DNA of 62,130 nt, the filler included, from Stramenopiles sp. TOSAG23-2 (lineage: Eukaryota): NCBI GenBank assembly GCA_900128395.1. It is 6 parts of 5 records of this genome, joined end to end, with 100 filler letters (N's around TTAATTAATTAA, not from the genome) between each part and the next. Parts side by side here need not be neighbours in the genome. Positions count along the whole stretch, not along the records: positions 13,879 to 27,649 come from LT649786.1; positions 27,750 to 41,516 come from LT649787.1; positions 41,617 to 55,375 come from LT649788.1; 3 more parts are not named here. The stretch is one strand, 5' to 3'. Under the pieces are notes generated by a model. It saw only the letters and a program-made list of their open reading frames with translations, ran no database searches and was not told where the DNA came from. Position 1 is the stretch's first letter. Each line of letters begins with the position of its first letter. A program made the position numbers and the translations under genes. Positions 1-62,130 of this stretch are shown piece after piece.

Positions 1-428
1 AGTGTTTAAGTATAATAAACAATTTGTACCGAAAATCGGTGACTGGCCGGCACAGTAATAAAAATTTGTAAGATATTATCTATTATTTTATATTGATTTT
101 TTTACAATTATTAAATATAAAATTTAATAAATGCAAAAATGAAAAGGGATACGTCTCGTATATATTATAACATTTGTTTTTATATGTATTTTTCTACAAT
201 CTAGTTTACTTGTTCAATATCTAACTATTGATTTCTGGAAACGATAAAGAGACAATATACATAAAATAAAGAGACAGAACGATATAATATTATTATATTG
301 CATATCTATATATAATAAATATATAGATATAAAAGCAATTTACGTCATTCTCGAAATAAATAAATATAGAAATATACAGTGCACAAATATATATATATAT
401 ATCCCATTTGATATAAACGGAAAGAAAT

Positions 429-2677
429 ATGAGTGATAACAACAATTTAAAGAACAATAATACTGGTGTGAAAAAAAATGATGGTGGAAATAATAAACAA
501 AATTTAAATGCCGGTGTAAAACATGTTGAAGCTTCTTCTGTTTCCTCCACTTTTGTCAAAGGCGATAATAATAATATTAATGGAACTCCAACAACAACAT
601 TTAAAAAGAATTTATCAATTAAAACGAAGGATATTAGAACACCCAACAACAATTTTTCTAAAAAAAGTGATTCACGTATCTCATTTACTCCAACCATGAC
701 TAATAAATCTGTAAAAGATTTGAAACCGAGAGATTTTTTAAAACTTCGCATGTTAGGTAAAGGTGACGTCGGCAAAGTATTCTTAGTGACACCAAAAAAA
801 TCAAAATGGAGGAAACCAGGTTCAATGGAAGCAACTTTAAATAGCAATGAGGTTATTAAACAAATGTCTTATCTAGCTAGAAACTCGCCGAAGAATAGCG
901 CGGGAGCAAACGACAAAGGTCGTAATAGCACCTTACCAACGACACCAAATGGATCAAAATTACCAATACCTACTGAACTATTTGCAATGAAAGTTGTTAA
1001 TAAAAAAGATGTGATCAAACGTGGAAAAGCGAAACGTGTCATGTTAGAAAGGGATATATTATCTAGTACAAATCATCCGTTTATCGTGACCATGTATTTA
1101 GCATTGCAAACACGACATCGATTGTATTTTTTTTTGCAATATTGCCCAGGGGGTGAATTTTTTAGAATGCTGCGAAGACAACCGAAGAAACGAATACCAG
1201 AAGCGTATGCTAAATTTTACGCTGCTGAAATTTTATTAGCAATTGAATATTTGCATTTATTAGGTTTCATATACAGAGACTTAAAACCTGAAAATATTTT
1301 AGTCCATATGAGCGGACATTTAATGTTGGCCGATTTTGACTTAGCGAGATTAGTGAAACATACTGGTAAAAAGAAGGCGCCGAAAATCGTGCCAAGAAAA
1401 GGAAAATATAATAAAAGGAATGGGGGCCGTGGAAATGCAGGTAGTGGTGAAGCTCGTAGGAATGGGAATGGCACAGGGAATGCCCCGGGACGCAATCTCT
1501 TTTCTATGTGCTGTGGAGGTGGAACTGGTTTGCAACCGAAAATTGAAGATGAAGCCATGACGGTGGACACGGAGTCACAATTAAATCCAACAAACGCAAG
1601 CGATAGAGCGATGTCCTTTGTAGGGACAGTAGAATATATCGCACCTGAAGTAATTAAAAACGAAGGATATGCGGGAACAGTGGACTGGTGGACATTTGGC
1701 ATTTTAATGTACGAAATGATGCATGGCAAAACACCATTTAAAGGGAAGGATACCGATGATACTTTTGCAAATATTTTTTTGGGCGATTTTGATTTTCCAA
1801 AAGATGTTGATACATCAAATGAATGCAAGTCGTTGCTACGTATGTTATTAGCAAAGGATCTAGAAGATCGCCTCAGTTCACCTAGTCAAATAAGACAACA
1901 TGCTTTTTTCAAAGGTACAAATTGGGCATTGCTTCGGAATGAAAAACCACCTATCATACCCAATATAGAACATCCATTAGATACTCGTAACTTTCGCTCT
2001 TTTAATGATGTAGTTGAATCAGATGAGGAGTTTATCGGTAGAAATAGTGGCACCACCGAAAATAGCAAAAAAAAAGATCTTTTCGGTGCGAAAAGCGTTA
2101 ACAATAATAGTCATAATAAGAATAATAACAAGCAAAGCAATCAAAATCTAGACACACCAATTAAGAGTACGGATGCAATAGGATCAACGATCAAGCAGAA
2201 TAATGAAGGAGGAAAAAAACAGGAACAAAAAACAAATGGAACCGAGGGCGACAAGAGTGGATCAGGCGATGAGTCAGACGATGAGGAGGAAAAAAACAGG
2301 AACAAAAAACAAATGGAACCGAGGGCGACAAGAGTGGATCAGGCGATGAGTCAGACGATGAGGATGTCATTAAAATACTAACACCGGATGTATCAAAACG
2401 TGCATCGAGTACAAGTGAATCGTTTAAAGGTTTTGAATGGAAAACTCCTCGTGCTGAGGATCCTCACTGGGACGATATTAATTTTATGGCTCGATCTCCA
2501 AAACCGTTATCGTTGCAAAAACCTGTTTTTTTATCACGTATTCAATCGATTAGTGGAGAAGCTTTGCAGTATCAAAAAAATAGCGACGCAGCATCTGTGG
2601 AAAATATAGAGTTAGATGATAATAGTGAAGGAAAAAAAAAAAGAAAGAAGGAAAAATTGAGTGAAATAATTGAGTAG
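429..2677 (+). CDS. AGC Ser/Thr kinase, NRC-2/Kin82/phototropin-kinase-like; reading frame broken by a 77-nt tandem duplication
   Basis: Motifs GKGDVG, FAMK, YRDLKPEN, DFD in place of DFG, and SFVGTVEYIAPE. Removing one copy of the 2207-2364 duplication continues the frame through FKGFEW (AGC hydrophobic motif) into ORF 2486..2677. Confidence 0.9.
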
Positions 2678-3029
2678 GAGAGAGAGAGACAACAAAAATA
2701 AAAAAAATTAATACTTCTTCGTATATTTTTTTTTTAAATAACACCCCTGTAAAATTCGTTAAAGTTTGAAACACAGGGAGAGATATAAAAATATCGATTA
2801 TCATACTAAATCTTTATAATACACAAAGTATATTTTTTTTTTACAAAAAGTTAAAATTTTTTTTTATATAAAATAAATATACGAAGCGTATATATATGTA
2901 TGCATATTTAAAAATAAAACACTTTTTATCATTTATCATTACGCGTTTTAAAAAGCCCCAACACACTTGCCATGTACTATTTTATTTGTGTTGTGTGTAT
3001 TGTGTGCCAAGACAATCTCTCCTATTTTT

Positions 3030-3506
3030 TTATAAATGTATAATTAAACGTTTAAATTCATCATAGCCTATTTGTCCATCACCATCAACATCTGCCTCGG
3101 CAATTAAATTATCAATTTCTTGATCTGTTAATTCTTCGTCCAAATTCATCATTACATGTCTTAATTCAGCTGCTGTAATATATCCACTACCATCCTGATC
3201 AAAGACTTTAAAAACATCAATAATATCATACTCTTCATTGCTCTCACTCATACGACTAGACATTAGATCTACAAACTCGTCAAAATCAACAGATCCACCT
3301 CCATCTTGATCAACCTCGGCGATAATTTGTACTAATTCTTCTTGTGTAACCTTTTGTCCAAGCGTTTCCAATACAGTGCCTAATTCATCAGTAGATACTT
3401 CACCACTTCCATCCATATCAAACAAAGCAAATGCTTGTTTTAATTCTGCAATTTGTTCATCAGTGAAAACAACTTTATCAACTTCTTCCTCATTTTCTTC
3501 TGCCAT
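3030..3506 (-). CDS. Calmodulin-like four-EF-hand protein
   Basis: Four EF-hand loops ([48 protein letters not shown]); 158 aa. Confidence 0.93.
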
Positions 3507-4287
3507 ATTTGGTAATATATATATAATAGATTGTTATTTTGCTTGATTTAAAATATGGATTTTATCTATCTATCTATCTATATTAATTTGTTTACAATAT
3601 GAATCAAATAATAATATAGATGTATATATATACAGTTGTTATGATATATATGTATATATGTGCTTTGTTTTTTTTTACAATAATATGAATCAGATCTATA
3701 TATAATCTATATGTATGTACAGAGTATATATATATTTCTTTCACGCATATTTTATATATGTATAACGTTGCTATTTTTTACGATATTTTAGCAGGCTCGT
3801 ATCATCTGTAAACATTTTTTATGACAAAAATGCACCTTGACACAACGTATAAAAAGAACTTCACATTCACCACCACGCCAGGATTGCCTACTTTGTTTTT
3901 TTAAGGATAAAATGAAGTTAGAATCCAAATAACATATATCTACAATATTTTGTAGCACGTACGGGGATATTTTACCTATCTTTTCCAACATTTTTAACTT
4001 TTTAACACACAACAAAAAAAGGTAATCCAGGTTAAGGTATAATACAAATCTCTACATAACAAAAATTTTATTATATGTCATGTAGGTGCATAGCTCAATA
4101 ATAAGAATGAATATATATATATAGCTTCCGAGCTCGCTGGATAGATGACAATATGCCATCATACATATGCATATATATATGATAATAATGTATCCAATAC
4201 ATGAATAGTCTATGGTCTATATATTATATATATATTATACTATCCTAACTGTTGTAAAAAAAGAAACAATTACATCTCTCAAAAACC

Positions 4288-4390
4288 ATGAGGGAAACAA
4301 ATTATAATTATCATCAAATTGTTAGAATAGCTATTATTGTAATAACTTTATTTATTCAATATAGTTGTATTGATGGCGAAAATGGAAATC

Positions 4391-4427
<37 letters not shown>

Positions 4428-6276
4428 TGGAGAAGGTCGTTACGTCTCTTTCGTTACAATACCAATATTTTCACATTTTGAACCTTTAGCTGCCATGGCA
4501 GAAAAAATGTATGAGCGGGGATATCGTGTAAGTATAGCGTTACCAGAGGGTTATGAAAGTTGGGTTGAAACATATGCACCGCATGCACAGTTTATACCAT
4601 GTGGTATCTTACCCCACAATGAAGAATTAGAAGAGTTACAATTACGTACTTTTTTATCTCCGACAAATACATTTATAAGTAGTATTAATAGCAATAAAAA
4701 CGATTCTTCAAAAAAAATAGCAACGGATCCAATGGCATCAACGAAATCTTCTTCAATACCGAATGTAAATAATTCCACATCGATTCGGAACACTGATAAA
4801 TATTTTTTGCAACATATATGGGATTCGTTGTTTCCATATAAAAATATGTATATTAATATTGCGTCCCGTTTACGTTATTACGCAGCATTTCAAAAAAATA
4901 TGTTAACCGTTTTAACACATGCACATGCAATAGATGTTCCGGATTTAATAGTTGTTGATCGTTACACATTTGCTGGCATAGGTAGTGCAAACTATCATCA
5001 TATAAATTTTGTTATCAATAGTCCATCTTTATTATATGATATTGATAATCCAGCACAATACATCCCGGCTCCATTTTCACCAACGGAGAGCGCGCACTCG
5101 CAAAGTCAAAGCACTGGTCGGCCATTTAAAGCGATGGATGGAACCACTGCTTCTCACCTGCATACAAATAATAATGATTTTTGCAAATCTGGTGGGATTA
5201 ATAATCAAAAGCCATCAATTAACGACCGGGTTAAAAACTATTTACATCGTTTAGTATACCGTTTAGCTGTTGGCAAAGCTACTGGTGATATTAACGCGGT
5301 GTGGAATTTAAATGTTGATTCTAACGTCATAAACGAGGATCAATATTACAAGAAAAAATATATTATAGTAAATAGTATTTTTGGTATAGATGATGAGCGA
5401 GATTTATCTCCATTGATAACAATGGTTGGTGATATTTCGATAGAACGGAATACAAAGGATGGAATGGGCGTACATTTAATTGATGACATACCAGAACAAA
5501 TACATGATCAGCTTTTTGATGGTGGAAGGAACAAACATTTTACCAGCGGAACAAACAATATTTTAGTTGATTTAAATGGTTACATGAGTAACGAATTGAA
5601 AACTATACTTGAAGAGAAAGATAATTTCCTTCTTCTCGAGCCAGCTGGAAGTGGCAGTGTTGTTGAGGAAGATGATATGGATGAAATTCATCCACCAATT
5701 TTATTACAAGATGTATTTAATAGTTTAAATGTATCGATTTTAATAACAACTGGTAAATTAAGCGCAGTGCAAAAAGCGTTACTGAATTGTATACCTGTTA
5801 TAATCATGCCAATAACAGCCGAGGACTTAGATATTGGAAAACGGATTGAACATCTGAGCGCTGGAGTTTTAATCAGTGCAAATCATGTCTCATCACTTGA
5901 AATGGAGACCACTGGGTGTTTAAGCAACGGGACTACTAGCAATGCTTTTAAAGCTTGCGTGATGGAAAATATGATTCAAAATGCTATTTTGAAAATAAAT
6001 AATGACAAAGTATTTAGACGGACTGCTTGTAAACTGAAATCAAAGTTACTTGCAGGTGGTGGATTGCATCGGGCTGCAAATATTTTGGAAGCGGCTATTA
6101 CAATTGGTGTAGCACCATATATAAATATTGACTTGCCGTGGTATTCCAAAAGTATGCTTGATGTGTATTTACTTTATTCCATTGTACTAGGGGGCGTATA
6201 TATGATACTGAAAACAATGATGAGTGCATGCTCAACACTATGGGAAAGTGTGGTTAATCCGAGTGTTGCTTGGTGA
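4288..6276 (+). CDS. UDP-glycosyltransferase (GT1/UGT-like) with signal peptide and C-terminal TM helix
   Basis: SHFEPLAAMAEKMYERG N-terminal motif, DLIVVD, degenerate PSPG-like box ILITTGKLSAVQKALLNCIPVIIMP, and LPWY..MLDV followed by a TM segment as in membrane-bound UGTs. Confidence 0.8.
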
Positions 6277-6436
6277 TGATATATACAAAAATATTGTTCT
6301 AGAGAGAGAGAGAGAGAGAGAGAACCCCTGTGTGCGTGTAGCACTATATCCAGGTAAAATGTTTGTTGCAACACTATCATTATATATTTATATTCCATTA
6401 ATTTAAAAAAGATCATGATACTACTCGTAAAATGTG

Positions 6437-8597
6437 CTATACTACGTCGTCATTGCCTCCCTCATCATGGACAACGCTGCTATTTGATACGCGACTGTTT
6501 CCATCATTAAAAATACTATTATCAACATCATTATTGCCATCACTACGTTCATTAACTATTGTACCTTGATGATTATTGTTATTATCAATATCCGTGTTGC
6601 TATTACTATAATTTGAATTCAAAACATCCTCCTCAATAACAGCTCTACACAATGGGCATGCAACATGTTGATTTAACCATTGTCCAATACATTTTTTATG
6701 AAAAATATGTTTGCATGGTAATATATTCTTTCGGTCCCCATGCTGGTATTCTTCCATACATATACTACATCTCTCTTGACTATCGTCTTGCTTCACTTTG
6801 TCATCGCTTCTCTTATCTATATTTTTTTCATCCTTCTTATCTTGTTTTTTGACATGTATTATTTCGTCAAGAGATTCCAATCTACTGTTTGATACACCTT
6901 GTCTCACCGCCGTACTACCAGCTCTATTGGCAGCGTCAAGTGGCATAACTCTGCCATCTCTAAACATTCTATTATCACCACGAGCATTTGTTTTTATGCA
7001 AAACCAATAACTTAACATGGCAACTAGAAAACAAGTGCTAAGAGTGGAAAATATCCACAATGCTGGACAACTGAATATATCCTCATGGCACATATCATCC
7101 CAATTACGTTTACTATATGATGGGTCATCATATGATTTTAAACTTGTCCAATGATCGATATTGGTCAAATTAATTGACCTTGTATATGTAGCATAATTAT
7201 ACAGCATATATGAATGGATGTAATGGGTTAGAATGGCTATCTAATAAACATTTAGCGGGATTTTATTTTACTTACCAGGTATCATCTAACTCATAATGAA
7301 ATCTTCCACCATGTACAATTAATTTATCATTGCCAACCTTTGCATATGCTGCACCAAATCTCACTTTTGGAACTTGCAAGACGTATCCTTCATTTCTTTC
7401 CAATTTCGCTGCTTCCTCATCAAATGTTCTCGCCCATTGGCGATCTACACATTTTACTTTGTAATCCTTGCGAGGATATTGCAAGCATTCATTCGGCCGT
7501 GCTTCAAATTTAGCACCCACGTCAGCTTCTATTAAATTTTGTACATTCGTCCTAAAAATGTCTCGATATACAAAGGATGCACTTGATGTGAGTTCCATGC
7601 CAGCAAAATATATCACATAACTATTCCACATTATCATAACACCATCTGTACGTTTAATGCTATCTTTTGGTTGCAATAACTGCTTCCATTCAATTGAATC
7701 TACCTCCTTTCCATCAGCACCGATTAGCATCACCGACCATACATCAGATTGCATTGAATATGTATAACTGGACAACCCTTGACCACCGTATATTATCATA
7801 TGCACAGTGTTTTGATACATATCGCGGGAAGAATGCTTACTATTGCTGTTAGAAGATGCTTTATATAAAACAGCTCCGTGATTAAAACGTCCAATTGGCA
7901 AGACACTCTGTATAGGCTTATTATATTCATTTCTCCAAGATTTTGTTCGTATGGAGTAGCTCCATAAATCATTATGTACAGTGACACTGTCCATAAACCC
8001 AGATACACCGCCAAATATATACATGCGATGATCGATTTTGACGACAGAATGGGAAGCACGATCGGATACAAAAGCTGGATGGTTTTTTATTTCGTTTATA
8101 TACATTGTCCATCGAGGCACAGATGCTGGTTGCGTGATACTAGTTCTTAAATCTACAAACTGCACTTGATATAATTGTTTTTCATCTTTTTGTCTCAGCG
8201 TCGTTTGCGAACGAGTAGTACCTCCAAAAACATATATATTGCATACACCTGGTGGATCTGGATTCAACTGACGGTCGTTTAAAACAGCGGCAGTGTGGCT
8301 ATATCGTGCAGTCGAACGTGCAGATGAACTGTTTTTATGTTGAATTTCTGACCATATATTAAACATATCTAACCCCAAGCTCCATACATCACTATGCCCT
8401 GTTTGAGCATTTGTTGAATAACCGCCAAAAATAATAAAATACTGGGAGCCATCATAACCTTGACAGATATTGCCTGTATGCCAGTGTCGACCAATTGGTA
8501 CATTTGCAACGCCCTGGCTATTATTTAAAAGTCTTACCCAAGGGGTTGCATGATTCCAATTTTTTTTATTATTTTGCTGATAATTACTACCTGACAT
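6437..8597 (-). CDS. Kelch-repeat + TM + RING-H2 E3 ligase (exons 8597-7276 and 7178-6437)
   Basis: Kelch motifs IIFGGY, YVFGG, YIFGG, IIYGG, IVHGG. A GT-AG intron at 7275-7179 joins the two ORFs to give DDTW|SINL. TM segment ALWIFSTLSTCFLVAMLSYWFCI, then RING-H2 CSIC..CKHIFHKKC..W..CPLC. Confidence 0.85.
7179..7275 (-). mobile_element. 97-nt spliceosomal intron, probable decayed Introner-family copy
   Basis: GTAAGTAAAATAAAATCCCGCTAAA...TTCTAACCCAT...CATTCATATATGCT...ATGCTACA..AAG shares ordered blocks with the introns at 15400, 49667 and 50539. Splicing it restores the frame. Confidence 0.55.
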
Positions 8598-9177
8598 AGT
8601 TCAAATTAATTCACCACATAGAGTTTTATTTTATCAAAATATATTTACATGTATCTATATACACACATACATATTATATCCACCTTTTTTTTTGTTATTT
8701 ATCTTAACTTTTCTAAATTTGTTGTATTCATCCATGTATGATGTTACTATTATGTAAATTCTATATCTTCAAACGTTCAAGATCAAGAGTCTTTTTGTTC
8801 TTCGATTATTCGAGCTATAATAAAGGCATACAGTACAGAACAATTAAGGTTTTGTGAATATCGTAGAGGGCGCACAGTTCTTCCATTTACGTGTTACAGG
8901 TATAGTGTATATTTTATGTATTAAATGATTTCCAGATTTTTTAGCCAGCTAAGGCCACCACAGCAGATTTAGATATTGTTCATCAATTATTATTTTTCAC
9001 ACATTTAACATGGCAACCATGCACACATCAAGACACAAAATAAAAAGACGGTCGATTTCGTATTATTTTTTCCGTATTTATTATCAAACCAATTATAAAA
9101 ATAAAAACTTTAAAAATATTATAAACTTATTCATCTAGAATTCATATTCATTCGAAATTTTTTTTTTTTAAATTATT

Positions 9178-9297
9178 TTACGTATCAATAATTTTTCCAT
9201 TTTTTACAATAACGTCGCCTTGATATGGTGGCGTTTTCCCCGTACCGTCGACAATAGTACCACCTTTTAATACGATCAGTGGGGATGTTGTATTCAT
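9178..9297 (-). pseudogene. 39-codon N-terminal fragment of an amidohydrolase (N-acyl-D-amino-acid deacylase-like)
   Basis: Translates to MNTTSPLIVLKGGTIVDGTGKTPPYQGDVIVKNGKIIDT*, which matches the typical amidohydrolase N-terminal beta-strand motif. No continuation was found downstream. Confidence 0.6.
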
Positions 9298-9509
9298 TTT
9301 GTTATATATAATGTATGTATATGTGTGTGTGTGTGTGCTTCTGATGCCTGATGTTGGTAAAAAGATTCTTAGTTAGTCTGTACTTTACTTTATATAATGT
9401 TCTTTTTGTTGTTGTAATCTTCTTGGAAGTATTGTTATATACAGATATATATATAGATTGCAGATTTCGGTTTCGTCTAGTAATGCTATTGTTAGAATTG
9501 TAAGTCCAA

Positions 9510-9532
9510 GAAAAGTCTAGGACCTAGATTAG
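9510..9532. promoter_or_regulatory. Dispersed 23-mer GAAAAGTCTAGGACCTAGATTAG with TCTAGG-A-CCTAGA palindrome, copy 1
   Basis: Identical to 55234-55256, with a 17-nt match at 59765. Function is inferred only. Confidence 0.45.
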
Positions 9533-10171
9533 GAGGTCGGACTGTTTATTTCCAGTGTTTTGTAGTTGCCTGTTCTCGAAGAAAAGGAAATAAAAATATA
9601 ATACAAAAACTAGTAGAAAAAATATCCGCAAACAAATATATATATAACACTTTTTATAAAATTTTCCATAAATAAATGTGGACATTCCAAGAGTTCTAGA
9701 AAACTATAACATTCATATATGCACGTGGAATTTAGTATGGTCATGTTAAAAAGAAGAAATTCTCGTAAATATTAATCTAAAAAATACAACTATTTTGAAT
9801 TTCCGATCCAAGTGGGACATATAAAATTTCATTTTTCCTTTTTGCTTCTGATTTTTTGTATTATTTGAAATATTGGTAGTCTTCTTTGTAAAAAGAAGCA
9901 CGCGATCGGTGACTTTTATGATGTTCTAATTGGTACTACGACTTTTCGGGCTTTTCTGGTATTATCAATAATTGGATTTTTGGGAAATTAAAAGGGAGGG
10001 GAAAACTGGATGCTGGGAAGGTGCGGTCAAGAAGTATTAATATTAGAATGTATATCATACATATTATAAAAAATTCTCTTATTCATAAGTTAAAGATTTT
10101 ATTTTACTCATAATATATAATATATATACTTCGTATGATATACACAAACACACACCACACATTTTATTTTT

Positions 10172-12781
10172 TCACAACATCACACTCAATAAAACGACAA
10201 ATAGAAATATACCAATTAATACTTTCACAATTAATTCTTTATGTTTTATGAAATATAAACGATAAATAGATTCCGTATGGCTTGTTAAATAACTACCCAT
10301 TTTACCTAAACCAACAATGAAAATGGAACGAAAAATATTCCACATCCATTTACATGTTCTATATATTAAACGTACGAAACTAGTACTTGGTACTTTACTC
10401 CCAGCTTGACCAATACTAGAACCTAAACGTGCAACATCTTTTGCTGATTTACAACAGGAACATAATGAACGTATTAAACTGTAACAACCTTTACACAATG
10501 TGTAAAAAAAAGTAAACATTGGCTTCAACATGAGAACCATTCCATTGAATATACCTTGCAATCCTCGAATAACAGGTGTCAATGAAACAAATAATGGTAA
10601 AAACATTAAACGAAATGCGCTCATGACGGAATCTAACCAACCAAACCAACGACCAAGTAAATTTTTAGCATAACGTCGTACCATCGGAACGTTTTGAAAT
10701 AAATCATAAAATGCTAAAATCATCATTCCCACAGACGCAATCCATACAACCGTATTAAACGTACTTCGCATCCATTTACGATAATAAAACCCATATCCTG
10801 CTAAAAACATTGACCAACTTGGCATTCCGTCTTCCACCAATGGTATCAATTCTTCATTATGCTTCACGAAATCTTTTAATAATGGATGTATCAGTGGTTC
10901 TGTATATCTAAATTTAAGCACTTGATGTTCATATTTTTCTTTAATTGCATCTTTTGCTTTTGTTAAATCAAATGTAGATGAAGTACGAGATGTACGTGAT
11001 GATAATATGGTTGTTGTTGTTGTTTTTGATGATGATGATGATAATGGCATTGTACGACATTGGTTATTATTGTTCTTTTTTTTGCTTACACCAGCTATTC
11101 CATTTTTATCACCGCCTTTACGTTTCCTTAACCCATCATGTTTTCCTGACATTTCTAATAAATCTTTAACAATATCTGGATTTATAGTAGTATCAAATTG
11201 TATCAATTTATTCACTTCATTATTGTTCATCTTATCATTTTGATCATCCTCAGATTCTCCATCATCTTCTTCTAGTAATTCTTTTTCTGTCTCTTCTTTT
11301 AACTTTCCTAAATTATCAATATTTTCTTTAATTCTAGTACGCGATTTTTTACGATTTTCTATTGCAGTAGTTACATCATCATTTGATATAATAGAGGGAC
11401 GTGGTGTTTCTGGTATTGGTATCGTTAAATCCGTACGCCATAAACGTGTAATTAACTTCGTTTCCAAGCTTACTTCTGCATGATCGGTCAATAAACTACG
11501 ATGATTCCAACCAGTAATATCTTTAATTTCAACTCGAAATTGTGCAATACCTTCCATTGGGGAAAATGGACTAACACCATGAAACCATATCACCCCAGCA
11601 ACAACAATTGGTGGAAATAAAAAGACAAATGCCCAATTCCACACTAATACTAAATATATATATGTAACAATAACAATCACTAATGTTGCTGTTGCTGGTT
11701 TAAATGCTTTTACAACATCTTTTTCTTCCATATCTGTATCATATGCAACTGTAAATAAAAAATGTGGACCATATTTATCATGAGAATCTACAATTTCTAC
11801 ATCCAATGGTACTTTCTTTACAGTATGCATACCTACTTGTAATTGTGTTATTGGTAATATTTTTCTTAAATTTCGAATACCACTTTTACGTGCAACTAAT
11901 GTTAATTTAGATCGTTCTTTCTTTTCCATTTCTTCTTCTTCTTCTTCTTCACCATTATCATCATCGTCTTTATTCGATGATTTTTTCTTAGGATTATCAT
12001 CCTCATCATCATGTATACCGTCTAAATCTTCTTCTCCATTATACAGCGAATTTAATTTATTTTTCCATCTTTTTTCACGGCGATTTTTTTTATGTAATTT
12101 ATTTTCACTTAAATATACAGAACGATGATTGACAATAACACGTCTATTATGACTTTTTTCATTATTATATCCTAATTCAACAGCACATGGTTTAATACTA
12201 TCCATAATACCATCGACATCTTTCATTTCATTATATAATTTCGTGTATGCTAATTTCATATCTTCAAATACTTGATTGTTGTTATTTAATTGTATTTCTT
12301 TATTTATAGCAATATCTTCTGGATTTTTATTATCATCTTCCACATCTTCTTGATTTGTTTGTATATTAAATGTTGATGGCTCTGGATAGATATATGGATT
12401 ATTATTATCATTATCACCATCATCATTAGCATCGTCACGTCTTCTATTTAAAAATGATGCATCATTTCTTTTATTGCTTCGATTTTTATTGTTTGGATAT
12501 GGTTCCTTATCTTGGCGTTTTCTTGATAATTCATATAATCTTTGCACATCATATTCATCATCACTATCTTCCTCTACTTGATCATCATATAAAAATGCTT
12601 GTACTAGCGAAAAATCTGGACTAAGAAAATTACTTGTTGCTGCTGCTTTACGTGCTGCTTTACGAAGTATATTATTCTTATTACGACGACTACTTTTATT
12701 AATATGTTCATTGTGGTTTCTATTGTTTATTCCATTTTTATATTTATCTGGTGTTCGTATAGGTGATAATCCATATTTCAT
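10172..12781 (-). CDS. Uncharacterised membrane protein (869 aa) with acidic/Asn-rich N-terminus and several TM segments
   Basis: Long ORF with hydrophobic segments (TLVIVIVTYIYLVLVWNWAFVFLFPPIVVAGVIW and C-terminal LIVKVLIGIFLFVVLLSVML). No family recognised. Confidence 0.8.
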   Translation of the reverse strand: MKYGLSPIRTPDKYKNGINNRNHNEHINKSSRRNKNNILRKAARKAAATSNFLSPDFSLVQAFLYDDQVEEDSDDEYDVQRLYELSRKRQDKEPYPNNKNRSNKRNDASFLNRRRDDANDDGDNDNNNPYIYPEPSTFNIQTNQEDVEDDNKNPEDIAINKEIQLNNNNQVFEDMKLAYTKLYNEMKDVDGIMDSIKPCAVELGYNNEKSHNRRVIVNHRSVYLSENKLHKKNRREKRWKNKLNSLYNGEEDLDGIHDDEDDNPKKKSSNKDDDDNGEEEEEEEMEKKERSKLTLVARKSGIRNLRKILPITQLQVGMHTVKKVPLDVEIVDSHDKYGPHFLFTVAYDTDMEEKDVVKAFKPATATLVIVIVTYIYLVLVWNWAFVFLFPPIVVAGVIWFHGVSPFSPMEGIAQFRVEIKDITGWNHRSLLTDHAEVSLETKLITRLWRTDLTIPIPETPRPSIISNDDVTTAIENRKKSRTRIKENIDNLGKLKEETEKELLEEDDGESEDDQNDKMNNNEVNKLIQFDTTINPDIVKDLLEMSGKHDGLRKRKGGDKNGIAGVSKKKNNNNQCRTMPLSSSSSKTTTTTILSSRTSRTSSTFDLTKAKDAIKEKYEHQVLKFRYTEPLIHPLLKDFVKHNEELIPLVEDGMPSWSMFLAGYGFYYRKWMRSTFNTVVWIASVGMMILAFYDLFQNVPMVRRYAKNLLGRWFGWLDSVMSAFRLMFLPLFVSLTPVIRGLQGIFNGMVLMLKPMFTFFYTLCKGCYSLIRSLCSCCKSAKDVARLGSSIGQAGSKVPSTSFVRLIYRTCKWMWNIFRSIFIVGLGKMGSYLTSHTESIYRLYFIKHKELIVKVLIGIFLFVVLLSVML

Positions 12782-13778
12782 GGTTTATATATATATATAT
12801 ATATGTATTATTACGTATATATTTAGTATGACATAAAAATGTTGAATCAACTAAAAAAAAACCCTTGTGAAATAAGATGATGATGTTTAATATTATTATC
12901 CTTTGTAAATATAAATATTCAAAATTTGTATCGAATTAATGTTTCTCTCTCTCTTTATACATCGAAAGTGTAGTCTATATGTCTGTTAAACCAAATCAAC
13001 ATCAATACTACAAACTTATATATAATTACTTCGTCATTTCTTGTTTTGCGACCTAATTTTTTTCAGTTAAATTTTGTTTGTTTGTTTTTTCTGTATGTGC
13101 GTTGCATGTCTTTAGTAATAAACTTAAATTATAGGTAGTTTTAGTACACGTGTTTCTAACTGCCGCAATAATGCAGTGTACTTGGTACCTGGTATAATAA
13201 TGTTATGTTGATAGACGACTACGTACTACGTACATCATAGGCATATATTAGCAATAAATGTAGTGTTCAAGTATACAAAAACTGGCCAGTAGCACCTGAT
13301 CAGTTGATCAAAATTAGTTAATTTTAAGGTTCGCACGTTTATAACTTAAACTTAAAATCCTCGTTCCTTTTCCCTTAGCCCTTCGGAGCACGATGTGTTA
13401 TTTTAATCTATTTAAGGGTTCGAAAATTATTCTTCCACTCGTATTTTGCCTCCACGTGTTGTGAGGGGCGAATTTCATCTATTTTGGCCCTTTGTCCTCG
13501 GAAAATTCGAGACGTACTGTAGACGACTACCAGACGACTACCACCAACCACCAGCCCAAGGCCAGGTAATTATGATGTGTTATAAATTACAAATATACTA
13601 CCAGCAGGCCAGCTGGTAATATTTAGGCCTTGAGATATAGAGAGGATTCTCTCTTACTCTACTGTACCACTACTAGCCGCCTTGAGCAACTTGATAATAA
13701 AATTATTTCAAGTACGAAAATATTATTATTAATAAAAATATGAATTAGCACTTAGAGCTCGCAGAAGGTAAAGTATAA

Positions 13779-13878
13779 NNNNNNNNNNNNNNNNNNNNNN
13801 NNNNNNNNNNNNNNNNNNNNNNTTAATTAATTAANNNNNNNNNNNNNNNNNNNNNNNNNNNNNNNNNNNNNNNNNNNN
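13779..13878. other. Artificial scaffold spacer (N44-TTAATTAATTAA-N44)
   Basis: 100-nt N run containing a linker with stops in all six frames. Confidence 0.95.
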
Positions 13879-14470
13879 GTCATTTCTGTAAATTAAGAAT
13901 TTATTTAAGTACAAATTTTAATGTAAAAATTTGATACCTGAAATTCTGCTATCCCTAATTTCTGAAAACAAGAAATGTCAAAATTATTTTGCCAATTGAT
14001 AGGAAAAATGGTATACTAGTGGAGCCTAAGTTTAAAAAGGTATTTTCAATGTTTTTCCTTTGTTTTCATGTAATGAAATGAAAAATCCATCATCAAAACA
14101 ATGAATTAGAAGAATTTAGGTTGAAAATGTTGAAAATGATGAAATTTGATCGAAAATATGCGAGTTGTAATGGTATTGATGGTATTAATATTTATTCTTA
14201 CGTAATAGTGTATTGTGTACTACCAGAAGACTACAAACCAACATAATAATAATAATGCACATAATTTCGAATAATAAAAATGCTGGAATGCCAGAATGGG
14301 TAGTGCAGCACGGTACTATTGTTGTTAATAATAATTTAAATTGAAGAAATGCACAAATAATATAAATAAATATCTTTTCCGAGTTTACATATTTTATGAA
14401 AATAATTACTTCATAAATGTAAATTGTGAGACTAAAAAAATTCACAGCAACAACAAATAAATATCAAAAC

Positions 14471-15728
14471 ATGTTTCCTTTACGGTTCAAACCACACATT
14501 ACAAGGTATGCTAAACATATACAATATAGGAACTATCGTGGTCTCTTTTCAACAAATGCTTTTCCAGAGACACAGCGTGCAATAGTTATCAAAGAACATG
14601 GAGCTTCAGATGTTTTAACTTATGAAAAAAGATATGATACATCATCACTAAAAGACGTATCAAATAATGAAGTTATTGTAAAACATTCTTATGCCGGACT
14701 AAATTTTATTGATACATATTATCGCTCAGGCTTATACAAGCAGCCATTGCCATTCATTGCTGGGGGAGAGGCTGTCGGTGAGATTGTCCATGTTGGCGAA
14801 GAAGCAAAATTAGCTGGTGCTGCTGTTGGCATGAGAGTTGGGATGATGAATTTAGGTTCTTATTGTGAGTCGGTGAGATTGTCCATGTTGGCGAAGAAGC
14901 AAAATTAGCTGGTGCTGCTGTTGGCATGAGAGTTGGGATGATGAATTTAGGTTCTTATTGTGAATATAGTAAAGTAGACTTCAACCAGTGTATTCAAATT
15001 CCAGATAATATCAACGACGCAGTTGCACTTTCATCTATAATACAAGGGTTAACAGCACACTATCTAGTAGAAATAGCAGAAGGCTCTTGGTTGAAAAAAG
15101 GTGATTATTGCGTAGTTCATGCTGGTGCTGGTGGTACCGGATCTTTGTTAATACAAATTTTGAAGTTAAAAGGTCTCAAAGTCATTTCAACAAGTAGTGA
15201 AAAAAAAATTGAACTAGCAAAAAGTTATGGAGCCGATGTTGCAATTGAATACTCAAATTTGTGTGAAACGGTTGAAAATATTACAAGTGGTTTCGGAGTA
15301 AAAACAGTTTTTGACGGTGTAGGTAATAAAACAGCTAGCGATTCGCTCAGCGTATGTGCTTTACGTGGTTTGTGTATATATTTTGGCAATGCAAGTGGCG
15401 TACGTAAATTCTATTCCCCTAAACCTAAAAAGGATATACTCTCTAACGCATCACTCATTCGTACGCTATGCTCCACACACAGCCCGTCCCAGCAGTCGAT
15501 CCTTTGAAATTGGTGCCACGTTCCTTATTTATAACACGGCCAAAGCTTGGTGACTATATTAGCACAAAAGATGAATTACAACGTCGTGCAAACGATATAT
15601 TTAGCTGGATTGCTGATGGTTCATTGAATGTCAAGATAGACAAGACATTTGACTTGAAAGATGCAAAGATGGCTCATGATTATATTGAATCAGCCCAAAC
15701 AACGGGAAAGGTTATAATAAAGATTTAA
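14471..15728 (+). CDS. qor: NADPH:quinone oxidoreductase (zeta-crystallin/QOR, MDR family) with possible mitochondrial presequence; one intron; 95-nt duplication artefact
   Basis: GLNFIDTYYRSGLY, QGLTAHYL, HAGAGGTG, VFDGVG, spliced GNASG|PVPAVDPL, TTGKVII. The duplication at 14774-14963 causes the apparent frameshift. Confidence 0.9.
15400..15482 (+). mobile_element. 83-nt intron, Introner-like family member
   Basis: GTACGT...TCTCTAAC...CAG. Phase-0 removal restores the conserved GNASGPVP motif. About 79% identical by hand alignment to the intron at 50539. Confidence 0.85.
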
Positions 15729-16109
15729 TTTTTCTAATATGTCTGAACTTGTATGATATTAATAATACGAATATCATATGGTATGATTAAAGCAAAATAT
15801 TATATTGAATCAGCCCAAACAACGGGAAAGGTTATAATAAAGATTTAATTTTTCTAATATGTCTGAACTTGTATGATATTAATAATACGAATATCATATG
15901 GTATGATTAAAGCAAAATTACACTATGATATAAATGTTACGACGTAAAATGACCAAGGTCAGGTGTAATAATATCTCAAGACATTATCATATTTAAAAAT
16001 ACCGAGAAGTATGCATTAAATAAAATATTTAATGTTCTTTACACACACCAAATGAAAATTTAATTTCACGCACTAATAAATTGTACCACACAACGGATCT
16101 CTCACCTTT

Positions 16110-17185
16110 TTAATCACCCCATTTCAATGGTATCTTCCAACTACCTTCATTACTTAATGCCTCAATTGCGGTTTCATGTACACCATTACCTTCTCTATCG
16201 GGATGGAATAAAATTGTTACTGTTACAGCACCTGTCCATTTCAATGGTATCTTCCAACTACCTTCATTACTTAATGCCTCAATTGCGGTTTCATGTACAC
16301 CATTACCTTCTCTATCGGGATGGAATAAAATTGTTACTGTTACAGCACCTGTCTGTTTAGCATTCAATATCAAGGAATTCGGTTGAACTTTCACTCTAGG
16401 CCATTGATTTTTCGCTGGACCAAATGAAGATGATAACATATCAAAGTCTAAATTGTAACTTGTTTCATTGTCCGTAGTAGTAGCACTAGGTTTGGATTCA
16501 GAAAATACATCTAGTAAAATTTGTCCCAAACGTAAATGCATTGGTACATCTCCGATATTTTTAATTTCTAATGCTTGACTGGATCTTTTGCCTTTTTCTC
16601 GTTTCCCAAAATCTAGAAAGCTTGGATTAAATTTCAAACCCGGCACTCCACCAACTCCTGAAACTGACACCGTAATATATTTTCCAAGCGTTTCAATTAC
16701 AAAATCTCCACTAAATTGTTTTTTGATCTTTCCAATTTCAAAATTCACATCTACAATAACAGTTTCATCTTTATCTATAGTGCCGCTCATCGGTACAACT
16801 TCATAACCATTTGGAAGAGCTGGAATACTCCATTCAGTTCCACAATACCCAACATTTTGAATTGTCAAACTTTTTGTGTATATTTGCCCCACAGCACATA
16901 CTCCAAAGTCAATAATTCTTGGAGAAACTTGTAGTTTTGGATAGACACTGGTCCCTCTTATTTGAATTGTCAAACTTTTTGTGTATATTTGCCCCACAGC
17001 ACATACTCCAAAGTCAATAATTCTTGGAGAAACTTGTAGTTTTGGATAGACACTGGTCCCTCTTACTTCCAACTTAAACTTTCCTGCATTTGTATCTAGT
17101 ATGACATAGTTATTCTGCAAACGAACGAGGTTATGCGGTACCCATTTAAACTTTAACTCAGAGGACGTTTGACCGGCAATATTCT
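16110..17185 (-). CDS. Fragment of an ASH/MSP (PapD-like Ig-fold) repeat protein, Hydin/CFAP-like; 5' end missing or chimeric
   Basis: Repeated motifs IDFG..AVG...TKSLTIQNVG, LDFG..EKG..SQALEIKNIGDVP and V.P.SG.I. The frame opens mid-domain with no in-frame ATG. Contains two in-frame tandem duplications (105 and 117 nt). Confidence 0.65.
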
Positions 17186-17634
17186 TCCATGATGATTATA
17201 TATATACAAGATATAATAAAGTAGTATGTAAAGTCTTTCAGCTGCAAAAAGTGTCTGGTCTGGTCTATGTTATTTTAACAATTTATTTTTTGTTAAACGT
17301 TATCTGGTTCTATAAGATATGCTTCTTTGGTGTTTATCTTCAGAATACGGTGTGCACTGTATTTTCTTGATGATAAATGTTATACACTAATCACTTGTAC
17401 ATATGTACATATTCTGGACTATATGTATTTTTAAAATAAATCATAATAAAAATTAAAAAAATGAAAGATGTTATAACTGACGCGCAGCGCGCAGTGGAAT
17501 TCTACCGATAAGATTAAGGTTTTTATTATAATAAATTTTAAAAAACATACATCCTATACACACACACATCACATTCATTTTTACAAACATTGTGCGTGCG
17601 TGCGTGTAATTTGATACACATCACAGCCATCATT

Positions 17635-18363
17635 TTAATCACTTATATGTAATGGATCATATGTTGCAGCTCGTATTGCTGACATGTAATTAGCTGCTCC
17701 AACCATTGCACCACATACCATTCCCATTGGAAACGTATACAATCGTTCTTTGTGAATCAAAATATGATCCGATTCATTGTCTTCTAAACCTAAAAATGAA
17801 AACATAATTCCAAAATATGCACCACAAAACACGCAAGCAAATAAATTAATATAGATTTGATGTGTTGTACCAATAATTGGAGCAACATTTGAAACATTAC
17901 TACTACTTCGACGATCATAATAGACCCCAGTATTTTCCCCACCACTCCTATTACCATCTTTACTCGCTATACGTATAGCATAACAAAAATTTATCAGCTC
18001 AACCAAAGAAAAAACGATTGCAAAAGATAAAGCTACTGCTAAGCAAATATACATAGGTGTTTTTTCAGTCGGCCCTAGCTTCAACATCCATGATTTTTCC
18101 AGTATAAAACAAAAAGTACCAGACATTAATACCAACGTGCCCAAAGAGAGTACGACGCACCGCTGTGCGCTTGCACCCGGAGAACCATTCCATTGTTCAT
18201 GCTGTACCCTCCAAATCAATAAACTGCCCAATAATAGTAAAAACACACCTATCGCGTTTGCAAAAAATTCACTACTTGATATTTCCAATAACGATTGTGA
18301 GACACAAAATGCAGTTACAAATCCACATAATACACCGACAACAACTGCACTCAAACACGTCAT
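17635..18363 (-). CDS. Uncharacterised multi-pass membrane protein (about 6 TM)
   Basis: 242-aa ORF with about six hydrophobic helices. Confidence 0.75.
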   Translation of the reverse strand: MTCLSAVVVGVLCGFVTAFCVSQSLLEISSSEFFANAIGVFLLLLGSLLIWRVQHEQWNGSPGASAQRCVVLSLGTLVLMSGTFCFILEKSWMLKLGPTEKTPMYICLAVALSFAIVFSLVELINFCYAIRIASKDGNRSGGENTGVYYDRRSSSNVSNVAPIIGTTHQIYINLFACVFCGAYFGIMFSFLGLEDNESDHILIHKERLYTFPMGMVCGAMVGAANYMSAIRAATYDPLHISD

Positions 18364-18544
18364 ATGATGTATATATATATATGTCTATATTTTACACTAG
18401 ATATATATGCCTATATATGCCTATACGAATTTCTAAATTGCTCTACAATCTCTCCGTCTATTTGACCTATAATTCTCTATGTATTACGATGGATTTGGAT
18501 ATTACCTTTTTTTTATATATATAATATAATAATACATGGATAAG

Positions 18545-18571
18545 AATCACGAAACAGTTTGTTTCGTGATT
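18545..18571. terminator. Perfect 12-bp hairpin AATCACGAAACA-GTT-TGTTTCGTGATT about 160 nt downstream of the stop at 18732
   Basis: Exact inverted repeat; terminator role is inferred. Confidence 0.35.
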
Positions 18572-18731
18572 TGATACAAGGGGAATAGCATTAAGCAATA
18601 TTTAATAGGAAGTTTAAGTATGATATACACTATGATTATTTGATTATTTGAACAAAAATACGTCTAGTTAACGAAATATACCTCATAACCCTAATCCTAA
18701 CATGTGGACACAATCAAGTACCTCGGGACAA

Positions 18732-19400
18732 TTAAAGTACTTGTTGTTGACTCTCCTGATGTTCACGCTCATCCAAAAATACTTGGATCTGTGTTAACTT
18801 ATTTTTTGCTGCTCTTGGTAAACTTTTCCTACGTACGTTACTTGAACTGCCACTACTTTTTTTACGTTTGAGTTTACCAGTTGTACTACTTATCCCATTC
18901 TTGATTACGTAGTCATACATGGTATTGATTGTATTTGATAATTGGTCTATATCGTTTTTTAAAGATGGTGCCATCACAACATGCTTTCCCGCTTCCATAA
19001 TTTCTAACAGTTGCGACATGCTGGGATATTCTGGAATATTAGGTATAAATTTAGTAACAGAACTTAATACCTTAAACCACTTTGACCTACGTCCATGATT
19101 ATGTCGCTCCAAATCATGGCATGTTACTAGTCTAAGTGGTGGAAAACGCACCCGTTCTCCGTTTAAAACTGAACCATGTATATCAGATCGCTTTTTACCT
19201 CTTTTTTTTCTAACCTCTTCTAATAAATTTCTCATAAAACGCTTATCTTTAATTTGTCGATTCCAATTTCCAATTCTATTTACCGCGTTTTGTTTTTCTT
19301 TACGACGTGTTAACCTTGCTAATGGATCTGGTGGAAGCAATCCAAACCTCCCATTTCTTTGTGTATTTGTAGTTGCTGGGTTTTGTCCAATTCTATCCAT
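18732..19400 (-). CDS. Hypothetical basic protein (222 aa)
   Basis: ATG-initiated ORF flanked by AT-rich UTR-like sequence; no recognised domain. Confidence 0.65.
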   Translation of the reverse strand: MDRIGQNPATTNTQRNGRFGLLPPDPLARLTRRKEKQNAVNRIGNWNRQIKDKRFMRNLLEEVRKKRGKKRSDIHGSVLNGERVRFPPLRLVTCHDLERHNHGRRSKWFKVLSSVTKFIPNIPEYPSMSQLLEIMEAGKHVVMAPSLKNDIDQLSNTINTMYDYVIKNGISSTTGKLKRKKSSGSSSNVRRKSLPRAAKNKLTQIQVFLDEREHQESQQQVL

Positions 19401-19761
19401 GTTCGATTTGAATTTTTGTTAATTAATTTGTTAATAATATAAATATTGTGTGTGTGTATATGTTATATATGTAATGTATGTATTTGTTAGATTTACATTT
19501 GGTCATGTACCATGTATATATTTAGCATCACCATACTTAGTATATATTCATAACCTGGGCGGGATCTATTTTTACCACAAACAACAACATATGTGGCAAT
19601 ATGCTTCTATATTTATAAACGGATAATAATTGAAATGGATAACACCAAAAATAGCCCCAGAATGTACTAAGTATAGTCTAAATCCGGATAATGCCTATGA
19701 TCAACAAATTATAATAATAATTTAAAATTTAAATATACCTTAATCATCACCTATGCCTATG

Positions 19762-19792
19762 ATCTTCTCTCTGATATGATCAGAGAGAAGAT
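19762..19792. terminator. Perfect 14-bp hairpin ATCTTCTCTCTGAT-ATG-ATCAGAGAGAAGAT about 140 nt downstream of the EML stop
   Basis: Exact inverted repeat; terminator role is inferred. Confidence 0.35.
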
Positions 19793-19929
19793 ATGATACT
19801 GTAAATATTCGTACGAAGTAAAGCTTACGTTCGTAAAAAAATAATTATTTCAATTATGTTTTTTATAATAAAATAAATATTATTAATATTTTTAATTTTA
19901 AAAAAAATAATTTTTATATAAAATATTTT

Positions 19930-22900
19930 TTAACTCATCTTACTTAATCGCCATTGGAATACAGCACGATCATTACCACCGACAGAATATATCTTCATTT
20001 CCTCAACTTTTGCTTTTTGGCCCTTCAAGTGACTAAATCGTACGTTCATTACATGGGAAGAATGACCTTTACCAACAACAGGAGATGCCCCAGGAGTGGT
20101 ACATGGATAGTTGAATAAATTTATATGTCCATGATCATCTGCAGATACAATAATATTGCCTGTATTGGAGGTGCATACAGCATTTATATCATCACTTGCA
20201 GCTCCTTGTGGCCATATCCCTTCCGTACCCCATTCTAAAATACAAGTGTCACTTTGCCATTGAACATCACGTACTTCACGCAACTTCGTTATGTTTTTAA
20301 AAACACCTTTTTTGATGCTTTTTTTCAAATTATATCTTAATACTTCTTCGGATAAATCATTTGTACGTATAACAATTTTTTTTCCATCCGTACCAAAATC
20401 AAAATGTGTCACGGCGGAGGAACTTTTACTACAATAACCTTTGAACTTGAAAGTGCCATCATTATCCATTCGATACATCCAAACCTTTTGATCATGCGCT
20501 GCCAATCCGATAAATTTATTACTCGTATTTTTACTTTCATTGACTTTCACATCACTAATCCAATCTCTAGGCAAATGCTTTGCATCAAATTTATAACTAC
20601 TACTATTTGCTTCTATTATTTTATTTTTATTATTTTTCAAATCGAAAATATCAACTTCACCGGAATGATCTGCATCTTCCTCTTTCTTCTTCTTTCCTTT
20701 CTTACGCCTCTTTTTTCTTTTACCTGTAATGACTTTCCTACCAACTCGTCCACCAAGTCCAGCTATCAATACGTTGCCGTCAAACCATGCAATTGCTCTA
20801 GACATGTCTCTGCATTTACAAATATGCATCAATTCGACATGTCCAGATTCTGGGATACGTTGCCATACACGGACTGTTTTATCATCACCAGCAGTCGCGA
20901 ATATGGTTGGATCCTCCGGATTCACCGCTAAGCCCCAAAGCTCATCAGCATAATGTCCTGCGACAATCAAATCCCACGTTAAATTATTTGCTTTTTCTTC
21001 ATAGTCAGCTATGTAAATTTCACTTGATTTTGTTCCAACTAGAATTTTGTTTAAAGGAATATCAATGCAAATACTCCTAATTTCAGGATCAAAGGATTCA
21101 AACGTTTGACCTTTAATGGACATGCTAGTACTTGAAAATACCCATTTCTTCTCCATAGCTTGGTTAATATCATCGAAGTCACTTGCTACTGTCACAACGT
21201 AAATTTTACCAGTTTTCGTGCCACAAACAATTGTGTTTACACCTTCACTTATATCCTCCTCGTAGCAAGGCGCAATTGCTGTTATTGCACCACCATCCTG
21301 CTTCGCCATGTTTTCTAAAAAGGTACCTTCCCACTTTCCAAGCGATTTCTTATCTTTTGGATTTGCAGTGTTCCAGATGTTGATCCACCCACCAGCACTG
21401 CCGCTAATAAAACGGTGACCTTTAATTTTTTTATCTTTGTGTCTCGTGCCAACATACGTACCGCATATTTGCGTATTTAATTTTTTCTTTCCAGAACCTA
21501 ATTTACTTTTCAAGGAACGACCAGAAAGTGCCCAAAAACGAATATGTCTTACACCACCTGACACGAAAAGAGTGCCTGAATCAGCAGGGGTGAAAGCAGC
21601 CCAAAGTACTGGGCTTTTATCCCCACGCGCCGTTGTAAGCAATGTTCCATCTTCCCACGTGCCACTATTGGTTTCCCACAACGCTACACTATGATCATTA
21701 TCATTTCCAATTGATAATACCTTTTTACCATCTGGATGGAATGCGATACACGTCACCGCACGTTTGTGAAAACCACCCAACGTGCATATTTCACGACATG
21801 AATCAGCATCCCAAATTTTGACAGCAGGTAATACTTTTCGTTCATGCTCCGATTGCATTTGGCCAGTCGCAACAAATTTTCCTGTCGGATCAGTAGTAAG
21901 GCAGACGATATCATCGTCGTGACCCTTAAAGTACCTTTGACGACTATTTTTATGATGATGACTTGTACCATCCAAGTGCTCTACCACACCAATTGCCGCC
22001 GTGTGGTATATAATATCGCCAGATGAGGAGAAACGAAGATTATTTCTAGAGTTTGGATCTTGCGCTTGGTAACCACAAACGTATTCGAGTTCCAAATTGA
22101 AACGAGGTTTCGTCGGAGCACCGGCTCTAGAAGCATCAGGGTCGGAAGGAGCTACCAGTTGCCCTTTCCATGGTTTGACTGCCATGGATTGATCACCTTC
22201 ATCGTCACCAACATCAGCAAATGGATCTGAAAAATCTTCTTCATCGTGTACAACTTCCTCCCTACTGCTACTACTGCTTTTACCCTCAGAACTCGCCTGT
22301 CCAGACATTTCATGTAACGGATTGATATTTTTCCATTGAAATACACAGCGATCATTACCACCTGTTGATATGACATATCTATCTTCATTCATCCATCGAA
22401 CATTGGTTACGTGGGAAGAATGCCCAGTTTCCTGTCCATACGATGCACCAGGCTCTATGCATGGATATCTAAACATTTTCAATTTTCCAAAATCATCCGC
22501 CGTTATAATAACATTTTTGTTACTTTCTAAATCGACGGCATTAATATCAGTCCCATCAGCACACTTGGGCCAGATACCTTGTACTGGCCAACCTAGGATA
22601 CATGTAAATGTATCCCATTGCACATCCCTCATTGCGCCCGCACTCGTTTGCCTACGCCCACGTTTCACATCCCAAAACAGCAATTCATACGCACCGCAAT
22701 TACTTTGCAACCATTTTCCATCGACTGAAAAATCCATATGTGTTAGGTAACTGTTATGTCCTTTTAACTTGTGCTTCAACTCGACAATGGAGCCTCTTCT
22801 AGAATTACTATCCAATTTTGCTTCTTTAGTATTCAAAGACGTTTCATATATATAAATATTGCGATCATGCGACCCGACAGCAAGATAGCCTTTATAATTT

Positions 22901-25900
22901 CCGTCTTGTCCTGACGATGATGAAAATTTCATATCACTAATCCACCCCTTTGCATCGCGCAAAGGCTTACTTTGCTTACTTATATCTCCAATTACAGGTA
23001 TTAATTTTTGTTGATTTTGATTGGCATCGTCTACCAGATCAGCGCGGTAAACAAACACCACAACTTTCCCGTCATGCTTTGTTTTACCTCTTCCTACGTT
23101 TCCACCAAGTCCTACTGCTAATAAGCGTGGCACATCTATATTACCAGGCGACACGGCACAACTTCTAGCCATCACTGGATCTTTCAACCCAAGGCTGTTT
23201 AAACGAAAATTTTCAATTTGTTTTTCCTCTTTAAAATTCCACAGGCGAATATACCCATCATCTCCACTGGTAAAGTACATGTTGCTATCTTTTGCCTTAT
23301 CTATGGTTAGCCCCCATACTTCATCTTTGAAATGACCGCGAGTTATGATCTGCATTTCTCCTTCCTGTACTTTTCCAAGTTCGATGTTGATGCCAAATTC
23401 AACAATTTCTGATCCCCGCGTACCGACTAGCACTTTCGTACAAGCTTTATTAAGACATACAGATCGAATTTGTGGATTCGCTTTTTCAACCGGAATGACC
23501 TTATTAGGCACTTTCTTTTTCCCTTTCTTTTTCCCCGGAACTTTGTATGAAGTCTTCATCACATTCCACCCATTGTACTTAAATCCCTTTTCTAAATCCT
23601 TCCAATCATTGTTAATAATAACCTTTTCCTCCAATATGGGAGTACCTTTATCGAATTTGAAGACCTTAACAATACCTTTCACACAACCAGTGACGACAGC
23701 ATTATTTTCGTAGTTGGCATATATAGAATTAATAGGTCCATGAGCATTATCTCCTTTACCGTCACCACCTTTTTGTTTAAGCACTTCAACCTTTCCTGGT
23801 TTCTTGTTTGATTCATCAAAAAGAATTTGATAAATATTTCCCGACGCACCGCCAATAAGCATGTATTTATTCACTGGCGAGAGAGATAAACACGTATCTA
23901 GTCCCACACCTTTACCAAAAGGAACTTTCTTTGAAGCCAAATTTCGACCATTCATAGTCCACACACGCACATGATTAACACCACATTGCACTATAGTCAA
24001 GTTTGATTTAAATTTTCCATACACAAACTCAAGGGCAAAAACTTTGTTTTTATCCCCTTTAGCATTTGCAACCATATTTCCTTTCTTGTAGTTATAGATA
24101 CAAATACTGTGATTTTCGTCCTGCCCTATCGATGCTAAATAGCATTGATCAGAAAAGTCTTCACCACGTGAAAATGCAATTAAAGATACTTCGCGTTTAT
24201 GAAAGCCAGACAATACTTTTTCTGTTTTGCATGTGTTATTCCACACGACAATTTTAGGTTTTTTTCCAACTTCACCAGTTGCTATGTATTCACCACATTG
24301 TGACACAGCAAGGCAAGTAATATCATCCGTGTGATCTTGATTATAGATTTGCCGGGTAGTACGCTTACTATCACTATTATTTTTATCGACACGAATTCCT
24401 AAAGCTGCTGCATGATAGACAATAGATTCAGAATCTTTCGAATCTTCAGATTTAGCATATCGGACATTGTCCCGTGTATCGAAAGATCGGTATCCATGAA
24501 CTTTGACTAAATCCAAATCGGATTCTGGCGCTGTTTTGTTAGATGGAGGCGTTTTGGACGGCGCTTTAATCGCACCAAGCCATGGTTTAACAGCCATAAA
24601 TTCGTCACCACCTCCTGAGCCGAAATCAAACGCATCTGTTGTTTCATCTTGCTTTTCATCTGTTTTTTGATTGGAATCATGATCTTCATGCTCAGAATCT
24701 TCATCTGGATCATGATGATGATCTTGATGTTCACTATCATCATGTGGGTCATATCGCCATTGAAAGATCGAACGGTCCTCTCCACCTGTTGAAATCAAAC
24801 GGGTTGATCCTCTCATCGTCCCCTTGAACTTTTCAATATCGTGTTCAATGTTATTAGCAAACCGTATATTTGTAACATGCGATGAATGGCCACGATATTC
24901 CATCCCAGCTGCTTTTTCACCAGTACATGGTGAATTAAAAAGTTTCACTTTGCCAAAATCATCAGCAGTAGCTATTATCCCACTGTATATATTCGTTCTT
25001 CGCCCTCCTTTACTAAAATCAGGTAATATGTCTACTGCATTAATATCTGTCCCGTCAGAACCAGGTGGCCAGATTCCTTGTACAGGCCATCCAAGAGTAC
25101 AAGTAAATGTATCCCAGCAAACATTTGCCACAGATGGAGCGGATTTAATTTGCTTTCCACTTTTGGCATCCCAGAATAAAAGCTCATACGAGCCATCATT
25201 GCTTTGTAAAACACTGCCATCGACGGAAAAATCTAAATGAGAAACGTAACTGCTGATGCCTTTACATTTCGCCCTGTATTCATATGTCTTAGAGTTATAT
25301 AAATATATACTTCGGTCATGGGCACCCACGGCTAGGGTGCCATTAGAAGAGTATTTCACGTCACTAATCCAATCTTTTGGATGTGGTTTTAACTTTTTGA
25401 ACTCAGATAATGTATAGAAACCATCTTCTTTTAATTCAAAGTTGAAAATGATTACTTCACCATCATGTTTTGATTTTGTTCCAACAACTCTGGTTCCTAC
25501 GCGCCCACCTAGACCAACAGCCATTTTTTCACCATCCCGTGACCAGTCAAGGGCACGACTAAATGCATCAAGTTGCTCTGAGATAGCAATTAATCTTGGC
25601 CTGTGCTTTTTTTTATGATGCTCCCCGTTCTTTCCCGCATATCCAATATTCCAAACGCGAACTCGGTTATCATCCCCAGATGTTGCGTAAATGGGTTTGC
25701 GTGATTTCATTGGCGATGACTTTCCAGTTGCTGGGTAAATTGATAAACCCCAAAGTTCAGCTCCATTTCTTGAACCACCCGTTGAATGTCCTTGCATTAT
25801 GCACCGTATGCTTTTTTCTTGAATGTCTTTGTCCTTGACTTGAACTTCATAAATTTCCGAACCTTTCGTGCCAAATATCATCTTAAACTCCCCGTCGTTA

Positions 25901-27649
25901 CTTGCAAAATTAATATCAACTGCACGAATTTGAGGATCAAGTGAATGGAAAACATCGTGTTTGTAGTCCGTATCAAAAAAAGAATTGTCAATTAATTTCT
26001 CAGACAAACTGAACGTCATAAGTTCTGATATGTCTGTACCATTTGCATTTAAAATTGAAATATAACCACCTTTACCAGCCGCTAATAGGCGATAAGTGTT
26101 CTCCATGTCGATACGTTTCAAAACGTTCACAGCGCCGAAATTACCCTTGAATACATACGGTTTCTTCGCCACTGGCTCGACCTGGCAATTCTTTGTATCC
26201 TCCGCAGTCCAAGCTGATTTACCATCCTCATCAATACTTGGTTTGCCGGGATTCCAACAATATACTTGACCTTTTGTTGAACCAGCATAAACAAACATTT
26301 TTGACTTTTCTTTGTCTCCACTAGAATCTTGAATAGATGTGACTGACATCAAAATTGGTTGTCCTTTCCTACTTCTTTTTTTTCCCTTTGAAAAAACAGC
26401 CTTTTTGCTGACATAGCCTCGACCTTTCTTCATCCAAAAAAGCATATGCTTATCCCCACAGGAATAAAAATTTTCAATATTCTTGAACACAACACCTGGT
26501 TTTGGTAGCAAATGTTCAAAACCCAATGCAAATACCTTGCTTTTATGGCTTTTCGAATTATGAATCATTGTTCCTTTATTCCAATCATATATTGCTAAAC
26601 TATGTTCATCATCAACTCCAAGGGATAATATAAATTGCCCAGTATTGTTAAAAGCAAGTTGATTTACACCACGACGATGGAAACCTTTTAATGTATTTAA
26701 CAATGTCATTGACTCCGGTGTCCAAATGCAAATTTTTGGGGTTCTTCCAATTTCACCTGTTGCAATCCAAGTTAAGTCACTACCATTTGAATCTTTACCA
26801 TTGTAAACAGCCATTGACAAAATATCATCCGTATGATGAAATGCAAATTTTTGTTTAGCAGAATTTCCATCCCCCGCTCCTTCAACATCTAAATTAATAT
26901 TAACACCAACAGCAGCAGTAAAATACACAGCTTCCGTTACATTAGTTTCTGATTTTTGGCCACGCTCATGTTTCGGCTGTACGTAGTACACATTATTACG
27001 ACAATCAGCACCTCTATACCCATGTATCCATTCAAGCTCTAGACGTGCTTCCGTCGCGTTTTTCCCAGGGTTTTTTAAATTTTCCTTTTCAAAACCGACT
27101 TCATCTATGATCATCCCGTTGGAATCGAACATTTTTTTAGCTGTCGTTGACTTGTTACCTTTTGTTCCATTTCTGGAACCATTTGGCCCTGAAATACTTT
27201 TAATTTTTTTATGAATATGTTTTATAGTCCCTGTATATGGTTTGACTGCCATAAATTCATCACCACCAGCAGCGGCAGAATTTGCAAATGGATCATCGTT
27301 GCTATCAGGGTCCATTTGTAAATGTTCTTTTTCAGATCTTTCCTTTATATCGTTATGAATTTCATCATCATGCTCATGCTCTTCATCAGATTCATCACGT
27401 GTTGCATGCATGTCATCTTCACCATCACTATCGCCATCCACATTGCCAGTTCCTAGTAGCTTAATCCAACTTGTAACAATAGGTGAACTTTCTGCCCAAC
27501 GCCATATATCCTTATAAAAATATCTGACTGGTTTTTTAACATCAATACTAGTTTTTGTTTCTACTTTTGTACCACCGGTACTACCTGCACCAGTAACTGC
27601 AGTATTTTTCGAATCCTCTTCGCTTTCTTTCTTTGCAATTGATGCCTTG
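19930..27649 (-). CDS. EML6: Echinoderm microtubule-associated protein-like (EML5/6 type, three HELP-WD40 TAPE modules); 5'-truncated at the contig end
   Basis: Three copies of GDEFMAVKP(W/Y)-like + LEWIHGYRG HELP motif, LGWPVQGIWP..DGTDINAV and GHSSHVTNVR. The frame stays open from 27441 to the gap at 27649. Confidence 0.92.
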
Positions 27650-27749
27650 NNNNNNNNNNNNNNNNNNNNNNNNNNNNNNNNNNNNNNNNNNNNTTAATTA
27701 ATTAANNNNNNNNNNNNNNNNNNNNNNNNNNNNNNNNNNNNNNNNNNNN
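27650..27749. other. Artificial scaffold spacer
   Basis: N run containing TTAATTAATTAA. Confidence 0.95.
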
Positions 27750-28297
27750 CATGTGGCTACGTTTTTTGTTTTTCGATTTTTTCCCGCATAAATCCGTAAA
27801 ACGTGAAAAACTAGCACATTTTTGCCATGCTTTACTTTTTTTGGCAAATGTGTCCCTCAGACGTAAAATTTGATGGTCGTACCACATAATTTCATATAAA
27901 ACACTATTATTGTTGTATGTTGTGAGTTAATGTTAGTTCATATTTCAAATATACATACTTAGTGAACATATTAATGAAGTTTAAACGCACAGATATCATT
28001 TTTTCATAATTTTTTGTGTAAAACATGTGTGTCGTACACACTTCCATGAAGCATTTCAAACGACTTTGAAGGGCTAAAACAATGAGAAATAAAGTGTAAT
28101 TATATAGTGAATTTTTACCTTAACTTAGCACTGACACAGCAGTGGATATTTTTACATTGACTCTTAGCTCAGCGCTCTCAATAATAAAAAAAATTATATG
28201 ATATCTTACAGCTTTTAAATATAAAAATATTTTTATATAAAAATGTACACAACGAAAAAATCATTATATTTATACAAGATATATGTACACATTTTTA

Positions 28298-29137
28298 CTA
28301 TTTACTTTTCTTCTTCTTCTTCTTTGTGTTGGCGGGGCAGTATCTTCCATCCCGTGACGTCTCTTTCTCACGAAATAGCAGCACACACCGTGAGCCGTTT
28401 GGTACCTTGGCTTTCTCCCACCAGGACGGGGCACTACCCTCAATCAACCGATTCACACAGTGAGGTACACTGCCTCCGTCAAAAAATATGGCATCGCCTG
28501 AACGCATTTTTATTGTACGCACCCCATGATGACACCGCTCTCCATACCGTGCTCTTCCTGTTTTCTTGCCAATGATAAACTCGCAGTCGTCTCCAAGCGC
28601 CACGCTCATTGTAAATAGTACAGAGTCACTGTCAATATGATTATTAAACCTAGCATCTGCTCGGTAGTAGAGCATCCAAGTGTCATCCAGCTGCACAGGA
28701 ACCTTGTCAGAACTAATCTCAGCAAGGTGTTTGTACGATGGTTCATTCACCAGGTCCACACTACTATCTGATTGTGCCATTAAACCCTTCGCAGCTAGCT
28801 GAAACAGTAAATAGCCATACTGGTCAATGTCTGGATACTTTCGCGGTGCAGTCGAGCGCTTCTTATGGAAATTGAAGCTACTCCAGCCTGCACCTTTTCC
28901 TTTCGGGTCTTCCACAACCGGCTTAGTGAGATTCCATAGGTTTTTCTGGCCAGCCTCGCTAAGGGCACCAGATAAATGGATAACACCGTATTCGGGGAGG
29001 AGGTTGACTTTGCAAGAACCCACAACTTCATCTCCGAGAGAAGTCGCCAACTTTTTGATCCCTACGCCTGGTGATAAACTATCTGATGAGGGGATCTGTT
29101 GATTAATTTTTGATTCTTTTATTAAATTTTTTGCCAT
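28298..29137 (-). CDS. AlkB-family 2OG-Fe(II) dioxygenase
   Basis: YYRADARFNNHIDSD (HxD), SVALG..CEF, SGDAIFFDGG.VPH (distal His), RCVLLFR. Confidence 0.8.
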   Translation of the reverse strand: MAKNLIKESKINQQIPSSDSLSPGVGIKKLATSLGDEVVGSCKVNLLPEYGVIHLSGALSEAGQKNLWNLTKPVVEDPKGKGAGWSSFNFHKKRSTAPRKYPDIDQYGYLLFQLAAKGLMAQSDSSVDLVNEPSYKHLAEISSDKVPVQLDDTWMLYYRADARFNNHIDSDSVLFTMSVALGDDCEFIIGKKTGRARYGERCHHGVRTIKMRSGDAIFFDGGSVPHCVNRLIEGSAPSWWEKAKVPNGSRCVLLFREKETSRDGRYCPANTKKKKKKSK

Positions 29138-29493
29138 TTTTTTTATCTTTTATTAACTAATGTATGTACAATTTTTCAATAATATTACATGTATTATTGT
29201 CAAGGCATATATACAAATAATCAAAAAAAAAGTATATAGGATAAATTGTGATCAATATAACCTTTTGCTTTCTTCCTTTTTTTTTATCTTTTTAAATATA
29301 TACAATGTTATTTTGTTTGCTGGCCTCTTGCACATTGTGCCATTCACACTTTTTATTAATTATTATTTTTCTATTTTTTCTGTGATTTTTGTTGGTAATA
29401 AAAAATGCAGCAGCAGCAGTTAGACAAAAAGCTTGTGTGCAGTGTCATTTCATACTTGTATTGTATACTAAAGACTAGGTTGATTCTATCAAA

Positions 29494-29967
29494 TATATTG
29501 AGTGCCTCAATTTCTAGTTCGTATAAGAACCGCTCCTCCTTAAAAGAAGTTAGAGACCTATAGTGTTTTTGGAAAAGTAATGCTGTGTCGATATTATTAT
29601 TATACCTGTGGAGGAAATCTAGAATACCTACTCCTTAAAAGAAGTTAGAGACCTATATTGTTTTTGGAAAAGTAATGCTGTGTCCATATTATTATTATTA
29701 CCTGTGGAGGAAATCTAGAATACCAAGTACTAGTATATTGAGTGCCTCAATTTCTAGTTCGTATAAGAACCGCTCCTCCTTAAAAGAAGTTAGAGACCTA
29801 TATTGTTTTTGGAAAAGTAATGCTGTGTCCATATTATTATTATAGTTGTATAAGAGAACCGCTCCTCCTTAAAAGAAGTTAGAGACCTATATTGTTTTTG
29901 GAAAAGTAATGCTGTGTCCATATTATTATTATTAATATATACCCTGTGGTGGAAATCTAGAATACCT
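29494..29967. repeat. Complex tandem repeat with four copies of a ~68-nt core (CTCCTTAAAAGAAGTTAGAGACCTATATTGTTTTTGGAAAAGTAATGCTGTGTCCATATTATTATTA) and shuffled flanking blocks
   Basis: Core starts at 29536, 29631, 29776 and 29865. Flank block TATATTGAGTGCCTCAAT... occurs twice; CCTGTGGWGGAAATCTAGAATACC occurs three times. Confidence 0.9.
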
Positions 29968-30396
29968 AGTTCAGTATTCAATTTAAAATTGTTCTAGTAG
30001 TCGTCTATATAATATATAAAACGTAAAACTTCTGTATTGTTCTGCTATTGCCTGGCTGAGGCCTGGCGGCTGGCCTGGATTGCCAGATTGCTATTCCGAA
30101 AAATAAAAAAAAATTAAAAAAATGGGTAGGTGGAAAAAAAGCATTAAAAAAAAAGGCACAAAAAGCATTTTTTATATTTGATCAAAGAATTTTATTAAAA
30201 ATTTTTATAAAAAACATATATATTAATGGAAAATTAATACTTTTGGTAAGGATAACAAAGAAGTATTATATTTTTTACATTTTTTAGTACATTATTTTTT
30301 ATTTAAAATACTAAAGAAGAATCCTTCTTGCTTTTTGTTTAAGTGTATAGACATACAGAGAGATAAATAGATAGATCTTATCTTGTCATTCAAACC

Positions 30397-31191
30397 ATGA
30401 ATATGATTAATATGAATAATTTGAATACAAAAAAACATAACATTAATAAAGATACTTCTGTATATGTTGGTAACTTAGATGGTAGAGTAACAGATGATAT
30501 ATTATGGGAATTGTTTTTACAAGCCGGTCGCGTCAAAACAGTCAAGTTCCCAAAGAAGAAGAATCCCATGAAAATATATGCCTTTGTAGAGTTTGAAAAT
30601 CCAGATACAGTTGATTATGCTGTGAAAGTTTTAAATTCAATTCAATTATATGGTAAATCAATTAAAGTAGCACCAGTCAAAAAAGGTGGTGCACAAACAA
30701 AAAATATTGGAGCAATTTTATTTATAGGCAATTTAGCTCCAGAGGTAAATGAAAAATTATTATACGACACCTTCTCTGCATTTGGTGAAATCACACAAGT
30801 TCCATCTATCGTACGTGACGGTGCGACTGGTATGCCAAAAGGGTTTGCATTTATAGGTTTTGGTAGCTTTGCTGCTTCAGATGCTGCAATTCAATACATG
30901 AACAATCAATTAATGTGTAATAAAGTATTAAAAGTCCAATATGCTCGTCGAAAAGGTACGGATGAACGGCATGGATCGCAAGCAGAAAGATTATTAGCTG
31001 CAGAAGCAGAAAAATTAGAGATGAAAAAGATTAGTAATGCAATGATGAATAATAGCAACAATGATCACAATACGAATAATAATGACCTATCGCATTCACC
31101 AACACCAACACAACAACAACAACAACAACAACAACAATTTTTACAACAAGGTGCTGGTAGTAATAATAACAATATGATGATGATGGGATGA
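30397..31191 (+). CDS. SF3B4: Splicing factor 3B subunit 4 (SAP49/Hsh49), two RRMs
   Basis: VYVGNLD..V...ILWELFLQAG, LYGKSIKV, IGAILFIGNL.PEV.EKLLYDTFSAFG, ERHGS.AERLLAA. Confidence 0.93.
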   Translation: MNMINMNNLNTKKHNINKDTSVYVGNLDGRVTDDILWELFLQAGRVKTVKFPKKKNPMKIYAFVEFENPDTVDYAVKVLNSIQLYGKSIKVAPVKKGGAQTKNIGAILFIGNLAPEVNEKLLYDTFSAFGEITQVPSIVRDGATGMPKGFAFIGFGSFAASDAAIQYMNNQLMCNKVLKVQYARRKGTDERHGSQAERLLAAEAEKLEMKKISNAMMNNSNNDHNTNNNDLSHSPTPTQQQQQQQQQFLQQGAGSNNNNMMMMG

Positions 31192-31427
31192 GATTTGTAT
31201 TTTATCCCTGATATATTTAACACAACAAAAATAAATGACCAGACGTGTATAAATATAGAGTGTGTACGAATCAAATAAAAGATTAATTTTTTATATCTTG
31301 TATATTTTTGTTTTCTCCCTCCACGCTACGTTTTTTTATAATATTATTAATGCGAAGCTACATGAAAAATTAATATATACGACACACAACACTTCGTTTC
31401 GTACATAATGTATTACGCACGTACGAA

Positions 31428-33214
31428 TTAAAAATGTATTGCAAAATTTAATGAACGATATGGTTTCTCACCATCACCACCATATTCAGCTAAATCATCA
31501 TCTTCCCCATCACTTTCTTCATATATTTTCTCTAAATTATCTTTGATTTGGTATGGTGTATTCAAATGTGGTTCTAAGTTTACCTTATGCAATTGTCCAT
31601 TTAATGGTTTTGCATTGTCTACAAATTTACTACCACTTGCTAATGGATGTGGTGGTGCATAGAAATTTGGCTCCAAAAATTTACGTTTCACTCCACCATA
31701 ATTATTATAGTCGTTTGCACCATTTTTTGATTCTACCGATGTCTCTAAATCCAAAAGTATATCATTAAAATTACGCATTTTACGAACGTCGAATTGTTTT
31801 ATTTCATTGTTGTTGCTATTATTATTATTATTATTATTATGTACACCGTAATTATTGTTATCATCTTCCATTAAGTCATCTGCTACAATGTGGTCAATCC
31901 ATAAACGACCATGTCGACCAATACGACCACGGTACATATATTTTTTCTTATCGCGTTCATCACTAAAATACTCCTCGTAACCAGAACCATTTGAAAAAGT
32001 TGGAATAGACGGTTCTGTTTTAGGGGCGACATCATATGTTTTGTTGTAAACTAAATCTTCTTGGCGATGCATATACGATGGGATAAATGGTGGATTGTCA
32101 TTAAAATTTCTATTTGCATCTTCTGGCTTTTTATCTTCTGGTCTTAATCCAATCTTATCGTTTTCGCTATATTCAATGTGACTAGATGATATATCCAACG
32201 AGGAACGTCGTAATGATGATGCGGCTGGATAACGTGTAGAACGTGGAGATGGTGCTTTCACAACGGAACCAATTCCAAATACGGCGGCACTTGGAATTCG
32301 TCTTGGAGATGCATGGACAACACTCATAATAGCTTCCCCACCTCTGGTCCCAGCTGCTTCCATTACCCGGCGCATTTGAACAGAAGTTAATGGATTTTGC
32401 TTTTTCTTTTTATGAGCGCTAAATGATAATTTGCGTAATTTCGGTGTCAACACACTACCGCTTCTAGGGCTGCTTCCTCCATCTTTCAAACGACTTGATA
32501 ATGATGATGGGGGCTTTGTCCATCTGATTGTGATGATGTTGACCTACTAAAAATGCCAATACTATCGTGTGATTCTAAAAATAAACATGAACGTTCCTTT
32601 AATATAGTTGTCTCGCGTTTTTCATCATCGTTTGTATGAATTTTATCAAAAATGCTTTGTAAAAACAATTCCTATTCATATTTAACTTTAGAGGCTTTTA
32701 ATATTTCACGTTTACGTAAAGAATTCAATATTGTCGTGACCTGTTCAAGATCCTGTTGTAATAATTTTAATTTTTCATAAGATGATTTGTCATCTTTGCG
32801 ACTTCTTCTAAGGCGATTTTTCATGCCTTGTTCATCGCGTGGACGAAATACCATGTGTGGATCTGGATCTGCTGGCTGTGTGATTGGCCAGAAACGTCGA
32901 AGTAAGGGTTTTTGATTACGCGTACGTTTTGCAACCCAATAACGATACATGGTACGATTAAATTTTACATGATTAATAAATTCTTTCGCTGCACATTTCG
33001 TTACTGTGCATTCTTTTGTAATATCTGCAGGGATTTGCACGATAATTCCCATATGCAAAGGTGCCCTTCTCATCCATAATAACACATCACTACGACTTGC
33101 TTGATCGGATAATGCTTCTTCCAAACGATATTGATATTTATCTACAATTTCAAAAAATTCCGATTCCAAATCAATTGCAACTTGTTGCTGCACTGTATTT
33201 GCGTCGAATTCCAT
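31428..33214 (-). pseudogene. EPL1: Enhancer of polycomb-like (EPC/Epl1), interrupted by an in-frame TAG (32674-32672) and a frameshift near 32509-32513
   Basis: YRYWVAKR..NQKPLLRRFWP.T...DPDPHMVFRPR, SYEKLKLLQQDLE...KREILK, and the EPcB-like RGRIGRHGRLWID in the downstream ORF. The disruptions may be errors rather than real lesions. Confidence 0.7.
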
Positions 33215-33950
33215 CTTGCTATTGTGTCTTGTTTGTATGTATGTATGTGTTGTTGTTTGTTTTTTTCTATTTCATCTCTTTTTACTTTTGTTTCATGCAG
33301 ATATATTATTTTAATGTTTCTGTAAATTCGTTTTAATGTGCAATATGTTGTTTTGTTATATAAATAGATCATCCATCTTAATCTGTAACGATTTCCAGTA
33401 CATGCAAATAGCATTATGGATCATTTTTCATGGATCTTTCCACGGCCTCTGGCCATGTAAGTAGATGCAGATGCAGGTTTTAGATTTGGAAAAAATATTG
33501 ATTTTCACCACTTCGTAGTTTAGTTTTGATACAGTATGTGCGTATGTTTGTATTCTAATTTCCCTTTCAAGTACAACTTTTTAATATTGTAATTAGAATA
33601 ATAGCGTGTTATAAAGAATTTTTAAGGTGGTCGACGCGCTGCGCACTCGCAAAGTGCCAAAGTTAAAGTGCCAAGAAAAAAAAAAATGCCAAAAAAAAGC
33701 GTCCCAAAACAACAACAAGTGCACACAACAACAACAATAATAATAAAAAAATACTAATTAATAAATAATTCAAAAATTCAAAATTCTTTTTTCATTTTTT
33801 GACATATATGAACACAAGATAGAAAGATGGTTTAATCAAATAGATGTATATACATCAACATTACGACGTAAGAATTGATACATAGACCGTAATAATTACA
33901 ATAGTAATAATTACACACACACACACACACATATATGTATAGAAGAATAA

Positions 33951-34817
33951 ATGGATGCAACATCAATATTAATGACAGATCAAACAAATTTAATGTCAAC
34001 AAATGCAGGTACAAAAAAATATCGCAGAAATGCAAGATATCGTCGAAAACTAGCTTGGACAACAGAAGAAGATGCAAAAATTACAAATTTGGTTAATCTA
34101 TATGGACATAAATGGGCTCAAATTGCTTCAGAAATGCCTGGGCGTAAAGGAAAAAATATTAGAGAGCATTATTTAAACTGTTTGGATCCTAATACAGATA
34201 ATTCTCCATGGACTGAACTTGAAGATATTACTTTATTTAATGCTCAAAAAAAATTGGGAAATGTTTGGAGTCAAATTGCAAAACTATTGCCAGGTCGTAC
34301 AGATAACAAAATCAAAAATCGATATTATGCTGCATGTCGTCGCTTACAAAGACAAGGTATTGAAAGAGGGTTTCAATCGGCTGAAGAATTTCGTAACATG
34401 CTCCATGGTGGCGTAGTAGTAAATAGAAAACGAAAACGACAAATTTTACCAAAGCAAAAACGATATAATAGTAATAATAATATTAATAATTATAATAATG
34501 GTATGAGAAAAAATAACAATTATAATAATGTAATGCAACAACACCAAAAGCAACAATATCAAATTATTAAAAATCCATCATTACAATCATCATCACAAAC
34601 AACAACAACAACAACAAGGACTAGTACTACATCACGAAATAATAATAATAATAATAACAATAATACAAATGACAATAATAGTAATAATATGAATGCTGTA
34701 TATAGATTTTATAGCTTCCCAAATAAGCCTTATGATAACCGTATATATATATTCAATAATGATACTTTGGATTTTTTAACGACCTTACCACGATATCATC
34801 CATGGTCACGACAATAA
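33951..34817 (+). CDS. R2R3-MYB transcription factor
   Basis: WTTEED...W..IA..MPGRKGK..REHY.N.LDP followed by WTELED...GN.WSQIAKLLPGRTDN.IKNRY. Confidence 0.93.
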   Translation: MDATSILMTDQTNLMSTNAGTKKYRRNARYRRKLAWTTEEDAKITNLVNLYGHKWAQIASEMPGRKGKNIREHYLNCLDPNTDNSPWTELEDITLFNAQKKLGNVWSQIAKLLPGRTDNKIKNRYYAACRRLQRQGIERGFQSAEEFRNMLHGGVVVNRKRKRQILPKQKRYNSNNNINNYNNGMRKNNNYNNVMQQHQKQQYQIIKNPSLQSSSQTTTTTTRTSTTSRNNNNNNNNNTNDNNSNNMNAVYRFYSFPNKPYDNRIYIFNNDTLDFLTTLPRYHPWSRQ

Positions 34818-35123
34818 AGAATAAAAGAAAAGAATATAATATAACATATATATTCAAAGTATTTATTATTACCACATTAACATTGTACATTTAAATTTGA
34901 AATTCATTTTTTTAATTATTATTTTTTGAATTTTCATTACCTGGTAATGAGAATTTGATAGGTAAAATAAGTATACTGGTATACCAATGTGGGCAACAAG
35001 TATAATATTACTTTGTGTGTATATTTATTGTAGATCTATTATAATATATATACGATCAAATGAAAATGTATAATAAAATATAATCACACAGACAATATAT
35101 ATACATGTCTATATATAAATAAA

Positions 35124-36305
35124 ATGGCGACATTTACACAACAATATAATACATTTAGACAACTTTTGCAAAATGTGATACAAAATGATACGGAGGAGGA
35201 ACTTGCATTATTATCTCAAACAAATTTTTTTAATGAGATACGTAGACAAATGGACGAAAACGGAAGTAAACCGGAAATAATAGATATTAAGAAAGAAGTT
35301 GATAGGCTTGGTGGTATGTGGCACAGAAAGTTGCAACACAACAGTCCTGTCAAAATAATGAAGAACAGACCAAAAATTGTGTTATTGGTTGATTTTGATG
35401 GAACAATAGCTGAAACTGAAATGATAATTTATAAAGCTACTAATATGATGTTAAAAGAAAATGGTTTTACATTTCAATGGACACTGGAAGAATATTATGC
35501 TCTCCTTATGATTGGTAATACCGAGGCTAGACTCACACATTATTTTAATCTGAAATCATGTTGGCCGAAAGAAATTACATCAATAAAGGACCGTGCTGCA
35601 TATGTAAAGAAGTTGAAAAAATATAAAGATAGATGTTTTGATATCTTATTATTGGAAAAAGATGGTGGTGAAACATTTCAATGTCGACCAGGTATTTTAT
35701 CATTGATGGAAAAAGTAATATATCATTTAGATGGCAAATGTTGTATTGTTAGTAATACATCGACAAAGATTGTTAGAAAACTTTTTAAATTGTTAATATT
35801 AAATGATAAGAATAATAGTGATTGTCAACACCATACAAGAAATTATAATTTTTTGATAGATTCTGTACATATAATAGGTGGAGATATGGTTGCTGCAAAT
35901 AAACGAAAACCAGCACCTGATTTATATATGAAAGCATTGAAAGAAATGGGTTGCAATGATGTAAACCATGTTGTAGTCATTGAAGATAGTGCCGATGGAT
36001 TAAATGCAGCTTTAAATGCAAATATTCGAAATGTTATTATAACAAAAAATATCTTTACAAAAGATCAAAATTTTGATGGAGCGAGATTAATTTTCGAGAA
36101 CGAATTGCCAGATGAATTTTCAATTTATACGTTGTGGCCTAACTATGTACAAAGTTATATAATGGAAGATACGTGTGATGATAAATTGATTGCTAAAGTT
36201 TTACTTGAAATTGCTTCAAATAAAGTATTAATTGAAAAAGTTTCATCCATTTATCAATTTACAAAACAGGAAAATTTGCTTTTAAGTAACAAAAGATACT
36301 TTTGA
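35124..36305 (+). CDS. HAD-superfamily hydrolase, CbbY-like
   Basis: DFDGTIAETE motif I, VSNT, KPAPDLY, IEDSADGLNAA. Confidence 0.88.
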   Translation: MATFTQQYNTFRQLLQNVIQNDTEEELALLSQTNFFNEIRRQMDENGSKPEIIDIKKEVDRLGGMWHRKLQHNSPVKIMKNRPKIVLLVDFDGTIAETEMIIYKATNMMLKENGFTFQWTLEEYYALLMIGNTEARLTHYFNLKSCWPKEITSIKDRAAYVKKLKKYKDRCFDILLLEKDGGETFQCRPGILSLMEKVIYHLDGKCCIVSNTSTKIVRKLFKLLILNDKNNSDCQHHTRNYNFLIDSVHIIGGDMVAANKRKPAPDLYMKALKEMGCNDVNHVVVIEDSADGLNAALNANIRNVIITKNIFTKDQNFDGARLIFENELPDEFSIYTLWPNYVQSYIMEDTCDDKLIAKVLLEIASNKVLIEKVSSIYQFTKQENLLLSNKRYF

Positions 36306-37364
36306 GTGTGAGCCAAAACAGTTTTTTCATATGTGAAGTATGAGGATTTGTGTTTTATTAAAATTTAAATTCTATTTTAATACGAATTTTTGTATAATAT
36401 TATATTTATTAATAAAATATTAAATATATTTGGTTAAAATCTAAGTTATAATAGTTTTACTTCTCATGGAAAATAATATGCTCAATACTCAGTCTCGAGA
36501 ATAAATATTCTGTATCCTACTATAGTGAAGCTCTAATGCACGTCTGCAAACTAATACTCCACAAGCACGAGTAGGTTTCTATCCTTCCTGCACTCGTTGA
36601 CCGGGCTGGACGTCGGGTTCACTTGGAAACGACGAGGTTGTCAAAGTGAAAGATCCTGTTGTGTATATACTTCGTATTATTTACTTTGTGTACGACGTAT
36701 TATAAATAAAAAATACTTTAGCACGGGAAGTGTAAAAATTATTATTAACTTAATATTTTAACCATCATATATGATAATTAAAAAAAATATAAAAAATTGT
36801 TTTTACGAACCTTCGTTTAACGATATGCCATTATAATTTTTACATTTTTATTCAATTATTACATGCCTATGATACTATAGATACGTGTGTAACGATTTAT
36901 CTCTCTCCTTCATAAAATATAAACTAAATTATATATGATTATATAATATACGCACATCGGTTCAATCAAAAACAAATACAAAAACCGATAAACGAATTGA
37001 GAACTCTCGTGATGAGATATATATAAATAATTTCCTATGTTTATACGTACCAGTATAATAAATATAAGTATTTAAAAATCATTTTTGATTTGAGATGTTA
37101 ATGAACGGGAGTAAAAGAAATTTATATAATATATGAGTAAGAGAACATTTTATATACGATATATGCTCGTATATATTATCATTAATAAATAAATATAATA
37201 TATATGCATAATATTATATTAATATACGTTCGTATTTATATATCATATCATATTAATATATATTTATACTTCGTATATATGATACCATACGATACCAATA
37301 TGTATATAAAACGTCCCTTCGCCGCGTTAATCTAATGCAACCTATTGTTGTTTATTAATATATC

Positions 37365-40300
37365 TTATTTGCAAAGATCACAAAACCATTCTTTTCGTGG
37401 TACTCTTTGTAGATTTAAACATTCTAAATGGGCACAGCCATATTCGCATCCATCACAGAGCAACGCTGGATTCCATTCGGTGCTTCCAGTTAGACCACAG
37501 ATATTACATGGAATGTCATCATCGATGCTACTTAATTCCTCTTCCTTTTTTTTCTTCTTCTTCGTTTGCTTTTCAGATTTTGTAGGATTTTCTTTTCGCT
37601 TCTTTAATTTAATCTTCGTAGATTTTCCAGATGATAATGCGCTACCATTACTATGAGCAGCACTACTACCATTACTTGAAGCCGATCGTTTTTTTGAAAG
37701 CATTTCAGCATATGCAGCACTATTTTTATTATTTGTATCGTCAATCTTCTCAATCATGGAAGGATGGAAACTTTTGATTTCTCTTAACCATTTTGGTATC
37801 GCCAAAAGTCTTTTCTCATTGCAAGCCCCACAATACCAATCCCCTTCTGGAACTTTTTTTAGATTCAAGCAACGAATATGCGCACAACCAGTAATGCAAG
37901 TTTCACATAATAAAGCTGGGTTCTCTGGTGTGTCGCCAGTAAGTCCGCAGATATTGCATGGAACATTATCCTCTTCCTCGCTTACAATGTTCATGGTTGT
38001 TGTGGTAGTAGTACTACTATCTGAAGAATCTTTGCTAATAGTGGCATTTCCATTTACATTTGCCTTCACACTTTCAGTAAGAATTACTGGACTCGATGGA
38101 GGTATTCGAGGTGTTAAATTCAATAATTTATCAAATCCTTCTTTTGATTTCTTATATGCAGCATCAATGAACGGTGTGCCGAATAGTGAATATTTATTCC
38201 TGAATCTCCAATGAGTAGTTGTTTTCCATTGTGAATGTGGCTGATGCTCAAAAATTTCCAACATGCTCTTTCGTTGTGATGGTGAATATGGATTCAAGTG
38301 TGTATTAAAGCAACAATCTGCATCTGGTAGAACTACGGGGCCGTAACGAGCTGCCATTAAACTAGCATCGGGTTGTGCAATAGTTTGGCGTTCCCAAAAA
38401 TGCAATTGACCCCATACATACTGACGATTGTAGCTCTTGCCTTTAACGACGCTATCTTTCTCCTTCAACGCTCTGCAAGTATCCCCAACATCGCATTGGC
38501 GCAATTTAAGTGGCGGAGATGAAAACCCGTTGTATGTATTCATTGTAAAATTCAACTTTGTATACGCATATAATGTTATCAAATCAGCCGCAGCCGTGTA
38601 ACGCCTACTATTTGTCTGTGGCAATTTATATAATAAATCCCTTGCTTGAATCATAATGTCCTCTTTTAAATACTTTAATCCTTTTGCATTTGATTTTATT
38701 TTTGTTTGTAATATTTTTTTTAATTTTTGTCGAATAACAAAATTTTGCATACCAGAAATTGCATTTTTAATAATGGTCTTCACGATCGGTTCCCCAATTT
38801 TATTTTTAGTATCGTTCCACAAAATATCTACTACTTCTTTCGGTGTTAACACCCTAAGTGGTGGGTTTTGCTTTTGATTTGGTTGTCTTAAAAAATATTT
38901 CAGTTTCTCTAATGTAATTACTAAATTTTGCACTCTAGTGGCATGTATACCAACAGCGTCGTCATTTGCAGATTCTAAATTATAAAATGAATATCGCCTT
39001 ACCAAATCGTAAGTCAATTGCTTTTTTTCGAAATCCAAAAATTCTAAAATCAATGCACCCCATTTTAACAACCAGTCCGGTGCACCATCCGTCACACTAG
39101 AACCTAATTTATGAGTTTTTAATATTTTTCTATCATTATCATTTAGCTCTTCGGTGCATGCACGAACTAATATCGCAGCTCGATCCACGGTGGTATGTTC
39201 CTTCAACATGACTTCTTGAAATACTCGATCGTTTGAATATTGTAAAAATGCTCCGCGACATTGTCCGGTACCACATAAGCAGGTTGCTTGCTCGTGCTCA
39301 CGTTTATCTTCAGTGAACGAACCATAATCAAATGAAAGCTCTTCACCGTATTCAATATCACGAACGGCATAAACGGTAGTAACGTATTTACCATTTTCAG
39401 ACACAACGATTGTGGCACAATTTGGGGTACAACTATGCGAAAGCCTTGATGCAATATTACCCTTCGCAATTGGATCTACAAACATTAGATTGTAACCTTT
39501 CTCATCATCACTATGCCTTTCCATAATTATGTTGTAAAAATCCGGCAAAGTTGTTTTCATGCCCAATTTTTTTTGTACTACTTTGACAGCATCGGTTTTT
39601 TCAAACCATCTCCATGGGGAAAATAGCTCTCCTAAATACCGTTCAACAAACGTACCAGCTTTAATCCCTTCCTTTCTGTTGCACAACAATCCTTGTCCTT
39701 TTGGATATATACGGAAGTTTTTACTACAATAAAACACCCTATCTTTTTGAACCTCATGTAAAATAGTTTTTGCACATGTAAAAGCTATGTGATTCCCTTT
39801 TTTTTTTGACATATTGATAATATCATGTAGAACAATACCAAAATCATGTGCATCTTCATCTTTCTGTCGATTAATAGCAGGGAGTAATGTTTTTGCCATA
39901 AATTTTTTTGCTACTTCTTCAGTCAACACAGAATTCACTAACAAAGCACGAAATATACGACGGTATGTACTAGAATCATAGCCCCATGTACTTGTTAGCA
40001 CTATATCATACTCGCATGTATTATTTGGAAAGTTTGTTCCTTTTGGTGCTAAGATTAATGGCTCGCGTCTTTCTAATGCTATTAAATCTAACGGTAATTT
40101 CGAAGCACCCGGAGCACCTTCTGGTGGGGCATGCAAACCTTTTTTTGAAGAAATTAACATTTCATAACATTTTTCCGGTTCAATTGCTGAGATATATTCA
40201 GTTATAACTTCAAATGGTCTTGGTGGATAAGGTGTCTTACGCCAACTAAAATCTCGAACAAAGAAGAGATCTTGATACGTTTGCCACAACCACATTTTCT

Positions 40301-41213
40301 GTAGTGCCTTATCAAAACATGCTTCGTACGCAATATTCTGGTTGTTATAATTTGGATACAATTCCGCGAAAGGATTGTTGTTACAGTTTGTCAAACATGT
40401 CACATTTAATTTTACATCATTTAAAGCATTAAATAAATCCTTTTCTATACTTTGCTGGATTTGAATTTTATCACTTTGAAACACTTTTTCAAAAAGTTGT
40501 TTACAAGTTTTTACAAAATGAATGACATTTGCATTTTCGTTAATAACATTTACAATTGTACTATTATGACTATTACGATTTAAATTAGGGTTCACAATGG
40601 TTTGAAACATAGTCTGAACTTCTGCACTTAACGAAGGTATCACTTGATTCACATACTGTAAAAATATATTTACAAAATCTATTGCTTTTAACTTTAAACG
40701 TCCTTCTTCTAATGTTTTATTCATTAAATTTGCAAGCTTTGGATATACATTAATTGAACCAGCAGAAATTTTTGCTTCCTCGCATAACCTTTTTGCTATG
40801 ACAGAAGATACAATACCTTTTTCTTTATTTTTTAACAATTTGCCCGCTAAATTTGCCGCAAAAGGCAAAGGATCATATTTTGCTTTGCGGTATTTTCGAA
40901 ATGAATATATTTTTAAATTTTTTTTTAATCTACGCTGTACTTTATGATAGGATGATAATCTGGCCCACTCTTCTTGCCTTCCAACGAATTGACCAGAACC
41001 GTTTTGATATGAATCTATAGTTGATAATGTGATGAATTCTCTATCTGTATTGTTTCTATTAATTGTATCATTAGTGGTAATAGTTGTAGTTGTAGTAGTA
41101 GTAGTAGTGGTAGCCACACTTTCATTATAATTATTAAGTGATTGACTACTACTATCGTTTCCATTTGTATACAAATTTCTTGCATTTTGCACGGAGTGAG
41201 AAGACGATTCCAT
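37365..41213 (-). CDS. ATXR3: ATXR3/SDG2-like histone-lysine methyltransferase (SET + post-SET) with two C-terminal PHD fingers
   Basis: YLGELFSPWRWFEK, LPDFYNIIMER...GY..MFVDP..KGN.ASRLSHSCTPNC, GEELSFDY, CLCGT.QCRG, YVWGQL.FW, and two C-x2-C...H-x2-C...W-x-C-x2-C PHD fingers. Confidence 0.9.
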   Translation of the reverse strand: MESSSHSVQNARNLYTNGNDSSSQSLNNYNESVATTTTTTTTTTITTNDTINRNNTDREFITLSTIDSYQNGSGQFVGRQEEWARLSSYHKVQRRLKKNLKIYSFRKYRKAKYDPLPFAANLAGKLLKNKEKGIVSSVIAKRLCEEAKISAGSINVYPKLANLMNKTLEEGRLKLKAIDFVNIFLQYVNQVIPSLSAEVQTMFQTIVNPNLNRNSHNSTIVNVINENANVIHFVKTCKQLFEKVFQSDKIQIQQSIEKDLFNALNDVKLNVTCLTNCNNNPFAELYPNYNNQNIAYEACFDKALQKMWLWQTYQDLFFVRDFSWRKTPYPPRPFEVITEYISAIEPEKCYEMLISSKKGLHAPPEGAPGASKLPLDLIALERREPLILAPKGTNFPNNTCEYDIVLTSTWGYDSSTYRRIFRALLVNSVLTEEVAKKFMAKTLLPAINRQKDEDAHDFGIVLHDIINMSKKKGNHIAFTCAKTILHEVQKDRVFYCSKNFRIYPKGQGLLCNRKEGIKAGTFVERYLGELFSPWRWFEKTDAVKVVQKKLGMKTTLPDFYNIIMERHSDDEKGYNLMFVDPIAKGNIASRLSHSCTPNCATIVVSENGKYVTTVYAVRDIEYGEELSFDYGSFTEDKREHEQATCLCGTGQCRGAFLQYSNDRVFQEVMLKEHTTVDRAAILVRACTEELNDNDRKILKTHKLGSSVTDGAPDWLLKWGALILEFLDFEKKQLTYDLVRRYSFYNLESANDDAVGIHATRVQNLVITLEKLKYFLRQPNQKQNPPLRVLTPKEVVDILWNDTKNKIGEPIVKTIIKNAISGMQNFVIRQKLKKILQTKIKSNAKGLKYLKEDIMIQARDLLYKLPQTNSRRYTAAADLITLYAYTKLNFTMNTYNGFSSPPLKLRQCDVGDTCRALKEKDSVVKGKSYNRQYVWGQLHFWERQTIAQPDASLMAARYGPVVLPDADCCFNTHLNPYSPSQRKSMLEIFEHQPHSQWKTTTHWRFRNKYSLFGTPFIDAAYKKSKEGFDKLLNLTPRIPPSSPVILTESVKANVNGNATISKDSSDSSTTTTTTMNIVSEEEDNVPCNICGLTGDTPENPALLCETCITGCAHIRCLNLKKVPEGDWYCGACNEKRLLAIPKWLREIKSFHPSMIEKIDDTNNKNSAAYAEMLSKKRSASSNGSSAAHSNGSALSSGKSTKIKLKKRKENPTKSEKQTKKKKKKEEELSSIDDDIPCNICGLTGSTEWNPALLCDGCEYGCAHLECLNLQRVPRKEWFCDLCK

Positions 41214-41516
41214 TATCTCACGTGCGAATCTATTGTCCTTTCGTCTAAGTTTTTCTATTTATTTAATTCTATATGTATGCTGATCGCAAGGGGTAATAAA
41301 CGATAGGTAGAATGACACTCTATGGTATAATATGTCTTTCTATACTATCTCAACTTTGTTATTAGATTTTTCTTTTTCGATTTTGTTTTTAAACTCTTTT
41401 TTCTTCTGGCCACTTCTGGCCACTTTGCCAGGAGGTGGTTTGCACTTTGCTGTGGTTTGCCTAGCCTAGCAAATTTGCGGAATTTGAGATTAGAGATTTA
41501 ACCTTTTAGTCCCTGC

Positions 41517-41616
41517 NNNNNNNNNNNNNNNNNNNNNNNNNNNNNNNNNNNNNNNNNNNNTTAATTAATTAANNNNNNNNNNNNNNNNNNNNNNNNNNNN
41601 NNNNNNNNNNNNNNNN
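41517..41616. other. Artificial scaffold spacer
   Basis: N run containing TTAATTAATTAA. Confidence 0.95.
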
Positions 41617-41874
41617 AAGTTTTGCGTAGGATGCACTAAATTTAACACACATTTAACACACAGGACTATGGTTATGAACGGGCTTTAATGACGACTAATA
41701 ATAATTAAATAATTAATTAAAATATTATCGATCGATTATCGATTATTAAAAAAATAAATGAAAACAGAAAAGAAACATTATTTTCTTTAACTTATACATC
41801 CAAACAGTTTCATTATTCAAACAAACCAACTGAAAAGAAAAGAATAAAAAGAGGAAATATTATTCAATTTAAAC

Positions 41875-42784
41875 ATGTCGGGTATATTCCCAAAAACAAA
41901 AAAAAATAGTAAAATAAAAGCATTAGTAGAACATGCATTATTACCTTTTGCACATTTAAACCAAGGTAATACAGGACAAGAACAAAATAATCTTAATAAT
42001 ACCAACAACAACAACAACAGCAACGATTCCTCTTCCTCGTCATCGTCATCGACTTCGCGTCAAACAATTCCAAATCCACCGTATACATTGCAAACAAATA
42101 AATTTCAAGCACAAATATGTCCAAATTTTTTCATTGCTCAAGATCTTTGTTTTGGACATTTAAATGATACACATTTTAAAATATGTTTTTGTATTACGTC
42201 AAAATGTCGTAAAGAATTATTTGGAGTAGATGCAAATGATAATAATAATAATAATACAAGGGAAAATGATTTCTTCGCAAAATTCAAACAACGACTAAAC
42301 AATAAAACATTGCAACTTTGTGCATACAAATTATTAATGTGGACCGAGCCTCAAATAAAATATATTGAAGCTACGTATAACAATGCAGCACCACATATAT
42401 TAATAAATGTATATGATTCTCCTTTTTATATTCAAATCGATAGTGCTGTTATTTATAACGAAATGGGTAATACTTTATTTGGTAATCCACAACCTTTGCG
42501 ACATATTCAATTAATCAAAACTTTACTTGATACTGGTATGTATTATTACATAAGAAATATTTATTTGCTTCAACAAGCTGATTCTACGTCATATCATATT
42601 GAAATTATCGATGATGATAATAATGATAATAATAAAAATGGAGGCACAACAAGTAACAATAATAACAATTTAAACAACGTCATAGATTACAATGATATTG
42701 ATACACAAAGTAGTGGTAATAATATAAATACTACAGTCAATAGTAGTAGTATTAGTAATAGTAGCAATGATGATCCGATAATCG

Positions 42785-42823
<39 letters not shown>

Positions 42824-45800
42824 GTAGCAATAGTCAACAATTTGAAGATGAAGACGAGGAAGAGGATGATGGTGATTTTAGTGATGTCATTGATGATGGT
42901 AATGCAATTCCAGAAATTAATGCTACTACGCCATTAGAAAATACAATGACAGATGAAGAACAAGATCAAATTAGTGATAATGAAAATTCATATCGTATTC
43001 TTTCTTCAAATTCTAAAAGAAAAAAATCTACTGGAAGAAATAGACAAACAAATTTGATCGAAAGAGGAGAAAATCCTGTCCGAAAACGTGTGATGTTTGC
43101 AGCTACACAACAATCACAAATATTTGAAGATGACGACGAGGAAGACGAGGAGGAGAATGATGATGATAATAACGAGAATCATCAAGCTGATGGAAACCAT
43201 ATTTCTAATTCCGACAAAGATAAAAATATTGATAATCAATCAAATATATCTATAGAATCAACAAATGATGTCAACAATATAAATAATGCAATAAATGATC
43301 CTGCAACAATTCCTACCACGGATGATGATAACAACAACAACAACAACAACAACAACAATAATACATTAGGGAAAGAACACCTCGCAGAAGTAGAAAATGT
43401 ATTTAGCAATGATAACAATGATGATAATATTGATGGGAGCGGTGGTAATAATGCAATTTCGACAGCAACAACAACTACAACCACCACCACCACCACTACA
43501 ACTATTAATAGCAGCAGCAGTAGCAATATTAATAATAATCAAACGAATCATCGCGATGCTAATACAAACGATCAAACAGAAGTAGAAGAAAATATAAGCC
43601 AAGAAACTCCAGATGAAACATTAGTTGTCGACGATGATAACGAGGATGATGATAAAGATGATGCTATTACTGATGATATTTTGCAAAAAGCGATTGTGTC
43701 ATATCTAGACAAACACGATGGTGCGGATGATAGAAATACTGTTCCTGTATTGAAATTTCTTGAAGATCAATTCAATACGCGCTTTTCATCTTCTCAACGA
43801 AAATTTATTGAAAATGAAGTAGATGAACTAACCTATAACGAATTTTATTTTGTAACAGTAAATTCAACTGATGTGTGTGATGTTGGTGTTGGTGGCCTTG
43901 GTATAGAAATTGAACGTATAATTAAAAATAATAAATCGTATATTAGAATCCATGAAATAATACCAAATGGGTTTGCAGATATAAATGGTCATTTAAAAAT
44001 AGGCGATATGATTTTAGAATTGGAAATACATTTGACATATAATAACAAAGTTGTTTCTTTTATAGATAAAAAACTTGAGGTGTGTAAAAAGTTGCTAAGA
44101 ACCAAGAAGCGGCCAATTGTTTTGTCAATGCGTAAACGTACAGAAAATTTTGTGGACGATGATCAAGGTTACGATGTTGTAGTGCCTAGTGGTGGTGGAC
44201 AAAAATTCAAACTTGGGATGTCTATTTTTGATGGTGACAGTTTTGAAGGAATGGAAGTTACCGCTATTAAACCTGGTTCATTTATTGATGAAGAGGGTAC
44301 TGTTGGACTTGGTGATTACCTTATGGGAGTTGTTGGCTCAAACGGTAAATTTAAAAGGCTTTCCTATGATGAAGTTGTTCATATGAATTTAAGAAAACGA
44401 CCGTTTGTGTTGAGATTTAAAAGAACCAAAACGCCCGTAAATGATGAAACATATATGCAAGAAGACGAAGACGAGGAGGAGGAAGAAGGAGAAGAGGAGA
44501 TCAATAATAATAATAATACTTCAAGTCCTAGCCCCAAAAGAAAAATACAAAATATAAATGATTTGCGACTTGAGGCATTTAGTTATTTGCCTAATAAACT
44601 TGGTATGGAAGCAATATGTGATAAATTAAAAGCAAAAAATTATGTTGGTTTTGAGTACTATCATTATGGTGTGTTTTCAAGACAACCGGGAATTTATGGC
44701 AAAATTTTACCTGATGGTATGATTGAAAATAAAAATGGGTCGCCACTGGCTGTTGCTACATGGATTAAGGAAAATTACCCTGTAGGGGGGCATACCATGA
44801 AAAAGTTCGACTATAAAAAATGTTTTATTGTAGATGTCGATGGTAAAAAACTTGCAAATAAATTAGATTTATATGCATTTAGAAAAGGTGTAGACGTAAC
44901 ATTTAATAAAAATGTTGAAGAAGTGGAGGAGGGAGAAAAAGAGCAAGAACAGGAGAAAGAAGTGGAAGAGGGAGAAAAAGAGCAAGAACAGGAGAAAGAA
45001 GTGGAGGGAGGAGAAGTAGGAGAAGCAACTGATGACAATAATAATGGCAGTAATGCGCCAATAAGTTCTTCTTCTACTTCTACAAAGAAAATGTTAACTG
45101 TTCGTGATTTTTCGGTCGGTGATCTTGGTGCTGTGAAATTAGGTTATGATGAAGTATGTGATAAATTAGGAGCGAAACGTTATATTGGATTAATGGGGAA
45201 GAGATCTTTAGACTCTGAATCATATTATTATGGTAAACTTTTGCATATTGGATTAATGGAAAGTGATGACGGGGCTATTCCTGTTGGTACTTGGCTTAAA
45301 GAGACGTTTCCTAACCGCCCTCCCACGAGATTTAACTATAAATGTTGCTTCATTGTAGACGTTGATGGTAGAAAACTTCCAAATAAATCGGATTTTTATG
45401 CATTTAGGAGAGGCAAAAAATTAAGAGCTGGTGAAGAAAGTGATCGAAGAGAAGAAGAAGAAGGAAGCGAAGAAGAGGAACGCGAAGAAGAAGAAGAAGA
45501 AGAAAGCGAAGAAGGCACCACGAACAATAACAGCAGTGATACTTCTAGCACATCTTCCGCGAGCAAAATATTAACGATTGATGATACTCCAGTTAAATCC
45601 TTTGGCACAGTTAGAATCGGATATCATGAAATATGCAATAAATTAGGAGCAGAACGCTACGTTGGATTTATATGCAAAAGGTTTGTTGATTCTAAAACAT
45701 ATCAATATGGTAAATTGTTACCAAATGGATTAATTGAAGATGGTGATGAACCTTTGCGTGTTGGTAATTGGATCTGTATGCATTCCGCAGAGGTAAAAAA

Positions 45801-48452
45801 GTCACATCTAATGAAGAAAGTAAAGAAGCGGAAGAAAGCGACGAGGAGGAAGAGGAAGAAAGCGACGAAGAGGAAGAGGAAGAAGAAGGCGCAATGAACA
45901 GTAACAACAGCTCAAGCACATCTTCTACGGGAGAAATTTTAACATATGATGATGTTTCTAAGGAATCGTTAGGCTCAAATAAACTTGATATGGATGAAAT
46001 ATGTAATAAATTAGGAGCAAAACGCTTCGTTGGATTTATGTGTAAGAGGTTTGTTGATTCTAAAACGTATCATTATGGTAAACTGCTACTAAGTGGATTA
46101 GTTGAAGATGATGATGGGACTTTTGGTGTCAATAATTGGCTGGGAAAAATGTATCCAAGTTGGAAAGCGCCTAGATCTTCTAGAACGTTTCACTATAAAT
46201 GTTGCTTCATTGTAGATGTTGATGGTAAAAAGCTTCCAAATAAATTGGATCTTTTTGCATTTCGGAAAGGAAAAAACATAACACCTAATGAAGAAAGTGA
46301 TAAAGAAGATGAGGATGATGATGAAAATGTTGATGATACGTTAGTGGAACAAGAGACAAATGATAAAAAAGTAGTAAATTCTTTGCAAAACAATAAAGAC
46401 GATGCAGATGGTAAACATGATGAATATTTAAACCAATTCAATGATGATGATGACGATGATGATGAGAATGATGGCAATACTGTGATGGGGCAAAACAAAT
46501 ATAAAAACAATAATCACAAAAATAGCGATATTGAATTGGAAGAAGACGAGGAAGAAAGCATTCAACAAAATATGTATCAACAAAGGCAATATTCTCAACA
46601 ATCACAAGTTCCGTATGTTCAAGAAGATGAATCTGTAATGCCGATGCCTAAAAATGGCAACAAAGGTAGTAATGAAGAACGAAATAGTGACAAAATTAAT
46701 GCAAGTAATGCTATGGATAATCACGAGGAGGAGAAATCATCTGAACCTATCGAGACAAATAATGATGGCGATGAAGAGGAGAACGATGAGAATGACAGCG
46801 AAGAGGAAGAGGAAGACGGTGTCCATAAAGAAACACGGAAGCAAAAAGCGGTACGGAATCTAGGCTATTTAAAAAGAACAGGGAAATATTTATATCATGT
46901 AACTGGAAGGTGGTATAGCATTAAAATCATGGAATATTCAAAAACGGAACAGCTACATACGGTGCAATACCGCGACGGGGGGACACAGAAATTGAATATT
47001 GATTTATGTCTACGTGAAAAAACATTTTATTTTACGGATAAAAATCAAGATTCACAAAAAAAAAACAAAAATTCGAATAGTACTGCAGTAAGAGCCAGTA
47101 TTAGTGCAAGTAACCCACCTTATAGTGAAGATGAACAAGAAGGACAAAAGCACCAAGTCACAGCATCTGAGAAAGTTGTATCAGTTGATCTGACCAATGA
47201 AGCACTAGAAGAAGCAAAGGAAGATTCAAATAGAAATACAAAGAAAAGGAAAAGAAAAAGAAAAGACAAAACGGTAGATAAAAACATAAAGGCGACAGCA
47301 ACAACAACTACTACTACTACTACTACGACAAATAACAACAATAATGCTTTTTTAAAAAACTTTCCTTCTGAATATTGGGAAACTATAAAAGAAAAATTAA
47401 GAGCTTTGTTTGAAAAATATCACACCTTTGAAAAACCTTTAACTATGAAAGAAATTATCAATGCACTATCTAAAACGTTGAAAGTATCGTTCGATGAAAG
47501 TGAGCAAAATCGTGTGAAAAATATGTATTATGATTTAGTCCGAGAAAAGGAAAACTTAAGAATAAAAACTAAATTTTTGAACAAATTTGAAAATGATGAT
47601 GATGAACATGTCTATCATATTTTATATGGTACAATTTGGTACATGCCAAAGGTGGATATTCAAACATTAAAATGGAATGAAATGTGGGAGGATGTTACAG
47701 ACCATGAAATGTTTTCATCCCCGCGTTTTATTGCGTTTAAAGAAAAACATGGAAGAACATTCATATCGCCGCTAAAAAGAAATAATAAGAAGAAAGGCAA
47801 GAAACTGAATACCTCAAAGAAAAAACAATCTTCTAAAAAGCGAAGAAAAAACAACTTAAACAGTGACACAAGTAAAACTCGTAGTGAACAAGGTGATCTT
47901 GGGTCATCATCAAAGAAGAAAAGAAAAGCCCCTAGTAGATCAGCTGCAAACATAAGTAGTAATAACAACAACAGCAGCGGCAGCAGTAGTAAACGGACAC
48001 GTTTTGCAGGGACAAACAACAATGGTTATAATGAGGAATATATTGAAAAGGAAATAGTGTTTGGACCAAATGTACAAAGGTTGGGTTTTTATGTAGATCA
48101 AGTGCGTATAGGAAATAAAGACATGATGGCTGTCAGTGGAATAAATCCTCGTGGATATGCGGCTCAAAATACCAATATTAAAGTTGGAGATATTTTCGTA
48201 CATTGCCGAAATCACAGATTTGAAGCAAATTTTTTGGATCTTGATGATATAGAAGAAGTAAAAAAACGGATGGCAACAAAAATACGTCCAGTCAGCTTTA
48301 CTATAAGACGGAAAAGGAGACGACAGGAACAACGTAGTAGAAGTAATAATACAAATTCTAGGCAAACGCCTATAAAACGTGAATTGACATCGCCATCTAA
48401 TAGAAATGGCGGTTCTAGTAGGAGTAATAGAAATGCACAAGCTTTGTTATAA
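41875..48452 (+). CDS. Large (~2200 aa) multidomain protein: putative N-terminal OB-fold, DEK-C-like x2, PDZ x3, four ~100-aa repeats, Tudor-like; frameshifted by a ~100-nt deletion at 45766-45772
   Basis: PDZ motifs GLGIEI..IIPNGFA...LKIGD, KLGMSI..IKPGS...GLGD and RLGFYV..INPRGYAA...KVGD. The two ORFs share a repeat unit that is cut at AATTGG. Confidence 0.75.
44545..46275 (+). repeat. Four coding repeats (ICDKLGAKRYVGF...YGKLL..G..E...W.....YKCCFIVDVDGKKLPNKLDLYAFR) separated by acidic linkers
   Basis: Directly visible in the translation; the third copy lacks its central part. Confidence 0.9.
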
Positions 48453-48568
48453 TTCTGGACGTTACCTGCACGGTGTTTGTGGAGCGAAGCGTAATGTCAA
48501 GTGTTAGTATGTATGGATCAATGACATAATATATACATACATGCACATAACGAATTATTAAATCTATC

Positions 48569-51511
48569 ATGGCTTCATTGGTACAACAATCAGGTACTAC
48601 CATTTTCGACCTACCGTCTGTTATATATACCACAAAAATTTTAACATGTTTACCACCATCTGATATTTTCAATATGTTCCTAATTAGCAAACAAATCAAT
48701 AATGAGCTATTTGATGATAATTTATTAAAAATGGAATATCAAATACAATTTCAAACCTTTTTTGAAGCTTTAAATATAACTTTCAATGAGGAAACATTGC
48801 CACTGTTTTTGAGAAAAATTAATTTTCTTCAAAAAATATATGAAAATTTAATCAATTATCGCAAAACTATATTTAAACGTAAGGCAGAAGTATTTTTAGT
48901 TGATAATTGTTCTACAATATTTCAAGCTAAAAATATAAATGATTATATGGGTATACAAAAAGTTAACCAATCATCATGGTCTTTTGGGGGGAAAAAAATA
49001 TTTCATGTCGCTGGACATCAATTCAATCCATTAAATTGCATTGTATTAAACGATGGATCTCTTTTTATCAGAGAACCAAAGCGCATAGTTCACCCAATGC
49101 CAAAGTTTTTTTATGGTATAACACTGAAATCTTCAGTCTCTAAAATTAGTGTTGGCTGTAAGCATACTGTTTGTAACACTTTAAATGGCATGGGATTTGT
49201 TTGGGGTGAAAATACGGAAGGGAAATTAGGTTTAGGTGAAAGTGCTACGGGTTATGTATCAAAACCTACTCTATTGAATATTAAAGAATTTCAATTTGAA
49301 TCTACGTTCTTTGTAACTTGTTCAGCTGGGGAATCGCACACATGCCTTGTTGATACAAATGGTATTGTATATGCAAGTGGATATGGTGAAGGAGGTAGAC
49401 TGGGCAATAATACATGTCGTAATCAGAATATGTTTCAGAAAATGTCTTTTCGAACTAGAAATTGTTTTTCATTATCACATGATGAGACAAAACTATTTTC
49501 TACACGTACTACTCCAAAAATAATTACAGTTGAATGTGGAAGAAGTTGGACATTACTCATTGCTTCTGATGGTATACCATATGGAACTGGACAAAATCGT
49601 AATTTACAAATGGGCTATTCATTTGGGAAAGAAAAAGAATTATTATCTGGACAACGAATTAATTGGGTAAGTAAATTTTATCCCCCTAAATATGATAAAA
49701 AGGACACCTTCTCTAACACTTCATCACTCATTTATACGCTATGCTACACAGTCATCTCCAAAAGCTATTTTATTTACTAATGAACATAATAAAGAATTCA
49801 CAAATGGTATGAAAAATATTTTTATAAAATGTAAATTCGTGAGAGCAGGCTATCTTCAAAATGCGTCTTACTTCATAGACTATGATAATGTATTATACGC
49901 AACGCCACATTATAAAACCACATTATACAAAAAAGGTATCAATGAAACATTATGGAATAAGTTAAATATAAGAACAAAATATGATGAAATATTAGATGCA
50001 GATGTTGATTCATGTGTTTTAAAGTTTCTGGTAAATAATAAAAACGGCCCAAGTAGCTATTACTATTATGACTTATGGAAAAACAAACGTGTTACGACAG
50101 AGAAAATTTTGGAAGATAGAAAGGTAGATTTTAAAAAACATTTATATATTGATCCCACAAGAACAAAAAAAACATTATCAGCTAGTAAATCAGTAAATGT
50201 ACACAATAAGAACAAAAATATCGTAACTTTAAAGATGATGAATATCATATCAAATGAAAATATTACATTTGATAATATAAATCCAAACACTGTGCTAAAA
50301 ACGATAGATACAATGAAAGATTCCAAAAAAATAATGGCACTTCCTGAAAGTAAATCATATCATCCAAATTTAACTGCATATGTATTAGACAATGTTTTTT
50401 GTGAAGAGACATGCAAGAAAATTGACCAATTACGAAATAAAATTGAATTAGATTTAAAAAGGCCAACATGCGCACGCAGATTTTTTAAAGAATGGATTGG
50501 CACACAAACGCAACAAACACGACACTCTGAAAATGGATGTAAGTAAATTTTATTCCCATAAACCTGATAAAAAGGACACCCTCTCTAACGCATCATTCAT
50601 TTATATGCTACGCTCCACAGGGGTTGGTCAAGCGTTGATTGGCACACAAACGCAACAAACACGACACTCTGAAAATGGATGTAAGTAAATTTTATTCCCA
50701 TAAACCTGATAAAAAGGACACCCTCTCTAACGCATCATTCATTTATATGCTACGCTCCACAGGGGTTGGTCAAGCGTTTGAGGCAATGTTTAAATCATTA
50801 AAGTTACCGTTTCATACCATGCCATGGTTTCGATACTTAGAATATGCAGAAGGGGGATGCATGGCAAAACATAGTGACGGAAGCAATACACACATTGTGA
50901 ATAATACTTTAATTCGATCAACACATACGCTTTTATATTATTTGAATGATTGTGAAGATGGTGGTGAGACAACATTATTCAAAAAAAAAATATCAAAGAA
51001 GAAAGGGGGATGCATGGCAAAACATAGTGACGGAAGCAATACACACATTGTGAATAATACTTTAATTCGATCAACACATACGCTCTTATATTATTTGAAT
51101 GATTGTGAAGATGGTGGTGAGACAACATTATTCAAAAAAAAAATATCAAAGAAGAATAAGAAGAAAAAGAAGAAGAAAAAAAAGACAAAACATGTGGATG
51201 ATAATCTGAGTAATGCTTTTATTAATAAAATGAATATTCAAGATAATAATAAAGATGAAGAGGATGAAGATGATTATGAAAAAAGCATATTAGATGTGGT
51301 AAAGGCAAAACGAAATAGATTGCTAATCTTTCCCCATAGTTGTGAACATGAAGGAAATCTAGTTGGGAATGATGCTAAAATTGCTCTTCGGGCAGAAATC
51401 TATATGTATGGAGAGCAATATGGTTGCAAGAACGCGAATAATATTTCATGGTATGAAACAACAGATTATGTTGAATATAAGAACATGATGCAACAAGGAT
51501 TGAAAAAATGA
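48569..51511 (+). CDS. F-box-like + RCC1 repeats + C-terminal P4H-like 2OG-Fe(II) oxygenase (two introns; duplicated segments)
   Basis: IFDLPSVIYTTKILTCLPPSDI (F-box-like). RCC1 motifs SVGCKHT, WGENTEGKLGLG, SAGESHT, GYGEGGRLG, ECGRSWT. Oxygenase motifs FRYLEY..G..M.KHSDG, YYLNDCEDGGET, HEG, K.ALR. Spliced junctions RINW|SSPK and ENGW|VGQA are in frame. Confidence 0.8.
49667..49751 (+). mobile_element. 85-nt intron, Introner-like family member
   Basis: GTAAGT...TCTCTAAC...CACAG; phase 0. About 85% identical by hand alignment to 50539-50620. Confidence 0.85.
50539..50620 (+). mobile_element. 82-nt intron, Introner-like family member (also present at 50681-50762 inside a 142-nt duplication artefact)
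   Basis: GTAAGT...TCTCTAAC...CACAG; phase 1 (T|GG = Trp). Confidence 0.85.
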
Positions 51512-51861
51512 AACACAGGTACAGAACAAATCACCAGAGAAGAAAAGATGAGATTTTTATCGCAACAAGGATTGAAAAAATGAAACACAGGTACAGAACA
51601 AATCACCAGAGAAGAAAGATGAGATTTTTATCATGTTTTAATATTTTTATAAAAATACGCTTCGTATCATACACGTCTCAGTAGTAAATAAAATTCTTTT
51701 TTATTAAAATGAAAAATATATAAGAGTATCATATTACATTACTGTATCATATTATGATATACTAAAAGCAACGCACATCTATCAAATAACTATGGTACAT
51801 ACACGTTTATCATTTGGATTAACCACCAAAAAATCTATGATATGCGCATAAAACACAAAAA

Positions 51862-54468
51862 TCAATAATATCCTTGGAAAAAATGAAATGGATAATAATA
51901 ACCATGATACATGACATTGACGCTACCATATTTAATTATTTTGCGTTTCAATGATGTTGGCTTTCGGTCCTCGGATTGCGTTGCGTAGTAAATACGTTCT
52001 GCTAAATTGACAAATGTGGCAGCATGGTTTGGGCCCGTCAAAAATGAAGTAATAAGTGCCATCCGTAAAAGTTGTACTGGGAAACAAAGCTCCATCTTCC
52101 AAAGAAACTCATCAATTTCTTTTTCAGAAATATCAGAAATGCTAGATTGAGAAGCATCTATTTTTGATAAATATCCTCTTGCATATGCTTTGCGAGCATT
52201 ATATAAAGATTTGTCATTTGGTACTATATTAAAAAAATCTAATAGAATATGTTCATAATATGTGGTGAAAGAAAAAATATAATGTTAGATTCAAATTTAG
52301 ATGGTAAACAGATCTTTTTTTAAAACCATACATATCATATATATATCATCATGTTTGTATAATATCAAATGAAAGAAATTCGTACTTACACATCATCATA
52401 AGACAATAGCTTAAATCGCCACCCCTGTGACCCAATCCCCAACTATCCCAATCTACAACTTTAAAAGATATACTTTGATCCTCGGGTTTAATAATATTTA
52501 AACCATGAAAATCCCTATGCACCAATACTGGTTTACCCCACATGCCATCCATTGGAAGTGTTTTATGCATCCTTATTGCTAATTTTATGATTTTTTTCGA
52601 AAGGTTTGCCATGACATACAAACTATGCATCCATATAAATAATATAATGATGAACCAATTTGATTTTGTAAATATATCGCCTATCGTTCCATTAATACTA
52701 TTTGTAATTATTGCAATAATAATGAATATTGTGTAAAGAAAATTTACCTGGACGATTCCTGTTACACCACCTAAATAAATAGGTAAAAAACTATTTTTGA
52801 ACATACTGTCCTTGAACAATCCTAATTTTGTAATCCAAGGGAAAAGCCTTCACAAACGTATATAATTGATACATATGGTTAGAGATTGGATTTTTATTAT
52901 ATATTGATCAATATATATATATATAATTCATTTTCAAATATAATGATATGTACTTACTCATCTATACCATTGATAATACTGAAACCATCATCAAAATAAA
53001 GTCTACCGTTTTTGCCTATTCTAGCTTGACCTGGGCGCGTCAATTTTGTATATGTTTCCTCGTCATAGAAATCTTTATACACCGTGTGAATTGGCAATGA
53101 ATGTACAAGACCAATCGTTTCCCCTAATGCTTTTAACGTTTCGGGACAAAGAACGCCATTTTCATCCTTGGTACTTAACTTACAACATGTGCTTCTAAAA
53201 AACAAATAGACATATTTTAAAAACCATATATGTACAAAGAAATATAGAAATAACGTCTTGAGAAGCCCGAGACCCTCAAGTTGAAAGGAGAAACGAAACG
53301 CCGATTTGCCTTTAATAAATTCAACAATTCGATAGTGTTTGCCATGATAATATATTTTTGGATGGATACCATGGTCTTCTATCAGTTTCAAAACATGCTG
53401 TTCTAATTCATGTTGCTTATTCGGGCCACGTTTGTGGTTACTTTCTACTACTACAGATTTGAGGATGGGTCCATTTTTTTCATCGCTGCTACTATTATTG
53501 CCTGTTACGGCGGCAATACATTCAACTCTTCGTAAATATTTACCACCGGAAGCTTGTTGCAATCCTTCTGAAAACTTATGGATTTTAAAGTCACCATTTT
53601 CCACTGAGTATTTTTCCCAACTTGGTACATTTTCTTGGCATAACTTCATTATTTCCTTATTTTGCTCGTCTTCTGATTTAAGTCCCTCTTTTATTTTATT
53701 TTCTATTACATCGAAAATTTTCTTTGAATTCCATACCAAGTTGAGTTTCTCTTCTTTTAGATTTTCATCACTATCCCAAAAATCCACATCAATCATAAAT
53801 CGCTTTACAACATGTTTCTTTTTCCAAGAATTCTTCAGCTTTTCCATATCTCGCCCATGTTTTATATATTCTTTACTTACGACTTTAGCATATCTTGGTG
53901 ATTCAAATGCTATTTGTTCGCAATATAAATCAATTAATTCATCATTTGTCATAGTTTGTCTATCGGTAAATGTTGGGGAATACATATCATCAAATATCTT
54001 ACTACTTTTATCATGGAGCTTTCTCGTCCCGTTGCCACAACTCCAGATATATTTATAATAATATCTCCATGATAAAATAAACAATACAATAATAACAATC
54101 AACAAGTAACTAAATGTTGCAATTGGTATTGGGGATGGAACGCTAATAAACGGAATACCATGAAATTCACAATCATCCTTAGGATCAATTTCTTCGTTGA
54201 AAAAATTGATAGCAATAGTACTTTTCTCACATTCCATCATTTCTTTTAAAATGCTCATACCATAATTTACTAAAAATAAAATTCCATATATAATACCAAA
54301 TGTAATACTAAACACTAGTAAAGTTTTTAATATTTTAATAGCAAAGCCGGTAGAAGATGATTTCCCCCCCCCCTCTACTACTTCTACTTGTTTCGCTTGT
54401 TCGTTATTTTTATTTTTTCCATTCATTGCTACAGCATCAGTAGTGTTATTTGAATCTTGAACTTCCAT
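51862..54468 (-). CDS. Choline/ethanolamine-kinase-like (APH/ChoK fold) protein with several TM segments; exons 54468-52958, 52847-52390 and 52238-51862
   Basis: GIHPKIY....YRIVEFIKG, G.VHSL, Brenner-like VLVHRDFHGLNII, VVDWD.WG.GHRGGDL. GT-AG introns with CTAAC branch points at 52957-52848 and 52389-52239 restore the frame. Confidence 0.8.
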
Positions 54469-55233
54469 CTTGTTTTTTTTCGTATTATAATTTCTCGTAT
54501 TATGCTTTCTTGTATTATACAATGAACGTAATTAATGTGTGTGTGTGTGTGTGTGTGTTGATGTTCCTGATACTCTTTTTTGTGATATAGATGTATCTAT
54601 TTAAAATGTATTTTCATTGTCCAACCTATAAACCGTCTGTATAGGCTAACATGATGTGTATATATGCACTGCGTGCAACTATATACCTGGTATAATAAAA
54701 TTAAAATAATATAAGAACGACAAGAAGAAATTATGCATACAATAATATCAAATATCCGATTTTATTTTTCATAATAACCAACTTACCTACAACATTCATT
54801 ATATCATACATTGTATACATATTTTTTTATCCTTATTTATCCATTATTTTTCGTTTCTCACAAAACCCACACTAGAGCAGGATTTTATAAATTTCAAAAA
54901 AGTTCTTCCGATGCTTAGACTACAAAAGAGATAGGATTTGCAGCAATAAGGGTATTATAGGCATAGCACTATAATTGAAATAATATCTCACACCTTTACC
55001 TTTTTTTTTTTTATATTTTTTATTACGTAGTTAGTTTGGCACTTTGATTGAAAATTATTTATTTAGCAATCTAAACAACATGCATATGTCTTAACAATGG
55101 CATCTTTCAAATATCTACATTTAAATCCATATCTTCCATCTTCCATTGGTGATGGTTTCCACAGATATTTCAAGATATGTTTCCGTATATTTCTCTTTAC
55201 GTTAGACTTTATTTGCTTCCACCAATTTAGCAT

Positions 55234-55256
55234 GAAAAGTCTAGGACCTAGATTAG
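55234..55256. promoter_or_regulatory. Dispersed 23-mer GAAAAGTCTAGGACCTAGATTAG, copy 2
   Basis: Exact match to 9510-9532. Confidence 0.45.
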
Positions 55257-55375
55257 TATGTACCCAAACGTATTAAAAAAAATTTGTTTAAATATAAATT
55301 CGATATTTTCAAAATTAAATAATATATCTCAAATTATAAATCATTTCTCAGATGACAAATAATACAAATATATCA

Positions 55376-55475
55376 NNNNNNNNNNNNNNNNNNNNNNNNN
55401 NNNNNNNNNNNNNNNNNNNTTAATTAATTAANNNNNNNNNNNNNNNNNNNNNNNNNNNNNNNNNNNNNNNNNNNN
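55376..55475. other. Artificial scaffold spacer
   Basis: N run containing TTAATTAATTAA. Confidence 0.95.
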
Positions 55476-55670
55476 TCTAGAAGTGCACGGTTGTGGCAAA
55501 AAGCCGCGGTTTTGATCACTTTAGCTTGTACTCGTAGATTTCTACAAGTTTCATTGACCCATTGTTATAATATATAAAAAATTCTCTTATATATATACGA
55601 ATCGTATAATAATATGGTTATATGTAATTTAATAAATATAATGGTTAATATATATATTTATAAATATATT

Positions 55671-57324
55671 TTATTTTATAAATTTTTCAATATATTGTCT
55701 TGCACATTGTATCACATGCCTTTCCCTGATTTTATAGTGCAAAATAGAAAATATTTGTAAATATTGTGGATCTTTCTGGTAATCATAATCTGTAGTAATC
55801 TTTGATAGTAACTGCTTCCGAGTCATGACATCCTCCATTTCTGAACTGGAAAATGAGGTTGTTTCAATGTGATTTAAATTGTTTATTAAAGTTTCATAGG
55901 CCCTTGTAACAATATTTGTAGCAAATATTAATTGGAGATTTTCTAGACTTGCTGGCATTTTAACTACTGACTTCTCTGGTGTATTAATACTTGAACGGGT
56001 TTTTGCACTTATCGCGTGTAAAATATTGTCTTGCTCTTGTATTCTAGATTGTATGGCAAAAACCTCAGACATAGTTTCGATAGATAAAATGTATGATAGT
56101 AATATCACTATTAAGTAAATATTTGAAAAAAGTATTTTTTAAAATGTTAGTACTTTGAATCAAAGGAAAATAAAGATAAATCATGGAACATACTTCGTAT
56201 TGGTTCTTCAAAGGTATCAATTGTACTTCCATGTAGTTCAATATCGATAAAATTATTGCTATCCACTTCAAAATTGTAGTGTTTCAATAATTTCAATCGC
56301 TCTGAATTTAATTTTAACTTTCCATCAATAAATGAAGTGACATTTGTAGACAAAATAAAGCAGTCGTGTTTTGGATCTAAATCTTTTTCAGGAATTATTC
56401 CAAAGGCTAAAAATGCTTTGAAGGAGCAAGTAAATGCTTTTGAAGTGGAATAGCTAATGAAAATTTCCTCACCTGGTTTATAATCTATAGTTGCTGTTGT
56501 TCCCCATCCTACAGTAACACCACTAGATCTTAAAGCATTTGACAGCATTATCGAAGATAGTGGACTTTGATTAAAATTGTGATTGTATAGATCGGCATAG
56601 GGAACCAACGTGCAAGTACCAACATTAGTTGGATCATCATCTTCGTTAAGTTTCAAGGTACCCCATGTCCTAGATTTTGCTATTCGCCTTGCCCATAAGT
56701 AAGATTTAAGTAACTTTTCGCCAGATAAATGATTATAATCGTTAAGTAAGGGTGGGAAAATATTTGTTTTTAAATGATCTAGTAACTGGCGTCTTTCTTC
56801 AACTTCTTCGTCATAACTAAGCTTCCCAGAGGGTAGTTCTGAAAATGCTTTCACGACTGTTGGATGTGTCCAATCCCCGGGTAAATCCATTTCCTTTGGA
56901 AGCACGTCTATATAAGGTTGGATTGTAGAATAATTGTTCACAACAGACTCAAACATGAGGAAAAATGCAAGCTGACCACATCCACCCAACGTATTTTCAG
57001 CTAAATGAAGATATTTATTGTAAGGCACAAAATCTCGTATATACACATTGTTCAAAATTAAATTAGTTGGTGTTATTGACAATAAATCACCTTTCTTATG
57101 GCCAATTTTAGAATACAACCCTCGCTGGCCATACGAGTTTCTTCTAATTTCTACATTGTTGATTATTGCGCCGTTTTTTAATAGCCATGAAGCAAATTTT
57201 CTTTCTTTCATTTCCTCTTCTGGGGTACCTGGGAAAATTGCTGGGGGTTCATAATTGTTTGAATTAAGACCACTAGTACTACCGTCACTGCACCTCAACT
57301 TCGAAAAGCATGTTATTATAGATA
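55671..57324 (-). CDS. SET-domain protein, Rubisco-LSMT/SETD3-like; copy 1, 5'-truncated at the gap; intron 56193-56108
   Basis: FASWLLKNGA, GQRGLY, PYIDVLP, YLWARRIAKSRTW, LVPYADLYNH, GEEIFISY. Intron GTATGT...TACTAAC...TAG. Confidence 0.8.
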
Positions 57325-57424
57325 NNNNNNNNNNNNNNNNNNNNNNNNNNNNNNNNNNNNNNNNNNNNTTAATTAATTAANNNNNNNNNNNNNNNNNNNN
57401 NNNNNNNNNNNNNNNNNNNNNNNN
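57325..57424. other. Artificial scaffold spacer (probably a gap inside one scaffold)
   Basis: N run with linker; the two flanks overlap by 1.85 kb. Confidence 0.9.
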
Positions 57425-57624
57425 AAAGATCTTGAAGTGCACGGTTGTGGCAAAAAGCCGCGGTTTTGATCACTTTAGCTTGTACTCGTAGATTTCTACA
57501 AGTTTCATTGACCCATTGTTATAATATATAAAAAATTCTCTTATATATATACGAATCGTATAATAATATGGTTATATGTAATTTAATAAATATAATGGTT
57601 AATATATATATTTATAAATATATT

Positions 57625-59303
57625 TTATTTTATAAATTTTTCAATATATTGTCTTGCACATTGTATCACATGCCTTTCCCTGATTTTATAGTGCAAAATA
57701 GAAAATATTTGTAAATATTGTGGATCTTTCTGGTAATCATAATCTGTAGTAATCTTTGATAGTAACTGCTTCCGAGTCATGACATCCTCCATTTCTGAAC
57801 TGGAAAATGAGGTTGTTTCAATGTGATTTAAATTGTTTATTAAAGTTTCATAGGCCCTTGTAACAATATTTGTAGCAAATATTAATTGGAGATTTTCTAG
57901 ACTTGCTGGCATTTTAACTACTGACTTCTCTGGTGTATTAATACTTGAACGGGTTTTTGCACTTATCGCGTGTAAAATATTGTCTTGCTCTTGTATTCTA
58001 GATTGTATGGCAAAAACCTCAGACATAGTTTCGATAGATAAAATGTATGATAGTAATATCACTATTAAGTAAATATTTGAAAAAAGTATTTTTTAAAATG
58101 TTAGTACTTTGAATCAAAGGAAAATAAAGATAAATCATGGAACATACTTCGTATTGGTTCTTCAAAGGTATCAATTGTACTTCCATGTAGTTCAATATCG
58201 ATAAAATTATTGCTATCCACTTCAAAATTGTAGTGTTTCAATAATTTCAATCGCTCTGAATTTAATTTTAACTTTCCATCAATAAATGAAGTGACATTTG
58301 TAGACAAAATAAAGCAGTCGTGTTTTGGATCTAAATCTTTTTCAGGAATTATTCCAAAGGCTAAAAATGCTTTGAAGGAGCAAGTAAATGCTTTTGAAGT
58401 GGAATAGCTAATGAAAATTTCCTCACCTGGTTTATAATCTATAGTTGCTGTTGTTCCCCATCCTACAGTAACACCACTAGATCTTAAAGCATTTGACAGC
58501 ATTATCGAAGATAGTGGACTTTGATTAAAATTGTGATTGTATAGATCGGCATAGGGAACCAACGTGCAAGTACCAACATTAGTTGGATCATCATCTTCGT
58601 TAAGTTTCAAGGTACCCCATGTCCTAGATTTTGCTATTCGCCTTGCCCATAAGTAAGATTTAAGTAACTTTTCGCCAGATAAATGATTATAATCGTTAAG
58701 TAAGGGTGGGAAAATATTTGTTTTTAAATGATCTAGTAACTGGCGTCTTTCTTCAACTTCTTCGTCATAACTAAGCTTCCCAGAGGGTAGTTCTGAAAAT
58801 GCTTTCACGACTGTTGGATGTGTCCAATCCCCGGGTAAATCCATTTCCTTTGGAAGCACGTCTATATAAGGTTGGATTGTAGAATAATTGTTCACAACAG
58901 ACTCAAACATGAGGAAAAATGCAAGCTGACCACATCCACCCAACGTATTTTCAGCTAAATGAAGATATTTATTGTAAGGCACAAAATCTCGTATATACAC
59001 ATTGTTCAAAATTAAATTAGTTGGTGTTATTGACAATAAATCACCTTTCTTATGGCCAATTTTAGAATACAACCCTCGCTGGCCATACGAGTTTCTTCTA
59101 ATTTCTACATTGTTGATTATTGCGCCGTTTTTTAATAGCCATGAAGCAAATTTTCTTTCTTGCATTTCCTCTTCTGGGGTACCTGGGAAACTTGCTGGGG
59201 GTTCATAATTGTTTGAATTAAGACCACTAGTACCACCGTCACTGCACCTCAACTTCGAAAAGCATGTTATTATAGATAAAAAGATCACACTCAAAATGCT
59301 CAT
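57625..59303 (-). CDS. SET-domain protein, Rubisco-LSMT/SETD3-like, with putative signal peptide; intron 58147-58062
   Basis: Same motifs as copy 1. The ATG at 59303 gives MSILSVIFLSIITCFSKLRCS. Spliced junction EPIR-M-ILLSY. Confidence 0.85.
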
Positions 59304-59764
59304 ACTGATATGAAATGTTTTGAGTGCATCGTAAAGATGAACTATGTCGTGTAGAATGCTGTATAAGTTTAAATTACAAGACAAGTAATACTAATAATTG
59401 CACACTAAATAAATCTAAAAAATAATTGTATAATTATTATTATTATTCCGAGGTGCCCAGATTGCACTTGTTATTATTATTATTATTATAAAAAACAACA
59501 ACAATAATATAATTAATAATAAATAACCTAAACCACCAGGAATAATTACTTCTTCAATTTAAAAAACATTCTTCTAATGGGGATATTATATATTAATTTT
59601 ATTAATACTCGTATTAGTGTCACAGGTAGTAGTATAGTGGTATATAATAATATTACTATTATTATTGGACTAGAGCCAGGCGCTGTAATAGTATTAATAT
59701 TTACTATTTTATTATTTATACCTGCCCCCTGCCCGCCTCTGTGGTAGACTGGTAGAGCTAGAAT

Positions 59765-59781
59765 GAAAAGTCTAGGACCTA
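59765..59781. promoter_or_regulatory. Partial copy (17 nt) of the dispersed GAAAAGTCTAGGACCTA motif in a divergent intergenic region
   Basis: ATGAAAAGTCTAGGACCTA is shared with 55232-55250. Confidence 0.4.
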
Positions 59782-60132
59782 CCGTATTGCACTATTGGTC
59801 TAAGATACTATTTTGATGAATAAACTAAGAAAATCCGATTTTTTGTAAATATCCAATATCTTCCTATCAAATATACATATATTAGTATACTAAAATAGTA
59901 CTTAAATTAAACTTCGTTTTGAAATGCACTAATGCACTAATAATCATCCTTCTCATTATTTACAAGGAATAAACTTAATAAATAATTTTTTTTTAGAATA
60001 AGAATGGTTGCAAAATGTACTATACATATGCATATGTGGATAAATAATAATTGTAAAACGCAAAAATAAAAGGGAAACAGAAATAATCACATCAACCTTA
60101 ATACATAAAATTTACAAGCAAGCAACTTTAAA

Positions 60133-62016
60133 ATGAAGAAACGAGCGCTTAATAGTATCAGTAGCACGTCGCAGAAGAGATCGAAATCATCAATTATTGA
60201 CACTTTGCTACTTGTTGAAAGTATACTAACAGAGGAAGAGAATGGATTACAAAAAGCCTTTGAAATTTTATACAATTTGGTTAACAATTCTCCGCAACCT
60301 ATTTTAGAAATAACATTAGAACGTTTTAAAGATACTATGGTAGCACGTTATACATTGGCGATCGTATATCTACAACACGGTAGAACTGATGAGGCAGATA
60401 AAATTCTTCTCAGCTTACGTTTTAAATATAGATTGAGTAAAGAATGCTTTCAAAATACAAAACATCAGTCAAGGAAAAATAATGATAAAAATAAAAATGA
60501 TGATAATAACTTTATGCACGTGGTTGATAATGCTATCCCTTTAGAATATCTAGCAGCTCTGGAAAATTTCTTTCAGCCTCAATCGTCATTTTGGTCTCAC
60601 CATAATTATCCAAATTGTGATTATTTCTCGTATTCATATCAGAACTTTGAACAACCATCAAATTTGATTGAAAATATTATTTTCAATTATATATATCCAA
60701 CTGTCAAAGCATTCTATCCTCAAACTGAAGCAATACACTGCGAGTGGTGGGCACATAGCCGATATGTGAATGGTGGATCTCATCAATTGCATTACGATAC
60801 AGATGAACGAGGTTTAAAGCAATTAGGTAAAGTGCAATTTCCATATGTATCTACTGTATTGTATTTTGAAAATTTTGGTAGTCCAACGCTAATTACCGCA
60901 AAAAAAATTGGGGTAGATCCAATGTTAAACTCTGCATCTGGATATTTAGCATTTCCTTCGCGAAATCGATTGCTAATGTTTGAAGGAGACCGTTTGCATG
61001 GCGTAGTTCCAAAATGTATTAAAGGGTTTGAAAGCAAAAGACGCTTGACATTGATGGTGGGATTTTGGGGGGGGGATGTATGCACAACAGATTTTAACAG
61101 TAAGATGCCAAGTGCAAATATGAAGTTACCGAAAAACATTGGACAGACAAACTGGTTGTTGCAACTTTGTAAGTTACAAGATGTTATCAAGAAAAAAGGT
61201 ACTACTGATAAACATCATATCGTCGCATGCAAGGACGGCTTGACAAAAATCGAAAAAGTTTGGATAGACATAAAGGAATCCGTGCCATATGCGATTTTCA
61301 ACAATTTAAATGAAGAAGCAATTGTGAAAAATCGTTTCATCGGGAAATATTTTATTAATAATTTAAATGATTTAGATTCGGATATAGCAATTGTGTCATT
61401 TGACAGCACGTGGACTGAACAGCAACTGTTGACAAAAAACACAGCTTTTTTCCCTCTATACTTGTCTAGTTTAGAATTTATCCTACGAGTAGTGAAAGAT
61501 AATGAAGAATTAATAGAAACCGCACAGGATGCAATTTTAATGCTGACAAAAAAATCTGTTGTAGTAATAGAGATCGTATCTAAAAGTAAAATGTGGCATG
61601 ATTTTTTACTCTTATCCTTACTAAATAAGGAAACAACTGACAACAAAATTATTGCAGCTGCCATTATATGGAATATTTTTGAATACAATGCGGTAAAATT
61701 ACAGACTGACAAGACAAATGTAAAATTTTATAAATGTTTTCGATTAAAATTTTTAAACGCGTTAGTGCATAATTTTAAAAAAGAAGATGCTAATGTACAA
61801 CATTATAAAGATGTAAAGGAGATGTGTGCGGGTGCCTTGGCTTACACAAAAGATCTAATAGAACATGATGAGCTGTTACAACGTGAAATTTTGAACACAT
61901 TAAAGTCCAGCTTGAGACACTACCTATATTTAACCTCAGAAGAACAATCAGCAATGAATGATGATACCAGTATTATAGATTTAGAAAATGCTATCAAAGT
62001 ATTTGAAAAGATATAA
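60133..62016 (+). CDS. Uncharacterised 2OG-Fe(II) oxygenase-like protein with a helical (ARM-like) C-terminus
   Basis: EWWAH, HQLHYDTDE (HxD), STVLYF, PSRNRLLMFEGDRLHGV, RLTLMVGFW. Confidence 0.75.
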   Translation: MKKRALNSISSTSQKRSKSSIIDTLLLVESILTEEENGLQKAFEILYNLVNNSPQPILEITLERFKDTMVARYTLAIVYLQHGRTDEADKILLSLRFKYRLSKECFQNTKHQSRKNNDKNKNDDNNFMHVVDNAIPLEYLAALENFFQPQSSFWSHHNYPNCDYFSYSYQNFEQPSNLIENIIFNYIYPTVKAFYPQTEAIHCEWWAHSRYVNGGSHQLHYDTDERGLKQLGKVQFPYVSTVLYFENFGSPTLITAKKIGVDPMLNSASGYLAFPSRNRLLMFEGDRLHGVVPKCIKGFESKRRLTLMVGFWGGDVCTTDFNSKMPSANMKLPKNIGQTNWLLQLCKLQDVIKKKGTTDKHHIVACKDGLTKIEKVWIDIKESVPYAIFNNLNEEAIVKNRFIGKYFINNLNDLDSDIAIVSFDSTWTEQQLLTKNTAFFPLYLSSLEFILRVVKDNEELIETAQDAILMLTKKSVVVIEIVSKSKMWHDFLLLSLLNKETTDNKIIAAAIIWNIFEYNAVKLQTDKTNVKFYKCFRLKFLNALVHNFKKEDANVQHYKDVKEMCAGALAYTKDLIEHDELLQREILNTLKSSLRHYLYLTSEEQSAMNDDTSIIDLENAIKVFEKI

Positions 62017-62130
62017 AAAAGAAATGTGTACGAATCATATATGATGGGTGTAAAAATGAAATATATATATATATAAGACCTACTTGTGCTTATAGAGTAT
62101 TAGCTTGCGGCGGCGCATGAGAGCTTTCCA

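Follow-up and report, generated by a model that had tools for sequence, protein, structure and literature searches.

Introners are the best-documented route to the rapid gain of many introns, and the movement of those families which show no transposon hallmarks is still to be explained. Huff et al. reportedly found in 2016 that the DNA-transposon Introners of Micromonas and Aureococcus create introns on insertion into the exons of these marine picoeukaryotes. The family described here likewise consists of introns in the exons of a marine protist. However, DNA-transposon Introners recruit one splice site from a target-site duplication (TSD) (PMC9860276), whereas the present family has both of its splice sites within the repeated unit and shows no TSD.

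The IEs of Micromonas pusilla are repeated intron families at non-homologous sites which show presence/absence gain and encode no protein, and reverse splicing was proposed for them because their copies always lie on the coding strand (PMC4540971). Our comparison with these elements was made by description, not by sequence, and on that basis the present family resembles them in its non-homologous sites, its gain pattern, its lack of a protein and its coding-strand copies. The two differ in that the Micromonas host is a green alga, whereas ours, an uncultured marine protist, is probably a stramenopile, an assignment based on one EML protein whose best named matches are to oomycetes at 33-37% identity. 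In addition, Micromonas has 32 identical IE3 members (PMC4540971) while the closest pair here is 92.5% identical, and the Micromonas authors predict a stem-loop (PMC4540971) while none is predicted here. Fungal introner-like elements (ILEs) are described as short, intron-only, non-coding units which multiply in genes and then degenerate to ordinary introns (PMC3609843), and our 64- and 68-nt derivatives and a doubtful copy at 7275-7179 fit the same pattern of decay. ILEs are longer than regular introns (PMC3609843), whereas the copies here measure 64-92 nt against 86, 110 and 151 nt for the non-family introns in a small sample; they also have stable predicted secondary structures (PMC3609843), whereas the copies here are unstructured.

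For Gozashti et al. 2022 an Introner family consists of four or more introns whose sites are non-homologous and whose similarity extends to near both splice boundaries (PMC9860276); the 15 copies found here, with a mean pairwise identity of 76% and unrelated flanking genes, fit this definition. Their survey took in 520 eukaryotic genomes of Tara Oceans and reports an over-representation of aquatic unicellular hosts, TSDs in 49 of 130 families, terminal inverted repeats (TIRs) in 72 of 177 and median family lengths of 30-654 nt (PMC9860276), a range within which the 82 nt found here falls. The present family may already be in that catalogue. A 2025 survey (Gozashti et al.) includes a Parmales family which spread 'via an unknown mechanism' (PMC12130899), and our family is no different in kind from the families of these two surveys which have neither TSD nor TIR. 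Turning to the Introner features which Simmons et al. 2015 give and which were tested here, all 15 copies lie in sense orientation in coding sequence, their excision restores the open reading frame (ORF) and the three window sites show a pattern of gain. In the literature searched, no paper mentions introners together with MAST-4, and the one which speaks of introners and heterotrophic stramenopiles is about Amoebophrya.

The initial annotation of this DNA had proposed an Introner family, and its interpretation is supported on every point at which it had said that it could fail: further copies exist, the segments are spliced, the intron positions are not ancient and shared, and not all short introns match. 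We are almost certain that the family is real. It is a genuine Introner family of a kind already known and, since both Introners as such and their enrichment in marine protists had been established before, it adds a case and not a concept.

Family introns in the window

The window, by which we mean the whole stretch of DNA analysed (62,130 nucleotides), consists of six contigs joined by N44-TTAATTAATTAA-N44 linkers. It contains seven distinct introns, as had been counted before, three of which belong to the family. The first (15400-15482, + strand, 83 nt, phase 0; GTACGT...CACACACAG) interrupts a quinone oxidoreductase (QOR) gene (CDS about 14471-15728; Pfam ADH_zinc_N), gives the splice product ...YFGNASG|PVPAVDPLK and falls in the CCT-AAAAAGGATAT subfamily. 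The second (49667-49751, + strand, 85 nt, phase 0; splice product ...GQRINW|SSPKAILF) and the third (50539-50620, + strand, 82 nt, phase 1; splice product ...HSENG|WVGQA) share one gene, an RCC1 + 2OG-Fe(II) oxygenase fusion (CDS about 48569-51511), with the third sitting 872 bases downstream of the second. The coordinates, lengths and phases of all three are those of the initial annotation, and excision restores the frame, with QOR regaining GNASG|PVP. The introns had also been described as lying in unrelated genes on different scaffolds; this holds for the QOR copy, but introns 49667 and 50539 are in the same gene on the same contig (41617-55375).

Identity between the three, previously put at about 79-85% by hand alignment, is now 83-85% over the BLAST-aligned parts. 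Within the 62-kb window, BLASTN aligned 49667 to 50539 at 84.7% over 85 columns (E 1e-12), 15400 to 50539 at 83.1% over 77 (E 6e-8) and 15400 to 49667 as a pair of blocks, one of 29 columns at 89.7% and one of 20 at 90%. When the window was searched with an nhmmer profile built from the three sequences, the family copies alone came up at E <= 1e-22, and the next match was at E 0.089. This was an intron in a Kelch-repeat gene (7179-7275, - strand, 97 nt, phase 2; Pfam Kelch), which has the blocks GTAAGTAAA, ATCCC.CTAAAT, TTCTAAC, CATTCAT and TATGCTACA in common with the family. Its E values (0.089, and 0.13 with a later profile) are not significant alone, and it is a doubtful degenerate copy. 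The earlier count of three or four family members among the seven introns is correct for three, the fourth being weakly similar. The minus strand at 48494-48478 gave a weak, non-significant match to the 3' end of the family (E 6.8).

The three remaining introns are all on the minus strand: 58062-58147 (86 nt, phase 1, GTATGT..TACTAAC..TAG), which recurs at 56108-56193 in the near-identical contig 5; 52239-52389 (151 nt, phase 1); and 52848-52957 (110 nt, phase 2, GTAAGTACAT..TCTCTAACC..GAAG). The second of these is spliced in RNA, since record 18 of RNA contig set X18 aligns to 51963-52238 and 52390-52699 and skips the intron; for 52848-52957 the RNA contigs show no clear sign of splicing. None of the three matched the later, 13-member profile described below at E < 1, so the earlier concern that all short introns in this genome might match the consensus is not borne out. 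This bears on whether the family could be a product of convergence, its genome being one of stereotyped short introns under strong constraint from splice signals. Intron 52957-52848 does also have a GTAAGTA donor and a CTCTAAC-type branch site, the branch-site motif being the sole feature it has in common with the family. However, because three of the seven window introns are unrelated to the family, splice-signal constraint does not explain it; moreover, identity between family members spans the whole 80 nt, non-splice positions included, and the subfamilies share indels. We therefore regard convergence as very improbable.

An exact second copy of the 50539 intron (50681-50762, + strand) lies within a perfect 142-bp x2 tandem duplication (50495-50778), in which Tandem Repeats Finder (TRF) reported 100% matches. 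An independent metagenome contig (L001) lacks the duplication, as do RNA contigs, which skip 224 = 142 + 82 bases here, and this copy is therefore an assembly or amplification artefact and no separate insertion.

Splicing in environmental RNA

Splicing of the family introns, which the initial annotation had left to be confirmed from RNA, is evident to different degrees at the three window sites. Two studies have metatranscriptome contigs with the 50538->50763 joint and its GT..AG ends; the side is 147 with no other letters in X15 and 90 in X17. This joint was absent among those listed for the DNA run X4, whose contig record 26 spans 50702-51003. The evidence for intron 49667 is a break at its acceptor, with no joint displayed for 49667-49751: in two RNA contigs, X15 record 5 and X18 record 15, alignment ends precisely at the 49751 acceptor and leaves 23 letters of the first and 18 of the second unaligned. 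At the QOR junction a same-species protein (P0164) reads GNASG|PVPAVD uninterrupted, a sequence whose source could be an intron-less DNA allele and not RNA, while three genomic proteins of the same species (P0001, P0165 and P0170) run on into the intron. RNA support is thus direct for two copies (50539, and QOR via P0164 with the caveat about source type) and indirect for one (49667).

Copies beyond the window

Further copies, whose existence the initial annotation had left to be checked, were sought by a pattern scan of metagenome contigs followed by a profile search over the returned loci. Fifteen of the 17 scan loci carry the family, giving 12 new insertion sites beyond the three in the window. 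Two loci (L010 and L011) are non-members and were left out of every count, five (L008, L009, L004, L017 and L001) repeat loci already counted and were merged, and L015, which has an inverted second copy, contributed one. A 13-member nhmmer profile produced 23 matches at E <= 1.4e-8 in 179 kb (the window and the 17 loci), which reduce to 15 distinct sites after merging loci seen twice; the tally is 15 distinct close copies and one doubtful degenerate copy (Kelch). It should be noted that 117 kb of the 179 kb were chosen for containing a copy with an intact donor. The terms "burst" and "intron-poor genome" used previously are overstated, as their basis is about 180 kb of sequence and not the whole genome.

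Mean pairwise identity among family copies is 76% (range 60-92.5%). The copies occupy at least 11 host-gene loci, eight of which have differing Pfam annotations. According to Pfam matches of the flanking ORFs, the hosts are QOR, RCC1 + 2OG oxygenase, a dynamin-like GTPase/PDZ protein, two sulfatase paralogues, a methyltransferase, a D-lactate dehydrogenase and an ion channel, together with several ORFs which had no family match. Every one of the 15 copies is in sense orientation inside coding sequence, has GT..AG ends and leaves a long ORF on excision; the shorter ORF flank then measures 22-758 codons, with the value of 22 caused by the artefactual duplication. Phases 0, 1 and 2 are represented by 6, 3 and 6 copies. 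Antisense copies were not found, nor were copies in the sequence outside long ORFs (about 21-23% of the 179 kb), and there were no orphan termini or longer elements with the same ends in the 179 kb sampled.

In three genes (in the window, L003 and L007) there are two copies 340-870 bases apart. Both members of the L003 pair are the rare 68-nt 3'-truncated form, and their flanks are unrelated. Segmental duplication was considered as the origin of this pair and ruled out, as the outer flanks do not match.

Some perfect tandem duplications in the window are indeed artefacts, that of the 50539 intron among them, and it could be asked whether the family as a whole stems from faulty assembly, amplification or contamination in the source assembly. 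However, the same introns are present at the same sites in independent metagenome assemblies (L001, L004 and L017; 99.4-100% identity), a 2024 DNA run also has the window introns at these sites, the introns are removed in RNA and twelve further sites lie on other contigs. We consider an artefactual origin to have next to no chance of being correct. Exact-match scans, which diverged copies would escape, returned no matches to two family patterns in viral_contigs and none to one family pattern in 596 Gb of prokaryote genome contigs. The pattern without a match in either collection was that of the metagenome scan, which speaks for the specificity of that scan. A viral vector or prokaryote contamination was rejected on the zero exact matches in both collections.

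Presence and absence in relatives

Relatives at 53-76% protein identity were missing all three window introns. Three QOR homologues (P0002, P0003 and P0004; 67-76% identity), the last on a 10.8-kb contig, are continuous across the insertion site, as is an RCC1-oxygenase homologue (P0042; 53% identity, 12.5-kb contig) across the 49667 site; this homologue and P0043 are continuous across the 50539 site. The three window sites are therefore uninterrupted in relatives and not ancient, shared positions, a possibility which had been raised in the initial annotation. Because the copies are similar in sequence, we infer that this pattern represents gain at the three sites and not loss in relatives. 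Population variants were also found inside intron 49667 (P0041 and P0184); these are indels and include an in-frame 87-nt form.

Structure of the unit

The unit is about 82 nt long, with copies of 64-92 nt, and supplies every signal for its own splicing. The donor is extended (GTAAGTAAAT), a strong branch site (TCTCTAAC) stands some 30 nt before the end, and the acceptor is CCACAG. Similarity ends exactly at the GT and the AG, as had been seen from the window copies. Across the 15 close copies, mean pairwise identity on the 5' side rises from 0.27 over the final 20 exon bases to 0.81 over the first 20 intron bases, and on the 3' side it falls from 0.60 over the final 20 intron bases to 0.26 over the 20 exon bases that follow. 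There are two subfamilies, defined by shared indels, and deletion derivatives of 64 and 68 nt whose excision is still in frame.

Neither a TSD nor a TIR was found, in agreement with the initial annotation. At 16 sites (the 15 close copies and Kelch) there was no TSD of fixed length: exon-exon repeats were of length 0 at eight sites, 1 at four, 2 at two, and 3 and 4 at one each, with the intron ends never involved. No exon-side insertion motif was seen across the copies. By eye, the 5' end of the consensus (GTAAGTAAAT) is not complementary to its 3' end (GCTCCACAG). The lack of a TIR is also backed by RNAalifold, which gave 0 consensus pairs over 15 copies, by the weak folds of the five copies which were folded (MFE -2.8 to -4.1 kcal/mol, z 0.17-1.18 vs shuffles; none stable) and by the strand-asymmetric, G-poor composition (G 10%, C 28%).

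Two interior blocks, CCCCTAAACC and AAAAAGGA, are conserved beyond the needs of the splice signals. This would be expected if the copies had a common origin and their similarity were held by a function of the intron RNA, such as that of a small RNA or of an element in splicing or regulation, and not by recent spread. However, a search of 49600-50700 against Rfam gave no match at E <= 1, there is no predicted or conserved structure, the 64- and 68-nt derivatives miss large parts of the unit yet persist, and indels occur in the population within intron 49667. Copying to 15 non-homologous sites would still be needed, and we find this explanation improbable.

Route of spread

The family consists of copies of one self-contained, approximately 82-nt spliceosomal intron unit, which have entered many coding exons, unrelated to one another, of a single uncultured marine protist. 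As the unit brings both splice sites and a branch point, it is removed precisely from any exon, so insertions are tolerated in all three phases. As to how the family spreads, the spliceosome may insert the excised intron, by reverse splicing, into a transcript or into the single-stranded DNA of a gene under transcription, and the intron would afterwards be copied into the genome. To our knowledge, no Introner has yet been shown to reverse-splice and then become fixed in DNA. We lean slightly towards an RNA-mediated route, because of the exact GT/AG ends, the random flanks, the lack of a TSD or an exon-side motif, the lack of inverted ends or a fold, the strand-asymmetric composition, the lack of antisense or non-ORF copies, the paired copies in three genes and the truncated form shared in L003. 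The two parts taken together, an Introner family which spread by this route, are likewise favoured by a little. Strong selection on a compact genome after DNA insertion would equally remove intergenic and antisense copies.

The family may instead have spread as a non-autonomous DNA transposon, either with no TSD or a hidden one or trans-mobilised by an autonomous element elsewhere, with selection purging antisense and non-spliced copies. Most families in the 2022 survey are reported as consistent with DNA transposition and some have no TSD or TIR (PMC9860276), TSD-less helitrons and cryptons are described among introners (PMC12130899), subfamilies and deletion derivatives are typical of transposon families, and our search covered 179 kb. 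However, a transposon is not what would be suggested by the lack of a TSD, of a TIR or other self-complementarity and of an insertion-site motif, or by the lack of orphan termini and longer elements in the sampled DNA. Similarly, 0 of 15 copies are antisense or outside coding sequence, though about a fifth of the sampled DNA lies outside long ORFs. We treat DNA transposition as a possibility to be taken seriously, though not as the probable one.

Returning to the RNA-mediated route, a more specific version of it is tentative and on balance unlikely to be correct in all its parts. This would be a minimal, RNA-propagated 82-nt Introner, unstructured and without TSD, TIR or protein, which is reverse-spliced with a preference for its source transcript or gene and has given rise to over half of the introns in a marine stramenopile that is abundant, uncultured and poor in introns. 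The preference for the source transcript or gene is suggested by the three genes with two copies, one pair of which has the rare truncated form.

Among families without transposon hallmarks the present one is a clean case, being very short, with its own splice signals and exact GT..AG ends, sense-only in coding sequence and removed in environmental RNA. The host is widespread in ocean sequence data, so the gain, polymorphism and decay of single introns could be studied without culture. If the RNA-propagated reading is true, insertion polymorphisms and lariat or circular intermediates could be traced in natural populations, given how often the organism turns up in ocean metagenomes and metatranscriptomes.

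A family of similar introns

The initial annotation was accurate as to the position, length and phase of the introns at 15400-15482, 49667-49751 and 50539-50620. By BLASTN within the window, the introns at 49667 and 50539 were 84.7% identical over 85 columns (E = 1e-12) and those at 15400 and 50539 were 83.1% identical over 77 (E = 6e-8), while those at 15400 and 49667 shared two matching blocks at ~90%. When a profile of the three sequences was run on the window, the family copies alone were found at E ≤ 1e-22 and the next match was at E = 0.089. The introns at 49667 and 50539 had also been assigned to separate genes and scaffolds; this was mistaken, as the two share a contig and a gene, where ORFs 48551-49780, 49671-50546 and 50639-51511 splice to give a single RCC1 + 2OG-Fe(II) oxygenase protein. 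Both domains are found within one chain in the homologous database proteins P0042 and P0043.

We scanned metagenome contigs with a degenerate pattern (donor, interior and branch site), which gave 17 loci (L001-L017), 15 of them containing the family. L001, L004 and L017 correspond to loci of the window, and two loci were each recovered twice (L002/L008 and L005/L009). A 13-member profile, searched against the window and all loci (179 kb), produced 23 matches at E ≤ 1.4e-8 and revealed a second copy each in L003 and L007. The family therefore extends beyond the three window introns, with 15 distinct close copies in total, of 64-92 nt (median 82) and a mean pairwise identity of 76% (range 60-92.5%). 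The pattern had 0 matches in IMG/VR and 0 in 596 Gb of prokaryote genomes, so the 15 metagenome matches are not due to chance. The window contains three close copies per ~60 kb, and the selected loci contain two copies (L003 and L007) beyond the triggering ones in ~76 kb of non-redundant sequence, excluding loci which repeat the window; extrapolated from this small, biased sample, and for orientation only, this density would put the copy number of a genome of tens of Mb at hundreds to a few thousand.

The two remaining loci, L010 and L011, were chance or unrelated matches and were excluded from counts. It should be noted that L010 785-845, on another AT-rich contig, is intron-like and has the first 13 bases (GTAAGTAAATTCT) and branch motif (ATCTCTAAC) of the family around an unrelated interior; it could represent a separate family or a copy that has decayed heavily. 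Contig L015 has the same intron with identical flanks at two places in opposite orientations, 3146-3233 (-) and 8656-8743 (+), which was counted once; the probable cause is either a palindromic artefact of assembly or an inverted duplication.

Intron anatomy and splice-signal constraint

The family consensus is GTAAGTAAATTCTATTCCCCTAAACCTnATAAAAAGGACATCCTCTCTAACACATCACTCATTCATACGCTACGCTCCACAG. Of the copies, 12 have the donor GTAAGT and 3 have GTACGT, the usual acceptor is CCACAG, and TCTCTAAC is found ~30 nt before the acceptor, being replaced by CCTCTAAC in a 64-nt copy with an internal deletion (L007). Two further deletion derivatives, both of 68 nt and both in L003, end early at CATTCAG. 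Linked differences separate two subfamilies, CCT-AAAAAGGATAT vs CCTGATAAAAAGGACAC. The copies are G-poor on the sense strand (G 10%, C 28%) relative to their flanks (G 24%, C 15%). RNAalifold found 0 pairs across the 15 copies, single-copy folds (-2.8 to -4.1 kcal/mol, z 0.17 to 1.18) gave no predicted structure, and the family had no match in Rfam.

We obtained the same count of seven distinct ORF-joining introns in the window as had been reported previously: three of the family, a doubtful copy in the Kelch gene and three non-family introns. The Kelch-gene intron (7275-7179; E = 0.089-0.13 in profile searches) is a doubtful degenerate relative. The non-family introns at 58147-58062 (signals GTATGT..TACTAAC..TAG), 52957-52848 and 52389-52239 had no profile match at E < 1. 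Not all short introns here fit the consensus, which rules out mere splice-signal constraint as the source of the family's similarity. Among the pattern-selected loci, a biased sample, the clear ORF-joining introns were family copies only.

Evidence for splicing

Four runs were aligned to contig 41617-55375. In RNA contigs from two studies, 50538 is followed directly by 50763, and the skipped stretch has GT..AG ends (metatranscriptome runs X15, shorter side 147 with 0 mismatches, and X17, shorter side 90). The 224 bases which are skipped correspond to 142 bases of an artefact duplication plus one 82-base intron, as the copy at 50681-50762 sits inside a perfect 142-bp ×2 tandem duplication. In the DNA run X4 this joint was not among the joints listed (24 more exist), and an X4 contig spans 50702-51003, including 61 intron bases. 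For the intron at 49667, the alignments of RNA contigs from two studies (X15 record 5 and X18 record 15) break off precisely at 49751, leaving 23 and 18 letters, as a spliced transcript would give, because exon and intron both end in G; what is seen here is the break at the acceptor. Splicing of the non-family intron 52389-52239 is seen as well (X18 record 18).

For the quinone oxidoreductase (QOR) gene, protein P0164 reads ...YFGNASGPVPAVDPLK..., which is exactly the predicted junction, and falls in the same 90% cluster as genomic forms which read through the intron. Its size (359 residues, on a 1,299-base contig) suggests that P0164 is transcript-derived, the alternative being an intron-less DNA allele; either origin supports the Introner interpretation. 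Splicing, as initially proposed, is evident at 50539 and likely in the QOR gene, with an acceptor break in RNA at 49667.

Insertion sites and age

All 15 copies are sense-oriented in coding sequence and excision of each fuses two long ORFs, with phases 0, 1 and 2 represented by 6, 3 and 6 copies. The hosts are unrelated: QOR, RCC1 + oxygenase, a dynamin-like GTPase with PDZ, a methyltransferase, D-lactate dehydrogenase, a cyclic-nucleotide-gated-type ion channel, two sulfatase paralogues and proteins without a Pfam match. As previously described, similarity is bounded by the splice sites, with mean pairwise identity of 0.27 in the upstream flank and 0.26 in the downstream flank vs 0.81 and 0.60 inside the respective ends. 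No exon-side consensus was visible at insertion sites, and the reported absence of a target-site duplication (TSD) was borne out at 16 sites, where repeat lengths were mostly 0-2, with one of 3 and one of 4. No copies were antisense, and none lay in the ~21-23% of sampled DNA that is not covered by ORFs of ≥ 120 codons. Three genes carry two copies each, 340-870 bases apart, and the two in L003 share the same rare truncated form with unrelated outer flanks. The sulfatase introns (L006 1820-1911 and L012 1713-1634) are separated by five codons at the GKWHLG motif, one following W and the other, in the second paralogue, preceding MVGKW; either two independent insertions occurred close together or the spot is prone to insertion.

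The intron positions are not common to relatives: QOR homologues P0002 (76%), P0003 and P0004 (both 67%; P0004 on a 10.8-kb contig) have an unbroken GNASGPVPP, and P0042 (53%, 12.5-kb contig) is continuous across both the 49667 and 50539 sites. The similarity of the copies suggests that the window introns are gains and not losses in relatives. Genomic proteins of the same species read into the introns (P0001, P0165, P0170, P0041, P0181 and P0184). Intron 49667 varies in the population by small indels (P0041, P0184 and P0181); an 87-nt form keeps the frame and has no stop codon, and gene callers read through it, predicting 29 additional residues.

Comparison with known Introners and mechanism

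The family satisfies the operational Introner definition of a 2022 survey (PMC9860276) and shows all three features listed for Micromonas introner elements in PMC4540971. It falls outside the Introner class with TSDs and terminal inverted repeats (TIRs), and it belongs with the TSD-less, TIR-less families of unknown mechanism reported in the 2022 survey and a 2025 survey (PMC12130899). Nor does it match fungal introner-like elements, which PMC3609843 describes as exceeding regular introns in length and having stable folds. Literature text searches found no introner link to MAST-4 or heterotrophic stramenopiles except in one Amoebophrya paper. The family may already be in the 2022 survey's tables, because that survey screened 520 Tara Oceans eukaryotic genomes.

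We lean towards spread by an RNA route, because the GT..AG ends are exact with no TSD, TIR or target motif, and because copies are sense-only, confined to coding sequence and paired within single genes. On this route an excised intron would be reverse-spliced, its target being a transcript or the single-stranded DNA of a gene under transcription. Reverse splicing has been proposed for Micromonas introners (PMC4540971). A less likely but serious alternative is a non-autonomous DNA element lacking a TSD, with its copies filtered by selection; DNA transposons are credited with most families in large surveys (PMC9860276 and PMC12130899), and the sequence searched here came to 179 kb only. Whichever way it spreads, the unit supplies its own strong donor, branch site and acceptor, which explains its tolerance in any phase or exon context.

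Window composition and assembly artefacts

The window comprises six contigs (1-13778, 13879-27649, 27750-41516, 41617-55375, 55476-57324 and 57425-62130) joined by N44-TTAATTAATTAA-N44 linkers at 13779-13878, 27650-27749, 41517-41616, 55376-55475 and 57325-57424; because the contigs are separate, distances or claims of a shared scaffold across linkers are meaningless. G+C is ~32%, and long, mostly unbroken ORFs are present, including an EML-like protein of 2,572 codons. Pfam domains are flagellar/ciliary-type and other eukaryotic (HYDIN/CFAP Ig-like, EML beta-propellers, SET + SDG2_C, Kelch and RCC1). The region 45400-55375 was found in small DNA runs, in marine/seawater metagenomes from several studies and in six marine metatranscriptomes, so the DNA comes from a marine protist that is uncultured or environmental. 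Among named proteins, the closest to the EML protein are from oomycetes (33-37% identity), then other stramenopiles, with unnamed environmental proteins at 56-58%; from this protein alone, we take the organism to be a stramenopile.

Tandem duplications in two copies, perfect or nearly so and 72-153 bp in length, were found at nine places: 2207-2364, 14774-14963, 15679-15918, 16119-16353, 16856-17065, 29766-29932, 50495-50778, 50850-51156 and 51490-51632. These look like assembly or amplification artefacts of the window's assembly. Some disrupt reading frames (QOR, 95 bp ×2; kinase, 77 bp ×2.1), and the QOR region is single-copy in same-species proteins. Independent metagenome contigs L001, L004 and L017, 99.4-100% identical to the window, overlap seven of the duplications and lack six (14774, 15679, 16119, 16856, 50495 and 50850); that at 51490-51632 is not absent from the overlapping contig, and those at 2207 and 29766 are outside the overlap. 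RNA contigs skip two, 50495-50778 and 50850-51156.

All 1,849 bases of contig 55476-57324 are 99.8% identical to 57430-59278, at the start of the sixth contig, and double the non-family intron 58147-58062 as 56193-56108; the contig may be redundant, represent a second haplotype or stem from a recent duplication. Finally, in a low-complexity region rich in GAA/GAG, where aligned reads are noisy, the plus-strand ORFs 41848-45897 (1,349 codons) and 45768-48452 (894 codons) share 130 bases in different frames; the cause may be a frameshift, a missed intron or faulty assembly.
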